Assembly: GCA_965178125.1 (NCBI GenBank)
Contig: OZ237746.1
Span: 1,054,001 to 1,118,000 of the forward strand
Reading direction: 5' to 3'
Origin: Bilabrum cf. latius
Taxonomy: Eukaryota
DNA: 64,000 nt
This document shows positions 1 to 64,000 of the stretch, piece by piece. The first letter of the stretch is position 1. The number at the start of each line of letters is the position of its first letter. A model generated the notes under the pieces. The model made no database searches. It was not told where the DNA came from and was given only the letters and a program-made list of their open reading frames with translations. Both the position numbers and the translations under genes were made by a program.

Positions 1-39
1 ACCTGCACCTGCACCTGCACCTGCACCTGCACCTGCACC
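1..39 (+). repeat. (ACCTGC)6 hexamer microsatellite encoding (Gly-Ala)n in the minus-strand gene
   Basis: Directly visible; reads GGT GCA in the frame of the minus-strand CDS. Confidence 0.85.
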
Positions 40-1830
40 GCCGCCAGCAGCGTCGTGCCCACCGTCCTTTTTGCCGCCGCCCGCCCACCGGCCGCGCGCA
101 GAGTGCGCCTCCCCGCCCAGGCCCGCCTCAGCCTGAGTCTTGGACTCGAGGGACCACCCGCCGCCGCGGATGCCGCCCGAGGCAGAGCTCGCGCTTGCGC
201 CCGGACCCCCACGCCCGGCCCGGCCCCTGCGCCTCACGGCAGCCCCCAGCCACGGCAGGGCGGCCCCCACCACCTGGAGGTCTCCCATGGCCTTGCCCAG
301 ATACGGCACGCCCCCGTGCACGAACGGGGGCCAGTGCCCGCCCCCTTCCTCCCCCGCAGCAGGCCCCGAGGCGCGCTCCCTCCGGACAGCGTCCTCCTCC
401 AGCTGCACCAGCGCGGAGGGCACCGCGCCCTGCCTAGCCGCCGCTGCCTCCCTCTGCGCGGCCCATCGGCTGCGGCTGGCCGCCCTCCAGCGCGCCACGG
501 CCCCCACCAGCTGCATGCCCGCCTCCCGCAGCCGGTGCACGAGGTCCCCCGACGACTCGCGCGCCTGCGCCCTGGCCGCCGCAACCGCCTGCCGCTGCTG
601 CCGAGTGCCCGTGGGCGCCGACTCGCGGGCCGCTTTCTCCGCAGCCGCCGCGTGCGCCCCCAGCCGCACGGCCCTCCTGAGCAGCTCCTCCCGCTGCACC
701 GCCGCGACCACGCAGTCCCTGTGCAGCGCGTCCAGCTGGTCCACCGTGACTCCAGGTTTCCCTTCCCGCGCCTGTGCTTCCTACCGCTCTCCCTGGGCGA
801 GCGACGGCCGGCTGTCGCGGCCCCACGGGACCTGTCCCACCCTCGCGGCGCTGGAGGAGGCTGCACCAGCAGCAGCAGCAGCAGGGGTGTTGGCTGGGGC
901 GGGCAGGCTGGGGAGCCGCCCCGACAGCCTGCCCGCTTCTCTGGCGGCTGCAGCCGGCAGCATGCCGCTGTCTTCAAACGCGGTGACGCTGGCGCTGGCA
1001 CCCAGGGCTGCACCCAATCTCTTGCCACCATCTACATCGCCGCCTGCCAGGGAGCGGGGGGGGCGTTGCGGCATCATCCGGCGAACACCGAGCGTCACGG
1101 AATGCCCCGCCACTCCAGCAACCGCCGCCTCCCTCGCCGCCCTCCTGACAGCCAGGGAATCGGCCGGACCCATCGACCCGCCGAGCCGGGAGCCCAGCGC
1201 CGCCCCCGCCCCCGCCCCCGCCCCCGCCCCCGCCCCCTCGTGCGCGTCCTGCGACCCTGCGGCCCGGCCCGCGTAGCCGCGGCTGGCACTGGCCATTGGG
1301 GCGTCTAGCAGGGCCATAAGCTCGCCGCCCGCCCGCGCCCGCGCCCGCGCCCCCTCTTCCCCCAATGCAGCAGCCGGCACGGCACGCCCTGCCTGGCCTG
1401 CCTGCCCGCCGCTGCGGCGCGCCTACCCGGATAGGGCGCTGCGACCCTCATCGGACAGGAAGGTGGCCGCTGCAGAGCCACGAGCCGCGCGTGGTTGCGC
1501 TCGGTTGAGCCATTTTCGGCGGGCGCTCAGCTGCTCGGCGCGCTCGGCTCGCTGCGACCGGCGCAGGCGCTTCTGAAATCCGTCGGTGCGGTTGATGGGG
1601 CAGTTGGGGTCGAGCGACGCATCATATTCGGGGATGCCTCCAGCACCAACTTGTTGACGATTGGTACCACCCGCAGACCCGCTTCGGGCCCCAGCTCCAG
1701 GATCGTAGCCAGGTCTCGGGCGAACGCTCTGGCTCATTGGCTCGTCGATGCGAGGGTGGCCACGGTCACGCGCTCTTCGACTTGTTGCGGCTCGGCTACC
1801 ACCCCCTTGATCATCATGCAAGCTACTCAT
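1..1830 (-). CDS. Hypothetical coiled-coil/low-complexity protein, 3' end outside the window; 2 in-frame TAG (1423-1425, 781-783)
   Basis: ORFs 1423..1971 and 781..1380 share a frame and are joined across a TAG. The frame stays open with no TAA/TGA from 780 to base 1 (helical segment ...DCVVAAVQREELLRRAVR... and PFVHGGVPYLGKAMGDL). Start is ATG 1830 (MSSLHDD) or 1929. Confidence 0.6.
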
Positions 1831-2971
1831 CGATCTTGCTTGCCTGCGCAAGGATTCAGACGGTGCTTTTGCTCCGCGACCACCATCGTCGCTCTCTTTG
1901 CCCCATGCCTGTGGCAGGCTAGGCAACATGTACCCCTCTCGTTCCGCTTTCCAGAGAGACAGGCAAGGCACTTGTACAATGCTAGCAATCGATAGAATAA
2001 AAACTGAATCGCAGTGATACTGCCTGCGTTTGTTGCGGTTGAAATCTCAACTGCAACGGAATTGGTGAGGCATCCTCGCACGCGATCGGAGTAGGCGAGC
2101 GTCGCACCACGAGGTGGGGAAGTTCGGATCGAGCCTGACACGGCACCCGAAACGTCATTCGAGCTGATGTGCGCCACGTGCTCGGATGAGTACGCACAGT
2201 CATCGCAGACGGGGGCGCGCACCCGCCGGCGCCTGCCGCCGGCGGTGCCTGCACGCCCATCCCGGATATCAATCATACCGGTGGCCCAGCCGGGCCCACA
2301 GCCGCTGCGGCCACCACTGGCAGGCGGATCGCGAGCATCACGCACAGCCCCTTGGCACCCCTTTAATCAACACGTGGGCTCCATGGTACCCCCTGGAGCA
2401 CCCAGAGATCGATCGCCTGCAGCGTTGTGGTCCACGGCCCCACCGCAATGGGCCACCCCTCCCGCCTGGCAGGGGTCGCTCGCGACCAGCAGAGCGGAGC
2501 GCCGAGCGCCGAATTCAAGCTTTGCGCAAGAGTGGCGGTAGCAGAAGCGCGTGTGATTTTGTCTTGCTTGTCGAAGAGATCCATGTTCCCACAGGTGGCA
2601 GGGGCCTCGTGTGGACGCCGCCTTGCGAGCGGTTGCAACCGCCGTTCGGCCTCGGTCGGCGAGATTCAAAGCTTCGACTGGCCACTGCTTGTGCACTTCG
2701 AGCCAACGATCCTGACTGACCTGCTCTGACGCATTGATTTGACTATAGTGTGAGAATTGCACGGTGCTGCACTATACATCGGCGCACGGTGTCCTCGAGC
2801 GACTCATGTGCGGCTCGAATCTCGCATCGGGTGGTTTTGCGTCTAGCTTAGGCCCCAAGCGCCCGGAATGCCGGCAATCGTTGCCACAAGTGCTCATTTT
2901 GCACGCCTTTCACTTTTGTTGTGATCCCGAGACCTTCGCAGACATCATCGGAACGAAACGATTCGATCGCA

Positions 2972-4609
2972 ATGGCGGCAGCCCAAGCGGCCGGCGGCGG
3001 GTCTCGCGCGATGTGCAAGGAGCCACCGGCGGATCCACCGGGGACAGAGCGCCCTGACGTGGCTAGTGCTGGATACGACCATCTGAAGGACGGAGACCGG
3101 TACAGGAAGGTATCGAAGCTGGGAGAGGGCACCTACGGCGTCGTGTACAAGGCTCTCGTGGTCGAGTCGGGCGAGCAGGTTGCGCTCAAAAAAGTGCGCA
3201 TGGACGCGTGGGACGAGGGCGTGCCTGCGACGGCCATGCGAGAGATCGCCGCTCTGAAGGAACTCAAGCACCCCAACATCGTGGAGTGAGTGAACGCCAC
3301 CCCACGCCGCCACCCACGCCCGCCGGCTCGTTTCCGTGTTCCCACTGCCTCATCCCCGCCCGCCATCAGCACCAACCCCCCCCCCCCCCGCCCCCCCCCA
3401 ACCCTGTCTCTCTCCCACCGCCGCAGCATGCAGGACGTCTTCGTGTCGTTCAGCGGCAACCTGTACCTCGTGTTCGAGCTGCTGGACCGTGACCTGAAGC
3501 AGCTCATGGACGTGGAGGCGGGCTCCCCCCTCAGCGAGGAGGCCATCAAGGCGTACGCCTGGCAGATGCTCAGGGGGGCCGCCGAGTGCCACTCGCACCG
3601 CATCGTGCACCGAGACCTCAAGCCGCAGAACGTGCTGCTGGCCAAGGACGGCTCCTGCAAGCTGGCCGACTTCGGGCTGGCCCGCACCTTTGGGCTCCCG
3701 CTGCGGGCCTACACGCACGAGGTGGTCACCCTCTGGTACAGGGCGCCCGAGATCTTGCTGGGCCAGAAGGTCTACTCGACCGCGGTGGACTCGTGGAGCA
3801 TCGGCTGCGTGCTGGCCGAGATGTGCAGGGGCAGGGCTCTCTTCCGGGGCGACAGCGAGATCGACCAGCTCTTCAGGATCTTCCAGGTGCTCGGCACGCC
3901 CGACACGGCCTCCTGGCCCGAAGTGGCACGCTTGCGCAACTACAACCCGGACTTTCCCCGGTGGCCCGCGCAGCCCGCCCGCCGGTTCTCGGGCCCCTTG
4001 GGCACCCAGGGGCAGCAGCTGCTCGCGGGTCTGCTGACGCTGGACCCCTCCAAGCGGCTGACCGCCACCGAGGCGCTCAAGCACCCCTTCTTCGACGGCA
4101 TGGACGACGAGCTGGCGCAGGCGGTGGCGGCCAGGGAGTACGCGGCCGTGGTGGGGCACCGGGGCCCGCCGCCCCCTGCGAGGTACGTGTCCCGGGCCAT
4201 GGCAGAGGCGGAGGACGCCAGCCTGGGGGTCGCGGGGGCGGGTGCGGGGGCGGAGGGCAAGGGGCTGGAGGACGCGCGCGTGCCGTGGGTGTCGGCCAAG
4301 GCCAAAGAAACGGCGGCGGCCGAGAAGAAGAGGCAGGAGCAGCAGCACGCCGCCAAGAAGGCCGGCGGCGCCGGGGCTGGGGCTGGGGCCAATGCGGGAG
4401 CGGGATCGGCATCGTCTGGTGGGGACGTGAGCGTGGGGCGCGTGGGGGCACCGACCAGGCCGCGGGACCCTCCGTCTGCGGGCCCGCGGGGCGGCCGGGC
4501 CGTGCACCGTCTTCACGTGGAGGCCCAGAACATCGTGCAGATGAGGGACAGGGAGGCGCAGGAGGCCAGCAAGAGGGGGCGCGGGGACGGGCAGGAAGGG
4601 GGCCGCTGA
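2972..4609 (+). CDS. Cyclin-dependent kinase, CDK1/2 (CDKA)-like; exons 2972-3285, 3427-4609
   Basis: Motifs [27 protein letters not shown] (PSTAIRE helix variant), [30 protein letters not shown] and [12 protein letters not shown]. Intron 3286-3426 (GTGAGT...CCGCAG) restores HPNIVDMQDVF. Stop TGA. Confidence 0.95.
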
Positions 4610-4968
4610 CTCTTGCTGGGGCCCAGCGGGGGTTTTCAGTCCAAAGCCTCTGGCCTGCGACGGCGAGTGCTTGTTCCTGGAGGAGCGGACGCGGCTTGGA
4701 GCTGCGGTGCCCGCCCCCTCCCCTGCGGACAGCACGGAGCTGGCGGCCGGTGGCCCCTCGACGGTGCTGGGTCCGGGGCACATCTTGGGGGGCGTCTCGG
4801 AATGCATGAGTATTGCTACTACGACAGCTTTGAGTTCGGAGCGCACTACACTGCTGCACGTGCGTGCAGCATGCTGCTGAATGCTTGTTTCTGGGCCGGT
4901 GGTGCAGTGCGCTGCCGCGCCAGTTGGACCTCTGCTCGCATTCCCGTGTGCCTCGCACACCAAAGGCC

Positions 4969-7047
4969 ATGAGCAGCAAGGCGCACAATTTCCTGAACCT
5001 AAAAGCATGGCACCCCAATAATGCCAGAAACCGGCGAAAGATTGCCGAAGCTGAGCAGGCGGTGAGCGCCCTTGCGTTGCAGAAGCTGCCGCTCGCACTT
5101 GCACCGTTCGTATGTCATTTTCGAAACGCGCGTTTACCCGCATCAACGCATTTCACCTCACCGCAGCATGCACAAAAGGTCAAGTCGGAGATCGATGCGA
5201 AGGCGCGACTGGAAGCCCAGTACGAAGCGATCAAGCAGCGCAGGTTGCTTGCCGAGGCGACCGGCGAGCAGGACCAGCTTGCAGGCACGGATGAAGGCAC
5301 GGCATGGATGTACGCAGGGCATGGGGTCGGGGATGGCGGCTAGGACGAAGCGGGGCAGGACCAGCAGACGCAGACCGAGGAGCAAGCTTTCCTAGCGAGG
5401 TTCCAGTCCGCCGTGGAGGGCGGAGACCGCGGGCTCGGCGGCGGCGGGGACCGGAAGCCCGCCCCAGTAGCGGACGGACGGGCCGCGTAGATGGCGATGC
5501 AATTCGGCGATGGCACCCTCGGTGATGAGAAGGCCGGGCTGCCGCGCCTGCCGGAGTCCTTCCGTCCCCGGCCGCGCGTTCCCAGGCAGGACGAGGACGA
5601 GGGCAAGCAGCCGAGCGAAGGGGGCGCGGGGAGGGCATCGGACGGATCAGGGGGCGCGGGTGCGGGCCCGTCCAGTGGCGAGGGTGCGAGCGAGGGCGAG
5701 GTTGACGATGGTGAGGAGGGCAGAGGGAAGGGCAAGAAGTAGTAGGTGAAGAAGAAGAAGAAGAAGAAGGAGAAGAAGAAGAAGGAGATGGGCCAGGCTG
5801 AGCTGGCCGTGCTGCGGGAAGACCCGCTGGCAGAGGAGCTAGGGCTCATGCCGGACTCGGACTCGGGCTCAGACTCGGATTCGGATTCGGATGCAGATTC
5901 CGAGGAGGAGGGGGAGGGATCGGTGTCTGGCAGGGGGGGCGTTGGTGGGGGAGAGGTAGAGGGACAGGAGGGAGCCGACTCGGGGTTCGGGTTCGGGCAC
6001 GGTCGGACCCGGGTCGGCGGTGGCGGCCGTGGGGAGGGGCAGAGTTAGTCTTTGGACATGCGGAAGGTGCTCAGAGACGCGAAGAGGCGAGCCAAGGGCA
6101 AGGGCAAGGGCAAGGATAAACAGGAAGGGGACAGTGGGGGTGATGGAGGTCAGGGCTAGGGCGGGGGGCATGTGGACGGAGGTGCGGGCAGGGGTGCGGC
6201 TGTGGGCCTGCCGTCATCTGCACCAGCGCCACCGCAAGGACCAGAAAACTTTGCAAGCTCAAGCTCAAGCTCCAGCTCCAGCTCGGCCTCTCGTGCAGGC
6301 GCTGGCAGCTCGCGCAGCATGCTGGGCTTGTCTGGGTCTGCAGCCCAAGCCTTGCTCAAGGCCGCGGGGGGCGGGCAGGTGATGGCCACACTGCTGGAAG
6401 CTGCTCCGCGGTCGGTCACAGATACTCCAGGTCTGGATGCGACAGCATCCGCTGGGCGAGCCCCACAGGGCGGGTTGGGGCACGGCAAGCCCGATGATGC
6501 CAAGGTCGATGATGGCGAGGAGGGCGAGAGGGAGAGGGATGTGGCCGCGGCTCTTCGCGTGCTGCGGGGAGTGGAGGGAGGCAGGGCCCGCCGGCAGATG
6601 ATCGAATCTCTGCCTCGGACGGTGGCTGAGGGGGTTGCTGCTCGTCTGTTGCTGCAGCAGCAAGGCTCGGGGGCGGAGCAAGGGCACGGCATGGGGGCTC
6701 GCGAGTGCCGGTTGCTACGGGAGGCCCAGGACAGGTCCATCCGGGGTGGCAGCAGAGCGAAGGGGAAGAGGAGCAGGGGGGAAGACAGCCGCGAGCGCAG
6801 GAGAGGAGACAGCCGCGAGCGCAGGAGAGGAGACGGCCGCGAGCGCAGGAGGGGAGACAGCCGCGAGCGCAGGAGAGGAGACAGCCGCGAGCGCAGGAGG
6901 GGAGACAGCCGCGAGCGCAGGACCAGTCACCACCGCGGTGGCCACCGCTCTAGGCACCATCGGCCCTCCTCCGATTCGGCCGGACATAAAAGAAGCAGAC
7001 GAGACGATAGGGATGAGGGGAAGGACAGAAAACGGCACCGCGGCTAA
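4969..7047 (+). CDS. CIR1/Cwc25-type (Cir_N domain) protein with charged low-complexity tail; intron 5062-5166; 6 in-frame TAG (5341, 5488, 5740, 5743, 6046, 6157)
   Basis: The N-terminus FLNLKAWHPNNARNRRKIAEAEQ and a later WMY motif are typical of Cir_N proteins. ORFs 4864.., 5491.., 5746.. and 6172.. are one frame separated only by TAG. Ends in TAA at 7045-7047. Confidence 0.8.
6784..6921 (+). repeat. 24-bp coding tandem repeat, ~5.75 copies, encoding DSRERRRG
   Basis: Unit GACAGCCGCGAGCGCAGGAGRGGA repeated head to tail with no spacers. Confidence 0.9.
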
Positions 7048-7290
7048 GCTTGCCACGCGTGCACCGCATTCAATGATGTTCCTGCTTCGGCCGCTCCAAA
7101 ACGCGGCGCAGCCAGTCCCGGAGATTATGCCCTAACATGTGCGTAATGGAAGTGAATCATTTTGCATGCCAAGTTTCCGTGTTTTGTCTTGCTGGCATGG
7201 AAGCGCCCGAGGTTATAGGGTTTGAGATCCATTCCACCGACAGCCAGTGGCAAGCTCTGGTGGACGTCCACCCAAACGCAACAGCTTCCA

Positions 7291-8436
7291 TCAGATCCAC
7301 CCCGGGGCTTTCGGAAACAACCGGATCGTGGCGTATGCCACGGAGAATAGGCCTGCGGCGGCAAACACCGCACCCATGGACCGGCAGAGACTCCAGCAGC
7401 CTTTGGACACGTGCGCGTCCGCCCTGGCCGCGGCCGCCTCGGCCCCGTGTGCGCCCTACTCGGCCCCTTCCCGCAGATGGTCGAGTGTGCCCAAGTCCTC
7501 TCGAATAGAACCCCCCACGACCTGTGCCTGCTCTCGCAGCGCCCCCACCGCCCCCGCGATCGATTCGAGGATCCCGTCGGCGCCCCGCTGCCCGCTCCCT
7601 TCGCCCCCCCCACCCCTGCCGCCGGCGCCTCTCGCGATGTTTCCAGCCGCAGACCACGGATTGGATCTTCTCGATCCGGGATCGGTCGGCTGGCCCAGCA
7701 GCTGGGCCCGAGCGGAGCGCAGCCGCCCCGCGGTGGTCTGCTCGCGAGCCCCTGGCAGCGGCCCCACCCCCCGCTCGGGGGACGAGCCAGCGGCTGCTGC
7801 CGGGCCTGCGGTTCCACTTGGGCTGCGTGGCTGCGGTGGCACGTGAACCTGCGCATGCCCCCGGGTGTGGCCGGGCTCGACGCCGCCGCTGCCGCCGTGC
7901 CTCTCGCTCGAATTGCCGCGGGGGATCGGCTGGGAGGCCACTGCGGCTCTCACAGCCCTGGAGCGATTCCTGAGCCAGAGCGCTACCCTGCGCCACCTGG
8001 ATTCCAGCGACGCAATCGACGAGACGGCGTTCACACCTTCTCGTTTGTGAGCGCCTCGAGGCGGCGGCGTGGCCTGCGCCGCAGCAGCGCCTGGCGGCCC
8101 ACCCGCGCTAGGCCATGAAAGGCGGAGCGCAGGCTCGTTCGCGTCTGACCACCGCTTGTTCAAGCGTAGGATTAGCCCAAACTGCTGCGCATGAGCTCGC
8201 GCGAGCCGAAGCAGCATGTCGCGGCACGCTTTCGACAGAGCGGCCAAATGCACGATACGCACGTCCTCTTTGCTTGCAGCCGGGTGAAGCAGTGCAATCA
8301 TACCGCTGATCGAAGTACCGTCTTTCTAAAGGGCCGTTCGGCGTTCTTCATCTGCTCTGGCGCACGCACTGAGCATGCGCTCGGAGGCCTCGATGGAGCG
8401 TCTAAGCTGCGCTCCGAGGGCCACGGCCCGCGCCAT
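7291..8436 (-). CDS. USE1: USE1-like ER Qc-SNARE (tail-anchored); 2 in-frame TAG (8326-8328, 7456-7458)
   Basis: Starts MARAVALGAQLRRSIEASERML...L*KDGTSISGMIALL and has a C-terminal heptad region. After the TAG at 7456 comes ...KGCWSLCRSMGAVFAAAGLFSVAYATIRLFPKAPGWI-TGA, a single C-terminal TM helix ending IRxFPK as in USE1. Internal introns cannot be excluded. Confidence 0.6.
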
Positions 8437-8737
8437 GCCTTCCTCAAAGGTTCGTCAGAGTATCCAATTTAGTGTAGCTAGTTCAGAAGCGCATGCTCGT
8501 GGTCACTGTCGGTAGCAAGTAGTGCTGCGCAGCTGGACAGCCCGGCACAGGCGCCCGCAATCTGGCGGATTCCGGCCTCGCGGCCCGCCGGCGCCCCCTC
8601 CCTGCCACTGGCAGTCGGTGCCACCGTCGAATTCGATCCAATGGGAATTGACGCTGCCGACGGCAACCATCCTAACAATCGCTGTCTGTTGCACCTGTGC
8701 ATTTCAATAGTCTGTGCAATTCACCGAGTCGCCGGCC

Positions 8738-11700
8738 TCAGGTGCCCCTCCGTCCCTTCTTCTTCCGCCGGCGACCCCTGCCCGCCGGGGCCTGTCCGGC
8801 CGACCCTGCACCGCGTTCCAAGGAAGGGGCCTCGCCCGTGGTCCCGCCGCTCCCAGCAGCACTTGCTCCATGGCCTCCCTGCAGGATGGTCTGTGTCATG
8901 GCAAGCACCTCCTCGATCTGCTCCGCGCTCAGAGAGGCAAGCCCCTCCGGCAGGCCAGCGCCAGCACCATCATGCGATGCACCCGCACCCGCACCCGAAG
9001 CCGGCCCGCCGCCGCTTTCACCCCCCTGCTGCTGCTGCTGCTGCTGCTGCGCGCCGGCAGCCGCCCCGCGCACCATTCGCTGCAGCAGGTCACGCGCCCC
9101 CTGCGACTGCAGGAACTGCTCCGCCAGTCGCCTCTGCTGCTGCTGCTGCTGCCCAGGGTCCGCCTGGGCCTGGGCCTGGGCCCGGGCGCGGGCCTGCTGC
9201 TGCTGCGTCCTCGCCGGCCCGTGACCCGCTCGCCCCCCCATGCCAGCGCCCATCCCCGCCCCGGCGGCCGCCTTGTGCCCCTTCTGCTTCTCCTTCTCCT
9301 TCTCCTCCTCGGCCAGGGCCTGCCTTTGCTGGAGGAATCGGCTCACGGCCACTCCCCGGGACCGGTGCAGCCTGGCCTGCAGCGCGGCCCGCCGCACCAC
9401 CGGGTCCTCCGCGTCCCCCACCACCGCCTGCAGCAGCCGCGCCGCCTGCTCCTGCGCATCGGCCGCCGTCTTGAACTGCCCTACCGTCGCCCGTGCCCGC
9501 GCCAGCAGCTCCAGCGCGGGCACGGCGGCGTACACGTCGGCCTCGGGAGAACGCGCCTTGAGCGCCGCCTCGGCCGCCTGCTGCGCCCAGGCCGCGTGCC
9601 CGCACCGCAGCGCGTCCTCGGCAGACCGCAGCAGCATCTCAGGCACGGAGGGGTTGGACGAGTCCCCCGCCGCCAGCCGGGTCAGCAGCAGCGCCCGCTG
9701 CCAGCAATGCGCCGCGCCCTGCACGTCTCCGCACCGCGCTAGCGAGCGAGCCAGCTCCCCGTAGGCCGCCGCGGTGTCGGGGCTCTCCAGCCCGCACACG
9801 CGCTCCGCCGCCACCACCGCCCGCTGCGCCGCCACGGCCGCCTGCGTTAGCTCCCCCAGCCCCGCCAGCGCCCGGTGCGCCACCCTGAGGGCCTCCACGA
9901 AGTCAGGGTGGCTCCCGTCGCACACGGCCAGCCCGTGCTGGGTCGCGTCGTAGGCCATCTGCAGCGCCTCCTCGGCGCGCCCCTGCGCCAGGGCGTCCTT
10001 GGAGCCGTCCAGCAGCGCGCGGGAGGTGCCCGGCGACGCGTCCTGCGCCGAGGTCCGGATGACGGGCACGAGGGCGGCCACGTCGGCGGCCCCGAGCGGC
10101 GCTGGGGTCGCGCCCAGAGCCACGGGGCGGGCCCGGAGGCGGATGCCGGCCAGCTGGCACACCCTCCGCAGAAGGGACACCCGCGCCGGCTCTTCCGCGG
10201 CAAGCGATCCACCCCCTGCGGCCCAGCGGCCCTTGAGCTCGTAGCCCTCGAACGACGAACGCACACGCTCCCGCACCCCGGCCCACACCCCGGCCGGAGT
10301 GAGTGCCCCCGAGGCGGAGGACCGCAGCAGCAGCAGCTCCCTGACGCAGCGAGCCCCCGAGGGCCAGGCCGTGCACGCCGCGCCCCCATTGGTGGGCGAG
10401 GCATCCTCGGTGCTGCCCCCCTTCGCCTTGCCCTCGCGTCCCTTGCCGGCCTCTTCATCGCCGGGCAGGCAGTCGCCCGCGGGCCCGTGCTCCACGCCCG
10501 CCAGCTCCAGGCCGCCCTCGGGATCCAGCAGGTCAGAGACTGCAGCGGCGGCCGCCAGGCGCTCCTAGTCCTCCTCTCTTTCCGCACCACCGCCCTTGCC
10601 CTTGCCCTTGCCCTTGCCTTTGCCCTTGCCCTTGCCCTTGGGTGGGGGGCGGGCTAGAGAGGGCCGGCCGATCGCCTCGGCCACGGCCGGCGGCAGATCC
10701 ACTCCGCAAGCCGAGGCCACTCCGGCCGACACAGCCACCCATCCCACCGGGTCCGGGTGCCACGTGTCCCCGTCCTCCGCCGCTTTGGCTTCGCTGCCTC
10801 TCTGCCCCTTTGCCCCGACCAGGCAGTTGAGGAAGGCAGCCACCGCCGGGGTCGGGCACTCCCGCAGGGCCGGGCGGCCGTCCAGCAGCCTCGATAGCAT
10901 GCCCGCCGCGCTCCGAGCCACCATCTCCCCCTCTAGCAGATCCAGGGCCCACCGGTGTCCGGCCTGCATGCGAGCGGGGGCGGGCGAAGGCTCAGACTGA
11001 GACTGAGACTCGGGCGGCCCCTCCTCCCCACCTAGCCGTAGCATGGCACGAGCCACGCCTCCCATCCGGTGAGCGGGCACGCCCATTGCATCCAAGGCCC
11101 TCGTCAGCGAGGAGCCGTCCACGCTCGCCGTGGAGCTGGCCAGCAGGGCCCGGGCCAGGCGTGGCACCAGCGAGTCCCTCACGTACTACCCGCAGCCGAG
11201 GGGACGCTCCTCCTCCTCCTCCTCCTCGCCGCCGCTCTCGTGCTCCACGCCCTTATCCTTCGTTTCCTGCTTGTGTTTGTCTGGCAGCAGACAGACGGCG
11301 ACCCTTCGCAGCGCAGCGGCGCTCGCTTCCACCCGCCCCACGACCCCGTCCTCGCCGCAGAGGGCCTGCGCCTCTTCGGCGGGCAGCGGCCCCTGCTTGC
11401 TCCCATCACCGCCACCGACCTGCTCCTGCTCCTTCTCCTGCTCCTTCTCCTGCTCCTTCTCGCCCCCTTCACCCTGGTCGCCTCCCGCGCTCCTGGCACG
11501 CACTGCCACCGGCACCGCAGGGTCAAAGGCCTCGAGCCCCAGCAGCACCCGCAGCTCCCTGTCGCCCCCCACGCCGTACTTGTCCAGCACGTCCTGCCCC
11601 AGGCCAGCCAGCGCGTCCGCCATCATGGAACCGTCCGGCGCCCGGGGGACCCCATCCTGGCCCTGCACCACCGTGCCCTGCAAGAGATCTTGCTGCAGGG

Positions 11701-14700
11701 AGCTGCAGTGCTCAGCAAACACGCGACGGGCCACCGTCCTCGAGTCGCCAGCAGCGCCAGCACCACCACCTGCCGACGGCGCCGCCCCACCCTCGGTCGA
11801 GGCAGCAGTCTTGGCTCCAGCAGCGTGCCACACGGCCGCAGCGACCTGGAGAGCCCCCGCCCTGCCCGCCTCGTCCTCGCTGCCCTCCCTCAGCACCTCG
11901 GCGGCGCCCTGCAGCTCGCAGTCGGCGTCGTGGGCGTCCTACTCGAGCTCAGACGCGAGGGCCGCCCGCTGCCGGGCCACCACCATCACCTGCCGGACCG
12001 TGTCGAGGGGCAGCAGCTGCCGCAGCCGGGCCAGCACCAAGCTCTCCAGCTGTTCCCCGCGCCGCTGCTCCAGCTCTCCCCGCTGCTGGGCCACCGCCAG
12101 CGGGGAAACCAGGGGGGCCTGCCCCGCCGCGCGGCTGGGGCCCAGCAGCGCCGCGGCCACGGCGAGCCAGGGCAGGCCCTCGGGACCCTGCGGACCCTTG
12201 CAGCTGCGCACCACCTCTGCCGCCCTGGCCACGAGTCCGGACTCATCATCAACTCCACCCGAGATTTCTGCCGGCCCCGCATCCTCACCGCCGCCCTCAC
12301 CTGCTCCCGAACCCGCCCCTCCGCCCAATCCAGCCCGTTCGAGCGCCTCGCGGGCGTCCTGCAGCGCAGCCTCATCGACCCGCGGCGCAAACACTGGAAG
12401 CAGCGAGGTCCCATCGAATCCATTGCGCCCCGACTGCTTCATCCGCCCCTGACCCTGCTCCTGCTCCTGCCCCTGCCCCTGCCCCTCCCTGGGCACGGTG
12501 ACAATGTACCGCCGCGAGGCACCCACCAGCACGGTGCACCCCAGATACGGGAGGGCGGCGTCCTGCCTGTACAGTCCCGCCCGGATGCGCTCCACCACCC
12601 GCTCGGGGTGGCTCCACATGTCACCGTCCTGGGCGGCCCCTGCTGCAGCGCGTGCGGCGCGAGCCACCCACTGCCCACCCGCCCCAACTTCGGATCCAGC
12701 GGCCCCTCCAACTCTCTCCTCCTCCTTTTTGTTCTCCTGCTGCCATCCTCCCACAGCACGCAGCTCCCACGGCTGCGATCTCCCCGCTCCTTCCCCTTCC
12801 GCCTCCCCTCCCCCTTCCCCTTCCCCTTCCCCTTCCCCTTCCCCTTCCCCTTCCCCTGGCGAACCCCCCGCGCGCTGCTCCCAGGCCCGCTGCAGCAGGG
12901 CACGCACCCTGGCCCAGCGGTCCTCCGGCCGCAGCACACGCCGCACCTCCAGCCCCCCGATACTCCACACAACGCCGCGCTCCTCCTCCTCCTCCTCCTC
13001 CTCTATTGCCGCGCTGCCGGACTTCTGCCTGCCCTCGCGCGTCGGCCGCACCTGCCCTGCGGCCACCGCGCACGCCGCCCGCACGGCCGCCTCGGCAAAG
13101 TCCCTCTGGATGCGCCACAGGGTCCGCAGGAACACGAGCCTGCCCGCAGTGCTCATGCAGGGCAGCTGTAGGGCGCGCTCCCAGTCGCGATTGAAGTCAC
13201 GCACCTGGAACCCCCCGATCTGACCCCCCTGCAGGGGTCCGCCCGCCGCGACGGCACCCACAGCCGCTTCCCCCGCCCCCACGGCCTGCAGGCCCTCCCG
13301 GATGCGCTTCAGACCAGCGCGCACCGCCTTGCGAGCGCCCTCGAACCCCCCGCGCGGAGGCCCCACCCCCTCTCCCTCTCCCTCTCCCTCTCCCTCTCCC
13401 TTGCCGCTGCCCTGTTCCTGCAGCTGCTTCTCCCTCTCGTCGATGGAGGCCTTCAGTGCCGCCTCCAGCTGCTCCGTCATCTGCTGCAAGATCTGACTCC
13501 CGATCCCCTGGTCGTCCTCGTGCTCCACCTGAGACTGCCGGCCCGTGATGGCCAGCCCGAGGCTGCCTGACGACACCTCCCGCTCGTCCGCAAGGGACGC
13601 CAGCCCGCCCACACCCCCGTGAGGCACGCCGTCCGACAGGCCAGCGGCGCCGTTCGCAGCCGCCGCCGCCCCGGCCAGCCCGCGCAGGGGACCGGCCGCC
13701 CGCTCCGCCGCCCGCCGAGCCACGGCACCCGCCAGCAGGCCCGAAGCCTCGCCCTCGCCCTCACACTCGCCCTCGCCAGCGGAGAGCTGCCTGGCCGCCT
13801 GTCTCTGGCTGCGGTTGGAGGCCATGCGCAGCCAGTGCAGGAAGGGCTGCAGGCGCCCCCGGCCCTTCCCCACGGATACACCCGCCCCTCCCGCGCACCA
13901 GGGGGCATCGCATGGCTCCAGCCACTCCACGGGAGCGGCGGCTAGCCCGGCTGCCAGCCCCGCAGGCACGAAGGGTGCCCCCGGCACCAGGCCCAGGGGA
14001 GCCCCCGCCCCCAGCCCGGCGCAGTTGGCCAGGATGGCGCGTGTCTGCGGGTGCACCCGAGTGGAGGAGGAGGAGGAGGAGGAGGAGGAGGAGGAGGAGC
14101 CATCGCTCCCCACGGCCCCACCCCGCGAGGAGGGCGGCGCCAGGGGGGCGGGTAGCAGCAGCGCCGCGGATACCTGCAGGTCCAGCGCCGAGGCGATCGT
14201 GGAGAATGCCCTGCGCTGGGACTCGCGCACCGAGGAGGCCGCGGCGTCCATGTACTCGGGGAGGCCTCTCGCCACGAGCGCCAGCAGCCCGGGGAGGGTG
14301 TCGGCCCGCAGCGAGACCGCGCGGCGGGGACCAGACTAGGCTCCTGTTCCTGCTGCGTGCCCCTTGCCCTTCCTGCCCCTGCGGCCGCTGCCGCCCCCAC
14401 CGCCACCACCGCCACCGCCGCTGTCAGCAGCGCCACGCCCGCGCACCCAGAGCACGGCAGGCCTGGAGTCCAGCGTGCCCGCCGCCACGTCGGACCGGTC
14501 CACGTGGAACCCCTCCGCCGTGGCTGTCACGTGCACAGAGGCCCCCTCCGCCGTCTCAGCCACCAGGTAGGCCAGGTCTCCCCGCGCCGCGCGGTCCGCC
14601 GGCGGGGGGTTGAAAGGGGACCAGCGCAGGGAGGTCACGGGACACAGGGGCATGGGGGCCACGGGCGGGGGCGGCACACCATCGCCCGCGACCGCGCGCC

Positions 14701-16039
14701 TGCCATCCCTGCCTGATGCGACGGCCTCGTCTCGCGCGGCCCTGTCAAGGCCCATCCACGCAGGGCGGGGGCCGTGCGGCTGGAAGGCCCCCGGGCCCGA
14801 CCTCTCAAAGCCCAGCTGCGGGTTGCTCAGCGGGGGAGGGACCGCCCATGCTAAACCTTTGCGATGCGCCGCGGCTGCGCCCCGCGCCCGGCCGTCCTTG
14901 CCGGAACCGTCACCAGCACCGCCCTGACCATCACCGTCCCCGTCGGCACCCAGCGCCCCAAACACGGCGGGGATCAAGCCGGCCCCGGTGCCAGCCACGA
15001 AGTCATCGTCCCGCTCGCCCCCGTCCCCACCCCCCCCTTCTTCCACCCAAGCGGACGATCGAGCCAGCGCGGGCACCGGCACGTCCGCCGCCAGCGCCCC
15101 CGCCAGCCGGTTGGCCGCCCTGGCCTCGGACAGCAGCTCGCCGGGGGTGCGCACGTGGTCCGCGAGCGGGCTGGGCAGCGACAGTCCACCGCCCCGGCCC
15201 TCGAGACGGTCGGCGACCGCCCTCGTCGCCCTGGCCTGCTGCTTAGCAGCGGCCACCGAGGCCCGAGCCGAATCAGAGAGCCCATCCTGCTTCTGCTTCT
15301 CGACCGTGCCCGTGCCCGTGCCCGTGCCCTGCGGCGGGACAGAGTCCTTGCCCGTGTCCTTAATGCCCCGCAGCACCTCCCGCACCGAGTGCAGCCGCCC
15401 CGGACCCACGTCCCGGAACGGCCTCCTCTGCCCGGGGGCTCCCCCCTCCCCTACCCCCTCCTCGCCCTCCCCGGGCCCCTGGTCCTCCTCCAGGTCCTCT
15501 GGCCCCTGCATGAGGGGCACCGGCCACTCCTCGTCCAGGCCAACGGCGCCCTGGCTGAGCAGGCGCTGCGTGGCCGTGGCGTGCAGCGCAGCGTCCCCCT
15601 GCGTGTAGGGTCGCGGACACAGCCGCAGCTCGCTCTGACGCGACAGCTCCCCCGGGGCGCAGGCGGCCGCGAGCGAATCGTCGTGCCCCAATCGAATCCA
15701 CGCACCCTCTCGATGAGCTCGAAGCTCGAGGTCGTAGCACGTGTAGATGCATGCGGTCCTGGATTGCTGCAAGGCTTCCTTCACGGACTTGCACGTCTCG
15801 GACTACTTTTGCACCGACACGACCGTCCGCATGCCACGCGGCAGTTGGACTGGCAGAAACAGCTATACAGCTACATCTTGCTCTGTTGGCACGCCCGCCG
15901 GTGCCGACGGGCTCGTAGCTGCATCGGTGCCAGGACCCGACTGCGGTGCTCCGGCGGTGTTCCCCCTTTCTGGCTCAAAGTTGGCCGCCTAGCTGGGATC
16001 AGACCCAGTTGATCCAACGATTGGAGATTGATCTGACAT
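8738..16039 (-). CDS. CLUH: Clustered mitochondria protein (CLU/CLUH/Clu1), ~2433 aa; 7 in-frame TAG (15989, 15863, 15803, 14336, 11939, 11186, 10565)
   Basis: CLU_N (ACIYTCYDLEL...RPYTQGDAALHA), SLRWSPFNPPPADRAARGDLAYL...TAEG...VTATAEGFHV, RDFNRDWERALQLP, the central domain YVRDSLVPRL...DGSSLTRAL, and C-terminal TPRs (AQRAVVAAERVCGLESPDTAAAYGELA). One frame over 7.3 kb, ending TGA at 8738. Confidence 0.9.
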
Positions 16040-16426
16040 AATAATACAATGTGCGGGTGACTGGCGCGATAGATCGGACAGATTCTGAATGAACCGCCGA
16101 CTAAGCTCGAAGCACTTGCTGCGTGTGGGAACCGCAGGAGTTCTCGTTGGTTGTGTCGCTAATCGCGTATACACCGGTGTGGTCGCAAGAGACCGTAATA
16201 AATAATCCAGCTATTCAAAGGGTGGATCTATTTAACCCTTCGAAGTGCGACAGCGAGCGAGACGAAAGAACTCGCATCAAATCGGATTTTTCAATCGTCA
16301 CCTCGGCCGAAATTGCACGGAACTTGGGATCCGAGACGGATTACAAAGCAGAGAGTCAGGTCGTCCAGGCAAGCCTTCGCACGGGGTGATAGCACAGTGC
16401 TTTGGATTATATCTTAGTGGGCTACC

Positions 16427-18445
16427 ATGGATGCGCTAGAGTTTGCGATTTTCAGGGGAGAGCAGGGGTGGACGGCCTACAAAGAGTTGCTGCTGATAGA
16501 GGGGATCGAGCTTCATGGAATGGGCAACTGGAAGTGAGGCACCGCAGCCAATTTGTTTTCAAGTTCGATAGATAAAGTGCATGCGGGCATCCTGCTCTTG
16601 ACACAGCCCCAGAGCCCCTGCCTGCTTGACGCACCGGCGCACCCGGTTCGAACGTGGCCGCTCTTTTCTAGTGCTAGCATTTCACGCGATCGCAGGGAAA
16701 TTTCGAGCCACATTGGAAGCGTGTCTCCGAAAGAGTGCGAGAGGCATTACACTAAGGTGTACCTGGAGAGCCGAGCCGATTCGTACCCGCTGCCTAGGGA
16801 GGACCTGCTTGCCACTGGGCCCGCGGTGCCAGAGCCCGCGGGCGGCGCAAAGGCCCCGTCAAGCTCTGCGGCTGGAGGCAGCAGTGCGCCCACATCGGGC
16901 GCGGCTGTCTCGAGCGGACCGAGCTCAGGCGATGCTGCCGCAGCCGGCGGTGCCACCAGCGCTCAGACGGCAGACGGCGAAGCCCAGGGCAAGGGGCGCG
17001 CAGAGGATGGGCAGGAGGGCCACCCCACGACCTCGGGGCTGAGGCCATCCGGCAATCCCCCGCCACCGACCCCGCCTCGGGACAGCCAAGCCGAACGAGA
17101 CGGAGACGGAGACGGCGCTGCCGCCCCCATCGCCCCGCACCCCGCGCTGCAGGCCGCCGCCCGGGTCGCGGCCCGGGACTTTGGGCCTGCCGTGCTGCCC
17201 CGCCCCCAGGAGCTGCGAGACCCCCCGCACCCGTCCGACGAGGAGAGCAAGGACCTGTCCGGGTACTGGCCCTACCGGGGGGAGTTCGAAGTGGAGCACG
17301 ACAACGACGCGGAGCTGCTCATCGCGGACCTCGAGTTCAACGAGGGGGAGCACGCCACCGAGACGGAGCTCAAGCTGCAGGTGCTGGCCATCTACAACGC
17401 GCGGCTGGCGGAGCGGATCCGCCGCAGGAACTTTGTGCTGGAGCGGGGCCTGCTCGAGTACAAGAAGCAGCAGCAGCTGGAGAGGAGGAGGCCCAGGGCG
17501 GAGCGGGCGGTGCTGAGCGCGCTCCGGCCCATCAGCCGGTTCCTGTCGGCGGGCGAGTACAAGGAGCTGCAGGACGGGCTCGTGGCAGAGATGCGCCTGC
17601 GCAAGCGGATCCAGGAGCTCAGGGAGTGGCGGCAGGCGGGCTGCCGCACGCTGCTGGACGGGGAGGAGTACATGCAGGCCAAGAAGACCAGGGAGGAGAA
17701 GATCAGGCTGCAGAAGTCCAGGCAGGCGGGCGGGTACGGGGCCGGCGCGGGGCCGGGGGGCCTGGGCGGCAGCGAGAGGCGAAGGGGCGCGGGGCTGCTG
17801 TCTGCGGGGGGGGGCGCGGACGGGGGCGCCGAGGGGGGTAGGTCGGGGCGGAGGGGGCGGCGCTCGAGCCGGGGCACCGGTCGCGGACGGGGAAGGGGCC
17901 GGGGCCGGGGCCGGGGCCGAGGGCGGGGGCGGGGGCGCGGGGGCCGCGGGGGCGGTGGTGGAGGGGGTGCCCGCGGCACTCCGAGGGCGGGCGGCCCGGC
18001 GGGGGACTCGGATTCGAAGGTGGATGCGGATGCGGAGGGCAAGGGCGAGGGCAGCGGCAATGGCATAGGGGAGGTGGGTAGCGCGGCCATGGAGGGGAAC
18101 AGCGATGGCGAAGGGGCAGCCGGTGGCAGCGGCAGCGCGGCGATGGCACGGATCGAGCGAGCAGGTTCCCCCGCCCCTGCGCCCGCTCCTGCGCCCGCTC
18201 CTGGCTCGCACCCCGGTGGAGGTATGTCGGCCTCTGGGCCCGTGACCCTTCCAGAGCCCTCGCTGGAGTCCATGGGGCGGCACGCTGCGGAAGCGCAGGG
18301 ACAGGGGACACTTGCGCCACTCGTGCAGACCGGGGAACAGGGCCAGGGCCAGGGGCAGGGCCACGGGAGCGCACCCTCGGTGCCCCCCCAGCTCGCGAGT
18401 GCACCGGCAGCGGCACCAGCTCCAGGATCGTCGTCATACACCGCC

Positions 18446-18484
<39 letters not shown>

Positions 18485-18925
18485 TCAGCTGCCCTGTCCC
18501 TGTCCCAGGCCGAGACCAGCCTGTGCGAGCACATGCAGTGGCTGCCCTCCCAATACAGCGGGGCCAGGGCTGCCGTGCTGCGGGCCATGGCCGACCAGTG
18601 GCAGGCAGAGGACAGAGCGACCCAGGGAACAGCGGGGCCGGGGGTCGTTGCCCCGCAAGCGATGAAGATGAAGATCGCGGAGGCGGCTGCACGGGAGCTG
18701 GGTGGCGGCGGCGGCAGCAGCGGGACGGCTGTGGCAGCAGCAGCCGGCATGCAGCCCTAGCCCGGGACTGCGTCCGTGCTGCCGTCTCAGCTGGTGAGCG
18801 TGGTCGACTTGTGCCTGTCCACTGGCTGGGCGCATGCGAGCGGCGCGCACGCGGACCAGCAGGTGGTCAAATCGGGGGCGGACGGGAGCGGGAGCGTGGC
18901 GCTGCAGCCGCACATGGAGAGCTGA
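16427..18925 (+). CDS. ADA2: Transcriptional adaptor ADA2 (SANT + SWIRM); exons 16427-16533, 16696-18925; 1 in-frame TAG (18758)
   Basis: SANT domain WTAYKELLLIEGIELHGMGNWK|EISSHIG...ECERHY, then GYWPYRGEFEVEHDNDAELLIADL, ELKLQVLAIYNARLAERIRRR and LREWRQAGCRTL. The SWIRM domain starts LSQAETSLC...LPSQY and its last helix VVDLCLSTGW lies after the TAG. Stop TGA at 18923. Confidence 0.9.
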
Positions 18926-19159
18926 GGCTGAGGCTGGCATTGGCATTGGCATTGGCAGTGGCGTGGTGGGTGAGAGGGTGCGGGCGCTGCAAACCGCCAG
19001 GGATGCACTGCATTGCACTGCAATCACGGCGGCACTTTCTGTATTTCATCCATCCCTGCATCAATCAAACCCCTCATCATGATCTAGGGAGGCAGGGGCG
19101 CGCGAGACACGTACCACTGGCACGGTAACCCCCCACCCGCGGCGGGCGCATCCCAGGAC

Positions 19160-20200
19160 TCACTCGTGCTTCCAGTCGGGCTTGCGCTTGCCCACGAACG
19201 CGCCCATGCCCTCCTTCTGGTCCTTGGTCGCGAAGGTGGAGTGGAACACGCGGCGCTCGAAGCGGACCCCCTCGGCGAGCGAGAGCTCGTGGGCCGAGTT
19301 GACCGCCTCCTTGCACATGGCGATCACGGGCCGGCTGTGGGAGGCGATGCGCGCCCCAATAGCGATGGCCTTGTCAAGCGTCTCCTCTTTGGGCACCACG
19401 TGCGAGACAAGGCCCGCCTCCCGCATGCTTTCGGCGTCCCAAAAGTCCCCCGTCAGGCACATCTCCATCGCCTTGCTCTTACCCACCGCGCGGATCAGCC
19501 GCTGCGTTCCCCCGCACCCGGGGATCGTGCCGATGGTAACCTCCGGCTGGCCAAACTTTGCGTTCTCGCCGGCCACCATGATATCGCACATCATGGCCAG
19601 CTCGCACCCGCCGCCCAGCGCGAAGCCGTTCACGGCGGCGATCGTTGGCTTCACGATCTTGGTGAGGTCCGCCCATTCGGAGAACATGTTGTTCACGTAG
19701 TTGGGCACGAACTCGCGATCAGCCATCTCCTTGATGTCTGCGCCAGCCGCGAACGCCTTCTCGCTGCCGGTGATGACAATCGCACCCACGTCGTCGTCGC
19801 GGTCAAACCTGGGACAGCAGAGCAGCTCAACCATTCACGCACGCGAATGTTTACCAGAACGCACATGGTGCTGCATGCCGCTGCAAGTCGCAAGAGCCGG
19901 CGAGGCACGGCCGTGGCAGATAGATGGCCCGCGGCTGACAGCTGGCTCGGGGAGGCATTCGCGCAGTTCGCATCGCAGGTCTCACCCTTTGCAAGCAGTG
20001 TTCAACTCGGCAATCAGACCTTCGCACAGCGCGTTGAGCGCCTTTGGTCGGTTCAAGGTGACAACGGCGACGCCATTGTTCTGCTTCTCGGTGGTGATGT
20101 ACTCGTAGCTAGCAGCCGAGCTCATCGATCGGTGCGCCGCGAAGAGAGGGGAGCGGGCCAGCTTTGCAACACACGATACACGACGAGTGGCAGCGCGCAT
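19160..20200 (-). CDS. ECHS1: Mitochondrial short-chain enoyl-CoA hydratase (crotonase); intron 19809-19985
   Basis: Arg-rich presequence MRAATRRVS..., then [49 protein letters not shown] and [15 protein letters not shown]. Stop TGA. No TAG codons. Confidence 0.95.
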
Positions 20201-20913
20201 GGTCAAATTCGGTACGCTACTTTCGATGTATGGTCCGCTGCGTACTACAGTACTACTACTGTTGCAGGCGGAGCAAATCTGCACGCTACTAGTAGTACGC
20301 GGATGAACCGGCCCGGGGCTCCTCGCCAGGTGCGGTAGGAGCTGGAACTGGGAGCTGCCCCCCCAAGCACAACCGGATGCGGGGCATCCGGCCAGGTCGA
20401 CACAGGAGCGCATCATGCTGATGCCCGCAGGACTGCACCGCAGCTGGCCAGTGAAGGGGTCCCTCCACACGCCTCTTGCCAAGCTCAGCGTAGGAAAGAG
20501 GGCACGAACCAGGCAGCATGGTCTGGACCATGGACTCACGGTAATTCAATGTGCAGAAACTGCGGTAACGGAGTGTGACTCGGATGGCCTCATTCCAAGG
20601 GGTCGGCGGTGGGCGGAGGGCCACGAGGCGGCCTGCCCACAGGCAGCCCACTGCCACTGGCAGCGGCAGGGAGCGGTGTGCATCATCATGGGGGCGAATC
20701 ATTAGGCACGGGGTGGAAAGAATGGAAAGCAAAAACAAAGTTATCCGGTGGAATGCAAAGCGTGCACCGCATCGCTCTTATCACTGGCAGGCTGCCTCGC
20801 TTCATCTTCCGTTTTGGGGACCGTCGACGATTGAGCAACAAGTGCCAAACGGAAGATCGCAGGGCATTCTAGCAACGCCTCAGCTGCGTCGCACCTCAGT
20901 GTACTAGCCAGTG

Positions 20914-23884
20914 ATGCCAAGTAAAGCAATTCTCCGCAAAGCGCGCGGATCGTGAGGAAACTGCCGCCACCAACCTGAAGCAATTTGAATTGCGCTTGCA
21001 CTTGCTAGCTTGGCCCTTGCACGAAGCATCTTCGCACCGCGCGTTGCGTCACCATCCACGCAGGCGTTAGGCAAGCACTTAGTTGGTGAAGGGATCTGCG
21101 AGGACTTCTCGCGCTGCAAGATTTGCGGCCGATCATGACGTCCCGAGAACTCCAAAGCACCGCAGCGCTGGCAGCGGGGCTCGTCGCCGAGCCCCCGGCC
21201 CGCCGAAGCGGCCCCTAAAACGGGCGCGCACGCTGGAATCCGCCGCAAAAGATGATTCGGATGCGTTTGATCCTGACGACAGCGAGTTCGAAGAAGCCGA
21301 TGCGCGCCGAGGTGGCAGCAAGCGAGGCGAGCAGCCGTCGATGGGCAGTGGGTCCGACGGCGGCGCGGAGGAAGAACAAGAAGAAGAAGAGGAAGAGGAG
21401 GAGGACATCCTCGCAGCATATCCGCAGTCCTTGGCCCCCCGCTTCGATCGCGCACTCGCCGGCGGGGCCGAGGTGGACGGCGGCAGCGCCAGACCCAAGG
21501 TAGGCGGCAAGCGGACCAGGACAGCGGCGGCTGCCGGCAGCAAGTCCAAGGGCAAGTCCAAGGACAAGGGCAAGAAGGGTGACAAGCCATCCAAGACCTC
21601 TGCAGGCGGCGGCTCCCCGTCCTCCTCCTCTTCCCCCTCTTCTTCGACGACGACTCCCGCGCCCCGCCGGAGCCGCGCCGCCGCCCCCCTCCGCCGCAGG
21701 AGGCCCATCCCCTGGAGGGGGGCCTACCGCGCCCTGCTCTGCGCGGGACTGGCCCCCGTAACGGACCCGGCCCTGGCCCTGGTCCCCGCCAGCCAGCAGG
21801 TGCTGCGGGAGGCGAAGCAGGACAAGCAGCAGCAGCAGGAGGAAGAGGAGGATGAGGAGAAGGGGAGAGGGGGTGGGACGGTGGCAGGGAACAAAGCCAA
21901 GCCCACCCGCCGATCGGCACCCGCTGGCAGCTCTGCGAGGAGGTTGCTGCGGAGGAAGTGGCAGGACGCGCTGCAGGGGGACGCGGGCGCGGGGGAGCGG
22001 CACAGGGGGCACAGGGGGCGGGCGCTGCGGCTGCGGCTGCGGCTGGGCGAGGCCGTGGACCGCCTGACTGCCAAGGTGGCCACCCCTGCAAAGAACGCCG
22101 GGTTCGGGCTCGGGGGGCTGGGCGCCTTCGAGGCTTCCAGGAGGCTGCGGGAGTCCGGCGGGGCGAGTCTCGGGGCCGCTGAGCAGGGCAGGGTGGTGCT
22201 GGACGGGGCCGACAGGGCGGCCTTCCTGGCTCTGGCGGGCACCGCGGCGAACAACCACAAGGCAACGGGGGCGGGGGCGGCCGGTGCGAGGGTGGGGCGG
22301 GCGCTGGCCGAGCTCAAGGTGGCTGCTGGGCTGGGGCTGGGGGAGGTGGAGCCACGGGATGAGGAAGACGAAGAGGGGATGGCCAGAGGGTCTGCTTCCG
22401 AGGGACAACGGGCAGCGGGCGTGTCCCTGTCCCCCAGCACGCGCGCCCTGCTGCGCGCGGTAGACCGCGTGCTCCCCGGCGAGCCCCAGGACGTGTCCGC
22501 GGAGTCCCTGTGGCGGGTGAAGGAGGCGGGGAACAAGGAGGTCCTGCAGCAGGGGTGGGCCGCCGTGCCTCAGGCCGAGAAGGCCGAGCTGCAGGCCGAG
22601 GCGCGCCGCCGGTCCAACCGCCGGATCGTGGCCGCGGTGGCCAAGGCGCTGTGCCGGCCGCTGCGAGTGACGGTGCGCCTGGACGAGGGGCACGTCTTTG
22701 AAGAGCAGTGGGAGGACAAGGGGCGGGCCAGCGGGGCCGCCATGGGGGGAGACAGCGACGAGGACGAGGACGAGGACGAGGCACCAGCTCAGTCTCGGCC
22801 GGTGCAGCGGCGCCTGGAGCTGGATCCCCGCGGCAAGGAGGAGCGACTGAGCTCGTACATCTCCAGCGCGATGCAGTCGGCCGAGCAGCAGCAGCAGCAG
22901 AAGGGCAAGGGCGCGGCGGCTCTTCTTCCCTCTGGCGCCCCCCGCAGCGGCAGCCCCCCTGCCGCGTACGGCCTGGGCGCGCACGCACACGCCAGCAAGG
23001 TCGAGGCGGGGCCTCGGCGCCCCGGGGAGGAACTGGGCGCGCTTGGGCTACCAGTGGCGCTGCTGCGCACGTGCGGTCCCGTCCGTCCCGGGGGCGCCCC
23101 TCTGGTGCTGCCCACGGCGGCGGGCTTCAAGCGGGTGTCGCAGCACCTGTCCAGGGTGCAGCTGACCTTCGTGCCGGACCTGACCGTGGCGCAGGCCGTA
23201 GAGGAGTACGCACGCGTGTTCGGACGGAAGGGCGCGGGGGCGGGGGCAGCGCCTCGGTCGCAGGAGGAGCTGGCCGAGGGGATGGACCGGCTGGGCGCGT
23301 CCATCAAGGGGAGGCTCGTGGTGGGCTGCCAGTACGTGACCAGGGTCTCGGCAGGGGGCGCGGCACCCGAGCCCGAGGGGCTGCTGTCCCTGGCGCTGCA
23401 GCAGGGGGCGTATTCGTCAACGTCATCATCGTCGTCAAAGGGAGGAGCTGCCTCTGCTGCTGCTGCCGACACGCCCGTGCCCGCCTCCCGGAGTGGCGCG
23501 AGAGACCGGCACTAGAAGGAGGAGGAGGAAGAGGAAAGGGAGGAGAGCACGGGCACACCCGTGGCAATGCGGCTGGACTTCGGGCAGGGCAAGGCGGCGG
23601 GCTCGCCGTCCTTGGGGGCTGCGCTGCAGACGCCGCCCACGCGCGCCGAGCGCCGGTCTCGAGGCAGCGCCGTCGCCCGGCGGCAGGCGCTAGCTGTGCA
23701 CGCCGCGGGAGACGCACAGCTGCCATCGTCGCAGCAGTCGGACGGCTTGATCGGGCAGGCGTTCCTGACCCCAACCAAAGGAGCGGGAGCCGGAGCGGCC
23801 GCTGGAGGGGCGAGCCTCAAGTCGCCGGGCTCGTCGGGACGAGGGCGGGCCGGGCGCCGCGTGGCGCGCACGATCCGAGAATGA
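20914..23884 (+). CDS. Hypothetical protein, ~950 aa; intron 20952-21063; 3 in-frame TAG (21068, 21080, 23513)
   Basis: Exon 1 MPSKAILRKARG joins via GTGAGG...ACGCAG in frame to ORF 21083..23515, which continues across a TAG into ORF 23561..23884 (TGA). No recognised domain. Confidence 0.65.
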
Positions 23885-24412
23885 GGACCCGCACATCAGG
23901 CTACAACGCATGGAAAGGTTGGCGGTTGTGTGCATTTGAAACATCATGATGGAAATTCATCATTTCGAGGCCCGAGCCCGGCCAAGCAGCCGGCCGCCCC
24001 CCGCCCCACCTGGAAAGGCTTGCATTTCTTGGCCCGCTCACAACCTAATCTAGGGATAAAGCTTGTTGCACGATGAATCCGACTCCAATCAACTACCACT
24101 CCGAGGTTTGGGACGAAGCAACTGGAAGTGCCAGTTTCTCCACTGTACTTCTGCTTCGTTCACCACGAAATCAGCACTCACCTACATCAGCCACTCACTG
24201 CTCCCACCACCACGCCCCTCAAGACAAAACAAGCCTGCGCATCGCGCTTCAGCTCTCATGGCTTCGCCGAGCAGAGTGCGCTCTGCCAAGACACAAAGTG
24301 GAATTCCAAAACGCTCATTCGAAATCACGATGCGCCGTGACGCTACGTGCCAATTGCATTGTCGAATGGTGCAAGAAATACAGCCCTATGCCTGTCGTGT
24401 TGCGTCACGCAA

Positions 24413-26067
24413 TTAGTAGCGGTATCCTTGTTCCCGCCGCCCACCATCTCCGTAGCTCCGGCCGCCGTCCCGGCCGTACCCTCCACGTGGACGGTCGTCC
24501 TCGCGGTACCCTCCACCTCCTCGCCCCCCGTATCCACCCCCCCCACCGCCCCCCCGATAGCCTCCGTACCCCCCGCCTCCGCCGCCGTACGGCCCACCTC
24601 GCCTGCCGTCGTCGTACCGGCCGCCCCCTCCACCTCCGCCGCCGTACCCGCCCCCCCCTCCGCCTCGGTCGTCCCGGCTCCTGCTCCGGTCGTGGTACCC
24701 GCCGCGCCCGCCCCCGCCCCCGCCCCAGCGGGCCCCATACCCCCCCCCGCCTCGGTCGTCTCTGCCCCCCCTGTATCCCCCGCCGTCCCGATAGCCCCCC
24801 CCGTACCCTCCCCCGCGGTACCCGCCCCCGCCCCCGTAAGGCCCACCCCCCCTCCTGTCGTCGTCGTACCCCCCTCTGCCGCGGTAGGAATCCCTCCCGT
24901 CACCCCCCATGCGGCCCCCGCCATCCCCACCCCCCCTGTGCCCCCCACCCCCTTCGAGCACTTGCAGCTGGCCCCGGGACCGCATCCTGGCCCTCTTCTT
25001 GCTCTCCTTCTCGGGGCGACCCGGGCCCAGGCCCCCTCCCAGCCGGCGGGGCAGCCACCCATCCACGGTGCGCCCCCGCTCCACGTCCACCACCACCTTC
25101 CGGCCGTCGATCACGCGGTCCTTGGCCCCCCGGAAGGCCGCCTTGAGGGCCTCGTCGGAGCCCATCTGCACGAAGGCGTACCCGCGGGGCAGCTTCGACT
25201 CCGAGTCCTCCACCACCTTCACGTCCACCACGGCCCCGTACTGCTCGAATTCCCTCCGCAGCCGCGCCTCGGTGGTCTCGTAGGCCAGCCGGCCCACGAA
25301 CAGAGTCGAGTACGCGTCGGCCGTCTTGCTCTACCTCCTGGTCGGCTGGCCGCTGCTGCTGCTGCTGCTGCTGGCAGTCGCCTGGCCCGATGGCGTCTGT
25401 GCGGCATCGGAGGCTGCAGACGAGCTGTCGGCGCCCGCCGCGGAAGAGTCCGGCGCGGCAGGCGGCTTGCTCGCGTCTCCTGCTGCGGGCGGCGACGCAG
25501 CCTTGCCGGCCTGCACCGCGGCGGCCACCTCCATCTCCTTCTCTCGCAGCGTCTTGTATTCGGCTTGCTTCTTTGCTAGCTCTTCCTTGAACTGTCTCGT
25601 CTTCTCGGTGGCGGCGCGCGCCTTGCGCTCGTCCTTCTCGTCGCGGAGCTCCCGCTGCACCGGCGGTGCGGCACGCAGCTGCGAAAGCAAGCTTTTGGCA
25701 CATTGAGAGGCAGCAGCAAATGGAATTCTATACACAGACACGCGCGAAAACAACGATATCTGAACGCAGGCTAGATGGGCCACGCAGTGCAAAGGAGAGC
25801 GCGCACCTTTTCCATGAGATCAGCCACTCCTGTGATCTTGACTGGCTCTCGTTTCTTGCCGGCCGACATCCCCTAGGGCGAGACATACGGCAGTGGCGGC
25901 CTCGGTTCAAACAAGGGCCGCAGCGTCATCGGTAACAGGCTGCCGTACGGCTGCATCACGCCCTTCATGAGCTTGCCGCGACGGCCGCCCCGGCCCCCTC
26001 CTCGGCCGCCGCGGCCCCGTCCTCCGCCTCGCCAGCCGCCTCCCCCTCTACCTCCGTCCCTGTACAT
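24413..26067 (-). CDS. SNRNP70: U1 snRNP 70 kDa protein; intron 25679-25806; 2 in-frame TAG (25873, 25331)
   Basis: N-domain LPMTLRPLFEPRPPLPYVSP*GM...ITGVADLMEK and RRM DAYSTLFVGRLAYETTEARLRREFEQYG...PRGYAFV...IDGRKVVVDVERGRTVDGWLPRRLGGGLG. Stop TAA at 24413. Confidence 0.93.
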
Positions 26068-26216
26068 TCGCGGGTAAGATGACCGGGAACGCTGCAATCC
26101 ACGGGCACGCTTGCCCTCGGATGTGGACGAACTGCAATTGCTGGGCCGGGGGTTGCGTGCGGTTGCAAGGGCGTGTTCGCCCGTCGGAAACTCGGCACGT
26201 CTTCCTCGGTAGACTC
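26068..26216. promoter_or_regulatory. Putative bidirectional promoter between U1-70K and eIF3L (149 nt between ATGs)
   Basis: Head-to-head start codons at 26067 (-) and 26217 (+). No specific motif identified. Confidence 0.45.
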
Positions 26217-28775
26217 ATGGCAGGCGCGATGCAGCAAGGCCGATAGGTCTGGTCGAGCAGTGCAGTGGCTGCGTTTGGTGGCGGGAAGCCGTCTGGCGCT
26301 GCAGGGGCGGGGGGCGACCGAGGCTTTGCGCCGGTCCCTGCAGAGATGATTCAGTTCGCTCGTGATCTCGACTCTGCCGTCGCAGAGAAAAACCAGAGAG
26401 GTGAGGGGACACAATAGGCGGTGCGCTTTGATCGATGCGCCGCTCGACGGAATGCTGCCTGCCGTGCTCCGACCGGGCGCGTCCTTGTCGCTCTGCACGA
26501 GAATCCGAGTGTTTGTTTGAAACCCCGTGCCCCCCACCGACCGACCGCAGATCTCCAGCAGCTGTGTTCCAAGGAGCATTTGCTTGGTTTGCTCAAGGAT
26601 GGTGCGCACAGGCGGCTGCCTGCGCTGCACTTGGTGTCGCAGCACATGGTTCGTGCGCCGGTGGCGGCTGGTCTGCTGTACAGGATTCTGTTCTACCGAT
26701 TCAACCTGATCATCCTGCGCGACGCCGCCGGCGACCGGAAGAATCCTCCCATGGCGATGATCGCAGACGCGTGCGCCACGTTTATTGAGTTTTTGGACGC
26801 CGTCATGCGCACGAGGGAACCCGAGGCTGGTTCGAAGAAGGTGTTTGCGAGGCAGCTCGAGCTGCCCGCGGATGTGTGCTTTGACATCGTGGACGGAAGC
26901 ATCCTGCGGCTGTACGAAATTTTCCACAGGGAGAGGTGAGCCGGCCAGAATCGGCCTCAGTAGCGCCCAGCCCGCTGCCTCAGGCCGTGGAGGCGGATCG
27001 CGCGCCGTGCCCCACGGATCCGCGTTCGCGTAGCTGCACTCCGACAGTCCTACCTGTTCATCACCTGCACGGCCAAAATCCCCATCACTCACCAGTGAAC
27101 CCGCTCTTACTCCCACTCCCACCCGCGCAGGCAGCAGTTCGTGGAGAAGCAGCGCAGCGCAGCCGCGGCCCAGGGCGTGGAGCTGGACCCCGGGGCGGCC
27201 TGGGTGATCGAGAACGTGGACTGCCAGAGCGTGTGGCTGCTGGACCAGCTGCTGGCCTCGCTGCAGAACGTGGTGGCCAAGGCGGGCACTCGGCGGGAGC
27301 TGGAGGGCGGCGAGGACGAGGAGGCGGTCGAGGGCGAGGACGGGGAGGAGGGCAGCGGAGGGGAGGGGGTGCCCCCGCTGACCCGCCGCTGCGGGACGTT
27401 CTGCCTGCTGGCCCTGCTGCGGCTGCACACCAAGTGCGGCGATTTCGGCGCTGCCGTGGAGACGGTCAGCTGCCTTCGGGCCTCGACGGACTCTAGGTTC
27501 CTTCTGGCGAGGGGCTGCCACCTCAACCTGTGGTACTACGCGGCTTTCTCGCTCTTCATGGCGCGGAGGTACGCGGACGCGGCGAGGGCACTCGGCCGGG
27601 CCATGCCCCTGTACCTGCACCTGCTGGACAAGTCCCACCGCCGGGACTTCCAGAGCAAGATCATGAGCAAGATGGCCGGGCTGCTGCTCCTGTGCACGGC
27701 GCTCTCCCCGGGGCTGGCCGTGGACTCGGGGCTGCTGCAGGCCGCCCGCCAGCTGCCGCACCTGGCCCAGCGGGTGGAGAGGCTGAGGGACCTCTCGGCG
27801 GTGGCGGCGGCCGTGCAGGCGGCGGCCCGCGGGGACGGGATGGCCGAGCTCCTCGCTGCGGCGGAGGAGGAGGACGAGGAGGAGGGCGAGGACGGGGAGG
27901 GGGGAGCAGAGGACGGGGGGGACGGGCGCGCCTCGGGGGGTGCCTCCGGCGCCTCGCTGCACGACGCGGGTGCCGCCCGCGCCAGCGTCAAGGAGGCCGT
28001 GCAGGAGCTGCGCGCCCTCTTCAAGGAGGTGGCTCCCTCGTTCATCGACCCGAGCTTCCCCCCCGTGCAGACGGCCGACACGCCCCTGGAGCACCACACG
28101 CACTGGTTCATGCGGGAGGCGCTCCCCCGGCTGGCCACCGTGCCGGCCGTGCGGTCGCTCTTCTCTCTCTACGACTCGATCGAGGCCAGCAAGGTGGGCG
28201 CGCTGGCCAGCCTGCCCGCGGACAGCACGCGGGCGGCCCTGGTGGCCACCAAGATGAGGACCATCGAGGTGAGGGGCGCGGGGGACGCGCCCGCCAGCAG
28301 CGGGCCCCTGGGGTACACGGACAGCGACGTGCACTACAGCGTGGCGGCAGACGGGGTGGTCGAGGTGGCGCACGCGGACGACGCCGCAGGGGGGGAGGTC
28401 AAGTCGGTGGTGGCCCCGGGGTCCGCCGCCCCCTCCACGGCCGAGTCGGACGCGGCTGCGGGGTCGTCGTCGTCGGGCGGGGGCCACCGGCTGTCCCTGG
28501 ACGAGGTGCGCACGGCGGCGCTCATGGCGGCGCAGGAGCTGCGCCTGGGCGCGGCGGGCTCCGCGGGGTCGGCCGGGTCCCGCAAGTCGGCCCGCTCGAG
28601 CGGGGGCGCGCTGGAGAGCTACGTGAGGACGCTGCGCAAGTCGAGCCAGCAGAGGGTGCGGGCGGTCAAGAACTCGTCACGGCTGGCAGACGCCACGGTG
28701 GAGCAGCTGCAGAGGGTCAAGGCCGAGAAGCAGGCCAGGCTGGCGGCGGCGGGGGCCAGCGAAAGCAAGGCCTGA
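26217..28775 (+). CDS. EIF3L: Eukaryotic translation initiation factor 3 subunit L; exons 26217-26400, 26551-26935, 27131-28775; 1 in-frame TAG (26244)
   Basis: Motifs LLYRILFYR, LELPADVCFDIVD, GTFCLLALLRLHTKCGDF, LWYYAAFSLFMARRYADAARAL, VAPSFI and VRSLFSLYDSIEASKVGAL. Both GTGAG...GCAG introns preserve the frame. Stop TGA. Confidence 0.85.
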
Positions 28776-29116
28776 GGCCGGCGGGATCCTTTACGGTCGT
28801 TTTTCTCTTCCCCCTTCCAAAATGGCCTGGGTTCACTAGCAAGCCTCAGGGCAAGGCTTTAGTAGAATTGGCGCAGGTCGACACAGATTTGTCCCGTTTC
28901 TCCGATCCTGCCGACCGCACACGATTTTCAGGCACGAAGCTATGGAAAACACAATTTTATAGTGCAACCGAGCGACGGCATAAACTCTGCCTTCCAAGCC
29001 CGCGCACGAAACCACGCGTGCGACCTGCTGCGAGCCCACTGGCTCCCTCTGCGGTTGATCGATCGATCCACCACTTTGGGGATCGATCAACCCCTTCCCT
29101 TACCAGTGCGCGACCC

Positions 29117-30463
29117 TCACTTGCCCTTCTTGGCCCCAAGCCCGAGGCTCTCCTCCTTGGCGGTGGCGGGGAAGATGCCCTGCGCCACTGCCCGCACCAC
29201 GGCGTCCTTGAGCGTGGGTGCGGTGAGCGCTGGCACCTTGTAGGAGAACCGCAGCTCTGAGGTGAGCTTGGAGCCGTCCAGCTTCATGTGCTTGTTGGAC
29301 AGCAGCTCGGGGTGCAGGTACGGGCTCAGCGGGGTGGCCTTGATCTTGTTCTCGGAGAGCAGGCGCGTCCAGGGCGCCATGTGCGTGGCGTTGGCGGCGT
29401 CCACGGCCGTCTTGATGGCCATGCTCGCCGCGCCCGAGACGAGCATCCCGTGGAAGCCCGTCTTGATCTTGAACACCTCCGAGAGCACGCCGGCCAGCTT
29501 CTCCTGCGTCGTGTCCCCGGGGTCCACCACGTTGTACACGGACCCGGGGCCCGCCTTGCCCGCCGCGGCCAGGTGCCACAGCGCCCTGCACAGGTCAAAG
29601 ACGTGCACCGTGTTCACGCTGAGGCCCTTGTCCCACAGCAGCTGCATCTTCTCCCCCGTGTAGCGGTACGTGGCGGCGCACACGGCCCTGGGCATGACCC
29701 CTTGCACGTCCGCCGGCCCGTACACGAGTGCGGGCCGCACGATGAGCGAGGGTAGGCCCGCCTTGGCGAGCTCGTTCACCTTCTCCTCCGCCGCCAGCAG
29801 GTACTTGGCCGGCGTTGTCCACGGGTCCGTCGCGTTCGACTCCTTGGCGGCTCGCCCCGTGGACTTGTACACGGCCCCCGTCGAGACGAAGATGAACCGC
29901 TTCACGCCGAGCTTGAGCGCGGCGTCGGCGCACTTCTCCGCCGCCGCAACCGTCTTCGCGTACCGGTCCTCCTTGAGGCCGTAGCCCGTCTCTGCGCACA
30001 AGTTGAACACCACGTCGAACGCACCCTTGGACGGATCGAACGCCGCGGCGACGTGCTCGTCCATGGCCAGGTCCGCCTGGACGAAATCCACCAGGTCGGA
30101 CGTGAGGGCAGCCTTGTGCTCGTCCCTGCGAGATCGGGTTGAAAATAAAGCGATGCGCACGTACGTACCGAAAGCCCAGGAGGCGTGCGGGGCGAGGCGC
30201 GAGGACTGTCGCCCGCGCTCGCTCGCTCGATCGGTTGGGTGGTAGAGTCGACAGCGTCCGCGATGCCCTCACCCTGCAAATACCATGGTTGGTCTCTTTT
30301 TGTCTGCTACGCGAATGGAAGACACAAGCTTGTTGTCAATCAGGTACTTGACAAGGTTCCTGCCGCAGCTGCCGCAGCCTCCGAGCACCAAAACCCGTGG
30401 CTTGCCCCCAGCGGACGATCCGCCACCGCTCCCGCCCGTCGAAGCGCCAGCCACGCCGGCCAT
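29117..30463 (-). CDS. NAD-dependent epimerase/dehydratase (extended SDR) family protein; intron 30126-30272
   Basis: Rossmann motif RVLVLGGCGSCGRNLV, then FDVVFNLCAET, RFIFVSTGAVY and IVRPALVYGP. Stop TGA. No TAG codons. Confidence 0.88.
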
Positions 30464-30675
30464 GTCAAACAATGGATTTTCAGTTACCGCGAAAACACAG
30501 TAGGGCGCTACCGAAAAGCGTGACGCGCCGATCAAATGGCCCCCATTGGCGGGATCCTGCGCAGCTGCCGGCTCGTCACCCAGCGTTCTGGATGCCGCCG
30601 CGGCCCGGGGCGGCCGGGGCGCTGGCGGCAGCGACGCCAAGCAGTGGATAGATACTACTGGAATGATATTGCAGA

Positions 30676-32609
30676 TCACTCATCGTCCTCCTCATCCTCT
30701 TCCTCCCCGTCGCCTTCGCCCTCCCCCTCCTCGTCCGGCTAGTAGCCAGGGTCCGGCAGGTTGAGCAGCACCAGCCCGCGCAGCTGCACGGGGGTGAACG
30801 CAGACAGCGCCAGCTCGTCGGGCAGCACCCACGGCCCGGACCCGGCCCCCTCGCCGCTGCCCCCGGCAAGCCCAGAGGCGGCTTCCTCGGCCTCCTCCGC
30901 GGAGAGCCCAGCCGCCGCCCCCGCCTCCCGCACGGCCTGGGCCTGGCTCAGGCTGCCGTCGGGCCGCAGGGAGCCGTGGGCCAGCCGCAGCATGCGGCCC
31001 CTGAACACTTTCTGCGCCCCTTCCTCCTCTGGCACCTTCTCCTGCACCCAGTCCCGTATCCTGGCCAGCACAGCCCCCACCGTCTCTGTCCTGGCCAGCT
31101 GCACGGGGCCCACCACCAGGTCCTTGGGCTTGCTCGGCATGCTGCTCTCCGAACCCCCTCCCCCTTCCTCGTCCTCGCCCTCCTTCTCTTCCCCTTCCCC
31201 GTCCTCTTCGTCGTCCTCTCCATCGCCATCGCCACCTCCCTCCCCGTCCTGGCTCCCTTCTCCCTGCAACTACCCGTCCTCTTCCTCCTCTTCCTCCCCT
31301 TCCCCCCTCGGATCCACCCTGGACACGATCACCGTCAGCAAGATGGGCTGGCCCAGCAGCGCTTGCCTCCCCGCCTGCACCCGTGCCCGCAGCCGCACCA
31401 CACATCTCTCCTTCCTCTTCCGCAGCGCGTCCCGGATCAGGTCGTCCACAAGCCCCCGCGCGACCGCCCTCCTCTCCAGAGGGCCCCCCGTCCGGATGGC
31501 GTCCTCCACCACGCGAGGCACCGCCACCGTCTGCATCTCCGTGGCCACCCCGTCCTCGAACTGCCCCCGCAGCCGCATGCGCCGCAGAGCCTCCGCCAGC
31601 CCCCTCCGAGCCGCCGCCCTGCCCACCTGCAGCGCGCACACCTTGGCCGCCGCGTCGCCCGCCTGCCCCGCCTGCCGCATCCTCCTCCTCATCTCCATGC
31701 GCCCCCGCTGCGCCGCCGCCAGCGCCCTCGACTCCATCTCGCGGATGCGGGCGGCCTCCCTGCGCCTGTCCTGCAGCAGCTCGTGCCTCCTGGCCTGCAG
31801 CCCCCCAAGCTGCTCCTCCTCGGTGACCTCCAGCAGCGCCTGCTCCAGCGTCTTGCCCACCAGCACGTCCAGCAGCGGGGCCACCTCCTCGTCAAAGTCC
31901 CACAGCAGAGCGGGGTCCGTCTGCGTGTCCGCGTCCACGCCGCGCTTCATGTGGTTGCCCTGCATGCAAGCAGGGTCTCCAGCGGGGTACGCGGGCCGCG
32001 GGGGCGGGAGCACGAACTCGTCCGTCTGCGTGGCCTGGTCCAGCACCTCGCCTCCCGCCGAGCGCAGCGACGCGATCGCCGGGTTCTCCTGCTCGTTCTC
32101 CACCAGAAACTGCGTGAGATCTATTTCTTCGTGAGACTCTGGCCTTGCCCTCGCCTTGAACGGGTTGGGCCCTCTTCGGCGCCGCCTTTCCCTCGCCTTG
32201 GCCGCGCGGTCCTCCGCCGTGGAGGTCGAGCCGGCGACTTTCTCCACGTCGGCGTGAGCCAGCGTCCTGCCGAAGGCGGCACCTAATCTGCTCTGCGAAG
32301 CAGTTGCGTCGCTGCCGGCTGGTGCGCCCGGCGCGTCGAACTGGCTCCCCCAGGCCGAGCCACCAGGCGCGGGGTCGCCGGCGCGGCCGGCGGCGCCCGG
32401 CGGACGCGCGAGGGCGGACCCTCTGTAGACACGAGGGTCATGCATAATATTTATGCTGCGTGGGAAGGCGCACGGGTGCTATGGATTTCATGATTCGCTG
32501 CGGGAGCGGCATAGTTGCACATGGTTCCGAAGGGGGCCAGCTCTTACGCCTTTCTAGGCTCATCCGCCGATCGATACAGGTCCTGCGGGGCAAAATCCGA
32601 TTGGTCCAT
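30676..32609 (-). CDS. RSPH3: Radial spoke protein 3 with C-terminal extension; intron 32456-32547; 2 in-frame TAG (31270, 30739)
   Basis: INIMHDPRVYRG, QATQTDEF, GVDADTQ and LLWDFDEEVAPLLDVLVGKTLEQALLEVTEEEQL. The frame continues across two TAGs to an acidic tail and TGA at 30676. Confidence 0.9.
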
Positions 32610-32791
32610 GACCTTGGACGATGAAGCGGTCGGTTTGGACGCATAGCTGTACTAAGCGCCCGCCATCCTGGCTGGTTGATGAAGTTTGCTCAACGGATCC
32701 GCTGCCGATAGAAAGTGCACCTTACTTGATCCGATCGCCTACCAGACCACGAATGGTGGAAACGGCAAGCATAGTAGATTTTCTCGACATC
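32610..32791. promoter_or_regulatory. Putative bidirectional promoter between RSP3 and RPL23A (182 nt between ATGs)
   Basis: Head-to-head start codons at 32609 (-) and 32792 (+). Confidence 0.45.
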
Positions 32792-33518
32792 ATGCCGGGA
32801 AAGGAGGCCACCGACAAGGGTTAGTCGTATTAGGAGTAGCATTGATTCATATTATGTCCCTGTTGTCTTCCTGAATGCGTCTAAATCGCTGCAATCGCCT
32901 GGCTTGCAGTTGCCGCCGTCGCTGGCTGCGGCACGCCAGGCCTGCCACCGGCTGCTGCTATCCTTTACTCGATTCCTCCATCCCGAATCTACCGTTGCAG
33001 CTGCTGCCACTGCCCGTATGGTGCGCAAGGGCGCCCACGGCAAGACCATCAAGGTCCGCACGTCTGTGAGAGCTTGGGATTGTTCGCACCAGTGACTGCC
33101 GTAGCTCTGAATTTTCCCGCCCGCGGTCGGAGCACTGGCACATTCTTTGCACCATTGCACCGTTTTGATATCGCAGGTGCGCTTCTACAGGCCCAAGACC
33201 CTGTCGCTGCCCAGGAAGCCCAAGTACTTGTCTAGGTCGAGCCCTCGCCTGCCCCGCCTCGACAACTGGGCCGTGATCAAGAAGCCCCTTGCGTCTGAGC
33301 GTGCCATCAAGCAGATTGAGGACGCCAACACTTTGGTTCTGATCGTGGACGTGCGCTCGAACAAGCAGCAGATCAAGCGCGCCGTGGAGGAGCGGTACGA
33401 TTGCAAGGTTGTCAAGGTCAGGACTCTGATCCGCCCCGACGGACAGAAGAAGGCCTACGTCATGCTCAAGGCTCACCAGGATGCTCTTGATGTGGCTAAC
33501 AGGATCGGCATCGTCTGA
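32792..33518 (+). CDS. RPL23A: 60S ribosomal protein L23a (uL23); exons 32792-32819, 33001-33065, 33177-33518
   Basis: Spliced product [48 protein letters not shown]...[21 protein letters not shown]...[13 protein letters not shown]...[12 protein letters not shown]. Stop TGA. No TAG codons. Confidence 0.96.
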
Positions 33519-34021
33519 GCTTGCCTATCACGCTGGCTGGTGGCTGCCGGCGATAGTGGACCGGCAGCACTGGAGTGGAAGGGGGGATGTCGCTTGCCCG
33601 ACACCGCTCACTGTGATATGAATCATTGGTGGTGCGTGGATCGGCTGCGGCGAGCTGCGGCTTGGCTTGTGCGACGTGATCGCTTGTCGTGCGTTGATAG
33701 AAGAAGCAAGTGTGCCGCAGTCGTATAGTGTGCCTCTCTTTACTATAAAGAGACCACCTCGCCAGTGCAAACGAGCTGGCACTATTGATGGTGCAGTCCG
33801 TAGTCTATCAACCCACCGGATTCATGCGCACCAGCCCACGCCACACTTATCATCAGGAGGGGTGAGGGGCATGCGCAGCTGAGCCCGGAGTCGAAACCAC
33901 ACCAGCCAGCTGCCCCTGATCAAGCCACTCAGGTCGTCAGGGAAGTTGCCCACGGGCCAGTCAGGGCTGACTGGCATCCGCACATAACTTGTTTTCAAGC
34001 ATCTCCGTGCGCCCTAGGTTC

Positions 34022-35441
34022 ATGAAGTCTCGGCACAGGGGTGGGAGGCCCTCCTCGTTTCTCCGTGTGAGAGGCATCCTTGCCGCACGTGTCTCGTTTG
34101 AACCCTCGGCCTGGGCCGTAAAGCACTGCTCCATGCCGCATTGTACTATGCATATGAGAACGATTCCCTCATCTTGCCACATGAACGCTTGCCTGATTCG
34201 CATGCAACGCGCGTTCCCCCATCCGTTTCATTTGAAGTATGCTTTTGCGTCGCAGGACCGGCGCCTGCTCATTGGGGGCCTCCTTGGCAGCGTGGTGCTC
34301 GTGATTATTGCGATTCGGTTCATGTCCGGGGGCGACTCGGGCACCAGCAATTCGTCGGGTTCGCAAACAACGGTTCGAGGCCACTCGGCCGCTCCGATCG
34401 ACAACGTGGATCTGGAAGGCACGACCCCAATCCCGGGCGAGGAGCTGCTCAACACCCCGCACGGGTGAGTCATTCCATAATTTGCGCATCGCGCGCTCCT
34501 GCTGCCGCCGAGCCGGCCCGGAGGCAATCTTTGCCAGTGGCGCTGCTGGCTCCCGTCCCTTGCTGTGCCCCTTCCATCCGGCCCGTAGCGTCCTCCCATC
34601 CGCCCTATTCTCGCACCACTGCACCCCCACTCCACCCCCCCCCGCGCTTCCCCCGCGCTTCCCCCCAATCGCCTCATTGCAGCGGCCAGCTTGTGAACCT
34701 GATCGCCTCCGCGGACCGTCAGCGGGCCTTGCGGCTGGACGTGTCCCCCCAGCTGCCCACGCTCACGCTCACCCAGCGCCAGCTGTGCGACATCGAGCTG
34801 CTCATGTCGGGCGGCTTCTCCCCGCTGAACAAGTTCATGACGAGGGACGTGTACGAGGGGGTGGTGAACGACATGCGGCTGGGCCCCTCCTTCGGCGACC
34901 GGGTCTTCCCCATGCCCATCACGCTGGACGTCTCGGACGAGGTGGCGGCGGGGGTGAGCCCCGGCAGCCAGCTGGCCCTGAGGGACCCCTTCTACAACCT
35001 GGTGGCGGTGCTCACTGTGGAGGACAAGTACCAGCCGAACAAGGCGGAGGAGGCGCTCAAGGTCTTCGGGACGAGGGACCAGTCGCACCCCGCGGTGGAC
35101 TACCTCATGAACCAGGCGGGCTCGTGGTACATTGGGGGCTCCATCGAGGGGGTCAGGCTGCCCCAGCACTTCGACTTCAACGAGGACAGGCTCACCCCGA
35201 GGATGGTCCGGAGGCTCGTGGCCTCCCGCCGCTGGGACAAGTTCGTGGCCTTCCAGACGAGGAACCCCATGCACCGCGCGCACATCGAGCTCACCCGGCT
35301 GGCGGCCGAGGAGATCGACGCGGGCGTGCTGATCCACCCCGTGGTGGGCATGACCAAGCCGGGGGACGTGGACTACGCCGTGAGGGTGCGCTGCTACAGG
35401 GCCATCGTGGCCTCGGGGCGGTACTACAAGCCGGGGCGGGT

Positions 35442-35472
<31 letters not shown>

Positions 35473-37149
35473 ATGGCGGGGCCCAGGGAGGCCCTGTGGC
35501 ACGCCATCATCCGCAAGAACCACGGGGCCACGCACTTTGTGGTGGGCAGGGACCACGCGGGGTGCAAGAGCTCCGCGGGAGAGGACTTTTACGGCGCCTA
35601 CGACGCGCAGAACCTGGTCAAGACGCACGAGAAGGAGATCGGCATCACCATGCTGCAGTTTAAGAAGATCACGTACGTGCCCCGCCTGCAAAAGTACCTC
35701 CCCGAGAACCAGGTGCAGGAGGGGGAGGTCACGGACAGCATCAGCGGGACGCAGTTCCGGGCCATGATGGCCTCGGGGGAGCCCATCCCGGCGTGGTTCT
35801 CGGACCCGGACGTGATCAAGATCCTGAGGGAGGTGTCCCCGCCCAAGAACAAGAGGGGATTCGCCATCCTCTTCACGGGGCTGAGCGGGGGCGGCAAGAC
35901 CACCATCAGCCACGCGCTCATCAAGCGGCTGCAGAGCGTCATCCCCACCCGCAAGATGACCATCCTGGACGGAGACGTGGTGCGCACGCACCTGTCGAAG
36001 GAGCTCGGCTTCTCGGTGGCCCACCGCAACATCAACGTGGCGCGCATGGGCTTTGTGGCCTCGGAGGTGGCCAAGCACGGCGGCATCGCCGTCTGCTCGT
36101 CCATCGCCCCCTTCGAGAAGAGCAGGGAGGCCACCAAGCGGCTGGTGCAGCCCACGGGGGGTGGCTACCTGCTGGTGCACGTGTCCACCTCGGCCGAGGA
36201 CTGCGCCGCCCGGGACGTCAAGGGCCTGTACCGCAAGGCCATGCAGAGCAACATGGCGCTGACGGGCGTGTCTCATCCCTACGAGAACCCCGAGAACGCG
36301 CAGCTGACCATCGACGCGGGCAAGGTGTCCGTGGAGGACAGCGTGCGGTTCATCGTGGGCTGGCTGGTGCGGCAGGGGTACGTCGACGAGGACCTCGTGT
36401 CCGCGGGGGAGAGGGGCCAGGACCTGGAGGAGAGGGGCGTGCTCACCGAGGGCGCCGAGGACCCCATCGCGGGGCTGTGCAAGTTCAGGGAGGGCCTGCC
36501 CTCGCACCAGCCGAGGGTGGTGCTGGCGCTCGGGGCCACCCCCGCGGACCAGCGGGCCATCGTGGACGAGGTCATGGCGGCCGCTGGGGCCGGCGCGGGA
36601 GGGGGGGATGGCGCGGCCCGGCACAGGGTGCCCGCGGCCGACATCGTCCGCTTCGAGCTGGGCCATGGGGCCGCCCCGGAGTCGTACGGCGAGGTGCAGC
36701 CCGAGAACGCGGGCTCCGTGCCCGAGGGGGCCGACCCTTGGTTCCCCACGGGCACCCCGCTGTCCTCGCCCAGCGACGACGACTCGAGGACCGAGGTGGC
36801 ATGGGACGCGTGGAGCGGCATGCGGGACGCAGTGGGTCCCCCGGGCCCCGAGCGAAAGGGCAAGACCGTGGTGGTGTCAGGGACCCGCCTGCTGGCCCAC
36901 CTGCCGTCGCTCATGCGGCAGGACCCGTGCATGTCTGTGGCGGTGAGGATGCCGGGGGCCACGGACGCGGACGGGCAGGCGCTGGTCTCGGCGCTGGGCG
37001 CGGCGGCCCCCGGGGAGGGGGGAGACGCCGGGTCTGCGGCGCAGTACCTGCAGGACTGGGCCGCGGCGGCGCAGGGGATGGCCAAGACGTACTCGAAGCG
37101 CGTCTTCGTCGGGGACGACGCGGCCTCCAAGGCGTGGAGGGCGGTCTGA
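34022..37149 (+). CDS. Bifunctional ATP sulfurylase-APS kinase with N-terminal signal-anchor and extra C-terminal domain; exons 34022-34066, 34256-34464, 34683-37149
   Basis: PHG|GQLVNL is restored by splicing. ATPS motifs: [68 protein letters not shown]. Kinase domain: LFTGLSGGGKTT, LDGDVVRTHLSKELGFS, RDVKGLYRKA, LTGVSHPYENP. Hydrophobic segment LLIGGLLGSVVLVIIAI at 34265-34315. Stop TGA. Confidence 0.93.
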
Positions 37150-37392
37150 TCGGCCGAGGGAGGGGAATGTAAGGGTGGAAAGAAGAGGGGAAAAGTTTTG
37201 GAAAAAAAGGCGTGGCTCACTGCGAGGCCAGATGGGGGTGAGCTCGGGTGCACCAGATCGGACCCCAGCTGCCGGCCCGGGCGGTCCGTTCGTTCGGTTC
37301 CGCTACGCGGACGAAAAGAGCTTCTGTGCCGAGGAGGGAAGTCATTGTCCCGTCGGCAGCATCGCTGCCCGACCAATCTATTTCTTGTTCAC

Positions 37393-38580
37393 ATGTCATC
37401 CATGGATCAATTTGCCAAGATTCACGCCGGCATCGTGCAGCAATGCGCGGCTCCTCCCGAGATCGCCGCGGATCTGCTGCTGCCCGAGTACGGCTGCGCG
37501 CCGGCCTCCCTTCCGTCCAGCACGGCAGCTGTTCGGGTAGAGCTGCCTCGAACGGTGTGCGGCGCTTTGGCGCGTGTGGTCGTGAAGAGCCTCGTGGAGC
37601 GCGATGCCGTTCGCCGGTACGGGCCGGCTGCTTCGTGGGACCCGAGCGTGCGAGCGGCAGCGCCGGCTGCCGAGCCGTTGGCCGCACCGTCGGCAGAAGG
37701 AGCAGCACTAGAGGAGATCGATTCGTCTGCGTCGTTTCGGATGTCGCCGAGGATACGTGAGGCGCGCCTGCGGGCCACGATGGCCGCACGGTCAACTGCC
37801 GTCAAGGTCGCTGCGACCGCGAAGGACCACGTCGAGATTGCGTTCCCCTCCGCGCTCACCCTTGAGGGTGTCATGTATGGCGTTGTCTCTTCCTTTGCGG
37901 AGACCTGCACGGAGCCCATCCAAGACGCGATCCGTGACGCCCTGGACGCTTGCGAGCTCGAGTGGCAGCGCGCCGACGAGGTCGCATCGGCTCGCGGGCA
38001 CCCCCACCACGCGGAATCCAAGCAAGTGCCTGCCGGCGGCACCGTGAAGCAGCGCAGGCGCAGACGAGCCCGCCAGCGCCGCATGTCGCACAGCGTGCTC
38101 CCTTGGCCGAGCCAGCACTACCGGGAGGCGGTGGCGTGCGCCAGGCGAGCCCGCCTCGTGTTCAAGTTCGCGGGCGTGCGCGAGTACCTGCGGTCCCCGG
38201 GGAGGACCGTGGCGGGCACAGAGGCGGCGCAGGCGGCGCTGGAGGTGAACAGCGGCGCCCTCGTTCGGATGGTGGCGCTCACGCACGGGGAGGCGGCCCG
38301 CCGGGAGGTGAGCGTGGCGCTGTCGAGCGGGGAGAGGAGGGCCCTGCGGAGGTCCCTGGCGCTGCCCATGCAGGTCAAGGTCAGAGTCAGAGGAAGAGAA
38401 AGAGAAAGGGGAAGGGGAAGGGGAAGGGGTAGGGGTAGGATTGCAGGTGCGGGGCAAGAGCAGGTGCAGCCGCCCGCCCTGCCCAGGCAGAAGGAGACGA
38501 GAGAGGAGGAGAAAGTGGAGGAGGGGGAGGGGAGAGAATAGATCACCACGGGCCCGCGGATCTCGGCGGGACTGTAGGAC

Positions 38581-38613
<33 letters not shown>

Positions 38614-41600
38614 CGCAGCGAGCCGAGTGCGAAAGCGAGTGCGCCTCCCGGTCTGGCCTCCAGGGGCAGGGGCAGGGGCAGGGGCAGGGGCAGGGGCAGC
38701 ACCATGGTGGTGGTGGCGCCCCCCGTCACTGTGCCCCGGCTGCTGCGGTCCATCCGGGGCCTGCTGCACCCCTCCCCGCTGGCAGGGATAGAGGACGCTG
38801 ACCCGACCGCGGCCGTGTACGGCGCGGCCCCGGCGTCCATGCACGTGCCCTGGCGCTCCGTGAGCTGGCCGCTCCGGGTGAGGGTCCGGCGGCTCGTGGG
38901 CCTGGGGCGCGCGCTCGCCATGGCGGCTCTGGCGGACACGGCCAGGATCGGGGCCTCCCCGCCCGTGGACCCGCAGACGCACAGGGAGGCGCACGGGGAG
39001 GCAGACAGTTCCGATTCCGGATCCGACGGAGAGGAGGACGGGGGTGCTGAGGAACACAACGGGGAGGAGCCCTTCGTGGGGGGCGACAAGACCGGGGCGG
39101 CGGGCGCGGGGGGCGGGCACCGTCCTGCAGCAGGCGGCCACTCCCACTCGCGGGGTGTGTCCTTCGGCGAGGCGTCCTCGGTGGGGTCTTGCGGCGGTGG
39201 CGGGGACGGGACGTGGGTCGATGGGGCCCGGGGGGGTGTCCCGTCCGTGGGTGGGCTGGTCCGGCTGAGTTCCCTGCGAGGGAGGGCGTTGTTCTCTAGC
39301 CTAGGGGGCGCCAGGGCCACAGCCAGCTCTCGGTTCCTGCTGCCCGTGGTGGACGAGGGCGTGGGCGTGGGGGCGGGCGTGGGGGCGATTGCGAGGGGGA
39401 TGAGCTACGGGCCGAGCACGGGGGCGGGGCTGGGGCTCGGGCTCGGGGGCGAGACGGTGCACGGGACGTGGTCCGGTCGATTGCCGCTGCCTGGGAGGCA
39501 AGGTCCCGGCCCAGGCGGCAGCGAGGGGGGGTAGGGTCTGGCCCTGGCCCTTTCGTCACCCCGGCGCGCCGTCAAGTCGACCGAGGGCGCCCTGCAGCAT
39601 CACGCGCACGCGCCCATGCTGCTGGGCGCGACCGCCTCCCGTGGGGCCTCCTTCGGGCGGTCCTTCGGGCGAGCGAGGCAGTCGATGATGTCCGGGGCGC
39701 AGCTGGGCCTGGGCCTGGGGCTGGGGCTGGCCCACCTGGATTCCTCCGCCGATTTCCTCGTCAGGGGCGGGACCTCCGGGTCGCTGACCCCGGGGTGGGA
39801 TGCCGCCTCAGGGGCGGGATCGGTCTCCTCTCCGGGCGGGCCCCATACGCCCGGCCACGGCCACATGCACCGCCAGCACAGCTCCTCGTCGTCCTCCTTC
39901 GCCCCGCACCCCCTGGTCCGGAGGTCTCCCTCGAGATACGCGATGAGCTTCAGCGGCAAGATGGTGCAGCTGTTCGACAGCGCGCTGGACTCGGCCTTGG
40001 ACGCAGTGCAGGGCCAGGGCCAGGGGCAGGGACGGGGACGGGGGCAAGGCGCGGGAGCGGGCGTGCCCCCGCCCCTCACGCCTGCCAGCCGCGTGGCGGC
40101 CGCAGTGCAGTCCACCGGCGTGTTCCGCAGCAAGGCTGTGGACACGCTGCAGAAGGCCGCGCTGCCGGCGGTGACGAGCGTCATCGTGCGGGTGCACCTG
40201 CGCGCGGGGGGTCAGGAGGTGCCGGGCACGAGGGTGGAGACGCAGCCCTTCCCCGTCTCGGACAGCGCGGTGGCTGCTGGGGGCGACCTGGAGGCGGCGC
40301 TGGGGCGGCAGCGACAGCAGCGCACGTCGGGGTCCATGCGGCCGGTGCTGCGTCCGGCCTTCACCGTGACGCCCGCGGGGGGGTCAGGGGGCCTCAGCGC
40401 AGAGCTGCAGCCCTCGCTGCTTGTGCGGGAGGACGAGGACGAGGGGGGGCTGGAGGAGGGGGAAGAGGAGGGGGCTGGTGGCGGAAGCAGCGCTGGCGGA
40501 CGGGGAAGGGCAGGGGGCGCGCACAAGAGAAGAGGATCAGGAGCAGCTGCGGCCTCATGCTGGAGCCCTGACGCCGACGTGCTGCAGCTGGACGACGTGA
40601 CGGCCGGGGAGTGGCTGTGCACGCGCATCCCGCTGGGCCAGGTCCCGCAGGAGAGCGTTCTCCTCGTGGAGATCGTGGGCATCTGCGATCTGGGCGCTGC
40701 CTCGGAGCCCGTGCGGCTGGCCGCGGCCTCCCTCCCCCTCGCGGACCACCTGGGCCGGCTGCGGTCGGGCAGGCACAGCGTGCGCATGTGGCCGGGGCAC
40801 CACGCGCGCACCACCGCGGGCCTGCAGAGCTCCCCCCCGGGCCAGTACGCCGCCCCGCTCCAGACAGAGGCCCGCGCGCACTGGCTCGCGGGGGAGCCCG
40901 CCAGCCGACCGTACGAGGCCGTGGCGGCTGCCAGGGCGGAGATGGACCGAGCGGCGCGCGGGGGTGGTAACGGAGGTGTGGGGAGCGGAATGGGTCGTGC
41001 TGGGGGTGCGGGTGGCACTGCAGGGGACGCGCAGCTGCAGGCGGCCATGCTGCCGGCCCCCCACGCGATGGCACGATCCCCGCCCGCGCACCCGCTCTAC
41101 CGGTCCAGTCAGGAGGAGCCCAGCGCGAGGCCAGGGCCCGGGCCCGGGGCCGGGGCCGGTGTGGGCGGGGACGAGGAGGGGGGACCCCAGCAGGACAGCG
41201 GCAGGAGCGGGGGCAACGGTACGTGCGCCCCGCTGCGCGGTCATGATTCGTCCGAGGAGGGCGAGGAGAGCGGGTCTGTTGTGGAGCAGCTGCACGCGAT
41301 CGAGGACGAGGGGGACATGGACGCCCTCGAGAAAGAGATGCAGGCAGTTGCAGGGGCGGGGGCTAAGGCGGGGGCAGAAGCTGGTGCAGGCGCAGGGGAA
41401 GGTGCTGGGGAAGAGGGCGGCGGACCCCGTGGAGGTGGCATCGCCTCCCGCCGCCGCCCTCGCCGGTCGTCAATCCTGGGGCGCGAGTCCGGCGGGCTGC
41501 TGCACATCCAAGGGGGGTAGGGGCGCGGTCCTGGTGGTGCTGGGGAACAAGGCGCGTCCGAGGGCGATGGCAGCGGCAGCGGCAGCGGCACTGACTCTGA

Positions 41601-44600
41601 CTCGGAATCGGAATCGTCCGACGCCGGCGGTGCGCTGCAGGGTGCAGAGGCGGGTGGAGGCGCGGGGGACGTGCTTGACGAGGCCGACTGCATCGACGAG
41701 CAATCGGGCGCCGTGGCGGGCAACCTGCTGGGGGGCCTCCTGCCCTCCGTGCCCAAGGAGCACGCAGTGCAGTGGGACGCGGGGCTCTTCGACCTGGGCC
41801 AAGGGGTGCGGGCGGACCTCGAGATCGACGCGATCGGGCTGCCCGTGGTGGGCGACACGCCCCCGGTGACCATCGACACGGTGCGGAGGGCAGCCGAGCT
41901 CTCGCTGAGGAGGGGCGAGGCGGAGGTGAGGACGGCACTGCACGAGGGGGGCGAGGGCACCAGGCTGCGGCCGCAGGGGCCGGGCCCGCGGGGGTAGGGA
42001 AGCGGGGGCCAGGGGCGGGATCAGGGGCGGGATCAGGGCAGCGGCGGTGCAGGTGGGTCTACTGCCCCGAGGCGCGTCTCTTTGCTGGTAGGACACGGGG
42101 CCGGGGCCTCTGCGGGTGCGGGTGCGGATGGAGAGGGACCTGCCGGCCGGAAGCTCACCCTGCGGCACGCGCCGTCCTTCCAGAGCATGTCTCGCAAGCA
42201 GGTCATGGCGGTGTCCAGCAACCAGAGGCACCTCGTGGCCACAGAGTCGGCCCCGCCCCCGCTGCCGCCCAGTTCTGTTCAGTCCCCGGGCGACAGCGCG
42301 AACGAGCGGAAGCAGGGACAGCGAGAAGGTGACGGCGGCAGCGCCTCCTCTGTGCCCAGCAGCGGCGCGGCGAGGGCGGCAGCGGCGGGGACTGCCGCCG
42401 ATTCGAAGGCGAGGCAGGGGCACAGGGCGAGCGTGCACAGGTCGAGCGTGCTGCTGCAGGCGGACGCCCGTCTCCGTCGGAGCGCGTCTCTCTCTCTCGC
42501 TGGTGGCAGTGGCAGTGCCAGTGGCAGTGGCAGTGCTGGCGGGGGAGCGCAGCAGTAGGACAGCGGTGGGGCGGGCGGTCTCATCGCGCGGGCCAGCAGC
42601 GCGGCCGGGTCCGTACCCGGCGCAGGGTCAGCGTCAGGGGCGGGGTCCGGGGTGGGCTCGGCCGGCCGCGCCCCCTCCCGCAGCACAGCAGGAGGGGGGG
42701 GTGACGGAGACGGGGACGAGGGGACCACGGCCAGCGCAGCCGCCCGCTCCCAGGTGATCCGGGCACTCACCCACCGCACCGTGTTCCCCACAGACCTGTG
42801 GTGGATGCTCCCTCCCGCAGACCTGGCCGAGCCCGCTCCCGCCGTGCACGCCGTGGAGTACCCCCTGGGCGGACCCCTGGTGCCTGCCCCCAGGAGGGGG
42901 CTGGAGTGGCCGGGGGCAGCTCTGGCCCCGGAGGGGTCGCTGTCGGCCACCACCGCGGAGATGGACCCCGGGCTGCAGCTGCTGGCCGTGCTTGCCGCGG
43001 GCGGCGTGCGCGCCGGGCCTGAGAGGGCGCGGGTCTGCGGCCTGGGGGGAGGAGCGGCACAGGGCGGTGGTGAAGGCAACGGCGCGGGCTCTCCGCTGCT
43101 CCTGCACGCCGCCACGGCCTTCTGGAGCGTGCCCGCGGCCGTGCAGCTGTTCTCCAGGTGCGACGTGCCGCACCACCTCGCGAGCCACGGGCCGAGGCCG
43201 CTTGCCTCCGTGGGCCTGCAGCTGCGTGCCAGCGACCTCTCGGGGAGGTGGTCGAGCCTGGCCCAGGGATCTGCCGCGGGGCTGCCGCAGGCTTGGTTCG
43301 TCCCTTCCCCGGGAGCAGGAGGGGCTGGAGGAGCGGCTGGCGGTCTCGCTGCGACGGGGCTGGGGGGACCCACGGGAGGGCAGCAGCAATCCCCCCCCGC
43401 GGGGGCCCTGGTCACCCTCGTGGCCCGTCCTCACCCTCGCAAGGGGCACCGCGGGGACGGAGACGAGGTGGTGCTGCTGCTGACAGTGTGGACATTCGGG
43501 CAGCAGGGGGGGGTCTCGGACGAGGACGCAGATGTTGGCGCGGCGACTGGCGTGCGGGACTCCGTTGGCAGCAATAGAAGCAGCAGCACGAGCCGTGGGG
43601 TGGGCGCGTCGGTGGGCGTGCAGCACGGCCCTCACGCGGCCATCCGCGCGATGCTGGCGCCCCCGCCGCTGGGACAGGCGGCCGGTTCCTTCGCTCGGGC
43701 CATGTCCACCTCGTAGCTCTCGAGGTCCCCGGGCATACCCGTCATGTGCGGCCTGTACGAGGTGGCGCTGCAAGGCGCTGCACTCAGCCAGCAGCTCGCG
43801 GCGGCCGGCGAGGCCCCGCCCGGCAGTGCCAGTGACCGGGGGATCCACGCTGCAGGCGAATCGTCTGCGCCGGGCGGCGCTCACGCAGCCGGCACGCCCG
43901 TCGTGGGGGCCTCGGACGCGCTGGTGCCCGTGGCGTCGTCGGGCGCGGGTGTGGGCACCGGCGGTGTGGGCGCCGGTTTAGACACCGCTGGCGGCGCTAG
44001 CAGCAGCAACAGCGTCACGCACGGCAGTTCCGGGCTCCTGGGCGACGTGCTGGGCGGCACGGGCGGGGCGGCGGCGGGCGGGGCGGTGCGCGTGGCCGTG
44101 GTGCGGTACGGCTGGCTGCGCAAGCTGGGCGCGACCTCGCTGTCTCGGTGGAAGCGCCGTTGGTTCGTGCTGTCCGAGCAGCGGGGGTCCGTGAGCTACT
44201 ACACGTCCAAGCTGCAGCAGACCCCCCGCGGCGTCATCCCGCTGGCCTTCACCGAGGTGAGGAGGCAGCCGGGCCGCAACGAGACCTACCAGCGGATCGT
44301 GGGCAGCACGCGCAAGACGCTGGTGGCCTACTGCTTCTGCATCGAGGCGGCCAGCCGAGGGGCCAGCGCGGCGCGGCGCGGGGGCGGGCGCGCGTACTAT
44401 TTGTACACGGACACTCGCCAGAGCATGGACCAGTGGATCGACGCCATCGCCACCGTGAGGGACTCGGCCGAGGCGAGGCTGGCGCAGACTCTCGGTGTGA
44501 CGAGCAAGGTGCGGGGCAGCAAGGGCCAGGCCAAAGCCGAGGCTGCGGGCGCGGCCGTGGCGAGCTCGCTGGACATTGCCACCAACTCGAGCGACTACCC

Positions 44601-47600
44601 CGCCGTCGACTGGCAGGGACAGGGGCAGGGCCAGGGACACGGGCAGCACGGCGTGTCCACGATGCCCCGTCTGGATCTGGCGCTGCAGTCGCCCCCGCCG
44701 CACGGGGGGGCTCGGTTGCGGTTGCGCGGGGACGGGGGCGGGGCCGCCTCTGAGGAGTTCAACCCCAGGGCCAGCACGCGGAGCCTGGGGAACTAGGGGA
44801 GGCAGCGGGCCCTGCGGCACCACGCCACGGCGGGGGAGCGGGTGCTGGCTGGCACCGGCGGCGCTTCGCCGTCCTCGCCCTCCTCCTCGTCGCAGAGGGC
44901 CCGGCTGCGGCCTGGCACTGGGGCCGCCCGGCTGCTACTCGACGCGGGGAGGTCCCCGGGCCTTTTCCTGGAGGGCGAGGGGGTGCTGGGCGGCGGGGGC
45001 CCAGGGGGAGAGGGCGAAGAGGATCAGCAGCAGCAGCAGCAGGCGATGACCTTCATGGAGCGGGCGAGGGCGAGCACGGTGTCCGGCGTGGGGCGGAGGC
45101 AGGCGGGCACGGGCGCGGGCTCGCGCGGCGCCGGGTGGGGAGGGTCTGGTTCCGCCCCCGCGGCCATGACGGTGGAGCAGGCGATCGAGGAGGCCCTCGT
45201 CAGGACCGGCAGCGCCGACCCGCCCGTGCCCCCCAGCTGGGCCACTCTGTTCGCCACTCCGGCCCCGGAGCAGCCCCCCCAGCTGGTGCTGGTGCGGCAG
45301 AGCGGGTTCTTCGGCGGCAGCTACGCGCAGACCCGCGCCCCCGTCACGGAGCGGGTCACCACTGGCCCCTGGGTCTCGTTCGGCGGCATGGGGAGCGGGA
45401 GGCAGGCGCGGCCGGCGCGCCGATTCGCGGAGCGGTTCGTGTACGACCACTGCGGGGCCCTCGGTCTCTCCCGGCGGCTGGCGGCGGCCCTGGCCTACCG
45501 CGGGACGGACGTGAGCGCGGCCATCGCCGCCATTTTGAGGGAGACGGGGGCCGGGGCGGGCGGGGGAACAAGGGTCGCGGAGCTTGCAGAGGCGGCGGGG
45601 CGGGCGCGCCGCCGCGGGAGCCTCATGCAGTCGGGGCGGGCCCTCAACCGGTCTGGCAGCATCCGGCGGATTCCCTCTCGCAGGGCAAGGATCGGGGCGG
45701 CGCTGGGCCTGGGGGAACAAGGCGGGCGAGGAGGTGGGGCGGGGGAGCAGGACGGAGGGGAAGGGGAGAAGGGAGGCGCGGCGGGTGCCCCCAGCCTGCA
45801 GCGCCGTCTCACCGCCCACGGCCGGGCCTCCCGCCGCGACGTGGCCACGGTGCGGCCCAGCGACAGGCTCGGTCTCGCGCTGCACGGGCACGGGCACGGG
45901 CATGGGGCCGGGGGGAGCAGCGCCAGCGGTGGCGGCGGGTCCGTGGGTGGATCTGCGGGGGTGAGGCTGGGCGGCTCTCCGGGGGAGCAGGTCCACGGGG
46001 GCGGGGGCGGGTCCGGTGCAGGGGAGCACGAGGGCAGCGGCGGGTACACCTCCAGCGACGGCGTGGGTGCCGGGCGGGAGGGCGGCGGCGGGCCTGGCGC
46101 GTTGGAGCGCGGTGCCGGTGCCACTAGCGAGGAGGGCCGCAGCGTCAGCGGGCCGGTGCGTCGGCTGGGGCGGCGCGCCTCGGCGAGCATGACGTCCCCT
46201 CACAGGCACGCGAGACACGCAGCCCGCTTCCGCGTGCCCGACGCCTCGCTGCTGCTGGCGCGGGCGCAGGGAGCCGCGGGCGGCGACATGCGCAAGCAGA
46301 GGGTCAAGACCACGTCCAACAGGGTGGGGACGGGGCTGCGGCCGCACACGTGGGGCATCCAGGGGCGGCTGGCGGGGACGGTGGCTGCGCTGTCCCGCGC
46401 GAGCACCGCCACCTCCCGCGCTGGCCAGCATGCGGCGGAGCACGGGAGCGGGGCGAGCGCGGGGGGCACTCCCGTTCTGTCTGAGGAGGGCCTCCTGGGC
46501 GGGGATAGCCTCGACTGGACCGTCGCGCTGGAGGCCATGCTGGACAACGATCCCATGGCGCTCCCGTTCGGGGCCTGCGGACGGCGGGCGGCGGAGCGGC
46601 GGGAGGAGGCAGAGAGGGAGGTGGAAGAGCGGAAACAGAAGGAGACGGAAGAACGGCTGCGAGAACAGATAGAGAAGCAGGAGCAGCAACCGAAAGTCGG
46701 GAAGGGGGGCCCCAGCGTCGCAGGAGAGGGAGAGGGAGAGGGACATGGTGGTGAGCTCGTGGCTCTCCCGAGCCGGCTCGAGCGGGTGCGGCGAGCCACC
46801 CTCTCCAGCGGGAGCGGACCCTCGCCCATGGCAGCCGGCGCGTTGGGGTTCTCGAATGGCGGGGCGGGCTTCAGCCCCGTGCGCCGCTCGCACAGCCGGC
46901 TGCTCGCGCTCCAGCAGCAGGGAGGGGGGGTCTCTCCCGCCGGTGGGGGGGCGGGTGCGGGCGGCCGCTCGACGCCGCCCCTGTCTCCCATCCACCGGCC
47001 GAGCAACGGCGGCAGCGGCGGTGCCGGGTGGGGCGATGGGTCTTCCTCCCAGGGCGGCTCTCCCGGCCGCAGGGGTGCCCGCGCCCGGCGGGGCACCCGC
47101 ACTTTTAGGTTTGGAGAGCTGGCCAGGACGAGCACGGGCCAGGGGTCCATGACAGGGAACAGCCCGAACGGTGGCGCGGGCGGCGGCTCTCCTTCCTTGG
47201 GGGCATCCTCATCCCCGGCTGGGTCGCCGTGGGGAGCCAGCGCCAACGGGCCCGCCGCCATGTCTCCGTCTCCGTCCTCGCCTCTGGCACCGCCCCCAGG
47301 CACATCCCCGCTGGTCCTTGCTGCCTTGGTGCGGTCCAGGGGTGGAATCCTCGGGCCTGGGCTGGGAGCAGCGGGAAGTTCCCCTGGCGGGGGCCCGCGA
47401 GCGAAGGTGCAGGGTGCTCGGCAGGAGGGGGAGGAGGAGGGGGAGGAGGGTCACCGCCAGCGCTTCGGCTCCATGGCGGCCCCGAGGTCGTCCTCCAGAG
47501 ACCTCCTCAAGCGGGCGGGCGATCGGACTGCCGTGCCGAGCCCCCTGGCGCTGACCAACGGGACCAGAGGGGGCCAGGACCAGGGCTCCGAGAGCTCCGC

Positions 47601-50211
47601 CAGCGGAGCGGGTGGGCCGCGGGAGGAGACCGCGTCCTGGAGCGGCCCCATCGCTGGCCGAGGGGTGGGAGCGGCAGCGGGAGCGGGAGCGGGGACCGGA
47701 GTGCAGCGGGATGGGGCCGACGGCGAGATGCCTCGCCTTGACCTTGTCTCGGGGGCGGCAGGTGCGGGTGCCGGCACCGCCGGGGCGCTGCAGGCCTAGC
47801 AGCAGCAGCAGCTGCCCGCGGCGGTGCTGCGGGTGCTGGGCGGCACGTCCCTGCTGCAGCTGAGCGAGTCGGACAGGGCGCAGATCGTCCGGTGCGGGCA
47901 CCTGCTCAAGAACCGTCCTTCGGCGCTGGGCAAGTACATGAGGAGCGTGGCGTGGGTGGACGGCGCGCAGGCCACCGCCGCCCTGGGTTTCCTGTACCGG
48001 TGGCGCACGTATCCCCGCTCGCAGGCCGCTCTCAACCTTGAGCTGCTGGACGCGGGGTTTGGGAACGCGCACGTGAGGCACGTGGCATGCTCGGGGCTCG
48101 ATTCCATGGGGGACCGCGCCTTCTCCGAGCTTGTTCCCCAGCTGGTGCAGGCCCTCAAGGCCGAGCCGCTGCTGGTGAACTCGACGTGGGACCTGCTGCT
48201 GCGTAGGTCGGTGCGGTCCCCCGCGGTGGTGGGCATGCCCCTCTTCTGGTCGCTGCACGTGGAGGCATCGTCCAAGTCGCTGTGCTACCCCCGCTTCAGC
48301 AGCTACATCGCGCTGCTCTGCGCCGCGCTGCCCGTGTTCGTCCGCCGGATCCTCGCCCAGCAGCTGGACGTGTGGGGCCGCAGGGGCGCCTTCGCGCGGG
48401 TGTGTCTTGCGGTCAAGACCGCCAAGGCGCGGGGGCTCCGGCGGGCCGACGTGTCTGCGCTCGCTCGCCGGCTGTTGCGGAGCGTGGCCCGGCGCCTGCC
48501 CTCCCGCATGGTGCTGCCTCTGGACTGCCGCGTGGTGGTTGGGCGGCTCATCCCCGAGAAGTGCAGGGTCATGGACTCGGCCAAGCTGCCCATCTGGCTC
48601 GTGTTCGAGTCGCCGGGGGACGACGGCGACGAGGACGAGGACGACGAGGACGACGAGCATGCGGAGGACGAGGCCGAGGCGACGAGCAGCGCCCCGGCGA
48701 CCGCTACCGTGGCCAGCGAAGGGGAGGGTAACGGCACCGTCGGCCCGGAAGACGCCGAGCCGGCCCGCGGCGCCGTGCTGGCAGGTACAGGTCTCGCGGC
48801 CCCCGAGCCACCGAGAGATGGAACCCGTGCGCCTGCCTCCGCCTCTGCCTCGATGCAGCCGCGGCCGGGGGGCAGCTGGGCCGAGGCCCGCGTGCAGGAA
48901 GGCATGGCGAGGGCTGCTTCGGCGGACTGGGCGGGGCTTTGGCTCGGTGACAGCGCGCTGGCCGAGGATCTGGTCCGCTTCGAGGCCGACGAGAAGGACC
49001 AAGGGCAGGGACAGGTGCAGGGGCAGGGCCGCCAGCGGTCCACTAGCAGGATCAATCGCATCGTGGGGGACTCTACGGGCAGCGCACGGCGGCTGCGGCG
49101 GCGGCACGACGGCGAGGAGCTGGAGGATGCGGTGCTGGCGGCTCTGCCCGTGGACGGTGACGGTGACGGTGACGGTGCAGGGGCGGAGCGGGCGGGGGCG
49201 GCAGAGGCCGAGACCACCGGCCCGCGAGTGGCTCTGCCAGCTCCAAGGCCGAAAGAGGAGTAGCAGGGCCACGGGAGTGAGCGCAAGGAGGAGGCAGCCG
49301 CTGGAACCCAGACCGGCGCAGCGGGCAACAGCAGTGGCGGCGGGAGCTCTGGCCGGGTCCAGGTCCGCCGGCACCGCAGGCGCCCGGAGGAGCGCGCGGC
49401 GAAGGGCCGCGTGATCATCATCTTCAAGTCCGGGGACGACATCCGCCAGGACACGGTCACGCTGCAGCTGCTCCGGTCCATGAACGGCATGTGGAGGGAG
49501 GCGGGCGTACCGGTGATCCTGACCACGTACAGGTGCGCGCCCACGTGGGACCTGGGTGGGCTGGTGGAGGTGGTGACCAACGCGGACACGGTGGCCACGA
49601 TCCAGACCGAGATGGGAGGCAAGAACACGGGCGCGTTCTCCGACGAGGTCATGCAGAAGTGGATCGAGAAGCACAACGGGCCGGAGGGATCCCCCCGGTT
49701 CGAGGCCGCGAGGGACCGGTTCATCCGGTCCTGCGCGGGCTACTGCGTGGCGACGCACGTGCTGGGGATCGGGGATCGGCACAACGACAACATCATGGTC
49801 AAGCGGACGGCGGAGTTCTTCCACATCGACTTCGGGCACTTCCTGGGGAACAAAAAGTACCAGTTCAACATCCTGAGAGAGAGGACGGCCTTCGTGCTGA
49901 CCCCCGAGATGGCCGTGGCCATGGGGGGGGAGGGCTCCGAGGGGTACGAGCGGTTCCTGCGGCTGTCGTGCGAGGCGCTCCAGGTGCTGCGGAGGAGGGC
50001 GGACGAGCTGGTGAACCTGCTGCTGCTGATGCTGCCCTCTGGCATGCCCGAGCTGAGGTCCAGGGACGACATCGGGTTCGTCTCGGAGATGCTCGCCCTG
50101 GGCCGCTCCGACGAGGAGGCAGCGCTCATGTTCCGCAGCGAGGCCAGCAAGGGACTCAAGGACGTCTTCAAGCGGGTGGACAACCAGATGCACATCCTGG
50201 CACACGCATGA
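37393..50211 (+). CDS. Giant class I-like phosphoinositide 3-kinase (~4272 aa) with C2, PH, helical and kinase domains; 10 in-frame TAG (38539, 38575, 39532, 41518, 41995, 42556, 43714, 44794, 47797, 49261)
   Basis: Ten standard-code ORFs from the track lie in one frame separated only by TAG. RBD-like LVFKFAGVREYL, C2 WLCTRIPLGQVPQESVLLVEI...LADHLGRLRSGRHSVRMWP, PH YGWLRKLG...WKRRWFVL...MDQWIDAI, helical ELVPQLVQALKAE, and kinase KCRVMDSAKLPIWL, IIFKSGDDIRQD, SCAGYCVATHVLGIGDRHNDNIM, FHIDFGHFLG. Stop TGA at 50209. Confidence 0.85.
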
Positions 50212-50808
50212 CTTGGGTTCGCGGTGGAACGGAAGCATGCTCCGTTGGTGCCTGTTGCGCAGGGTAAGGCCCGGGTTCAGACCCAGGCACACAGCAACTC
50301 TAGTGCTGTGGCATGCGTGTGGTGTAGGCCCTCCCCCCCCCCCGCTACGTGATGGTGCGCCAGTGGTGGTGCAGTTGCGGAGGCTCGATGTGGGTGCACT
50401 GCACGGCCCGGAGCCTCACTGCGGCTTTCTAGATGCATGGTCTTCCCGCCAACATAGAAACATGTGTGCCAGTTGAAATTGTCTGCATTTATTCTCACAC
50501 CATGCAGCAAACGAGAAAGTAAGCTGAATCGAAGGCAGTGCCGCCGAGTTTCAGGTAGTGATGAAGTCTGCAAGATAGACACTGCAGCAACAACAAGCAG
50601 TGCATGATTCCCTCGGGCATTCTGGGCGTTGTGGATGCTTGAGTGGTCTACTTGAGACGGGAGCAAAGCTGCATTCCCTCTACATGTTGCCGTGCCGATC
50701 GGGGCGCACGGGCTCACACGCGGTAGTCAGGGCAATTGCCCGGAGCCCATCCCGCACAGAGGCGTTCTCATACCGCGATGATGATGCCCCGGAGGACCAG
50801 TTTTGTCC

Positions 50809-53289
50809 TCACCGACCCCTTTCCAGCGCCTCTAGGATCAGCACGACGCAGTCGTCGTGCTCGCCCAGCACGGCAGCCCGCAGCGCGTCCACCCGAAGGC
50901 GCCGCCCATCGGCTGCTCTCACTTCGCCGCGGCGGGTCAGCCCCCCCGCCAGCACGCCCAGTCGCAGCCGCTTGGCCAGCTCCAAGGGCCTGCCCTCGCT
51001 CGCAGCCTGGAACACCAGCTTGGCATCCCGCTCGGCGTCGCCTCCGCGCCGCCAGCGAGCCAGCCAGCCCCTCCTCCTGCTCGCCTCCCGCCCCAGGATC
51101 TCGTCGCACCGCTTCAAGCAGCCCCGCCAGCCCGCCCGGCCGCGGCCGTGCTTCCTGATCTCACGCACCGCGGCAGAAGGGGGCAGCAGCCCGCCCTCGC
51201 GGTCCTGCTCCAGCAGCGGCTGCAGCACCGCGAGGCACGCACCCGGGCTGTCCGACGCCACCGCGTTGTGCAGGGCCTCCGCGGCGTACGCAAGGACAGC
51301 CCGCCCACGCAGATTGCGGCTGTAAGGGCCATCGAGCATGCGGAGGGCGCATGCAGCGCGAGAAGGTACCGCGGGGAGCTGCATCATCCAGAGGTTGACG
51401 ACCGGGGTGCGGTCGGAGTGGAGCACCTTGCTGAGAGCGTCTCCCGATCCCGATCCCGATCCCGATCCCGATCCCGAGTCACGCGCGCTGCTGCACGGGC
51501 CCAGCATCGGAGCGTGCTGCTGGATGACGCTCGAAAAGGCCCTGTCCCTGCAGGCCTCCCTCAGCACGTCCTTCCTGATAGATCGGATGCAGGGGCATGC
51601 CTGCAGCAGACCCGCCACCATGCCAGGGTCCAGCAGCGGATCTATCATGCAAGGGATGCTCGCCAGCGAGCTGTTCTTGCGCAAGGACTCGTACAGGGCT
51701 TTGCCGTGCACACGTCCCACCCGGTCCGCTGCTGGCCGCGCGCCTGGTTCTATGCTGCCGAGCTCGAGCGACTGCAGGGAGTGGTTGCGCTCCAGCACGT
51801 TGCGCAGAGCGGGGACGCACGCCGCTGCGCAAAAGGCAGAGCCCCTCGTCGTCAGGTCCAGCTCCAGCAGGGTGTCGTTCCCGGCCAGAGCCTCGAGGAT
51901 CCCCGTCGCTGCCCCAGCGGGGATGTGGTGAGAGCGCAGGGTGAGTCGTTCCAAGGTAGAGTTGGACCGTAGGAGGGACGCGAGCGCTTCGCCCCCCCTC
52001 TCTTGCATACTGAACCGGCCCGCGCGCACCTCGAGCAGGGAGCGATTGCCAGCGAGCACCCTGAGAACGGCCTCGGTGTCTTCGTCCGAGCGCGCCACGG
52101 ATGCCAGGTCGAGCGACTGCAGGCAGCAGCTGGCGCTCGCGATGCACGGCGCCAAGGCGTGGCAAGGGCTCCCAGCAGCCGTCGAACTGCCTACTGCACG
52201 GAGCCGAGGCAGGGGGATCACCTTGCGCGGCACGACCAAGGACACGATGCCAGCTCTTTTCCTCCCGATCCCGGCGCTGTCGTTCGTGCAGCACACCCTG
52301 GCGAGGTGCTCAAACGCATCTTCGGCGCGCGCCTGCACTTCGCCCATATCGAGAGTCCTCAGCCGGCTGCGGCTGTCTGGAGACAGCAACCCGTCTGCGA
52401 TGGCCTCGCACAGGTCGAGAAGCGCGGGCATGGCCCATGGACGGGTCCGGCGCTGCGTGCGGCCCGACAGGACCAAGGAAGCGAGGCTCGAGCTGGCGGC
52501 GAGGGCACCCTGCATGGCCGACAAGGCCTCGGGCGTGGAGGGGCGCGCGCTTGTGACTTCCTGCAGGGACGGAGCCGCGCCGATTGACTTCCAGAGGGCC
52601 GCGTCGTCTCCCTCCTTGGCGCCGAGGAGGCTGGCCAGCTTGAGCCGCTGCAGGGTCGGGCACCTGTCCAACGCGACTGCGAGCGCCTCCAGAGGGGCTG
52701 TTCCCGACAGCTCGAGGGACCTTAGAACCGGCGACGAAGCCGCACTTTGTAACAGCCATGGCATGCCTGGGTACGTATGGCGTAGTACGGTAATGCGCAG
52801 CGCAGTCAAGCGCTTCAGGCTCTGCAGCGTCGTGGCGAACAGATGCTGTGAGAACCGAAGATCTGGGGTGCCGTCGCACATCGACTTTGCGGACAGGTCC
52901 AACCGGAGTTTCCTCAAAGAGCCTCGTCTTGCTTTTAGAGCTTGGCACACTTGTGTGGCAGTTGGCGCGCTTGAGTTGGCAGCAAAGTCGAGATCCAACA
53001 CACGCAGTCTTCTGGGATGCTTCGCCAGCTCGATCAGAAATGGATCGTATTCCCCGCGCCTGTTCCCATCAATGATCCCAGAATTCGAAGAAATTTTCAT
53101 AACCTGCAACCTGGACGCCATTGAGGCTACCTGCAAAGCCATTGCCGCATTCTTGTGGCCAATCTCGTCAAGATGAAGCTGGGCTTGGCACACCCGTCTA
53201 AACCCTGCAGGTGCGTCTGCATGCCTTCTCAATTGGCCTCGTGTCGTTAAATGCATAATACACGCATCGTTTCGGTCCCATAATTTCAT
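50809..53289 (-). CDS. Leucine-rich repeat protein (ribonuclease-inhibitor-like repeats) with ankyrin-like C-terminus, 826 aa
   Basis: Repeated LxxLxL and NxxLxxLxL units (LRVLDL, LRSLEL, LQSLDL, NRSLLEV, NSTLERLTL, NDTLLELDL, NHSLQSLEL). The C-terminal ALHNAV and DALRAAVLGEHDDCVVLIL segments resemble ankyrin repeats. Stop TGA. Confidence 0.75.
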   Translation of the reverse strand: MKLWDRNDACIMHLTTRGQLRRHADAPAGFRRVCQAQLHLDEIGHKNAAMALQVASMASRLQVMKISSNSGIIDGNRRGEYDPFLIELAKHPRRLRVLDLDFAANSSAPTATQVCQALKARRGSLRKLRLDLSAKSMCDGTPDLRFSQHLFATTLQSLKRLTALRITVLRHTYPGMPWLLQSAASSPVLRSLELSGTAPLEALAVALDRCPTLQRLKLASLLGAKEGDDAALWKSIGAAPSLQEVTSARPSTPEALSAMQGALAASSSLASLVLSGRTQRRTRPWAMPALLDLCEAIADGLLSPDSRSRLRTLDMGEVQARAEDAFEHLARVCCTNDSAGIGRKRAGIVSLVVPRKVIPLPRLRAVGSSTAAGSPCHALAPCIASASCCLQSLDLASVARSDEDTEAVLRVLAGNRSLLEVRAGRFSMQERGGEALASLLRSNSTLERLTLRSHHIPAGAATGILEALAGNDTLLELDLTTRGSAFCAAACVPALRNVLERNHSLQSLELGSIEPGARPAADRVGRVHGKALYESLRKNSSLASIPCMIDPLLDPGMVAGLLQACPCIRSIRKDVLREACRDRAFSSVIQQHAPMLGPCSSARDSGSGSGSGSGSGDALSKVLHSDRTPVVNLWMMQLPAVPSRAACALRMLDGPYSRNLRGRAVLAYAAEALHNAVASDSPGACLAVLQPLLEQDREGGLLPPSAAVREIRKHGRGRAGWRGCLKRCDEILGREASRRRGWLARWRRGGDAERDAKLVFQAASEGRPLELAKRLRLGVLAGGLTRRGEVRAADGRRLRVDALRAAVLGEHDDCVVLILEALERGR

Positions 53290-53411
53290 GTTGCCGGGGC
53301 CGGGATTCGAATGGTGTGGGAGTCGCCTTCGTGGACTTGGCCTGTCCGGTGATGTGAAGGCTCCGGGTGCGACTCGGACTAGTAGGTTCTCTACTGCTGG
53401 GCCGCAAAGTG

Positions 53412-54506
53412 TTATCTTCCCGCCCCCGATGCCGCCGCAACCCCCCCGGCGCCAGCACCCTTGTCCGCCTCAGCACCGACCACCTCACCGCCCCCACTCT
53501 CGCCTTTGTCCTCTTCCTCGTCCTCATCCTCCCCGTCATCCAGAGCCACCACGCCATCCTCCTCCCCTACCAATGGACCCCCATGGGCATCGCTCGAATC
53601 CTCCGCTCCTGCCGCTGTGCGACCTCCAGCACCATCGCGAGAGTCACCCGCCGCGCCCGATTTACCCCTGCCACCGCCCCTGGCCGCCGCGTCCTCGCCA
53701 AGGCGAGCATCGAGCACTTGCTCCACCGCCAGCAGGAGCGACTCGATCTGGGCCGCCAACACGGCGCCCCGCCGCGCCACCCCTTCGCCAGGTGCCGGCG
53801 CTCGTCCCCCGAGGCCGCCGCTTCCCCTCCTGTCCTCTTCATCGCCCGCGGAGCTGTGCCTCTCCAGCTCGCCGAGCGGTGCGAGCAGCGAGCGGAGCGC
53901 GGGGAGCAGCCGGCGCGCCTCCCAGCGGGCCGATCGGCTTTGCGAGAGGTCCACGGGATCGCTTGCGCCGCTAGAGTCGCGCTCTTCAATCTCTTGGACC
54001 TCCATGAGCAGGTCGGAGGACGCAGAGACCACGCTGTCGGAAGCAGACAGGCCGATCTGGATGTGGCTGCGATCGGCGGATTGGCCGTACAAGCGCGCAA
54101 GCAAGTTCGAGGGTGGGCAAGGGCGATCGTAGGGCAAGGCGCGCGCATCAATCAATGGGGCAATCCCTCACTCTTCGAATCTAGAGGCCAGAAGAGAAGC
54201 AGCCATGGCTGCCATAGGAATCACCCACGCGCTCGGCGTTTCGCAATCCGGCCAGCGCGGCAAGTCCCCGCCTTTTCCTGAAGATCCCGAACCAACGAGT
54301 GAGTACAGGCCATCTGCTACGATGCAGGCGTCTTTCGATGCGGCAATCGTCTTCAAAACGGCAAGAAGTGCAGCCTCTGGGTCCGCAGCAGATACCCAGG
54401 CGCTTGAAGCATGCTGCGCTGCCCTCAGGCGGGCAGACAGCACGGCAACATAACTCGCATGCCCGGATGTAGCGCAGTCACGAAAATCAGCGGCTTCTAC
54501 GCTCAT
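53412..54506 (-). CDS. Hypothetical helical protein with acidic tail; intron 54067-54171
   Basis: Exon 1 MSVEAADF...SRFE joins via GTGAGG...TCGCAG in frame to DHIQIGLSASDSVV... Stop TAA at 53412. The start could instead be 54215. Confidence 0.6.
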
Positions 54507-54639
54507 TGATCCTGACGGGGACAGGCGCCAACGTCCCTTTGCGCAGTTGCCACAGTGCGGTGCGACCAGCTCTCCGGGGTTGCTGCCAACGACAGCAGTT
54601 AGGGAGGAAGGGCAGCACAGATCGCCCGATCTTGGCGGT

Positions 54640-57297
54640 ATGGCAAGCATACTCGACAAATCCGTCGGAGGGGCCGCGCTGCTGCTCCTTTCGACGGTAG
54701 GGCAGCGCATCCTCACCTTTGTTTTGAATGCGTTGATCACGAGGGCCGCTGGGGCCAAAGTTCTAGGATTTGCATCGAATGACATGGAGCTACTTCTTGC
54801 TACGATTTTGTTTATTACTCGGGAGCCTTTTCGGCTGAGTGGGCTGCGGTGTTCGCCTTCGAACCGACGCAGGGCGCAAAGTCTTGTGAACCAATCTTGG
54901 GCGCCCGTACTTGTTGGAACAGTCGCAGTCAAGGTTGCAATTCTAGTCATATTGTTCGGATTTTCGTCGCCTTCCTCTGAGCTGGGGCCGGACTCGGAGG
55001 CGAGCATGACCGAAGCAAGCGCCTCCAGCCAGCGATCCGCGACCGCGCTCATGTTTGTCCTCGGTGCTTGGCTCGAGCTGCTTGCCGAGCCCATGTACAT
55101 CCTCACGTAGTCCGAATTAATGTACGAGCTGCGCGTGCGGGCCGAGGGGCTTGGCGTGCTGCTGAAGAGCGGCCTGGCCTACGCGCTCGTCGTGCACGGT
55201 GGCCTGGGTCCGACCGCCTTTGGGGTGGCGCAGCTGGGCTACGGGGCGGCGGTGCTGGGCGTCTTCCTGTGGCACTTTGCCAGTGGGCGGGCCCGGGGCC
55301 TGCAGAGCATGCAGATGCTTCGATCCAGCCCTGGGGCGCCGGCCGGCACGTTCCTCGGGGTGCCGCTGCCCGCCCCGCTGGAAGGCGGCGAGCAGGTGTA
55401 GGTGCAGGAGGAGGAGGAGCAGAACAGATAGGAGAAGGATGAAGGTGACAGCGAGGTGGAGACGGATGGACAGCGACATGAGGTTGGCAAGGACAATGGG
55501 GCCGCCCCTGGCTGGGTGCTGGCTCTGTCCCCCCTGTGGGCCCCCTGGGTGGACCGTAGGGACGCGGGGCTCATCGGGGCGCTGTCGCTGGAGGGGTTGG
55601 CCAAGCACTTCATCACGCAGGGGGACAGGATCGTGCTGCTGGCCTCGGCGGACGAGGAGACGAGGGGCCTCTGGGCGGTGGTCTCGAGCTACGGGAGCCT
55701 TGCCCCCCGGCTGCTGTTCCAGTCCATCGAGGAAGCAGCCAGGGGGCTCTTCGGGAGGATCGCGGCGGAAACGGAGGGAACAGAGAGAGGGATGAAGCAA
55801 GAGATAGAGCAAGAGAATGGGGAGGATGCGGGGAGTGGAGAGGGCGGCGCGGCAGACTAGGAAGGTTAGGAACAAGAGAAGGGCAAGGAGGCCGCCGAGG
55901 GATTGACAAGGGCCGCCGAGGTAAGCACTACCGCCAGCGCCAATGCTAATGTCAATGCCAGGACAAACAGCAACACTCGCTCGAGCCGCATGGCGGGTGC
56001 GCTGGAGATCGTGATGTGGACCGTGTCTCTGGTGGGGCTGCTCTTCGTGGCCCTGGGCAGCAGCTACACCGAGCTGGCCACCAATGTAGTCCTGGGGCCG
56101 CGGTTCCCCCACAGCGGGACGATGCTGTCGTACTACTGCCTGTACGTGCTCTTCATGGCCATCAACGGGGCGCTGGAGAGCTTCGTGCACGCCGTGGCCT
56201 CGCACGAGTACATCGCGAGCCTGGCGTGGCAGCTGGCTCTGTCCTCTGCACTCTTCGCGGGTGCCTCCACGCTGGCGCTGCGAGCCGGCGGGGGCATCGT
56301 GGGCGTGGTGCTGGCGAACTGCTTCGCCACTGCGGTGAGGATCGGCTTCGCGCTGTGGTTTGTGGCGGGGTGGTTCGGGCGGAGTGCCAGTGCCAGTGCC
56401 AGTGCCAGTGCCAGTGGAAGGGAGGAGGGGCAGGGAGACAGGGGCGGGGTAGATGAGGCGGGTAGAAGCCGCGATAGTGGTGAGGAGGATGGGAGTGGCG
56501 GACATAAGAACAAGGCTGCTGCACGAAGCGATGGTGCGGGGACTGGCGAGGACGTGGGCGATGCAGGCAGCGCGAGTAGAAAGGACGGTGAGGATGGCAC
56601 CGGGTCGAGGCAGAGGCAGAGGTCGGGATCGAGGTCAGGGGGGGATACGCGAGGTACAGCCCCGGCTCAGGACAAGGACAAGGACAAGGACAAGGACAAG
56701 GACGAGGGCAGGACCCCGCCACGGTCGCTTTCAATGGGCCGCTTGCTGCCCTCCTTTCCCACCCTGCTCGCGATCGTCGCTGCGTTCTGCACCACGCACG
56801 CGTCCTGGGTCTGGTTCAGGGAGCCGGATCCGTGGGCGCTGGGCCCCGACGGTGGGGTCGGTGGCAGCGCCGAAGCTGCTGCTGCTGCTGCTGCTGCTGC
56901 TGCGCTGCACACCCCCTTCGGCGCGTGGGCCAGTCCCGCGCGCCCTGTTCTAGCTCGCATGGCGGCCAGCGGCATCCGGGGGCTCCCCGAGCCGCCACCG
57001 GGGTGCGGGTGCTGCCAAGAGAGCGGGTGTATTGTTCCCTGGAAGTAGACGGAGATAGGGGCAGATTTGTCTGAGGGCCGGCGGGAGGGCGAGAGCGGTG
57101 GATAGGGCGGCGAGCATCAGTGGGGGCAGCCCCTGCACACCGCCCGGGGGTCCTGGTGGGGCTGCAGGCTGCGGCACCTGGCAGTGGGAGCGGGCGCGTT
57201 CGGCCTAGTGGCGATGTCGCTGCTGCTGAACGACAGGCAGAGGGTGCTGGACTCGGCGAGGGCGCTGCGAGAGGGCAGGCAGGCTGCCAGGGGGTGA
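54640..57297 (+). CDS. RFT1: RFT1 (Man5GlcNAc2-PP-dolichol translocation protein, MOP superfamily), ~885 aa; 7 in-frame TAG (55108, 55399, 55429, 55858, 55867, 57046, 57103)
   Basis: RILTFVLNALITR, TILFITREPFR, LELLAEPMYILT*SELMYELRVRAE, KHFITQGDR, YGSLAPRLLFQSIEE, LSYYCLYVLFMAINGALESFVHA and GVVLANC. The final TM RLRHLAVGAGAFGLV follows the last two TAGs. Stop TGA at 57295. Confidence 0.92.
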
Positions 57298-57576
57298 GTG
57301 AGTGAGCGAGGGGATGGATGCAGACGAGACGAGACGAATGGAGAGGAAGAGAGCCGGGCTGGGCCCCATGGTGTCTCTGGAGGCAACGAGAGGTCATGCG
57401 AGCCGATGCGATGTGGTGGACAGACCGCGTGTGGGCAGACTGCGAGAGAGGTGACAGACACGTGTGAGAGCAATCCAATCCAATCCAAGGCTGTGCAAAG
57501 CTCGCCTCAGGGAGGGGGGGAGTCGCCCGCCGCCCCCAGCCGACGGAGCCAAGCCCACACCGGGAACCGAGTCGGG

Positions 57577-60186
57577 TCACGAGCCGCCGCCGGGCTTGAA
57601 AGGGGACGCATCCGCCCTCAGCTGGAAGCTGCCAGGCCCGGATCCGGTCCCCATCTGCTGCTATGGTCGAGGCTGGAAAGGGGGCGCCTGTGCAGCGGAG
57701 GGAGGGGGCCTCCACGCCGCGGGGGCAGGTGCACCCGCTCCCATGGGCGCGCCTCCTGTGGGTATCCCTGTCCCTGTCCCTATGCCGGCGGTACTGCTGC
57801 TGCCAAACCCGGCAGAGCCCCCTCCCATGGGGGGAGCCATCTGCATGGCCGTGCTTGCGCCCACATTGAAACCAACGCTTGCCCCTCCCATACCCATGCC
57901 TGATCCCATGCCCATGCCACCACCCATTCCCATGCCCATGCCACCACCCATACCCATGCCTGATCCCATGCCCATGCCCCCCATGCCACCCATCCCCATG
58001 CCACCAGCCATCCCCATGCCCATGCCACCCATCCCCATGCCCATACCACCTCCCGCAGCCCCACCCGCTGCCGCCCCCAGCGACACGCCACGCCCCGCCC
58101 CACGCACGCCGATGTCCATCCCGGACCCAGCCCCCGACCCCGCCTACGAGCCCCCGATCTGGAACCCGCCCGCGCCCGCCGCGCGCAGCACCTGCCGATC
58201 CGCCGCCCCGACCCCCACGCCAGCCCCCTCGCCTACCGCACCCGCACCTGCACCCAAGCCAGCCATTGCGCCCATCCCCACGCCCGCCCCCGCCCTGGCC
58301 CACGCCGCCGTGTCCAGCCCAGTGGGCCCCTTCCCCGCCGCGGCCCGCCCCCGCAGCACCCCGAACGACTCCTCCAGCGACTCGCGCACCGTGGCGTAGT
58401 CCGCCGTCAGCATCGACTGCCCGTCCCTGCTGGGCAGCGCCACCGCCTGCCCGTCCCCCAGGTCCAGTCGAGTGAGCGCCTCCACAGCGTGCCCCACGTC
58501 CAGGGCGGGCGCGCCCCCGCTGTCCTGCTGGTGGAAGACGAAATCCCGGAAGAGGGACAGCAGGTGCTTCTCCCCCGCCCTGGACCAGGAGGGGTCTGCC
58601 TGCTGCTCGGGCCGGTCCATCACGAAGCCCATCTTGAGCAGCACCCGCAGCAGCCGCCCGCTCCCGTGTTCCCCCGCCAGCAGTGCCCTCAGCGCGTCCG
58701 CCTCCCGCAGCGCCTCCCCCGCCCTGTCGCTGACCTTGTCCTGCAGCGCCCCCACCACGCTCGAGGCCTCGTAGGCCCCGTTCAGCACGTCCTCCAGAAA
58801 GGTCGCCAGGTCCCGCCGCCCCGTGGACTGCAGCTGCTTGATGGCCGCCGCCTCGGCCCCCACCAGCGTGGACACGGACCCCAGGGACAGCTGCAGCAGC
58901 ACCCTCGCCACCGCCCGCACGTCGCCCGCCTGCCGCTCCGCCAGGGGAACCGACGAGGCGCGGTCGGCCTCGAGCACGTCCATCACCCCGGAGCCGGAGA
59001 GCCGCACGCGGTCCCCCGCCGTGAAGAGCACCTGGGTCGGGGGCACGGCCCCGAAGGCCAGGCCCCTGGCGTGCGCCGCCCGCAGACCGAGGAACAGGTC
59101 CACGGCCCACCGCCACAGCGCGCCCTCGGAGGGGAGGCCGTCCGGGCCGACGGAACCGGCCGTGGGCGCGGCGCCACCCATGGCCGCGTCCGCCGCCGCG
59201 GTGGACGTGCGCTGCGCCACCTGCGCCGGGGTTCCGCTGGCGGCGCCCCGCATCTGCCAGGAGCGGATCCTCTCCGCGGCGGACTCCGCGCACGGGTGGT
59301 AGTCGTGGGCCAGGAAGAGCGCGCCCGCCGTGACGAATGCGGTGCGGAGGCTCACCACGCAGGGGTGCTCCAGCACGGCCCAGGCCCTGGAGGCATCCGC
59401 GGCCCTGGCCTGCGCCACCTTGGCCCCGTCCACGCGGCGGATGGCCAGGACGGCGCCGTCGCTGCGGCGGACGGCCTTGTAGACCCTCGAGACGTAGCCC
59501 GTGCTGCCCGTGGTGAGGTCGCCGTCGGAGAGGTCCAAGGGCAGCACGTGCGTGAACTGAGAGGGCACCGCGTTGCACTCGGGGTCGCTGGCGGGCAGCC
59601 GCCGGGCCAGCGCCGCCTGCTCGGCGTGCAGCTGCGTGGCGACCGTCACGGGGAGCACCGCCGGGCGGAAGGCGAAGCGACGGGGGCCGCGAGCCACCAC
59701 GGGCTGGGAAAGCGCGCGAGACAGCGGGTCAGACGGGCCGGACCTTCGCCTGCCGTCGGTGCCGCCTGGGCCGTCCGCTGTGCCTTCCAGATCCACGCCG
59801 CCCTGCAGCACCGCTCGCAGGCGCGCGGCCGCAGCGTCGTAACGCGGTGCCGCCGGAGCGCCCTGCGTTGCATAGGCTTGATTCTGCGCACTAGAACCAG
59901 CGGCACCGATTCCCATCCCAAACTGCGCGGTGGGCTGCTGCTTCGGTTGAAACGGAGCTGCGTTCGTCGAAAGCCCGAACGTTGGCCGGCTGTCGTCGCT
60001 CGTGGCAGCGCCGGCTGGCTTTTCTTTCTAGGGAGATGGTGTAAACAACCGCACGCCGTTTTCTAGGAACTCGGCGCGGGACATGGCCCTGTGTTCGGCC
60101 GGAGTCTTCGCTCCTGGTGTGGTAGCCGCTCGCAACGCGACGAATGGCGAATGCTGGGATTTCTGAGCACCTGGTGCCCCGGCCAT
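57577..60186 (-). CDS. PAN3: PAN3 (PAN2-PAN3 deadenylase regulatory subunit), ~869 aa; 3 in-frame TAG (60028, 58144, 57661)
   Basis: PAM2 motif LSTNAAPFQP, pseudokinase SRVYKAVRRSDG...HDYHPCAES...LRAAHARGLA, and C-terminal knob GRLLRVLLKMGFVMDRPE...WSRAGEKHLLSLFRDFVFHQ...LTRLDLG...SRDGQSML. Stop TGA at 57577. Confidence 0.92.
57885..58045 (-). repeat. Imperfect coding repeat of GGCATG/GGTATG units encoding Gly-Met (GMGMGG) repeats in the PAN3 C-terminal tail
   Basis: Plus strand shows repeated CCCATGCC/CCCATACC units. Confidence 0.8.
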
Positions 60187-61045
60187 GCTTGGTTAAATTA
60201 TTTTAAGGAGCTGAATTTGAGTGGCTGGGCCAGCCGGGCCCAAATCTGAACGCTGGGGCAAGCAGTGTTCAGCCAAGTAAGTCCCCCCAAACCGCACGGT
60301 ACTCCGGTGCTCTGGCACTCGATCCGACGGTGGGCTGCCATCGGGGCGATAAGCAGGTCATGAGCTCCCTGTTGGGGCCTCTCGCATGCTTGGATACCAA
60401 GCCAGCACGCGGCACCGCCTGCAAAAATACCAGGTCCACCCCAGCTCGCACCGGCACCGCCACCAACAGCACCTGCCCGCCGTGTTCACGCCGCTCCTGC
60501 CGTGGGGCCGCGGCCCGGCGCAGGCGACGAGACGGGAGCGAGCCTGCCAGTGGTACCAGCCCACCTCTGGGGTGGTGGCCGACCTGCGACCAATTCAGCA
60601 CCACGCTAGGCTCGGAGGCCCCTAGGCACCACCCCATGCATGCTGCTCTGTGTGCGTCGGACAGCTGCTTACACGATGCCGGGCCTGGCAGCCCGTCTTC
60701 AAGTCTGCTTCCAGACAGCTTGCCAGCAGGCAAACGATGCGATTGATCCTGGCGCCCTACCCAATCAAGGCCTCTATCTGGCCATGGATCATCTCACTCT
60801 TGTCGGGTCTTCCCCCCCCCCACCTCAACTGCAGCTCAAATACGGCGGCGGGGCACGGCGGGGCACAGCACGTTCATTCACTGCGTTATTTCTTTGCTGT
60901 TCTTGCAGCCGGAGCAGCGGGTGTGCCACCGGCGCCATGGGCGGTGTGCACCGCCGGCAGTGCGAGATGGAGGCGGAGGCGGAGCTGAACCTGCTTCGCG
61001 ACAACAGCCGCTTCTCCTCCGGCCACCGCCAGCATGGTGTGCCTA

Positions 61046-61537
61046 TCAATGACGGAATACCAGAAACTGGGTCGGACCCAGCCCAAAGAAAACAAGAGAC
61101 GCATGCTCGTGAGACACAAATGCCCCAAAGCTGCGTCCGACGCAGCAGTGCCAACCCGCCTGGCCCTCGACGTCGTCTCCTTCTCCCCCACCAGCACTTG
61201 TTGTTGAAGCTTCTGCTCTCGGCGATGCTTTGCTAGCGGCGCCCTCGGCTGCAGCGGCCGCAGCAGCAGCTGCTGCAACTGCGGCAGCCCGTGATGTAGC
61301 CTGCGCGACCCTCTCCGCTTGCTCAAACTGCGACGACAACTCACCCTTGGCAGCTGCATCTAGCATAGATCGTGCAGCCCCGACTGCTGCTGCTAAAACA
61401 CGATCCGGTGCATCACATGCGAAAACTTTCAGTGGCAGCTTGGTCGCTCCGTCCTGGGACTTGCTTTCTTCCGGATCCATCGGTCCGCGATCCGCTCCAG
61501 CATCTAAGATGTCACTTGAATGCTTAGATGCAGCCAT
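61046..61537 (-). CDS. Dynein light chain type 1 (LC8 family) with Ala-rich insertion
   Basis: C-terminal GWHCCVGRSFGAFVSHEHASLVFFGLGPTQFLVFRH matches the LC8 pattern WHCIVGxxFGSYVTHE. Stop TGA. Confidence 0.8.
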   Translation of the reverse strand: MAASKHSSDILDAGADRGPMDPEESKSQDGATKLPLKVFACDAPDRVLAAAVGAARSMLDAAAKGELSSQFEQAERVAQATSRAAAVAAAAAAAAAAEGAASKASPRAEASTTSAGGGEGDDVEGQAGWHCCVGRSFGAFVSHEHASLVFFGLGPTQFLVFRH

Positions 61538-62087
61538 TTCGGGCGACGAACAAGGTCGGTGACGCTGCCAGTCGCTTTGTTCGACCAGATTTCGTCCGTC
61601 AGGTCCGTTGGCCGAAACCGCACGCAACCGCCCGGCCGGCCTAAGCGGGAGCGAGTGGCGGAGCCGCCGCACAACGATGCAGGCACGAAGTTTGCATGTT
61701 CTGTTCCACACTCGAATTACAGTGGTCTGGGGCCAGTGCTGGTCTCGCCCTGCATCTCGATCGCATTCACGCTTGGCCTCGCAAGCTTGCTGGCCCTTGC
61801 AGCAGGGCCAGTGGTGCCGTTCCAGCGCCGCTGCTGCTGAAGCCGCAGCTCCGCATCTGGTAGCCACCGGCCTCCCTCCCTCCTAGTTACAGATTCCTGG
61901 AAGGGCCCTCGTTTCCCAAGCTCCTCCGCACATCCACTCGCCTTTTTTTGCAAGCGGAGCCTGGCTGTACGGGTCCACGAAACCAGATTGCAGCAGTAAC
62001 GAGTGCTTTCGTCTCCGAGCGGTTGATCCGAGATTTGCACGCCCAGACTGCGAAGCCTTGGGCTACCCCTGGCAATACTCCATAGTT

Positions 62088-64000
62088 ATGGAGGCCTACA
62101 CTACCATCAAAGTGCTGGGCCGTGGAAGCTTTGGCTAGGCGGTGCTAGTGGAACGCAAGGATGACAGGGTGAGCGTGCTCAAATCTCGAGTCGAGCCTTG
62201 AACCGCCTTACGCTGCATCATACCGGTTGCATCAGCACACAAGCAGTATCATTTGTGCGGTCAGCTTTGCTCATGAGCTACGCACCGGTCATTCGCCAGG
62301 TTTTATCCCGTTTGGGCCGCCACACGCAGTCGAGGCATGTGATCAAGCAGATTAACGTGACCAGGATGACACCCAAGGAGAAAAGCGAGGTGCGAAACGA
62401 AGTCTCAGTATTGAGCCGATTACGAGTGAGAGACAGGTTGCGCGAAGTATCCTTGCTGGTGCCTGATTGGCGCGTGCTTTCCCGTCGAGCTTCGAAGAAG
62501 CCCCACTGTTCGCATTGCTTGGGCCGCCGTGTGCTGCTTCCGCTGTCGCAGTGCCCCAATATTGTCGGTTATGTGGATAGCTTCATGCACCGCGGGTCGT
62601 TGTGCATCGTGATGGAGTACGCGGACGGCGGCGACCTCGAGAAGATCATCAAGTCCCGCCGCGGCCGCCTCATCTCAGAGTCCAAGATCCTGGACTGGTT
62701 CATCCAGCTGTGCCTCGCGCTCAAGTACGTCCACAACCGTAAGGTGCTGCACCGCGACCTAAAGCCGGCGAACATTATGATGACGAGCAAGGGCATGGTC
62801 AAGCTGGGCGACTTTGGCATCGCCAAGATGCTCGACAGCACCGCCGCGCTGGCCGCCACCGCCACGGGGACCCCTTACTACGTGAGATAAGAGTTGGTTG
62901 TGTGTTTGAACCATTTATTTGGATTGGATGTGGGGGGGGGTTGAGATGGATACAAGAAGGCGATGCAGTGTTTCTGCTCCTGCCCGCGGCCCCTGATGAT
63001 CCGTCTCGCTCGTCCCCCTCTCTCCTCTCCTCTCCTCGCGCGCAGCTGTCCCCGGAGATATGCCGAGAAGCCAAGTACAACAACAAGTCCGACATTTGGT
63101 CCATTGGCTGCATCCTGTACGAGATGTGCACGCTCAAGCACCCCTTCGAGGCCCGCAACATGAAGGGTCTCGTGAGGGCCATCCTGAGAGGGAGGTACGC
63201 GCCCATCGCCTCGGGTTATTCCAAGGGCCTCTCCGAGATCATCGCCTCCTGCCTCAGCCAGGACCCCAGGAGGAGGCCCAGGGTGGACCGCATCCTGCAG
63301 CACCCCCTCCTGCTCAAGCGGATGGAGGCCTACGTGGCGCGGCACGAGGGGGTCAAGGACGAGCTATCCCACACTGCGCTGCACGGGGTGCACTTCAAGC
63401 AGCTGCCCGTGTTTGCCCCGGGGAGGGAGGCACGGAAAGCCATGGAGCGGGCCGCGGCGGAGAAGAAGGACGGGGGCAGGGGGGCGTAGCGCAGCGGGAG
63501 CGGGAGTAGGGCGGGGACAGGGGCGGGCCCTTCCTCCCTGGCTCGGGCACCCGCGGCCGCCCCTGCCCCTGCCCCCGCGCGGGGGCACGGGCACGGCCGA
63601 AGGGCACCCTCGGGCCCGCGAGCGGGGGCTGGGGCAGGGGCCGGGCCAGGGTACGCGCACGCGCGTGCACCATCGAGGGCCGGCGCCGCGGGGGCAGCCG
63701 CCCAGGTGCCGCCTCGCTCCCGGGCTGACCGGGACAGAGACAGGGGCAGGGGCAGGGCGGGGACAGGGGCAGGGGCAGGGGCCGGCGGCTATGCTCGCGC
63801 GCGACCGGGCCCTGGGTCTCGGCCGTCCTCCCGCGGCAGCAGGGGCTCTGCCAGGAGCGGCTCGCGGGACTCGAGGGCGGCGCACGACCGGCTGCGGGAG
63901 CGGGCGCTGGCGCAGGCCGCACGTCTGCGTGAGGCCAACAGGGCGGCGGACGCGAAGGTGAGGGCCGCGGAGGAGGCCAGGAGAGCCGCCGCGGCGAGGC
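62088..64000 (+). CDS. NIMA-related kinase (NEK1/3/5-like), 3' end outside the window; exons 62088-62168, 62330-62425, 62552-62881, 63046->64000; 2 in-frame TAG (62136, 63487)
   Basis: MEAYTTIKVLGRGSFG*AVLV, VIKQI, CIVMEYADGGDL, ILDWFIQLCLALKYVH, LHRDLKPANI, VKLGDFGIAKML, GTPYY|LSPEIC and YNNKSDIWSIGCILYEMCTLKHPF. The frame stays open from 63487 to the window end. Confidence 0.93.

Follow-up and report, generated by a model that had tools for sequence, protein, structure and literature searches.

UAG within the genes of a GC-rich nuclear contig: very probably a sense codon, most likely for glutamine

The question raised by this locus is whether UAG still acts as a stop codon in the organism that carries it. 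The window, which is the whole stretch of 64,000 nucleotides analyzed here, is GC-rich nuclear DNA (69% GC) of a flagellated microbe, and TAG triplets stand in frame inside many of its genes. A sequence-only reading had proposed that UAG encodes an amino acid, most likely glutamine, and that UAA is kept as stop. Here we surveyed the in-frame TAG codons of the window and compared them with homologous genes. Our preferred reading, with a rough probability of 0.68, is that UAG is a sense codon and most likely stands for glutamine, with UGA (the main terminator) and UAA as stops, which is the pattern of NCBI genetic code table 15. The genes and exons on which the analysis was performed are given below; TAG numbers are those of a scripted count unless stated otherwise.

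1..1929, minus strand: hypothetical frame running off the window, no Pfam match, coding score weakly positive; 2 TAG (1423, 781)
4969..7047, plus strand: CIR-like gene, 692 codons, stop TAA, named from reading of its N-terminus and with a weak SR-25 match; 6 TAG (5341, 5488, 5740, 5743, 6046, 6157), of which 5740 and 5743 form a tandem TAG TAG
7291..8436, minus strand: putative USE1-like frame, tail-anchored, stop TGA, no Pfam match, coding score about 0; 2 TAG (8326, 7456)
8738..16039, minus strand: CLU (clustered mitochondria), 2433 codons, stop TGA, Pfam CLU_N and eIF3_p135; 7 TAG (15989, 15863, 15803, 14336, 11939, 11186, 10565)
16538..18925, plus strand: last exon of ADA2 (transcriptional adapter), stop TGA, Pfam TADA2A-like_3rd (7.7e-28); 1 TAG (18758)
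20915..23884, plus strand: hypothetical gene, stop TGA, no Pfam match, coding score positive; 1 TAG (23513) in the counted model 21341-23884, and TAG 21068 and 21080 ahead of the gene's first ATG (21341)
24413..25900, minus strand: U1-70K, at least two exons, stop TAA, RRM_1; 1 TAG in the last exon (25331), and TAG 25873 in the N-terminal exon
27099..28775, plus strand: last exon of eIF3L, stop TGA, Pfam Paf67; TAG-free control (0 TAG in 558 codons)
30676..32445, minus strand: RSP3 (radial spoke protein 3), 589 codons, stop TGA, Pfam Radial_spoke_3 (6.8e-32); 2 TAG (31270, 30739)
34804..37149, plus strand: ATP sulfurylase/APS kinase fusion, stop TGA, Pfam PUA_2, ATP-sulfurylase and APS_kinase; TAG-free control (0 TAG in 781 codons)
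37393..50211, plus strand: PI3K-like gene, a single frame of 12.8 kb (4272 codons), stop TGA, Pfam PI3K_C2 (weak), PH, PI3Ka and PI3_PI4_kinase in the same frame; 10 TAG (38539, 38575, 39532, 41518, 41995, 42556, 43714, 44794, 47797, 49261)
54640..57297, plus strand: RFT1 (oligosaccharide flippase), single exon, 885 codons, stop TGA, Pfam Rft-1 (6.2e-74); 7 TAG (55108, 55399, 55429, 55858, 55867, 57046, 57103), the key one being codon 157 (55108..55110) in a conserved transmembrane block
57577..60186, minus strand: PAN3, 869 codons, stop TGA, Pfam Pan3_PK (4.3e-33); 3 TAG (60028, 58144, 57661)
62100..64000, plus strand: NEK-type kinase, multi-exon, introns GT-AG, running off the window, Pkinase on two exons; TAG 62136 (glycine-loop exon) and 63487

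The scripted count gave 42 in-frame TAG codons across 11 models. Those in the N-terminal exon of U1-70K, in the NEK-type kinase, at 21068 and 21080 and in one possible upstream exon of eIF3L were added by inspection, and the sum is 48, among which the sites at CLU residues 17 and 59, at 21068/21080, in eIF3L and in the USE1-like and hypothetical genes (without Pfam match) are the weaker ones. The two CLU sites, the first of that gene, fall in N-terminal segments whose coding score is below zero, and the segments between the TAGs of the CIR-like gene score positive in 6 of 6 cases. The earlier number of 48 was thus reproduced, with positions as stated then, and the end coordinates given at that time, 781 and 63489, correspond to the outermost two TAGs.

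Chance was evaluated on anchored spans, that is, spans with both ends fixed by Pfam matches in one frame. These hold 13 TAG, 0 TGA and 0 TAA in 5,554 codons; between the first and last domain of the PI3K-like gene there are 7 TAG and neither TGA nor TAA, and 3 TAG lie between CLU_N and eIF3_p135. Off frame, the stops are TAG 206, TGA 567 and TAA 50, and at this TAG share (25%) the probability that 13 of 13 anchored-span stops are TAG is 1.5e-8. In the 15 gene and exon models as a whole, with 14,947 codons, the internal stops number 38 and all are TAG; the absence of TGA and TAA is partly built in here, since TAG was the one stop that the frames were allowed to cross. With that reservation for whole models, the earlier claim that the frames continue without internal TAA or TGA is borne out by the anchored spans, and all four bases are found after TAG, so that no fixed readthrough context exists, as had also been claimed.

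Under the standard code these TAGs would have to lie in unrecognised in-frame introns, be altered by U-to-C RNA editing, or belong to pseudogenes or assembly errors. Introns do occur in the window (CDK, NEK, U1-70K and eIF3L; GT-AG, 100-170 bases), a 69% GC content gives long open frames by chance, and most of the TAG sites are in low-complexity inserts. Against this explanation, every stop in the anchored spans is TAG even though TGA is 2.8 times commoner off frame, and we know of no precedent for RNA editing of so many nuclear sites (48 or more). The TAG sites are not assembly errors: contigs of four runs from three studies lie on 50501-63999 with 0 differing letters, and those of X5, a run of another study, cover 54612-56412, 57071-57903 and 58305-60236, again with 0 differing letters. 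Among the runs that contain small parts of the window, some carry the label of algae or protist metagenomes, labels which are no evidence of habitat, and no run recorded as RNA was among those listed.

Further evidence against the standard code was provided by a metagenome contig (L001, 56% GC) which carries the RFT1 orthologue of a related species, sampled from the environment, and which is coding throughout. Its RFT1 has 55% identity to that of the window over 775 aligned positions and is collinear to the same C-terminus. One frame of L001 is open across 2,544 bases; it has 5 TAG and no TAA, its only TGA stands where the homologous C-terminus lies, and the five other frames contain 3-7 TAA and 6-17 TGA each; its TAG positions differ from those of the window. 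TAG 55108 of the window is opposite CAA of L001 in a gap-free block where nearly all neighbouring residues are identical. In the conserved blocks 448 codons were compared, of which 355 encode identical amino acids, 204 of these by different codons. The values of dN are 0.13-0.21 per inter-TAG segment, the last one included, and those of dS are 1.5-2.8 or not computable (saturated), so purifying selection acts on each of the segments, both between the TAGs and beyond the last one. Thus, in a comparison covering one 2.5-kb contig and one 64-kb window, two species have TAG inside conserved and selected coding sequence and never at the gene end. UAG is very probably a sense codon, and the earlier proposal to that effect is now backed by the domain-anchored counts, by the same pattern in L001 and by purifying selection downstream of every TAG; the standard code is considered extremely improbable.

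A further alternative is that UAG has a dual role, being sense within genes and the terminator of some of them, or that it is read through inefficiently by a near-cognate tRNA-Gln. Such codes are known in some ciliates and Blastocrithidia, and costly decoding could explain the rarity of TAG, of which six compact genes with 3,097 codons contain none. The gene ends speak against it: among the 15 models 13 end in TGA, 2 in TAA and 0 in TAG, the USE1-like, RPL23a and LC8 frames end in TGA too, and so does L001. With 10 TAG in one gene, partial readthrough would leave almost no full-length product, and the selection past the last TAG and the lack of a fixed context argue the same way. This dual role is therefore very unlikely, and a context-dependent stop/sense code as in Condylostoma and karyorelicts was rejected on the same 0 of 15 gene ends, a small sample. 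The claim that no complete gene ends in TAG was confirmed in these models; that of UAA as stop needed amendment, as UAA is indeed kept as a stop and the main terminator is TGA.

TAA is not a sense codon. In-frame TAA was seen 0 times in the window against 4.3-7.3 expected (probability of zero 0.014-0.0007) and 0 times in about 840 codons of L001 against 3.5-5 expected (0.03-0.007), when TAA:TAG was assumed to follow NNA:NNG as seen among the codons for Gln, Glu and Lys. Beyond both TAA stops the frames score as non-coding. A Table 6-type code with UAA and UAG as glutamine, known in ciliates, Ulvophyceae, oxymonads and Amoeboaphelidium, was hence rejected, there being no in-frame TAA in the 14,947 window codons and none in L001, where CAA:CAG is 10:10.

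Given that UAG is sense, comparison of sequences indicates that its amino acid is probably glutamine. Codon 157 of RFT1 is the only TAG in a conserved column, the remaining TAG sites being in unconserved columns (those of CLU give no residue signal), and there the 17 homologues with a residue have Q 11, L 3, T 2 and A 1; a second alignment gave Q in 10 of 16. A tally of residues at TAG columns had been proposed earlier as a check. Three TAG pairs between the window and L001 can be aligned: the window TAG opposite CAA already described, a TAG of L001 (274) opposite CAG of the window, and a TAG of L001 opposite CGA (Arg). Flanking by QQ occurs for 3 of 42 TAG (7.1%), which fits Q codons (45/670, 6.7%) and not E (6/1,033, 0.6%) or K (1.1%). 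Leucine, with 3 of 17 at the conserved column, was 18.8 log units behind on neighbour context and is a poor fit to the flank rate.

The competing view is that UAG is sense and means glutamate (or lysine), decoded by a tRNA that has anticodon CUA and derives from tRNA-Glu or tRNA-Lys. A naive-Bayes score on residues -2, -1, +1 and +2 puts Glu first, with G, K, D and Q 6.5-6.9 log units lower (Gln 6.9). In calibration, the Glu-minus-Gln score of +6.9 is 1.5 sd below true-Glu samples (mean +17.1, sd 6.6) and above 300 of 300 random true-Gln samples (mean -18.3), therefore the TAG sites do not represent Gln sites drawn at random. At TAGs 55858 and 55867 of the window, the residues of close relatives are E or D, and K, and precedents for UAG as Glu exist (PMC10553269, PMC12153298). 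Opposed to these are the absence of E and K among the 17 residues at the conserved column, the two reciprocal TAG/CAR matches with L001 and the flank rate; the context may also echo the ancestral codon (GAG or AAG changed to TAG) at unconstrained sites and not the present meaning. Glutamate or lysine is accordingly judged unlikely, and a UAR = Glu code of the kind in peritrich ciliates and Blastocrithidia was rejected from the same column and from TAA not being sense. The earlier preference for glutamine is supported by the conserved column and the reciprocal matches; against it stands the neighbour context, which resembles that of Glu, Lys or Gly more than that of typical Gln.

TAG is a rare codon (about 6% of window Gln codons if read as Gln), it is missing from compact housekeeping genes and it clusters in long proteins with much low-complexity sequence. 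This distribution suggests that many TAGs are recent point mutations at sites under weak constraint, of CAG and also of GAG or AAG.

With UAG as glutamine, decoding may follow what is described for known codes of this type (PMC5304391): a dedicated tRNA with anticodon CUA would pair with UAG and not with UAA, it would be charged by glutaminyl-tRNA synthetase, and the recognition of UAG by eRF1 would be lost or weakened. Within the 64-kb window no tRNA genes were found by ARAGORN, and no Rfam family matches; the eRF1 gene lies outside it.

Known systems were compared as they are described in the cited papers. In Iotanema spirale (Fornicata) UAG is Gln and UAA is kept as stop (PMC5304391, PMC11687900); it resembles the present case in that the change to Gln concerns UAG alone and does not make UAA sense, the host is not a ciliate, and a tRNA-Gln(CUA) and altered eRF1 are predicted. 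The dominant stop there is UAA, whereas here it is TGA (13/15). An anaerobic fornicate is not suggested here, because the DNA has 69% GC and encodes a mitochondrial enoyl-CoA hydratase and CLU. In the ciliates, UAG alone is Gln in two phyllopharyngean lineages and Protocruzia tuzeti (PMC11687900), with the same table 15, UAG opposite conserved Gln and UAG not a terminator. The present stretch differs from them by long genes on 64 kb of GC-rich DNA, by GT-AG introns of 100-170 bases and by TGA used as stop. Ciliate macronuclear DNA is unlike such a long-gene, intron-bearing GC-rich contig, and the window is not ciliate-like. The aphelid Amoeboaphelidium protococcarum, an algal parasite, reads UAA and UAG as Gln (PMC6299283, PMC5304391); this is also a stop-to-Gln reassignment in a non-ciliate, but both UAR codons are sense there and TAA is not sense here, and its identity with the present organism was rejected on GC content, 40% in Amoeboaphelidium genomes (PMC10608142, Table 1) against 69%. 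The rhizarian exLh (UAG = Leu) and Scotinosphaera (UAG = Ser) likewise have UAG alone reassigned with UAA staying stop, and differ in the amino acid (PMC11687900).

The code type is already known and rare, and the organism adds another case; no published description of such a case was found in our literature search. We see an even chance that this is the first UAG-only stop-to-Gln change in a GC-rich lineage outside the ciliates, possibly a heterotrophic stramenopile, comprising at least 2-3 species of 56-69% GC with TGA as the main stop and represented to date by environmental and culture-associated sequence. In the usual picture AT pressure removes UAG first. If the proposal is true, the capture of UAG under strong GC pressure would be a misfit with that picture, and the lineage would offer the first genome-level non-ciliate case for direct reading of the tRNA(CUA) and eRF1 changes.

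Weak hints from RFT1 point to a stramenopile. The nearest named relative found is the bicosoecid stramenopile Cafeteria roenbergensis, whose RFT1 belongs to the cluster of P0011, the third-best full-length match (38% identity, with 93% of the query region covered); at the column of codon 157 Cafeteria has T. To our knowledge no code change has been reported for Cafeteria, and none turned up in the literature search. In the RFT1 tree the window falls inside a starred set of 13 rows with Cafeteria and a brown alga and without fungi, and its clade is placed on a long separate stem (1.12).

The window carries ordinary eukaryotic nuclear genes, on either strand, with TAG codons in frame. The window proteins were annotated with Pfam after TAG had been translated as X, and the genes with matches are given below.

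Window genes with Pfam matches
CLU: CLU_N and eIF3_p135
37393-50211 (+): PI3K-like protein, 4,272 codons; C2 (weak), PH, PIK and kinase domains
RFT1: match at 6.2e-74
PAN3
Radial spoke protein 3 (RSP3)
ATP sulfurylase/APS kinase fusion
eIF3L
ADA2
RRM protein with U1-70K features
CDK-type kinase
NEK-type kinase
Enoyl-CoA hydratase
NAD-dependent epimerase
Ribosomal protein L23a
Dynein light chain LC8

The sequence-only reading had counted 48 in-frame TAG codons, and the same number was reached here by script and inspection. The script returned 42 in 11 models, and inspection added TAG 25873 in the N-terminal exon of U1-70K, TAGs 62136 and 63487 in NEK, two TAGs (21068/21080) upstream of the first ATG of the frame 20915-23884 and one possible TAG in an upstream exon of eIF3L; the uncertain sites in this total are the first two of CLU, 21068/21080, the eIF3L site and those in models having no Pfam match. 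Because TAG was the only stop allowed when the gene frames were extended, the absence of internal TGA or TAA in whole models is partly circular, and stops were therefore counted inside spans having a same-frame Pfam match at both ends (residues 1067-4222 of PI3K, 80-1754 of CLU, 7-382 of RFT1, 477-610 of PAN3 and 135-347 of RSP3). These spans, 5,554 codons in all, contain 13 TAG and not a single TGA or TAA; in the remaining five frames of the models the counts are 206 TAG, 567 TGA and 50 TAA. The probability that all 13 stops would be TAG is 1.5e-8, were the TAG-bearing stretches non-coding.

TGA is the usual terminator, found at the end of 13 of 15 models (14,947 codons with 38 TAG), and the other two end in TAA. 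The earlier claims that genes never end in TAG and that all four bases occur 3′ of the TAGs are borne out. A dual meaning of UAG as stop and sense codon, or leaky readthrough, is unlikely, since TAG terminates none of the genes and those carrying 7-10 TAGs are conserved up to their ends. The number of in-frame TAA codons to be expected was obtained from the ratios of A-ending to G-ending codons of Gln, Glu and Lys; for the window it is 4.3-7.3 and none was observed (P 0.014-0.0007). The frames past both TAA stops have a non-coding score. TAA is not a sense codon, and so UAG alone is reassigned.

The TAG codons are distributed unevenly: six compact genes (ATP sulfurylase, eIF3L, epimerase, CDK, enoyl-CoA hydratase and an LRR protein), with 3,097 codons in total, have none, and the remaining genes have 38 per 11,850 codons. 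By our own arithmetic the compact genes should contain about 10, and the chance of zero is close to 5e-5. Such a distribution is consistent with a rare codon that constrained or highly expressed genes avoid. A tandem TAG TAG at 5740-5745 (+) lies in a lysine-rich stretch of the CIR-like gene, after which 433 codons of frame remain; the coding score is positive in the first three of four segments of this remainder and falls to about zero (0.02) over the final 295 codons.

The TAGs in the window are genuine DNA sequence, as contigs of four sequencing runs from three studies match 50501-63999 with zero differing letters, although the two best-matching runs may be the source of the window itself and are not independent. 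One of the runs, X5, comes from a different study and spans eight TAG sites. The matching contigs are DNA in appearance, no run recorded as RNA was among those listed, and among the 15 contig joints listed of 39 none corresponds to the GT-AG introns read in the window. Another run, X6, having a different study and organism label, includes one contig which is 2 bases shorter at 59232 inside PAN3; this would shift the PAN3 frame and may be a strain difference or a repeat assembly error. In all four runs the depth rises 10- to 100-fold over neighbouring bins at 56351-56800, 50951-51400 and 63551-63999, with many loose ends, and these bins are short simple coding repeats (e.g. DK and GA/GE runs) which recruit contigs genome-wide.

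The database relatives of the window RFT1 are fragments, and two of them begin at a Met four residues past the TAG of codon 157, as is expected when a standard-code gene caller is applied to such a gene. A longer orthologue was obtained from L001, a metagenome contig of 2,544 bases and 56% GC, which was found by a metagenome scan with A4, a small and narrower RFT1 alignment; a metagenome scan with a single RFT1 protein gave no match, nor did genome-contig scans with an eIF3L and an RFT1 alignment or one viral-contig scan. One frame of L001 is open from end to end and encodes an RFT1 orthologue with 55% identity over 775 aligned positions. It carries five TAG (274, 1207, 1270, 1639 and 2140), no TAA where 3.5-5 would be expected (P 0.03-0.007), and a single TGA located exactly at the homologous C-terminus; each of the other five frames has 3-7 TAA and 6-17 TGA.

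Conserved blocks totalling 448 codons served to measure selection between the window and L001. The encoded residue agrees at 355 codons, of which 204 are spelled differently in the two genes. Each segment between TAGs, and also the one past the last TAG of both genes, has a dN of 0.13-0.21, and dS is 1.5-2.8 or saturated beyond computing. Since this purifying pattern extends across all segments, translation goes on through TAG in both species, and since the TAG positions differ between them, the trait belongs to the decoding system and not to particular sites. In-frame introns, RNA editing, pseudogenes and assembly errors, even taken together, are extremely improbable as an explanation: the stops in the anchored spans are TAG only, the conserved block at 55108 is gap-free, the DNA is identical in three studies, a second species has the pattern with TAGs of its own, and the segments between and after the TAGs are under purifying selection.

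Other relatives are on record. P0009, a database protein which is sister of the window and L001 in the RFT1 tree (100/100), has a predicted sequence of 544 residues running to the same C-terminus with no stop. Searching with the eIF3L protein yielded a single fragment, 88% identical (97% over aligned columns). P0022, another database protein, represents a sister strain with 97% identity. Three CLU fragments, P0027, P0190/P0034 and P0187/P0023 (193, 174 and 276 residues), lie consecutively on one ENA contig of 13,376 bases, and the end of the first and the start of the second are adjacent positions of the window CLU; this looks as if a gene caller using the standard code had split one gene at its in-frame stops.

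The identity of the amino acid was analyzed by several routes. Only one window TAG, RFT1 codon 157 (55108), falls in a well-conserved column, where Q is found in 11 of 17 homologues, L in 3, T in 2 and A in 1, and neither E nor K occurs (an earlier alignment gave Q in 10 of 16). L001 has CAA at this codon within a block whose neighbouring residues are nearly all identical; its TAG 274 stands opposite a window CAG, and its TAG 1639 opposite CGA (Arg). QQ flanks are found at 3 of 42 TAG sites (7.1%), as compared with 6.7% of Gln, 0.6% of Glu and 1.1% of Lys codons. In CLU, where an exhaustive search with residues 1600-2300 matched mostly TPR proteins, the true orthologues have S, G, T, I, K, S and K in the first TAG column and F, G, G and S in the second, and these two columns, having no conserved residue, are uninformative on the amino acid. 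The TAG in the NEK glycine loop and the N-terminal TAG of U1-70K, which we take to be at positions variable among homologues, were left out of this evidence.

A naive-Bayes classifier on four neighbouring residues was set up as a confirmation of Gln and instead counts against it. When tried on 42 random sites at a time, it names the true residue in 89-99% of cases. For the TAG sites Glu ranks highest and Gly, Lys, Asp and Gln are 6.5-6.9 log units lower, and their Glu-minus-Gln score (+6.9) is 1.5 sd under random Glu samples and over all 300 random Gln samples. Relatives also have E or D at window TAG 55858 and K at 55867. A sense meaning of Glu, which this context favours, or of Lys is a less likely rival. 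The suggestion of the sequence-only reading that UAG most likely encodes Gln is therefore kept with a probability of about 0.7-0.75, carried by the codon 157 column, the CAA and CAG pairs of L001 and the QQ flanks, and opposed by the neighbour context. Under the Gln meaning, TAG would be a young and rare Gln codon, many TAGs having arisen from GAG or AAG, and also from CAG, at unconstrained sites, so that their context would mirror ancestry and not meaning.

By an argument made in PMC5304391, a change of UAG alone would imply a tRNA having the anticodon CUA; the 64-kb window itself has no tRNA genes and no match to Rfam families. Nuclear codes giving UAG and UAA different meanings are very rare. 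A 2024 survey (PMC11687900) lists UAG alone as Gln in Iotanema spirale, Protocruzia tuzeti and two phyllopharyngean ciliate lineages, and no published GC-rich non-ciliate case was found in a search limited to the text of openly accessible papers. In the ciliate cases of that survey Q makes up 58-70% at conserved columns, and in Iotanema the threonine of the eRF1 GTS motif is altered (PMC5304391). The window would be a further independent case of this known code type. It bears on ideas of stop-codon capture, being a non-ciliate of 69% GC with mostly UGA-terminated genes and a relative of 56% GC that shares the code, and the uneven use of TAG, with none in housekeeping genes of compact size and many in disordered regions, offers a view of a young sense codon while it spreads. 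As standard-code gene callers split the genes of this clade, leaving database proteins as fragments which start just past stops, its annotations, orthologue sets and completeness scores will be wrong until table 15 is used.

The relatives at 45-98% identity are proteins from metagenomes and run assemblies only. Among named sequences the RFT1 of Cafeteria roenbergensis is the nearest; a brown alga shares its starred set in the tree and the fungi stand apart, the named members being only fungi and two stramenopiles, which are too few to place the organism. The best named CLU match is Phaeothamnion (others are a foraminifer and plants), and the nearest Atlas cluster of eIF3L has Bacillariophyta as its commonest phylum. 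These RFT1, CLU and eIF3L hints weakly suggest a stramenopile. Amoeboaphelidium, in which both UAR codons are Gln according to PMC6299283, and aphelids were rejected, as GC is 40% there (PMC10608142) and 69% in the window, and UAA as well as UAG is sense there while only UAG is so here. The window DNA is not ciliate-like in look either. P0194, a database protein labelled as RFT1 of Symbiodinium sp. KB8, falls inside the 90%-identity cluster of the Cafeteria roenbergensis RFT1 (cluster of P0011), which suggests Cafeteria contamination of that Symbiodinium assembly.

By base counts the window GC is 63-75%, about 69% overall. CLU, PI3K, RFT1 and PAN3 are each a single long exon, and several other window genes are interrupted by introns with canonical GT-AG ends, some 100-170 bases long. 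Two of these introns, 3285-3428 and 62885-63045 (+), have GTGAG at the 5′ end and CAG at the 3′ end with a C-rich/CT-rich tract before it, and one of them has GC well under the exon level. The ATP sulfurylase/APS kinase fusion at 34102-37149 (+) has the domain order PUA_2, ATPS, APSK, followed by an extra C-terminal extension of about 280 residues that has no Pfam match; a glycine-rich nucleotide-binding loop can be read from the translation of its APS kinase domain, and its nearest Atlas clusters are one mostly basidiomycete and several bacterial. The PI3K-like gene is one unbroken frame of 12.8 kb, its product having PH placed between the C2-like and the PIK/kinase domains and very long low-complexity inserts (GQ, GR, GA and S runs), an architecture and size which are unusual among PI3Ks.

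Follow-up and report, generated by a model that had tools for sequence, protein, structure and literature searches.

In eukaryotes the nuclear genetic code has seldom changed, and changes that split UAG from UAA are rarer still. The stretch of 64 kb analyzed here (the window) raises the question of whether UAG stands for an amino acid and UAA continues to terminate translation, as a preliminary description had claimed. This claim was borne out, as the coding signal ends at two TAA sites and probably at a third. With a probability of about 0.8, the window derives from a compact, intron-poor flagellate of 68% G+C, probably a stramenopile near the bicosoecids, in which UAG encodes an amino acid (most likely glutamine) and genes end mainly in UGA, with UAA as a minor but real terminator, which corresponds to NCBI table 15. 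A sense UAG together with a UAA that terminates beside UGA is supported as the best fit to all tests in this single window, which holds three gene ends with TAA (n=3) and has a coding third-position G+C near 0.85.

In-frame TAG as a sense codon

Nineteen coding stretches comprising 15,808 codons were curated, and 41 TAG, no TAA, and no TGA triplets were counted in frame; the difference between TAG and the other two triplets within coding sequence is far beyond chance. A 42nd in-frame TAG was found in exon 1 of the U1-70K gene, inside the U1snRNP70_N domain. In-frame TAGs were carried by 12 of the 19 curated genes, some of them within Pfam domains (Rft-1 and U1snRNP70_N), and roughly two in three genes of the window would be truncated by gene prediction under the standard code. 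Leaving TAG open yielded ORFs 4353 and 2497 codons long, with PI3K and CLU domains along their length:

37393 to 50211, + strand: giant gene of 4272 codons for a PI3-kinase, with TGA stop; TAG in frame 10 times, TAA and TGA 0 times
8738 to 16039, - strand: CLU (clustered mitochondria) gene of 2433 codons, with TGA stop; TAG in frame 7 times

The same pattern was observed when triplets on both strands were examined for coding-like sequence on both flanks. By the GC3 criterion, such flanks were found for 23 of 464 TAG, 5 of 1011 TGA, and none of 157 TAA triplets. By the likelihood criterion, which is free of gene models, the counts were 51/464, 7/1011, and 1/157, respectively.

Contigs from three runs guessed to be RNA (X5, X6, and X7, here called RNA-type) and from a DNA run (X3) were compared over a 20-kb stretch, with the TAA at 53412 lying outside of it. 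This stretch includes the two exons of the U1-70K gene:

25807 to 25956, - strand: U1-70K exon 1; U1snRNP70_N (PF12220, E 2.8e-8, above the cut-off); in-frame TAG at 25873-25875
24413 to 25678, - strand: U1-70K exon 2; RRM_1 (E 6.9e-15) and a Gly/Arg/Tyr-rich tail; in-frame TAG at 25331-25333

Two introns were confirmed by the contigs. The U1-70K intron (25679-25806) is absent from X6 record 22, which spans exon 1 and keeps both U1-70K TAGs, and the intron of the enoyl-CoA hydratase (ECH) gene (19807-19983) is spliced out of X5, X6, and X7 and present in X3. The TAG at 25331-25333 is covered by X6 record 22 and X7 record 29 with no differing letters. All seven CLU TAGs were found in ungapped RNA-type contigs (X7 records 25 and 26, and X5 records 10, 11, and 12), and the runs holding these contigs also carry the spliced ECH joint. 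With 42 TAGs in 12 genes and both U1-70K TAGs kept in a spliced contig, UAG was observed in the coding sequence of mature mRNA.

The in-frame TAGs might instead represent introns, pseudogene lesions, assembly errors, edited sites, or occasional readthrough, with TAG not reassigned at all. Most TAGs are indeed located in low-complexity, poorly conserved stretches, and highly biased conserved genes (for example ATPS, eIF3L, epimerase, ECH, uL23, and a CDK-like kinase) are TAG-free. However, introns or decay cannot yield a TAG:TGA:TAA ratio of 41:0:0, as TGA triplets outnumber TAG two to one in the window. The covered TAGs also show no differing letters in either the DNA run or the RNA-type runs and are retained upon splicing, while none of the 18 complete genes ends in TAG. 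An unreassigned TAG is thus scarcely credible.

Stop codons at gene ends

Among the 18 curated complete gene ends, TGA occurred in 15 and TAA in three, and UAG was not used as a terminator in this small sample (0/18). The stop codons counted in the preliminary description held for the three TAA ends, with the triplets located at 7045-7047 (+), 24413-24415 (-), and 53412-53414 (-) as claimed, while its 16 TGA ends became 15. The features concerned are the following:

4969 to 7047, + strand: CIR-like coding region; N-terminal Cir_N domain (E 0.00099, under the Pfam cut-off)
7045 to 7047, + strand: stop codon TAA of the CIR-like gene, preceded by ...DRKRHRG
24413 to 24415, - strand: TAA ending the U1-70K gene (TTA on the + strand), after ...EQGYRY
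53412 to 54005, - strand, from the first ATG: hypothetical acidic, low-complexity protein from the ORF table; position-specific G+C 0.78/0.57/0.72, coding-like
53412 to 53414, - strand: TAA probably ending this hypothetical gene of 197 codons (TTA on the + strand)
33516 to 33518, + strand: TGA as the stop of ribosomal protein uL23, illustrating the prevailing stop codon
19160 to 19162, - strand: TGA ending ECH; RNA-type contigs continue for 112-139 nt past it

The CIR-like gene contains six in-frame TAGs (5341, 5488, 5740, 5743, 6046, and 6157), and its translation raises the suspicion of an in-frame intron near the 5' end. A metagenome scan for U1-70K orthologues returned none among the 40 loci listed, which were all generic RRM proteins with 27-51% identity over the RRM region only. 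For the hypothetical protein, no Pfam family was found.

The end of the coding signal was assessed by the third-position A/T content (A/T3) past the stop and by a coding versus 3'-flank likelihood. The latter, along with G+C by codon position, was used in place of a codon-usage model trained on Pfam domains, which discriminated poorly in low-complexity coding sequence. Past the TGA stops of 15 genes, the log-likelihood ranged from -0.02 to -0.91 per codon. The coding signal collapsed in the same manner past two of the TAA codons: A/T3 rose to 0.55 in the 40 in-frame codons past the CIR-like TAA, with a log-likelihood of -0.66 per codon, and reached 0.57 past the U1-70K TAA, with -0.95 per codon. 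The contrast across these TAA codons is smaller than for most TGA genes, since the CIR-like and U1-70K genes are each weakly biased at the 3' end (A/T3 of 0.38 in the last 40 codons of each; log-likelihood of -0.28 and +0.18, respectively). Past the TAA at 53412, the log-likelihood was -0.12 per codon; the 41 codons from there to the next TGA scored -0.15 per codon, versus +0.42 in the last 40 codons of the gene. Here the gene end is probable but not certain, because A/T3 past the stop (0.28) is no higher than within the gene (0.33). Judged by composition, UAA therefore marks where the CIR-like and U1-70K genes truly end, and probably the end of the hypothetical gene.

Alternatively, both UAR codons could have been reassigned as in table 6, with TAA being a sense codon too rare to appear and the three genes really ending at the next TGA. 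In eukaryotes UAA and UAG commonly change together according to PMC5304391, and by composition the 41 codons that follow the TAA at 53412 look no worse than the gene preceding it. In contrast, the in-frame sequences past the TAAs at 7045 and 24413 are as non-coding as those past TGA stops. Readthrough of the CIR-like TAA would add 35 codons, with the next in-frame stops being a TAA at +33 and a TGA at +36 codons. For U1-70K, the next in-frame TGA is located 108 codons (324 nt) downstream, and the extension would consist of 107 non-coding-like codons (-0.70 per codon). The measured 3' UTRs are also short, with ECH contigs ending at 19021, 19034, and 19048 (112-139 nt past the stop) and the contigs of a 989-codon gene indicating at least 78 nt. 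By analogy with these genes, the U1-70K TGA would probably lie beyond the end of the mRNA; among the contigs listed, none reaches the 3' end of the CIR-like or U1-70K gene.

Absence of internal TAA

A code of the table 6 type would also place UAA in frame at Gln positions and leave UGA as the sole stop. No in-frame UAA was observed at sense positions, a result of moderate statistical power, and two to three genes end in TAA. The earlier statement that internal TAA is missing although CAA is used agrees with the curated set (0 TAA in 15,808 codons; CAA 56 vs CAG 593). The accompanying caveat, that a high GC3 would make TAA-Gln scarce, proved to be both correct and important, as only about 3 to 7 were expected.

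Taken alone, the zero count is circular, TAA and TGA having served to delimit the ORFs. The circularity was removed by three checks. Firstly, in the ORFs delimited upstream by TAA (CLU, Rft1, Pan3, and NEK), the sequence further upstream is non-coding-like, with A/T3 of 0.50-0.63. Secondly, a scan of all 157 TAA triplets by the likelihood criterion identified a single coding-flanked TAA, at 63216 on the - strand, which is antisense to the NEK kinase gene. Thirdly, the TAA at 62888 was located just within an intron (GTGAGGTAA), after the NEK exon end ...GTPYY.

If TAA were a synonym of TAG, 3.9-7.0 sense TAAs would be expected among the curated codons and 3.4-6.9 in the model-free scan, where none was seen. 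The probability of zero internal TAA is about 0.03 to 0.001, and about 0.03 under a CAA/CAG calibration. The absence is moderately beyond chance and is suggestive only. Because few sense TAAs are expected at this third-position G+C, the case for TAA as a stop rests mainly on the two sites where the signal ends. A reassignment of both codons gains some room from the small expectation of just 3.4-7 occurrences, but it conflicts with the flank scan, where TAA (1/157) resembles TGA (7/1011) and not TAG (51/464). On the evidence from both gene ends and flanks, such a reassignment is very unlikely.

Another possibility is a UAA with dual meaning, which terminates at gene ends and is occasionally decoded internally by context, as described for UAA in the trypanosomatid-type case of Blastocrithidia nonstop. 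Dual-use codes exist, as described in PMC12152300 and 10.1101/2022.04.12.488043, and rare sense use would be compatible with a window in which few internal TAAs are expected. However, internal TAA was not found in any of the 15,808 codons, nor was a coding-embedded TAA found in the model-free scans, and we regard this possibility as highly improbable. The preferred reading of UAA thus remains that of a terminator alone.

Amino acid decoded at TAG

The assignment of TAG was based on a single conserved column in Rft1, as the other TAGs are located in variable or low-complexity sequence:

55108 to 55110, + strand: in-frame TAG in Rft1 (Rft-1 domain, E 8.2e-74), at a mostly-Gln column

Among 150 homologues, retrieved with a query that carried Q at the TAG site, this column contained Q in 89, L in 15, A in 7, M in 7, T in 6, H in 5, and S in 4. 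TAG also adjoins CAG runs at 47797 and 57661. Among near relatives of the PI3K and Rft1 proteins, only two fragments span a TAG site, and both are unalignable low-complexity sequences. TAG is probably glutamine, as suggested by the Rft1 alignment.

UAG could also encode a different amino acid while UAA remains a stop, in which case the code would not be table 15. The main candidate is glutamate: neighbor-context likelihood was highest for E, D, G, and Q, and placed E (6.6) over Q (-0.8), with Leu at -21 and Ser at -25. In addition, many TAGs are contained in Glu-rich acidic runs, and UAG as Glu has been reported in one ciliate (PMC10553269, as cited in PMC11687900). Glutamate is, however, outside of the seven commonest residues in the Rft1 column, where Q occurs in 89/150, and the CAG runs flanked by TAG also argue against it. 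An amino acid other than glutamine is therefore unlikely.

A tRNA-Gln with the anticodon CUA would read UAG and, following PMC5304391, would differ by a single mutation from tRNA-Gln(CUG). With a C at the wobble position, this tRNA is unable to pair with the A of UAA, which would leave UAA unread (PMC5304391). In eRF1, recognition of the G in UAG would be lost or weakened, with UAA and UGA recognition retained (PMC5304391). The mechanism suggested in the preliminary description, a UAG-blind eRF1 with a CUA tRNA, agrees with the one proposed for such codes by Panek et al. (PMC5304391). No tRNA genes were found within the 64-kb window, and the eRF1 gene is not within it.

Lineage of the organism

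A quick tree of ATP sulfurylase placed the organism near the bicosoecid Cafeteria, suggesting that it is probably a stramenopile near the bicosoecids. Judged by gene content and relatives, it is not a ciliate. The genome encodes mitochondrial proteins, including CLU and an enoyl-CoA hydratase whose N-terminus resembles a presequence. As a separate observation, a search of eIF3L in the ESM Atlas confirmed only the family, and the commonest-taxon label (Bacillariophyta) is no taxonomic evidence.

Rft1 fragments of relatives, with about 57% and 89-98% identity, start just past the TAG column, as if these database sequences had been cut by in-frame TAGs. It is conceivable, though doubtful, that table 15 is the code of a whole clade, made up of this organism and uncultured relatives, all of them GC-rich heterotrophic stramenopiles resembling bicosoecids, which would represent the first nuclear code change in stramenopiles, in a genome of roughly 70% G+C where TGA instead of TAA is the main stop. 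No nuclear code variants in stramenopiles were reported in the literature searched, and the lineage carrying the table 15-type code may be new.

Comparison with known codes

The separation of UAG from UAA was described earlier as the rare case. Rare it is, but not new in kind, as published cases comprise a rhizarian, Iotanema, Scotinosphaera, Protocruzia, and phyllopharyngean ciliates, and UAG-only changes to other amino acids are also known (PMC5304391, PMC11687900). The window therefore adds a rare but already known type of code in a seemingly new lineage.

Table 6, found in ciliates, dasycladaceans, and hexamitids, reads both UAA and UAG as Gln, contains UAA in frame, and has UGA as its sole stop. 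The window shares with it the change of UAG from stop to sense, most likely to Gln, and differs in that no in-frame TAA was seen and two to three genes end in TAA.

Closer parallels are found among codes that decouple UAG. In the rhizarian exLh, where UAG is Leu, UAA and UGA are stops as in the window, with 56 UAA and 15 UGA ends described in PMC5304391. UAA is also kept as a stop in the green alga Scotinosphaera, where UAG is Ser (cited in PMC11687900). Neither amino acid fits the window well, given the context likelihoods (-21 for Leu and -25 for Ser) and their occurrence in the Rft1 column (15/150 and 4/150, respectively).

The probable Gln assignment with UAA and UGA stops matches the code of Iotanema spirale (Fornicata), for which a tRNA-Gln(CUA) derived from tRNA-Gln(CUG) and an altered eRF1 with T32G in the GTS motif are proposed (PMC5304391). 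In that account, Iotanema is described from a transcriptome and is an anaerobic metamonad, whereas the genome studied here encodes mitochondrial proteins.

Table 15 is described in PMC11687900 for the phyllopharyngean ciliates Hartmannula sinica and Trochilia petrani, and is reported there for Protocruzia tuzeti. As in Hartmannula sinica and Trochilia petrani, UAA and UGA are stops and UAG is not a terminator, and in the window UAG is probably Gln as well. Internal UAGs at Gln columns characterize the ciliate code (PMC11687900), where the window offers one conserved Gln site. Unlike the table 15 ciliates, the present organism is not a ciliate, has 68% G+C, and ends its genes in TGA (15/18) and TAA (3/18). 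Each new lineage with a split code tests ideas on the co-evolution of eRF1 and suppressor tRNAs, and the case here would be unusual for its very GC-rich genome with TGA as the main stop and for its apparently stramenopile lineage.

Gene content and transcripts of the window

The G+C content of the 64-kb window was 63-75% per 4-kb bin, and eukaryotic genes, identified by Pfam or by translation, were densely packed on both strands.

Genes of the window
CDK-like kinase gene
CIR-like protein gene, plus strand, TAA end at 7045, weak match to Cir_N
Tail-anchored protein gene, 381 codons
CLU gene
TADA2-like adapter gene
Enoyl-CoA hydratase (ECH) gene
Unknown protein gene, 989 codons
U1-70K gene, minus strand, TAA end at 24413, U1snRNP70_N and RRM domains
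eIF3L gene
Epimerase gene
Radial spoke protein 3 gene
Ribosomal protein uL23 gene, TGA at 33516
34102-37149, ATP sulfurylase/APS kinase gene
37393-50211, PI3-kinase (PI3K) gene, 4272 codons, with a PH domain
LRR-like protein gene
Hypothetical protein gene, 197 codons, minus strand, TAA end at 53412
54640-57297, Rft1 gene
Pan3 gene
NEK-like kinase gene, extending past the window edge

Two further coding-like regions without a family were left out of the codon counts: 1-2046, a minus-strand ORF running off the left end, and 60250-62160, with short high-GC3 pieces at 60377-60600 and 60901-61050. The C2, PH, PIK, and catalytic domains of the PI3-kinase (37393-50211) were separated by very long low-complexity stretches rich in Gly, Ala, Ser, and Gln, and its best named relatives were class I/II-type PI3Ks (39-41% identity over the kinase end). 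Only 243 nt lie between the ATP sulfurylase/APS kinase stop and the PI3K ATG, and the PI3K ORF continues in frame after that TGA with no further stop between (37147-37395). Other gaps were as tight, with about 21-34 nt for the ECH 5' UTR and about 80-140 nt for 3' UTRs. No tRNA gene was found in the 64-kb window.

Introns were scarce and of the GT..AG type. The ECH intron (19807-19983) was spliced out in contigs of X5, X6, and X7, three runs that behave as RNA, while splicing was absent from the DNA sequencing run X3; the U1-70K intron (25679-25806) was spliced out in an X6 contig. The runs X5, X6, and X7 carry organism labels unlike that of the DNA runs, yet they contained identical sequence with introns removed (6200-26199), which places transcripts of this organism within data labelled otherwise (co-culture, prey, or contaminant). 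Triplet-repeat coding stretches of the GAC/GAG/GGC and CAG types (8990-9160, 11420-11570, 18440-18490, and 22900) interrupted the assemblies of all four runs, producing many false joints and loose ends. Additionally, one RNA-type contig lacked 2 nt at 25108, within the Gly/Tyr repeat of U1-70K, probably through an assembly error.

TAG within coding sequence

No ORF was longer than 1068 codons when read in the standard code, and opening TAG extended ORFs to 4353, 2497, and 1746 codons. The two longest of these correspond to PI3K and CLU, each with domains distributed along it, and the third is antisense to CLU. The 19 coding stretches that were curated, 15,808 codons in all, contained 41 in-frame TAGs and neither TGA nor TAA, while TGA triplets were twice as common as TAG on the plus strand of the window (463 versus 236). 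Exon 1 of U1-70K held one more TAG, at 25873-25875 within its U1snRNP70_N domain. A gene-model-free scan of both strands agreed: coding-like sequence on both flanks, with no TGA within 30 codons, was found for 51 of 464 TAG triplets, against seven of 1011 for TGA and one of 157 for TAA; a version based on G+C by position returned 23/464, 5/1011, and 0/157, respectively. The TGA matches and the sole TAA match (63216, minus strand) all lay in known genes, but out of frame or antisense to them.

The TAGs were present in transcripts from the putative RNA runs. Contig 22 of X6, with the U1-70K intron removed, covered both U1-70K TAGs with zero differing letters, and the seven TAGs of CLU, together with one from the tail-anchored protein gene, fell within ungapped contigs of X5 or X7, where X5, X6, and X7 are RNA by guess only and single unspliced contigs may be DNA or pre-mRNA. 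TAG made up 41 of the 690 putative Gln codons, and its absence from strongly biased, conserved genes is expected for a rare codon. That UAG is a sense codon in this organism is close to certain.

The amino acid at TAG

The sole TAG in a well-conserved column was at 55108-55110 in Rft1 (EPMYILT-TAG-SELMYELRVRAEG). When 1.84 billion representative proteins were searched, the 150 best matches had Q in this column 89 times, followed by L (15), A (7), M (7), T (6), H (5), and S (4). Q had also been entered for the TAG in the query, although this cannot influence which residue distant homologues carry there. The adjoining E, P, and R columns were almost invariant, and a separate 19-row Rft1 alignment followed the same trend. 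CAG runs immediately followed the TAGs at 47797 (x-QQQQ) and 57661 (x-QQ). A likelihood computed from six neighboring residues gave E 6.6, D 1.3, G 0.4, and Q -0.8, leaving Gln and Glu unseparated, and leucine -21.4 and serine -24.6; judged by these neighbors, the Ser and Leu variants of other lineages are disfavored here. Fragments from close relatives overlapped the window TAGs solely within unalignable low-complexity sequence. Taken as a whole, UAG probably stands for Gln.

Absence of internal TAA

The preliminary description had proposed that UAA is kept as a stop while UAG is reassigned, noting that internal TAA was absent and cautioning that high GC3 would make a sense TAA scarce in any case. 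Both remarks held: the 15,808 curated codons included no TAA, and only 3.4-7.0 would be expected. Since third positions are very G+C-rich, NNA codons were rare, with CAA and CAG counts of 2 versus 77 in Pfam-domain codons and 56 versus 593 in all curated codons. Were TAA and TAG synonymous, the expected number of internal TAAs would be 3.9 by the CAA/CAG ratio (probability of none 0.02) and 7.0 by per-gene NAA/NAG ratios (probability of none 0.0009), and a model-free expectation was 3.4-6.9. As TAA itself delimits ORFs, ORF boundaries were also checked: in the four ORFs with a TAA upstream, the sequence before it was non-coding-like. The TAA at 62888 was rejected as a stop, since it forms the third triplet of an intron; the NEK-like kinase exon ends in ...GTPYY and GTGAGGTAA follows (62880-62890). 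By itself the zero count is suggestive; it is the terminal TAAs that carry the weight.

TGA and TAA at gene ends

The 18 complete gene ends comprised 15 TGA, three TAA, and no TAG; of the 16 TGA ends previously described, 15 were located and the sixteenth was not. Sequence past each stop was scored by contrasting codon usage in the curated genes with a model of the 150 nt after TGA stops, from which the gene's own flank was left out.

Log-likelihood per codon over the 35 codons past the stop, and over the extension to the next TGA
15 TGA-terminated genes: -0.02 to -0.91 over 35 codons past the stop
CIR-like, TAA 7045: -0.66 past the stop; next TGA after 35 codons, extension -0.66
U1-70K, TAA 24413: -0.95 past the stop; next TGA after 107 codons, extension -0.70
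Hypothetical protein, TAA 53412: -0.12 past the stop; next TGA after 41 codons, extension -0.15

The final 40 codons of genes scored mostly +0.17 to +0.76, except in the CIR-like (-0.28) and tail-anchored protein (-0.23) genes. In CIR-like and U1-70K, the A/T fraction at third positions rose from 0.38 before the TAA to 0.55 and 0.57 after it, respectively. The TAA at 53412 was a weaker case, where this fraction was 0.33 before and 0.28 after, and the log-likelihood fell from +0.42 to -0.12 across the stop. The 3' UTRs that could be measured were short, contigs of three runs terminating 112-139 nt past the TGA of ECH and one contig terminating 78 nt past that of the 989-codon gene. Purely by analogy, the U1-70K mRNA would finish well short of the next in-frame TGA, 324 nt downstream. 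These terminal TAAs support the proposed split between UAA and UAG, and UAA is very likely a genuine stop (probability about 0.85).

The heptamer GCTTGCC was found immediately 3' of both the uL23 TGA (33516-33525) and the CIR-like TAA (7045-7054), and the base after the stop was G in nine of 15 TGA stops. These may reflect a termination context or chance.

Lineage and relatives

Relatives of the ATP sulfurylase/APS kinase were found in public assemblies at 99% and 89% identity, followed by eukaryote-type long forms (61-65%) and a cluster with Cafeteria roenbergensis proteins (57%). A quick maximum-likelihood tree placed the window protein within a fully supported 16-row long-form clade that includes Cafeteria, where it joined a EukProt transcriptome protein and three others (95% SH-aLRT); the remaining half of the tree consisted of bacterial forms. 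The enzyme (34102-37149) has a C-terminal extension of about 280 residues common to this eukaryotic clade, Cafeteria included, and its catalytic part shares 52-56% identity with bifunctional enzymes of bacteria, a similarity suggestive of an old bacterial origin of the gene in this clade. The Cafeteria genome is reported to have about 70% G+C and 1.7-1.9 introns per gene (PMC6972860), a style that matches the window. Based on one gene and this genome style, the organism is tentatively a bicosoecid-like stramenopile.

Database fragments of related Rft1 proteins, P0003 (about 57% identity) and P0159 and P0005 (89-98%), began at the first Met past the TAG column or were split into several ORFs, as standard-code gene calling does to genes with in-frame TAG. 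This pattern in predicted proteins hints that the trait is common to a clade.

Comparison with known codes

The decoupling of UAG from UAA is an already known kind of code, since UAG-only codes are in print. A sense UAG with UAA and UGA as stops was, according to PMC5304391, first described in a rhizarian (Leu) and in Iotanema spirale (Gln). The mechanism proposed there combines an altered eRF1 (L69A-like in the rhizarian, T32G in Iotanema) with a tRNA(CUA) that a single mutation separates from tRNA-Leu(CAA) or tRNA-Gln(CUG) (PMC5304391). The tRNA and eRF1 changes that the preliminary description proposed for this organism would match that standard proposal. In later reports, UAG is cited as Ser in Scotinosphaera, and as Gln (NCBI table 15) in Protocruzia tuzeti as well as in Hartmannula and Trochilia, which are phyllopharyngean ciliates (PMC11687900). 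A literature search covering part of the journals found no nuclear UAG reassignment in labyrinthulomycetes, bicosoecids, stramenopiles, or GC-rich flagellates. Compared with the known UAG-sense codes, the code described here occurs in another lineage and in a G+C-rich genome, where TGA is the dominant stop.

What the first reader, a model, noticed from the sequence alone, without database searches (positions are those of the whole stretch)
34022..34464. ATP sulfurylase-APS kinase with a type II membrane signal-anchor: possible lumenal PAPS synthesis
Seen in sequence: spliced N-terminus MKSRHRGGRPSSFLRDRR-LLIGGLLGSVVLVIIAI-RFMSGGDSGTSNSSGSQTT..., that is a basic tail, one hydrophobic helix and a Ser/Thr/Gly stem before PHGG. 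The kinase P-loop (GLSGGGKTT) is intact. Established: this topology is typical of Golgi glycosyl- and sulfotransferases, whereas PAPS is normally made in cytosol, nucleus or endosymbiotic organelles and imported into the Golgi by PAPS transporters. Inference: a membrane-tethered PAPS synthase in the secretory lumen, a localisation I do not know to be described.
Basis: partly seen in the sequence, partly recalled or inferred. Interest (0 to 1): 0.7.

Follow-up and report, generated by a model that had tools for sequence, protein, structure and literature searches.

The report
Membrane-anchored sulfate-activating enzyme in protists
A single-celled eukaryote and its relatives carry the enzyme that makes activated sulfate (PAPS) on a membrane anchor that probably points it into the secretory compartments, so they may make PAPS where it is used instead of importing it as animals do; the location is predicted, not yet shown.

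Summary
The gene has three exons (906 aa). Both introns are spliced in contigs of three runs from two studies, and ATG 34022 is the first ATG. It encodes a basic tail, one 17-residue hydrophobic helix, a stem, an ATP sulfurylase and an APS kinase with intact core motifs. The helix is conserved in 10 of 10 homologue clusters with complete N-termini, Cafeteria roenbergensis included, against 0 of 184 short bacterial-type forms. The genome also encodes two catalytically degenerate paralogues with secretory leaders, an anchored pyrophosphatase model and an anchored PAP phosphatase. This gene is the only intact APS kinase found. A separate APS-reductase/sulfurylase fusion with a mitochondrial-type leader would serve sulfate reduction. 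Best reading (0.65): PAPS is made in the ER/Golgi lumen. Against it: no localisation data, two unclassified SLC35B transporters that may import PAPS, an in-frame Met38, and one kinase Phe-to-Leu change. Seven literature searches found no such localisation. In passing: this genome reads TAG as sense, probably Gln.

The parts
33938..34021 (+). 5' untranslated stretch reached by spliced contigs; no ATG, in-frame TGA at 33968
34022..34066 (+). exon 1: start codon and most of the basic N-terminal tail (residues 1-15)
34067..34255 (+). intron 1, 189 nt, GT..AG, stop-free and in frame
34256..34464 (+). exon 2: end of tail, helix, stem, start of the PHGG motif
34265..34315 (+). single hydrophobic helix, residues 19-35; predicted type II signal anchor (charge +5 before, 0 after)
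34316..34456 (+). stem, residues 36-82; holds Met38 (34322-34324, possible second start) and the only N-glycosylation sequon after the helix (Asn47)
34465..34682 (+). intron 2, 218 nt, GT..AG
34684..35154 (+). PUA-like domain of ATP sulfurylase (Pfam PUA_2, E 5e-44)
35188..35832 (+). ATP sulfurylase catalytic domain (E 4e-80) with QTRN, HRAH and GRDHAG motifs
35854..36315 (+). APS kinase domain (E 7e-44); P-loop GLSGGGKTT at 35878-35904; LDGD, KGLY and PYE kept; Phe of the usual FTG motif is Leu
36388..37146 (+). C-terminal domain with no Pfam match; predicted P-loop-kinase/sulfotransferase-like fold without a catalytic loop motif; two conserved Cys at 36478-36480 and 36928-36930 (residues 684, 834)
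37147..37149 (+). stop codon TGA

Best explanation
The protein is a bifunctional PAPS synthase of the sulfurylase-first, kinase-second type that enters the ER as a type II membrane protein: basic tail in the cytosol, one helix, and stem plus all catalytic domains in the ER/Golgi lumen. There it would turn sulfate and ATP into APS and then PAPS beside the secretory sulfotransferases. An anchored pyrophosphatase would remove the PPi that otherwise reverses the first step, an anchored PAP phosphatase would clear the product, and an SLC35B1-like exchanger would supply ATP. The C-terminal domain is non-catalytic, probably disulfide-bonded, and may sense nucleotide or scaffold partners. Sulfate reduction is done by a separate APS-reductase/sulfurylase fusion. 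SHOWN: gene structure, splicing, domains, motifs, conservation of helix and cysteines, existence of the companion genes. INFERRED: orientation, compartment, enzyme activity, the disulfide, the companions' start codons and leaders, and that they work together.
For: (1) Charge difference C minus N is -5 here; it is zero or negative in 9 of 10 homologue clusters (negative in 8), with P0121 at +1. The positive-inside rule is established knowledge, recalled. (2) All 10 homologue clusters whose N-terminus reaches the PHG motif have a helix (KD17 1.75-2.84); 0 of 184 short forms reach 1.9. Two more cluster members start with an anchor-like (P0252) or signal-peptide-like (P0249) segment. (3) Paralogues L009 (anchor, KD17 2.96) and L010 (signal-peptide-like, 1.98) have lost catalytic motifs but keep leader and C-terminal domain. 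(4) The tail after the kinase has exactly two Cys in this protein and in 15 of 21 long homologue sequences; both positions are present in 20 of 21 and in both degenerate paralogues. (5) The pyrophosphatase search was made as a prediction: 1 of 4 genes models with an N-terminal helix, KD17 3.24. 1 of 3 inositol-phosphatase-family genes is anchored and nearest to PAP phosphatases, E 7e-31. Both sulfotransferase loci found have hydrophobic leaders. (6) It is the only APS kinase with an intact P-loop found. (7) The leaders of L008 and of the C21 pyrophosphatase are Arg-rich, acid-free and amphipathic with no helix (moment 0.62, 0.76; KD17 under 0.9), unlike this one (0.38; 2.91).
Against: No localisation, topology predictor or assay could be run; only hydropathy and charge counts. 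Two SLC35B-family genes (L012, L014) are unclassified and may be PAPS transporters, so the ordinary import route may exist. Met38 has the same GGTTCATG context as Met1 with no ATG between, so leaky scanning would give a soluble enzyme. The Phe kept in 181 of 184 short forms is Phe in only 2 of 19 long forms, so kinase activity is not assured. Companion gene models lack RNA support, and the pyrophosphatase leader needs a TAG read as sense. P0249 is probably a gene call that runs through an intron. 8 of 20 long-form clusters are truncated and say nothing about the anchor. Some homologue tails are as amphipathic as presequences (0.60-0.73 in P0004, P0012, P0018). Sequons are few (0-2 per homologue).
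Confidence: 0.65

Rival explanations
1. Secretory pathway, but another job or place: the kinase domain is regulatory (as in fungi) and the enzyme makes only APS, or it works at the cell surface or in a vacuole-like compartment rather than the Golgi.
For: Phe-to-Leu change in the kinase; best whole-protein PDB match is the Penicillium enzyme whose kinase-like domain is regulatory; few sulfotransferases found.
Against: P-loop GxSGxGK[ST] intact in 19 of 19 long forms; the kinase domain alone is nearest to the Thiobacillus and Aquifex enzymes (E 3e-48, 6e-40), above Penicillium (4e-31); no other intact APS kinase found.
Confidence: 0.12
2. Dual initiation: ribosomes often skip Met1 and start at Met38; the soluble cytosolic form does the work and PAPS is imported as usual.
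For: Same context at both ATGs, T at -3, no ATG between; unclassified SLC35B genes; it would explain the lack of a separate soluble kinase.
Against: A Met in the stem is found in only 4 of 11 homologues; T or C at -3 also occurs at other starts of this genome such as RPL23A and Prp8; it does not explain the conserved helix or cysteine pair.
Confidence: 0.09
3. The helix tethers the enzyme to ER or Golgi with the catalytic domains in the cytosol, feeding PAPS to a PAPS transporter.
For: Needs no lumenal ATP or sulfate; candidate transporters exist; P0121 and P0004 have no negative charge difference.
Against: Basic residues lie before the helix here and in 8 of 10 clusters; signal-peptide-like starts in L010 and P0249 would release the same domains into the lumen; cysteine pair.
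Confidence: 0.08
4. Bipartite mitochondrial targeting (presequence plus stop-transfer helix) puts the enzyme in the intermembrane space, an oxidising compartment; sulfate activation in an organelle of mitochondrial origin is known from Entamoeba.
For: Arg-rich tail; the reductive fusion L008 has a mitochondrial-type leader; Entamoeba precedent.
Against: Tail is Gly/Pro-rich with a low moment (0.38 against 0.62 and 0.76 in two internal controls); several homologue tails have 5-12 Gly/Pro in the first 30 residues; signal-peptide-like variants exist.
Confidence: 0.06

Closest known systems
Bifunctional ATP sulfurylase-APS kinase of Aquifex aeolicus (PDB 2gks) and the bacterial Sat/CysC fusions
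   Same: Domain order PUA-sulfurylase-kinase, both motif sets kept, 51-55% identity to ~575-aa bacterial proteins
   Different: Those are soluble: PHG motif within the first 25 residues in the 156 of 184 where it was found, no helix, no C-terminal domain
Penicillium chrysogenum ATP sulfurylase (PDB 1i2d, 1m8p)
   Same: Best whole-protein PDB match, E 2e-156, same domain order
   Different: Its kinase-like domain has a degenerate P-loop and is regulatory; cytosolic; no anchor
Metazoan and stramenopile PAPS synthases with cytosolic synthesis and SLC35B2/B3 import
   Same: Both activities on one chain, serving sulfation
   Different: Reverse domain order; made in the cytosol and imported into the Golgi. 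The Thalassiosira form has a signal peptide plus transit-like region and was read as plastid-targeted
Entamoeba mitosomal sulfate activation (sulfurylase, APS kinase, pyrophosphatase)
   Same: The whole activating set moved into one organelle, with a pyrophosphatase
   Different: Organelle of mitochondrial origin; separate enzymes; PAPS is exported to its users rather than made beside them
Golgi type II enzymes such as TPST and the Golgi PAP phosphatase
   Same: Tail-helix-stem-catalytic layout (layout recalled); TPSTs are among the fold matches of the C-terminal domain, Z 8.8
   Different: They consume PAPS or PAP; no sulfate-activating enzyme with this layout turned up in the searches

Membership tests
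Bifunctional Sat/CysC-type PAPS synthase | PUA-like, ATP-sulfurylase and APS-kinase domains in that order | tested here: met
Bifunctional Sat/CysC-type PAPS synthase | Sulfurylase QxRN, HxxH and GRDHAG motifs | tested here: met
   QTRNPMHRAH in this protein and 19 of 19 long forms
Bifunctional Sat/CysC-type PAPS synthase | Kinase P-loop, LDGD, LGFS, KGLY, PYE | tested here: met
   alignments to 3cr8, 2gks, 5cb6
Bifunctional Sat/CysC-type PAPS synthase | Phe of the FTG motif (APS adenine stacking; role recalled) | tested here: not met
   Leu here; Phe in 2 of 19 long and 181 of 184 short forms
Bifunctional Sat/CysC-type PAPS synthase | Measured APS and PAPS formation | not testable with these tools
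   needs assay
Fungal ATP sulfurylase with regulatory kinase-like domain | Degenerate P-loop in the C-terminal kinase-like domain | tested here: not met
   intact here, degenerate in 1i2d/1m8p
Metazoan/stramenopile PAPSS | Kinase first, sulfurylase second | tested here: not met
Type II secretory-pathway membrane enzyme | Short basic tail, single N-terminal helix, stem | tested here: met
Type II secretory-pathway membrane enzyme | C-terminus in the lumen | tested here: inconclusive
   charge difference -5, cysteine pair and signal-peptide-like relatives point that way; no predictor or experiment
Type II secretory-pathway membrane enzyme | Residence in ER or Golgi | not testable with these tools
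   needs localisation
PAPS-dependent sulfotransferase (C-terminal domain) | Sulfotransferase fold | tested here: inconclusive
   STF1 Z 9.8, rmsd 3.3, 175 aligned, tied with gluconate and adenylate kinases at Z 9.3-9.9, rmsd 4.1-4.4
PAPS-dependent sulfotransferase (C-terminal domain) | Conserved 5'-phosphosulfate-binding loop after strand 1 and 3'-phosphate-binding Arg/Ser | tested here: not met
   no conserved Lys/Arg-Ser-Gly-Thr loop in 15 aligned sequences; motif definitions recalled
PAPS-dependent sulfotransferase (C-terminal domain) | Sequence-profile match to sulfotransferases | tested here: inconclusive
   no sulfotransferase among the 25 of 40 Pfam families shown for 21 members; no significant PDB profile hit; E 0.47 to the genome's own sulfotransferase; the profile is shallow
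Mitochondrial presequence protein | Arg-rich, acid-free amphipathic leader without Gly/Pro breaks | tested here: inconclusive
   moment 0.38 and 6 Gly/Pro against 0.62/0.76 and 1/3 in internal controls, but three homologues score 0.60-0.73

The most novel reading that the evidence does not exclude
A group of heterotrophic protists, Cafeteria among them, has moved the whole sulfation supply line into the secretory lumen: an anchored PAPS synthase carrying a domain descended from a sulfotransferase, an anchored pyrophosphatase, an anchored PAP phosphatase and catalytically dead paralogues acting as partners, so that Golgi sulfation runs on imported ATP and sulfate without a PAPS transporter, while sulfate reduction runs separately in the mitochondrion.
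Probability: 0.35. Interest if true: 0.85.

Novelty: new variant of a known kind. Interest (0 to 1): 0.72.

Why it matters
The papers read place sulfate activation in cytosol, nucleus, plastids, mitochondria or mitosomes, with PAPS carried into the Golgi. A lumenal PAPS synthase would add a compartment and show that PAPS transport can be bypassed. It is testable because a named, cultured flagellate (Cafeteria roenbergensis, KAA0156045.1) has the anchored form. It points to undescribed sulfated surface or secreted molecules in these protists. If it works in a Golgi lumen, it is also a natural tool to raise PAPS supply in cells engineered for sulfated glycans or tyrosine-sulfated proteins, and a probe of how much ATP and sulfate the lumen holds.

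Tried and rejected
No RNA holder was on record as RNA; expression rests on spliced joints, not on labels. A 151-nt contig at depth 2.1 crosses the intron 2 donor unspliced: taken as precursor or DNA, not as an isoform. A GGLPM-type segment in five homologues first looked like a sulfotransferase PAPS-binding loop (note); rejected because it lies before strand 1, not after it. The C-terminal domain as a duplicate of the protein's own kinase: no profile match, E 0.69. ESM Atlas gave only P-loop clusters at 0.80 or less. Foldseek gave nothing at E 0.001 or better. The word-index search on the C-terminal region found only a near-identical protein. The search of 1.84 billion representatives gave 7 hits: three fragments of this family, P0007, and three repeat-like hits not followed up; no stand-alone family was seen. 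The metagenome scan returned 80 of 596 confirmed loci, all of the short type: none has a tail over 230 aa or a C-terminal-domain hit, and the one hydrophobic upstream stretch (L079) lies before its Met. The C16 kinase hit is KTI12-like, not an APS kinase. The Gal-3-O-sulfotransferase search was silent in the controls too, so it says nothing. P0013's hydrophobic start was discounted as a gene call through an intron; its cluster mate P0252 was used. L012 and L014 could not be assigned to SLC35B1, B2 or B3: only B1 structures are in the PDB set. The review by Gunal et al. 2019 is not held. No earlier finding of this scan covers this gene or genome. No complex prediction was run, as no binding is claimed.

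Full report
VERDICT. The gene is an expressed, spliced, signal-anchored ATP sulfurylase-APS kinase with an extra C-terminal domain. It belongs to a small family of long forms, and the genome holds matching anchored companion enzymes. I put lumenal PAPS synthesis at 0.65.

GENE STRUCTURE. Exons 34022-34066, 34256-34464 and 34683-37149 give 906 aa and one terminal TGA. Of four runs laid, three (X1, X3 of one study, X2 of another) have contigs that skip both GT..AG introns; X12 crosses the stretch unbroken and may be the source DNA. The tool only guesses that X1-X3 are RNA; the spliced joints are the evidence. Two contigs start at 33938/33939. That leader has no ATG and an in-frame TGA at 33968, so ATG 34022 is the first start, and the next ATG is the in-frame Met38. 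Intron 1 is in frame and stop-free, so retention would lengthen the tail but keep the helix.

ANATOMY. Residues 1-18 carry 7 basic and 1 acidic residue. Residues 19-35 are the only strongly hydrophobic stretch (KD19 2.51, next best 1.15). The stem runs to PHGG at 83. Pfam finds PUA_2, ATP-sulfurylase and APS_kinase in that order. The sulfurylase motif QTRNPMHRAH and an intact P-loop are present here and in 19 of 19 long homologues. The kinase domain is nearest to the Thiobacillus and Aquifex enzymes, not to the regulatory Penicillium domain, whose P-loop is degenerate. One departure: the Phe of the FTG motif, kept in 181 of 184 short forms, is Leu here and Phe in only 2 of 19 long forms; its role in stacking APS is recalled, not looked up.

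C-TERMINAL DOMAIN. About 250 residues follow the kinase with no Pfam match. AlphaFold2 on a 19-sequence alignment gave mean pLDDT 78.7 and four strands among helices; the first residues of that alignment were misplaced. Structural search ties sulfotransferases with small-molecule kinases: STF1 Z 9.8, rmsd 3.3, 175 aligned; uridylate kinase 9.3; TPSTs 8.8; gluconate and adenylate kinases 9.3-9.9. The loop after strand 1 is not conserved, so neither a P-loop nor a PAPS-binding loop is present. Profile searches found no link to either group. I read it as non-catalytic. The tail holds exactly two Cys in this protein and in 15 of 21 long homologue sequences, and both positions occur in 20 of 21; the exception, P0252, lacks that stretch, which its cluster mate P0013 has. 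A disulfide is inferred; the tools gave no distances.

CONSERVATION OF THE ANCHOR. Two searches, each scoring 8000 candidates and listing 120, gave 20 long-form clusters besides a near-identical copy. Ten clusters have an N-terminus reaching the PHG motif, and all ten have a helix (KD17 1.75-2.84) and a stem. The charge difference is zero or negative in nine, negative in eight. Two more clusters have members that start anchor-like (P0252) or signal-peptide-like (P0249, probably called through an intron). Eight are cut inside the sulfurylase and are uninformative. None of 184 short forms reaches KD17 1.9. The named members are Cafeteria roenbergensis KAA0156045.1 (54% identical) and two entries labelled Symbiodinium sp. 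KB8, one of which clusters at 90% with the Cafeteria protein and may be a contaminant (inference). In a quick tree 20 long and 20 short forms fall on either side of a branch with SH-aLRT 100. No fungal, Dictyostelium or Toxoplasma sequence was available, so the group's standing among eukaryotes is untested. The host of this window was not identified; a Cafeteria-like flagellate is a guess from the nearest named relative.

THE REST OF THE GENOME. There are three sulfurylase loci. L008 is an APS/PAPS-reductase-sulfurylase fusion. It shows the FxxxxK and GDxxxT signatures that Patron et al. give for the forms without an Fe-S cluster, which they argue reduce APS (PMC2275785, passages; sequence), so reduction would need no kinase. 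Its leader looks mitochondrial. L009 is a paralogue with the same layout, an anchor, and lost catalytic motifs. L010 has a signal-peptide-like start, a degenerate kinase and a weak match to the C-terminal domain. The window gene is the only APS kinase with an intact P-loop among 12 and 4 candidates scored; these searches go exon by exon and the assembly may be incomplete. I then predicted that a lumenal sulfurylase would need a lumenal pyrophosphatase. Of four pyrophosphatase genes, one (L026) models as three exons with GT..AG introns and an N-terminal helix of KD17 3.24, one has a mitochondrial-type leader and two have none. Of three inositol-phosphatase-family genes, one (L032) is anchored and nearest to PAP phosphatases. 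The two sulfotransferase loci found have hydrophobic leaders. L013 is close to human SLC35B1 (E 4e-34), recalled as the ER ATP/ADP exchanger. L012 and L014 are unassigned SLC35B members; their motif resembles PAPST2 as I recall it, which would count against any need to bypass import. None of these companion models has RNA support here, and I could not test how common anchored pyrophosphatases are in organisms without the anchored synthase. How sulfate would enter the lumen is unknown; nine SLC26 matches exist, with no localisation.

MECHANISM AND RIVALS. Best reading: co-translational insertion as a type II protein; APS and then PAPS made in the ER/Golgi lumen; PPi and PAP removed by the anchored phosphatases. 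Channelling of APS has been shown for some bacterial fusions of this domain order (PMC3734648, passages). Rivals: secretory but with another job or place (0.12); a soluble Met38 form doing the work (0.09); a cytosol-facing tether (0.08); mitochondrial intermembrane space (0.06). The cytosol-facing and mitochondrial models fit poorly with signal-peptide-like relatives. The Met38 model fits poorly with a stem Met in only 4 of 11 homologues, but some soluble product cannot be excluded.

WHAT IS IN PRINT. Seven full-text searches of the held library bore on localisation; I saw their listings, and none named a secretory-lumen ATP sulfurylase or APS kinase. Passages read: Patron 2008 lists plastid, cytosol and mitochondrion, and reads a signal-bearing diatom PAPS synthase as plastid-targeted. 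PMC8625474 states cytosolic synthesis and import by SLC35B2/B3. PMC13213808 gives cytosol, nucleus, plastids, and mitosomes in Entamoeba. PMC11210485 showed no passage on secretory soluble pyrophosphatases for the terms asked. Most subscription papers are not held, including Gunal 2019, so absence from print is not established. No supplements were read.

GENETIC CODE. The genome reads TAG as sense. Prp8 is one 2791-codon frame with 4 TAG, one inside a stretch almost identical to human Prp8, where it faces His. In the window a PI3-kinase (4353 codons, 10 TAG) and Rft1 (7 TAG) become whole. In SLC26 paralogues, 9 of 29 TAG sites had a well-aligned partner, and 10 of 19 partner residues were Gln. 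A TAG faces a Gln of human SLC35B1; three sites in sulfurylase columns were variable, with Gln second in two. TAA ends three of the frames counted. Three searches found no stramenopile case; PMC11687900 (passages) lists UAG-only Gln for some ciliates and Iotanema. The gene studied has no TAG and is unaffected.

SCORES. Interest 0.72; new variant of a known kind. The chemistry is known; the predicted compartment, the extra domain and the anchored companions are not described in what I could search.

Noticed in passing
genome-wide; window 37150-50208 (+), 54454-57294 (+), 8741-16231 (-); L025 19-8391; L118-L125: TAG is read as a sense codon, probably Gln, while TAA and TGA end genes. No stramenopile case was found in three searches; the host's taxon is not established.
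   Followed up: partly
L008 (G000:C27), 4019-7046 (-): APS/PAPS-reductase fused to ATP sulfurylase, with a mitochondrial-type leader; suggests mitochondrial sulfate reduction, which Patron 2008 knew only from Euglena.
   Followed up: partly
L009 (G000:C5), 2242-6482 (+): Anchored paralogue with the full layout but without the QTRN/HRAH motifs or P-loop; open frame of 1366 codons under TAG=Q; possible pseudoenzyme partner.
   Followed up: partly
L010 (G000:C6), 1965-4010 (-): Signal-peptide-like start, degenerate APS kinase and C-terminal domain, no sulfurylase.
   Followed up: partly
L026 (G000:C30), 1410-2580 (-): Family I soluble pyrophosphatase modelled with an N-terminal membrane helix; first exon has no RNA support here.
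   Followed up: partly
L027 and L028 (G000:C31, about 232000-237600): Two tandem pyrophosphatase genes with an N-terminal extension that looks like an EF-hand (by eye).
   Followed up: no
window 37150-50208 (+): Giant single-exon PI3-kinase (C2, PH, PIK, kinase domains), whose frame opens right after the sulfurylase stop; a PH domain inside a PI3-kinase is unusual as I recall. The X1 contig of the sulfurylase transcript runs past 37400.
   Followed up: no
window 33019-33519 (+): Ribosomal protein L23a gene with a 111-nt intron, just upstream on the same strand.
   Followed up: yes
window 27099-32478 and others: Ordinary neighbours: eIF3L/Paf67 (27099-28775 +), NAD-dependent epimerase (29117-30268 -), radial spoke protein 3 (31270-32478 -), CLU, Ada2-like, enoyl-CoA hydratase, Pan3, two protein kinases. 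Long frames 20915-23881 (+) and 50812-53469 (-) have no Pfam match.
   Followed up: no
L011 (G000:C16), 2433-4073 (+): KTI12-like kinase followed by a long Gly-Ala dipeptide repeat.
   Followed up: no
P0123, P0252: Two NCBI entries labelled Symbiodinium sp. KB8 belong to this family, one in the same 90% cluster as Cafeteria; possibly contamination of that assembly.
   Followed up: no

What the first reader, a model, noticed from the sequence alone, without database searches (positions are those of the whole stretch)
55069..55146. TAG sits on a conserved glutamine column of RFT1
Seen in sequence: WLELLAEPMYILT-TAG(55108)-SELMYELRVRAE. From my recall of the family, human RFT1 reads ELLGEPFWVLAQAHMF and yeast reads ELLSEPFFIVNQFMLNY, with Gln seven residues after the E of EP, exactly where the TAG falls. 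A stop here would remove most of the TM helices of an essential protein. This is the best single site for amino-acid identity.
Basis: partly seen in the sequence, partly recalled or inferred. Interest (0 to 1): 0.85.

Follow-up and report, generated by a model that had tools for sequence, protein, structure and literature searches.

The report
TAG codon read as glutamine
An in-frame TAG "stop" inside the RFT1 gene of a GC-rich protist sits exactly where relatives have glutamine, which shows that this organism reads TAG as an amino acid, most likely glutamine, and not as a stop.

Summary
Window 55069-55146 translates as written, with TAG at 55108-55110. It is codon 157 of an 885-codon RFT1 gene (54640-57297, Pfam Rft-1 E=6e-74) that holds 7 in-frame TAGs and ends in TGA.

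In 153 homologues with a residue there, the column is Gln in 96, Leu in 15 and Glu in 0. It is Gln-dominated, not invariant. A relative's DNA (L001) aligns without gaps and has CAA at this codon. One of L001's own in-frame TAGs aligns with a window CAG, and another with CGA.

No intron fits, and the TAG is identical in contigs from two studies. A relative about 93% identical shows mostly synonymous differences on both sides of the TAG.

Across the window, 42 TAGs lie in frame in 9 of 14 ORFs; the ORFs end in TGA (12) or TAA (2).

Best reading: a nuclear code with UAG = Gln and UAA/UGA = stop, in a probable stramenopile. No tRNA, eRF1, RNA or peptide evidence was available. This is a new member of a known kind of code variant.

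The parts
54640..57297 (+). RFT1 gene, single exon, 885 codons plus TGA stop. It holds 7 in-frame TAG codons and several low-complexity inserts.
   Evidence: Pfam Rft-1 E=6.2e-74. My own family HMM scores 463 bits over residues 3-748. Collinear with the relative's gene L001 to the last residues.
55108..55110 (+). The TAG of the finding: codon 157, on the Gln-majority column 7 residues after the E of the EP motif.
   Evidence: Opposite CAA in L001. Unchanged in contigs of runs X1 and X5.
55087..55092 (+). Codons E150-P151, the near-invariant EP motif that anchors the column.
   Evidence: E in 148 and P in 152 of 153 occupied rows.
55399..55401 (+). In-frame TAG, codon 254, in an acidic low-complexity insert.
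55429..55431 (+). In-frame TAG, codon 264, in the same insert.
55858..55860 (+). In-frame TAG, codon 407, in the insert between the two Pfam-matched stretches.
55867..55869 (+). In-frame TAG, codon 410.
57046..57048 (+). In-frame TAG, codon 803, in a variable loop between the conserved blocks GCGC..CIVPW and WWGCRLRH.
57103..57105 (+). In-frame TAG, codon 822, in the same loop.
57295..57297 (+). TGA, the true stop of RFT1. L001 also ends in TGA, two codons after the last residue aligned.
   Evidence: GC3 falls to 0.58 in the 59 codons after it.
55030..55032 (+). CAG (Gln131) of the window, which aligns with an in-frame TAG of the relative (L001 274-276).
   Evidence: SSQRSAT against PMXRSVT; sequence.

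Best explanation
The window is nuclear DNA of a GC-rich, intron-poor eukaryote, probably a stramenopile. In it UAG is an ordinary sense codon, most likely for glutamine, while UGA (mostly) and UAA end genes.

The TAG at 55108 is therefore codon 157 = Gln of a full-length, functional RFT1. The codon probably arose from CAG by a synonymous C-to-T change.

Shown: TAG is translated through in many genes; it sits where relatives have Gln; TAA and TGA do not occur in frame.

Inferred, not seen: the decoder is a tRNA-Gln with anticodon CUA, and the release factor eRF1 no longer recognises UAG efficiently.
For: (1) The gene is real and needs readthrough. Pfam Rft-1 gives 250 bits. Conserved blocks lie on both sides of all 7 TAGs in one frame, up to a C-terminus shared with L001 and P0001.

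(2) The family column is Gln in 96 of 153, with E 0 and K 0. HMM emission is Q 0.28. Only 8 of 408 columns are 50% or more Gln.

(3) Nearest relatives. L001 (a 2544-nt metagenome contig, 56% GC) has CAA at this codon in a gapless 123-nt alignment, with 11 identical residues before and 5 after. P0280 from another source reads EPMYILTQSELMY. In the other direction, L001's TAG at 274 aligns with the window's CAG.

(4) The TAG is not an error. Contigs of two studies (X1, X5) cover it with 0 differences. In a relative about 93% identical (X6), 26 of the 31 listed differences in codons 3-171 are synonymous, including 3 downstream of the TAG, and none is listed at 55108-55110. That relative's predicted protein P0016 starts at M161, as expected if a standard-code gene caller met a stop at 157.

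(5) Window-wide pattern. There are 42 in-frame TAGs in 9 of 14 ORFs. Seven of them lie between the C2, PH, PI3Ka and kinase domain hits of one 4353-codon PI3K frame, and 3 lie between domain hits of CLU. The ORFs end in TGA (12) or TAA (2), and GC3 falls from 0.72-0.96 inside them (RFT1 0.76) to 0.47-0.66 after the stop.

(6) The base after TAG varies: G 19, C 9, T 8, A 6 of 42, counted by hand. There is no readthrough motif.

(7) A naive likelihood over two family columns and three near-relative pairs gives Q 0.98 and R 0.014.

(8) TAA is not co-reassigned. L001 has 5 TAG and 0 TAA in frame, with CAG and CAA at 10 each.
Against: Only one window TAG lies on a conserved column, so the amino-acid call rests on very few sites.

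One of the three alignable TAG/residue pairs is not Gln: L001's TAG at 1639 faces Arg (CGA) in the window and Arg in P0001. That family column is variable (R 25, P 20, A/K/Q 16 each of 146).

Three of the four closest full-length homologues have L, T and T at column 157.

A neighbour-context classifier on 38 TAG sites ranks Glu slightly above Gln (2.95 nats), so sequence context does not separate them.

In the hypervariable acidic insert, P0016 and P0279 place L or H opposite codon 254, and G or E opposite codon 264 depending on gap placement. That alignment is unreliable.

No tRNA gene lies in the window and no genome is held. No run on record as RNA holds the stretch, and there are no peptide data.

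The zero in-frame TAA/TGA count in the window is partly by construction, because the ORFs were delimited by those codons.
Confidence: 0.85

Rival explanations
1. TAG is a sense codon but stands for another amino acid, such as Glu, Lys, Arg or Leu, as in other UAG reassignments.
For: The context classifier ranks E first, with Q, G, D and K within 5 nats. Many TAGs lie in E/K/G-rich tracts. L001's TAG at 1639 faces Arg. Column 157 has L in 15 of 153.
Against: Column 157 has E 0, K 0 and R 3 of 153. The closest relative has Gln in an identical 16-residue context, and the reciprocal pair is also Gln. The combined naive posterior is R 0.014 and every other residue below 0.001. Context puts L, Y, S and W 18-35 nats behind.
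Confidence: 0.08
2. UAG is ambiguous: a stop that is read through at useful efficiency by a near-cognate or suppressor tRNA. That would be context-dependent stop/sense use, not a clean reassignment.
For: Nothing in the window excludes partial termination at TAG. TAG is rare (38 of 14,765 codons) and absent from the 5 ORFs without TAG, which include those with the highest GC3.
Against: There are 7 TAGs in one RFT1 and 10 in one PI3K frame, so even 90% readthrough per site would leave under half of the full-length product (my arithmetic). No common downstream context exists. None of the 14 ORFs needs TAG as its terminator. The TAG is kept in a relative about 93% identical under purifying selection.
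Confidence: 0.05
3. The mRNA differs from the DNA: either a short intron removes the TAG, or U-to-C editing restores CAG.
For: No RNA data could be laid on the gene, so editing cannot be excluded directly.
Against: The alignment to L001 is gapless, with TAG opposite CAA. Only 39 nt lie between the conserved P151 and R165 codons, and all 13 residues are present in homologues, so no intron fits. Editing at 42 sites in 9 nuclear genes would itself be unprecedented (my knowledge).
Confidence: 0.02
4. The gene is a pseudogene, or the TAG is an assembly or sequencing error or a strain-specific nonsense mutation.
For: A single in-frame stop, taken alone, would suggest this.
Against: Contigs from two studies are identical. 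The TAG is retained in a diverged relative that shows 26 synonymous against 5 non-synonymous differences. The distant relative L001 has 5 in-frame TAGs of its own at other places, yet an intact frame ending in TGA. The same pattern appears in 8 other ORFs.
Confidence: 0.01

Closest known systems
Nuclear code with UAG = Gln and UAA/UGA = stop, as reported for the fornicate Iotanema spirale, the ciliate Protocruzia tuzeti and two phyllopharyngean ciliate lineages (NCBI table 15 has the same assignments)
   Same: TAG is sense and aligns with Gln. TAA is not used in frame (0 against 5 TAG in L001, where CAA = CAG = 10). TGA and TAA terminate ORFs. The published cases were read as passages of the Discussion of PMC11687900.
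   Different: The lineage differs. The nearest named proteins are stramenopile: Nannochloropsis oceanica for RFT1 and Cafeteria roenbergensis for ATP sulfurylase. The genome is very GC-rich (0.60-0.755 per 2 kb). The tRNA and eRF1 parts of those systems could not be examined here.
UAR = Gln codes (NCBI table 6: many ciliates, Ulvophyceae, Hexamita, Streblomastix, Amoeboaphelidium)
   Same: A stop codon is captured for glutamine, presumably through a mutated tRNA-Gln anticodon. The list of lineages comes from PMC11687900, passages.
   Different: Here TAA appears to stay a stop. There is no in-frame TAA in about 15,500 window codons or in L001's 842 codons, and 2 of 14 ORFs end in TAA followed by low-GC3 sequence.
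UAG-only reassignments to other amino acids: an uncultured rhizarian (Leu), Scotinosphaera (Ser), the ciliate with UAA = Lys and UAG = Glu
   Same: UAG is uncoupled from UAA. Cases as listed in PMC11687900, passages.
   Different: Column 157 has L 15, S 1 and E 0 of 153, and the near relatives have Gln. These assignments fit poorly.
RFT1 (Pfam PF04506; named 'Man(5)GlcNAc(2)-PP-dolichol translocation protein RFT1' by UniRef)
   Same: A full-length match including the EP motif and the conserved KH.ITQGD and YGSLA.RLLFQ blocks.
   Different: About 885 residues, against about 540-720 in most hits. The extra length comes from acidic, Ser/Ala, Asp/Lys and Ala-run inserts. Seven codons are TAG.

Membership tests
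RFT1 / Pfam Rft-1 (PF04506) | Score above Pfam's gathering threshold | tested here: met
   250 bits against a cut-off of 23.8, E=6.2e-74.
RFT1 / Pfam Rft-1 (PF04506) | Match covers the whole family length, not only the part before the TAG | tested here: met
   My own HMM, built from 155 homologues, matches nodes 34-545 of 587 over residues 3-748, plus a C-terminal stretch. The gene is collinear with L001 and P0001 to the end.
RFT1 / Pfam Rft-1 (PF04506) | Role in N-glycan lipid-linked oligosaccharide assembly; essentiality | not testable with these tools
   Known from yeast and human work (recalled).
Nuclear code UAG = Gln, UAA/UGA = stop | In-frame TAG in several conserved genes, with homology continuing downstream | tested here: met
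   42 TAGs in 9 of 14 ORFs. Seven lie between the four domain hits of PI3K, and RFT1 is conserved past all 7 of its TAGs.
Nuclear code UAG = Gln, UAA/UGA = stop | TAG positions align with Gln in homologues | tested here: met
   Column 157 is Q in 96 of 153. TAG faces CAA and TAG faces CAG in two of the three pairs I judged alignable with L001; the third faces Arg. A fourth pair, window codon 822 against Ser in a gapped loop, was left out. Few sites, so met but thinly.
Nuclear code UAG = Gln, UAA/UGA = stop | TAA and TGA are absent in frame and used as terminators | tested here: met
   0 in-frame TAA or TGA in the 14 ORFs (partly by construction), against 13/16 TAA and 170/111 TGA in the two off-frames. 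The ORFs end 12 times in TGA and twice in TAA. L001 has 5 TAG, 0 TAA and only the terminal TGA.
Nuclear code UAG = Gln, UAA/UGA = stop | A tRNA with anticodon CUA and glutamine identity | not testable with these tools
   No tRNA in the window, no Rfam hit, and no genome held.
Nuclear code UAG = Gln, UAA/UGA = stop | eRF1 with altered stop-codon recognition | not testable with these tools
   eRF1 is not in the window, and no genome is held.
UAR = Gln code (table 6) | TAA is also used as a sense (Gln) codon | tested here: not met
   L001 has 0 TAA against 5 TAG, with CAA = CAG = 10. The window ORFs hold no in-frame TAA, while 2 ORFs end in TAA with GC3 dropping to 0.53 and 0.47 after it.

The most novel reading that the evidence does not exclude
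A whole clade of stramenopile protists uses a nuclear code in which UAG means glutamine while UAA stays a stop. The clade includes this GC-rich organism (about 68% GC), a relative about 93% identical, and a much more distant relative with 56% GC. No such code has been described for stramenopiles, and it would be one of only a handful of UAG-only reassignments in eukaryotes. The shared use by genomes of very different GC content would show that the change is old and is not maintained by GC pressure alone.
Probability: 0.4. Interest if true: 0.75.

Novelty: new member of a known kind. Interest (0 to 1): 0.6.

Why it matters
Annotation is the practical issue. Every standard-code gene call in this organism and its relatives is broken at TAG. 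The public protein sets already hold the fragments: P0016 starts at M161, P0014 at the same Met, and P0289 ends at the relative's TAG. So annotation, orthology and metagenome binning for this group are wrong until the code is set.

The biological issue is that UAG-only reassignments, with UAA kept as a stop, are rare in eukaryotic nuclei. The 2024 paper read here lists only a few. Another independent case, in a free-living and possibly culturable lineage with both GC-rich and GC-moderate members, would be a good system for two questions: how eRF1 separates UAG from UAA, and whether GC pressure drives codon capture.

Tried and rejected
- **Whole genome:** not held. No search for tRNA(CUA) or eRF1 was possible.
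- **RNAs in the window:** no tRNA or tmRNA and no Rfam family.
- **RNA evidence:** no RNA holder is listed for the RFT1 stretch. X5 and X9 are only guessed to be RNA; marks X5 'probably DNA' and X9 'a guess, not shown transcribed'. Nothing can be said on expression, splicing or editing from reads.
- **Solved structures:** no RFT1 relative in the PDB sequences.
- **Prokaryote genome contigs:** scanned for relatives; none found.
- **First metagenome query:** A narrower alignment (A3) then found one locus, L001. P0001's contig was not found.
- **Search for shorter proteins:** added only P0289, the relative's N-terminal fragment. No further sequence covers codon 157.
- **Neighbour-context classifier:** separates polar from hydrophobic residues but not Glu from Gln, so it was not used to name the residue.
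- **TAGs at codons 254 and 264 against P0016/P0279:** the insert is too variable to align.
absent from the 304 fetched proteins, so unverified.
- **Selenocysteine- or pyrrolysine-like special decoding:** rejected, because 42 TAGs lie mostly in low-complexity tracts of ordinary proteins.
- **RFT1 split into two genes at the TAG:** rejected, because six more TAGs follow and the frame stays conserved.
- **Literature searches for a stramenopile or bicosoecid nuclear stop-codon reassignment:** none found. Two papers that held the terms were opened and their mentions were unrelated. Supplements are closed and subscription journals are not covered, so absence from print is not proven.
Full report
**Observation.** The TAG is codon 157 of an ORF that starts at ATG 54640 and ends at TGA 57295-57297. 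The ORF has 885 codons and seven in-frame TAGs, at codons 157, 254, 264, 407, 410, 803 and 822. Read through, it matches Pfam Rft-1 at 250 bits, E=6.2e-74.

**The column.** A full HMMER search of 1.84 billion representative proteins gave 1600 hits at E of 0.001 or better, and the best 150 were returned. Together with the 13 hits, that gave 158 distinct proteins, which I aligned.
- At codon 157, 153 rows have a residue: Q 96, L 15, T 7, A 7, M 6, H 6, R 3, two each of V, D, G, N, Y and I, and S 1. There is no E, K or W.
- The anchors around it are near-invariant: E146, E150, P151, R165 and E169.
- An HMM built from 155 of these rows has consensus 'q' at this node. After HMMER's priors and weighting the emission is Q 0.28, followed by L 0.07, A 0.07, K 0.06 and E 0.06.
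- Only 8 of 408 well-occupied columns are 50% or more Gln, so a TAG landing on one by chance has odds of about 2%.
- The column is not invariant. Three of the four closest full-length homologues carry L, T and T.
- The window protein holds the majority residue in only 24 of 45 columns of comparable conservation.

On this evidence alone the case for Gln would be about even.

**Near relatives settle it.** The protein collections hold fragments of this gene from close relatives, cut where a standard-code gene caller met a stop.
- P0016 (86-98% identical, depending on the measure) and P0014 both begin at the Met four codons after codon 157.
- P0280, a member of P0014's 90% cluster from another source, runs across the site and reads EPMYILTQSELMYDLRVRAEG.
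- A metagenome scan returned the DNA of that type of relative: L001, 2544 nt, 56% GC.
- Window and L001 align without a gap over 123 nt, with TAG opposite CAA and 11 identical residues before and 5 after.
- L001 has five in-frame TAGs of its own, no in-frame TAA, and ends in TGA.
- Its TAG at 274 aligns with the window's CAG (Gln131).
- Its TAG at 1639 aligns with CGA (Arg) in the window and with Arg in P0001. That family column is variable: R 25, P 20, and A, K and Q 16 each, of 146.
- A naive likelihood over the two family columns and the three pairs (window codon 822 against Ser, in a gapped loop, was left out as too weakly aligned) gives Q 0.98 and R 0.014. It assumes independence and a flat prior, so I take it as 'strongly favours Gln', not as a measured probability.

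**Not an intron, an error or a pseudogene.**
- The gapless codon-for-codon alignment with L001 leaves no inserted DNA.
- Only 39 nt lie between the P151 and R165 codons, and homologues have all 13 residues there.
- Contigs from two studies (runs X1 and X5) cover 54612-56411 with no difference from the window.
- A third run (X6) holds a 1907-nt contig of a relative about 93% identical, with 96 changed letters and 45 gap letters over 54553-55865.
- Of its 31 listed differences in codons 3-171, 25 are at third positions and 26 are synonymous. Three of these lie downstream of the TAG. None is listed at 55108-55110, although rows on both sides are.
- Because 79 rows of that table were not shown, retention of the TAG in X6 is an inference. 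It is backed by P0016, which comes from a 1907-nt contig and starts at M161.

**The window as a whole.** I took the 14 long ORFs with coding-like base composition (high GC3); 11 of them have a Pfam match at or above its curated cut-off.
- They hold 42 in-frame TAGs in 9 ORFs.
- Seven TAGs lie between the C2, PH, PI3Ka and kinase domain hits of one 4353-codon PI3K frame. Three lie between the domain hits of a 2497-codon CLU frame.
- The ORFs end in TGA 12 times and in TAA twice. GC3 drops from 0.72-0.96 inside them (RFT1 0.76) to 0.47-0.66 in the 59 codons after the stop.
- In the two off-frames, TGA occurs 170 and 111 times, TAA 13 and 16, and TAG 54 and 26. In frame the counts are 0, 0 and 42. 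The in-frame zeros are partly by construction.
- After trimming likely leader sequence, TAG is 38 of 14,765 codons, against CAG 573 and CAA 56. That is about 6% of Gln codons if TAG is Gln (my arithmetic).
- The five TAG-free ORFs include those with the highest GC3.
- The base after TAG is G 19, C 9, T 8 and A 6 (hand count), so there is no readthrough context.
- In L001, if TAA were used like TAG I would expect about five TAA, since CAA equals CAG. None is seen. My Poisson arithmetic gives P of about 0.007. This points to a UAG-only change.

**Mechanism.**
- Shown: TAG is translated, and it sits where Gln is expected.
- Inferred from how all known stop-to-Gln codes work (established knowledge): a tRNA-Gln whose anticodon changed from CUG to CUA reads UAG. 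eRF1 has lost or weakened UAG recognition while keeping UAA and UGA. New TAG codons then arise from CAG by silent C-to-T transitions.
- None of the machinery could be examined. The window has no tRNA and no genome is held.

**Who it is.**
- The nearest named RFT1 is from Nannochloropsis oceanica (P0015's cluster).
- The nearest named ATP sulfurylase/APS kinase is from Cafeteria roenbergensis, at 58% identity.
- A brown alga also appears among the RFT1 hits.
- With 60-75% GC, very long single-exon genes and a radial-spoke protein gene, a heterotrophic flagellated stramenopile near the bicosoecids is my best guess. It rests on two gene comparisons and on recalled properties of Cafeteria genomes.

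**Comparison with what is known.**
- Passages of PMC11687900 list the UAG-only cases known in late 2024: Gln in Iotanema spirale, Protocruzia tuzeti and two phyllopharyngean ciliate lineages; Leu in an uncultured rhizarian and in some ciliates; Ser in Scotinosphaera; and Glu (with UAA = Lys) in one ciliate.
- The present case works like the Iotanema type. The assignments equal NCBI table 15.
- Five searches of the paper library found no report for stramenopiles. Two papers holding the terms were checked and were unrelated.
- The library lacks most subscription journals, supplements were closed, and the runs date from 2025. A description may therefore exist or be in preparation.

**Verdict.** The TAG is a sense codon on a Gln-majority column of a functional RFT1, and Gln is the best-supported meaning (confidence 0.85). 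As a kind of system it is known. The lineage appears new. The amino-acid call still rests on few sites and needs the tRNA, a genome-wide tally, or peptides.

Noticed in passing
window 37150-50211 (+): One open frame of 4353 codons carries C2, PH, PI3Ka and PI3/PI4-kinase domain hits in that order, with 10 in-frame TAGs and long Gly/Ser/Ala-rich inserts. It is an unusually large single-exon PI3K-like gene.
   Followed up: partly
window 8738-16231 (-): A 2497-codon CLU (clustered mitochondria / eIF3 p135) frame with 8 in-frame TAGs. The first, at ORF codon 7 (16213), lies upstream of the first Met of the frame and may be 5' leader. TAG codon 143 lies one residue before the CLU_N match.
   Followed up: partly
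window 5740-5745 (+): Two consecutive in-frame TAG codons inside a Lys-rich tract (GKGKK-TAG-TAG-VKKKKKKK) of an SR-25-like low-complexity ORF that ends in TAA.
   Followed up: no
window 34102-37149 (+): A fused ATP sulfurylase / APS kinase gene (PUA_2, ATP-sulfurylase and APS_kinase domains) without any TAG. It is 52-56% identical to bacterial bifunctional enzymes and 58% identical to the Cafeteria protein. Proteins labelled Symbiodinium sp. KB8 sit in the same 90% clusters as the Cafeteria protein and unnamed protist proteins, which suggests that assembly contains sequence from such a flagellate.
   Followed up: no
window 56383-56416, 56669-56707, 56875-56908: Hexanucleotide and trinucleotide repeats inside the RFT1 coding region, (AGTGCC)5.7, (AGGACA)6.5 and (GCT)11.7, encode Ser-Ala, Asp-Lys and Ala runs. 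In one search these places drew depths in the thousands from unrelated contigs, and the assemblies break there.
   Followed up: partly
window 1-40: The window opens with a perfect (ACCTGC) hexamer repeat of about 6.5 copies.
   Followed up: no
L001 1-2544: The relative's RFT1 has 56% GC against about 65% for the window's gene region. It lacks most of the window's low-complexity inserts but has others of its own. Its five in-frame TAGs are all at different places from the window's seven.
   Followed up: yes
window 3290-4609, 27099-28775, 29117-30268, 34102-37149, 50809-53469: The five ORFs without any TAG include those with the highest GC3 (0.89-0.96). This is as expected if TAG is a rare, disfavoured codon in highly expressed genes.
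   Followed up: no
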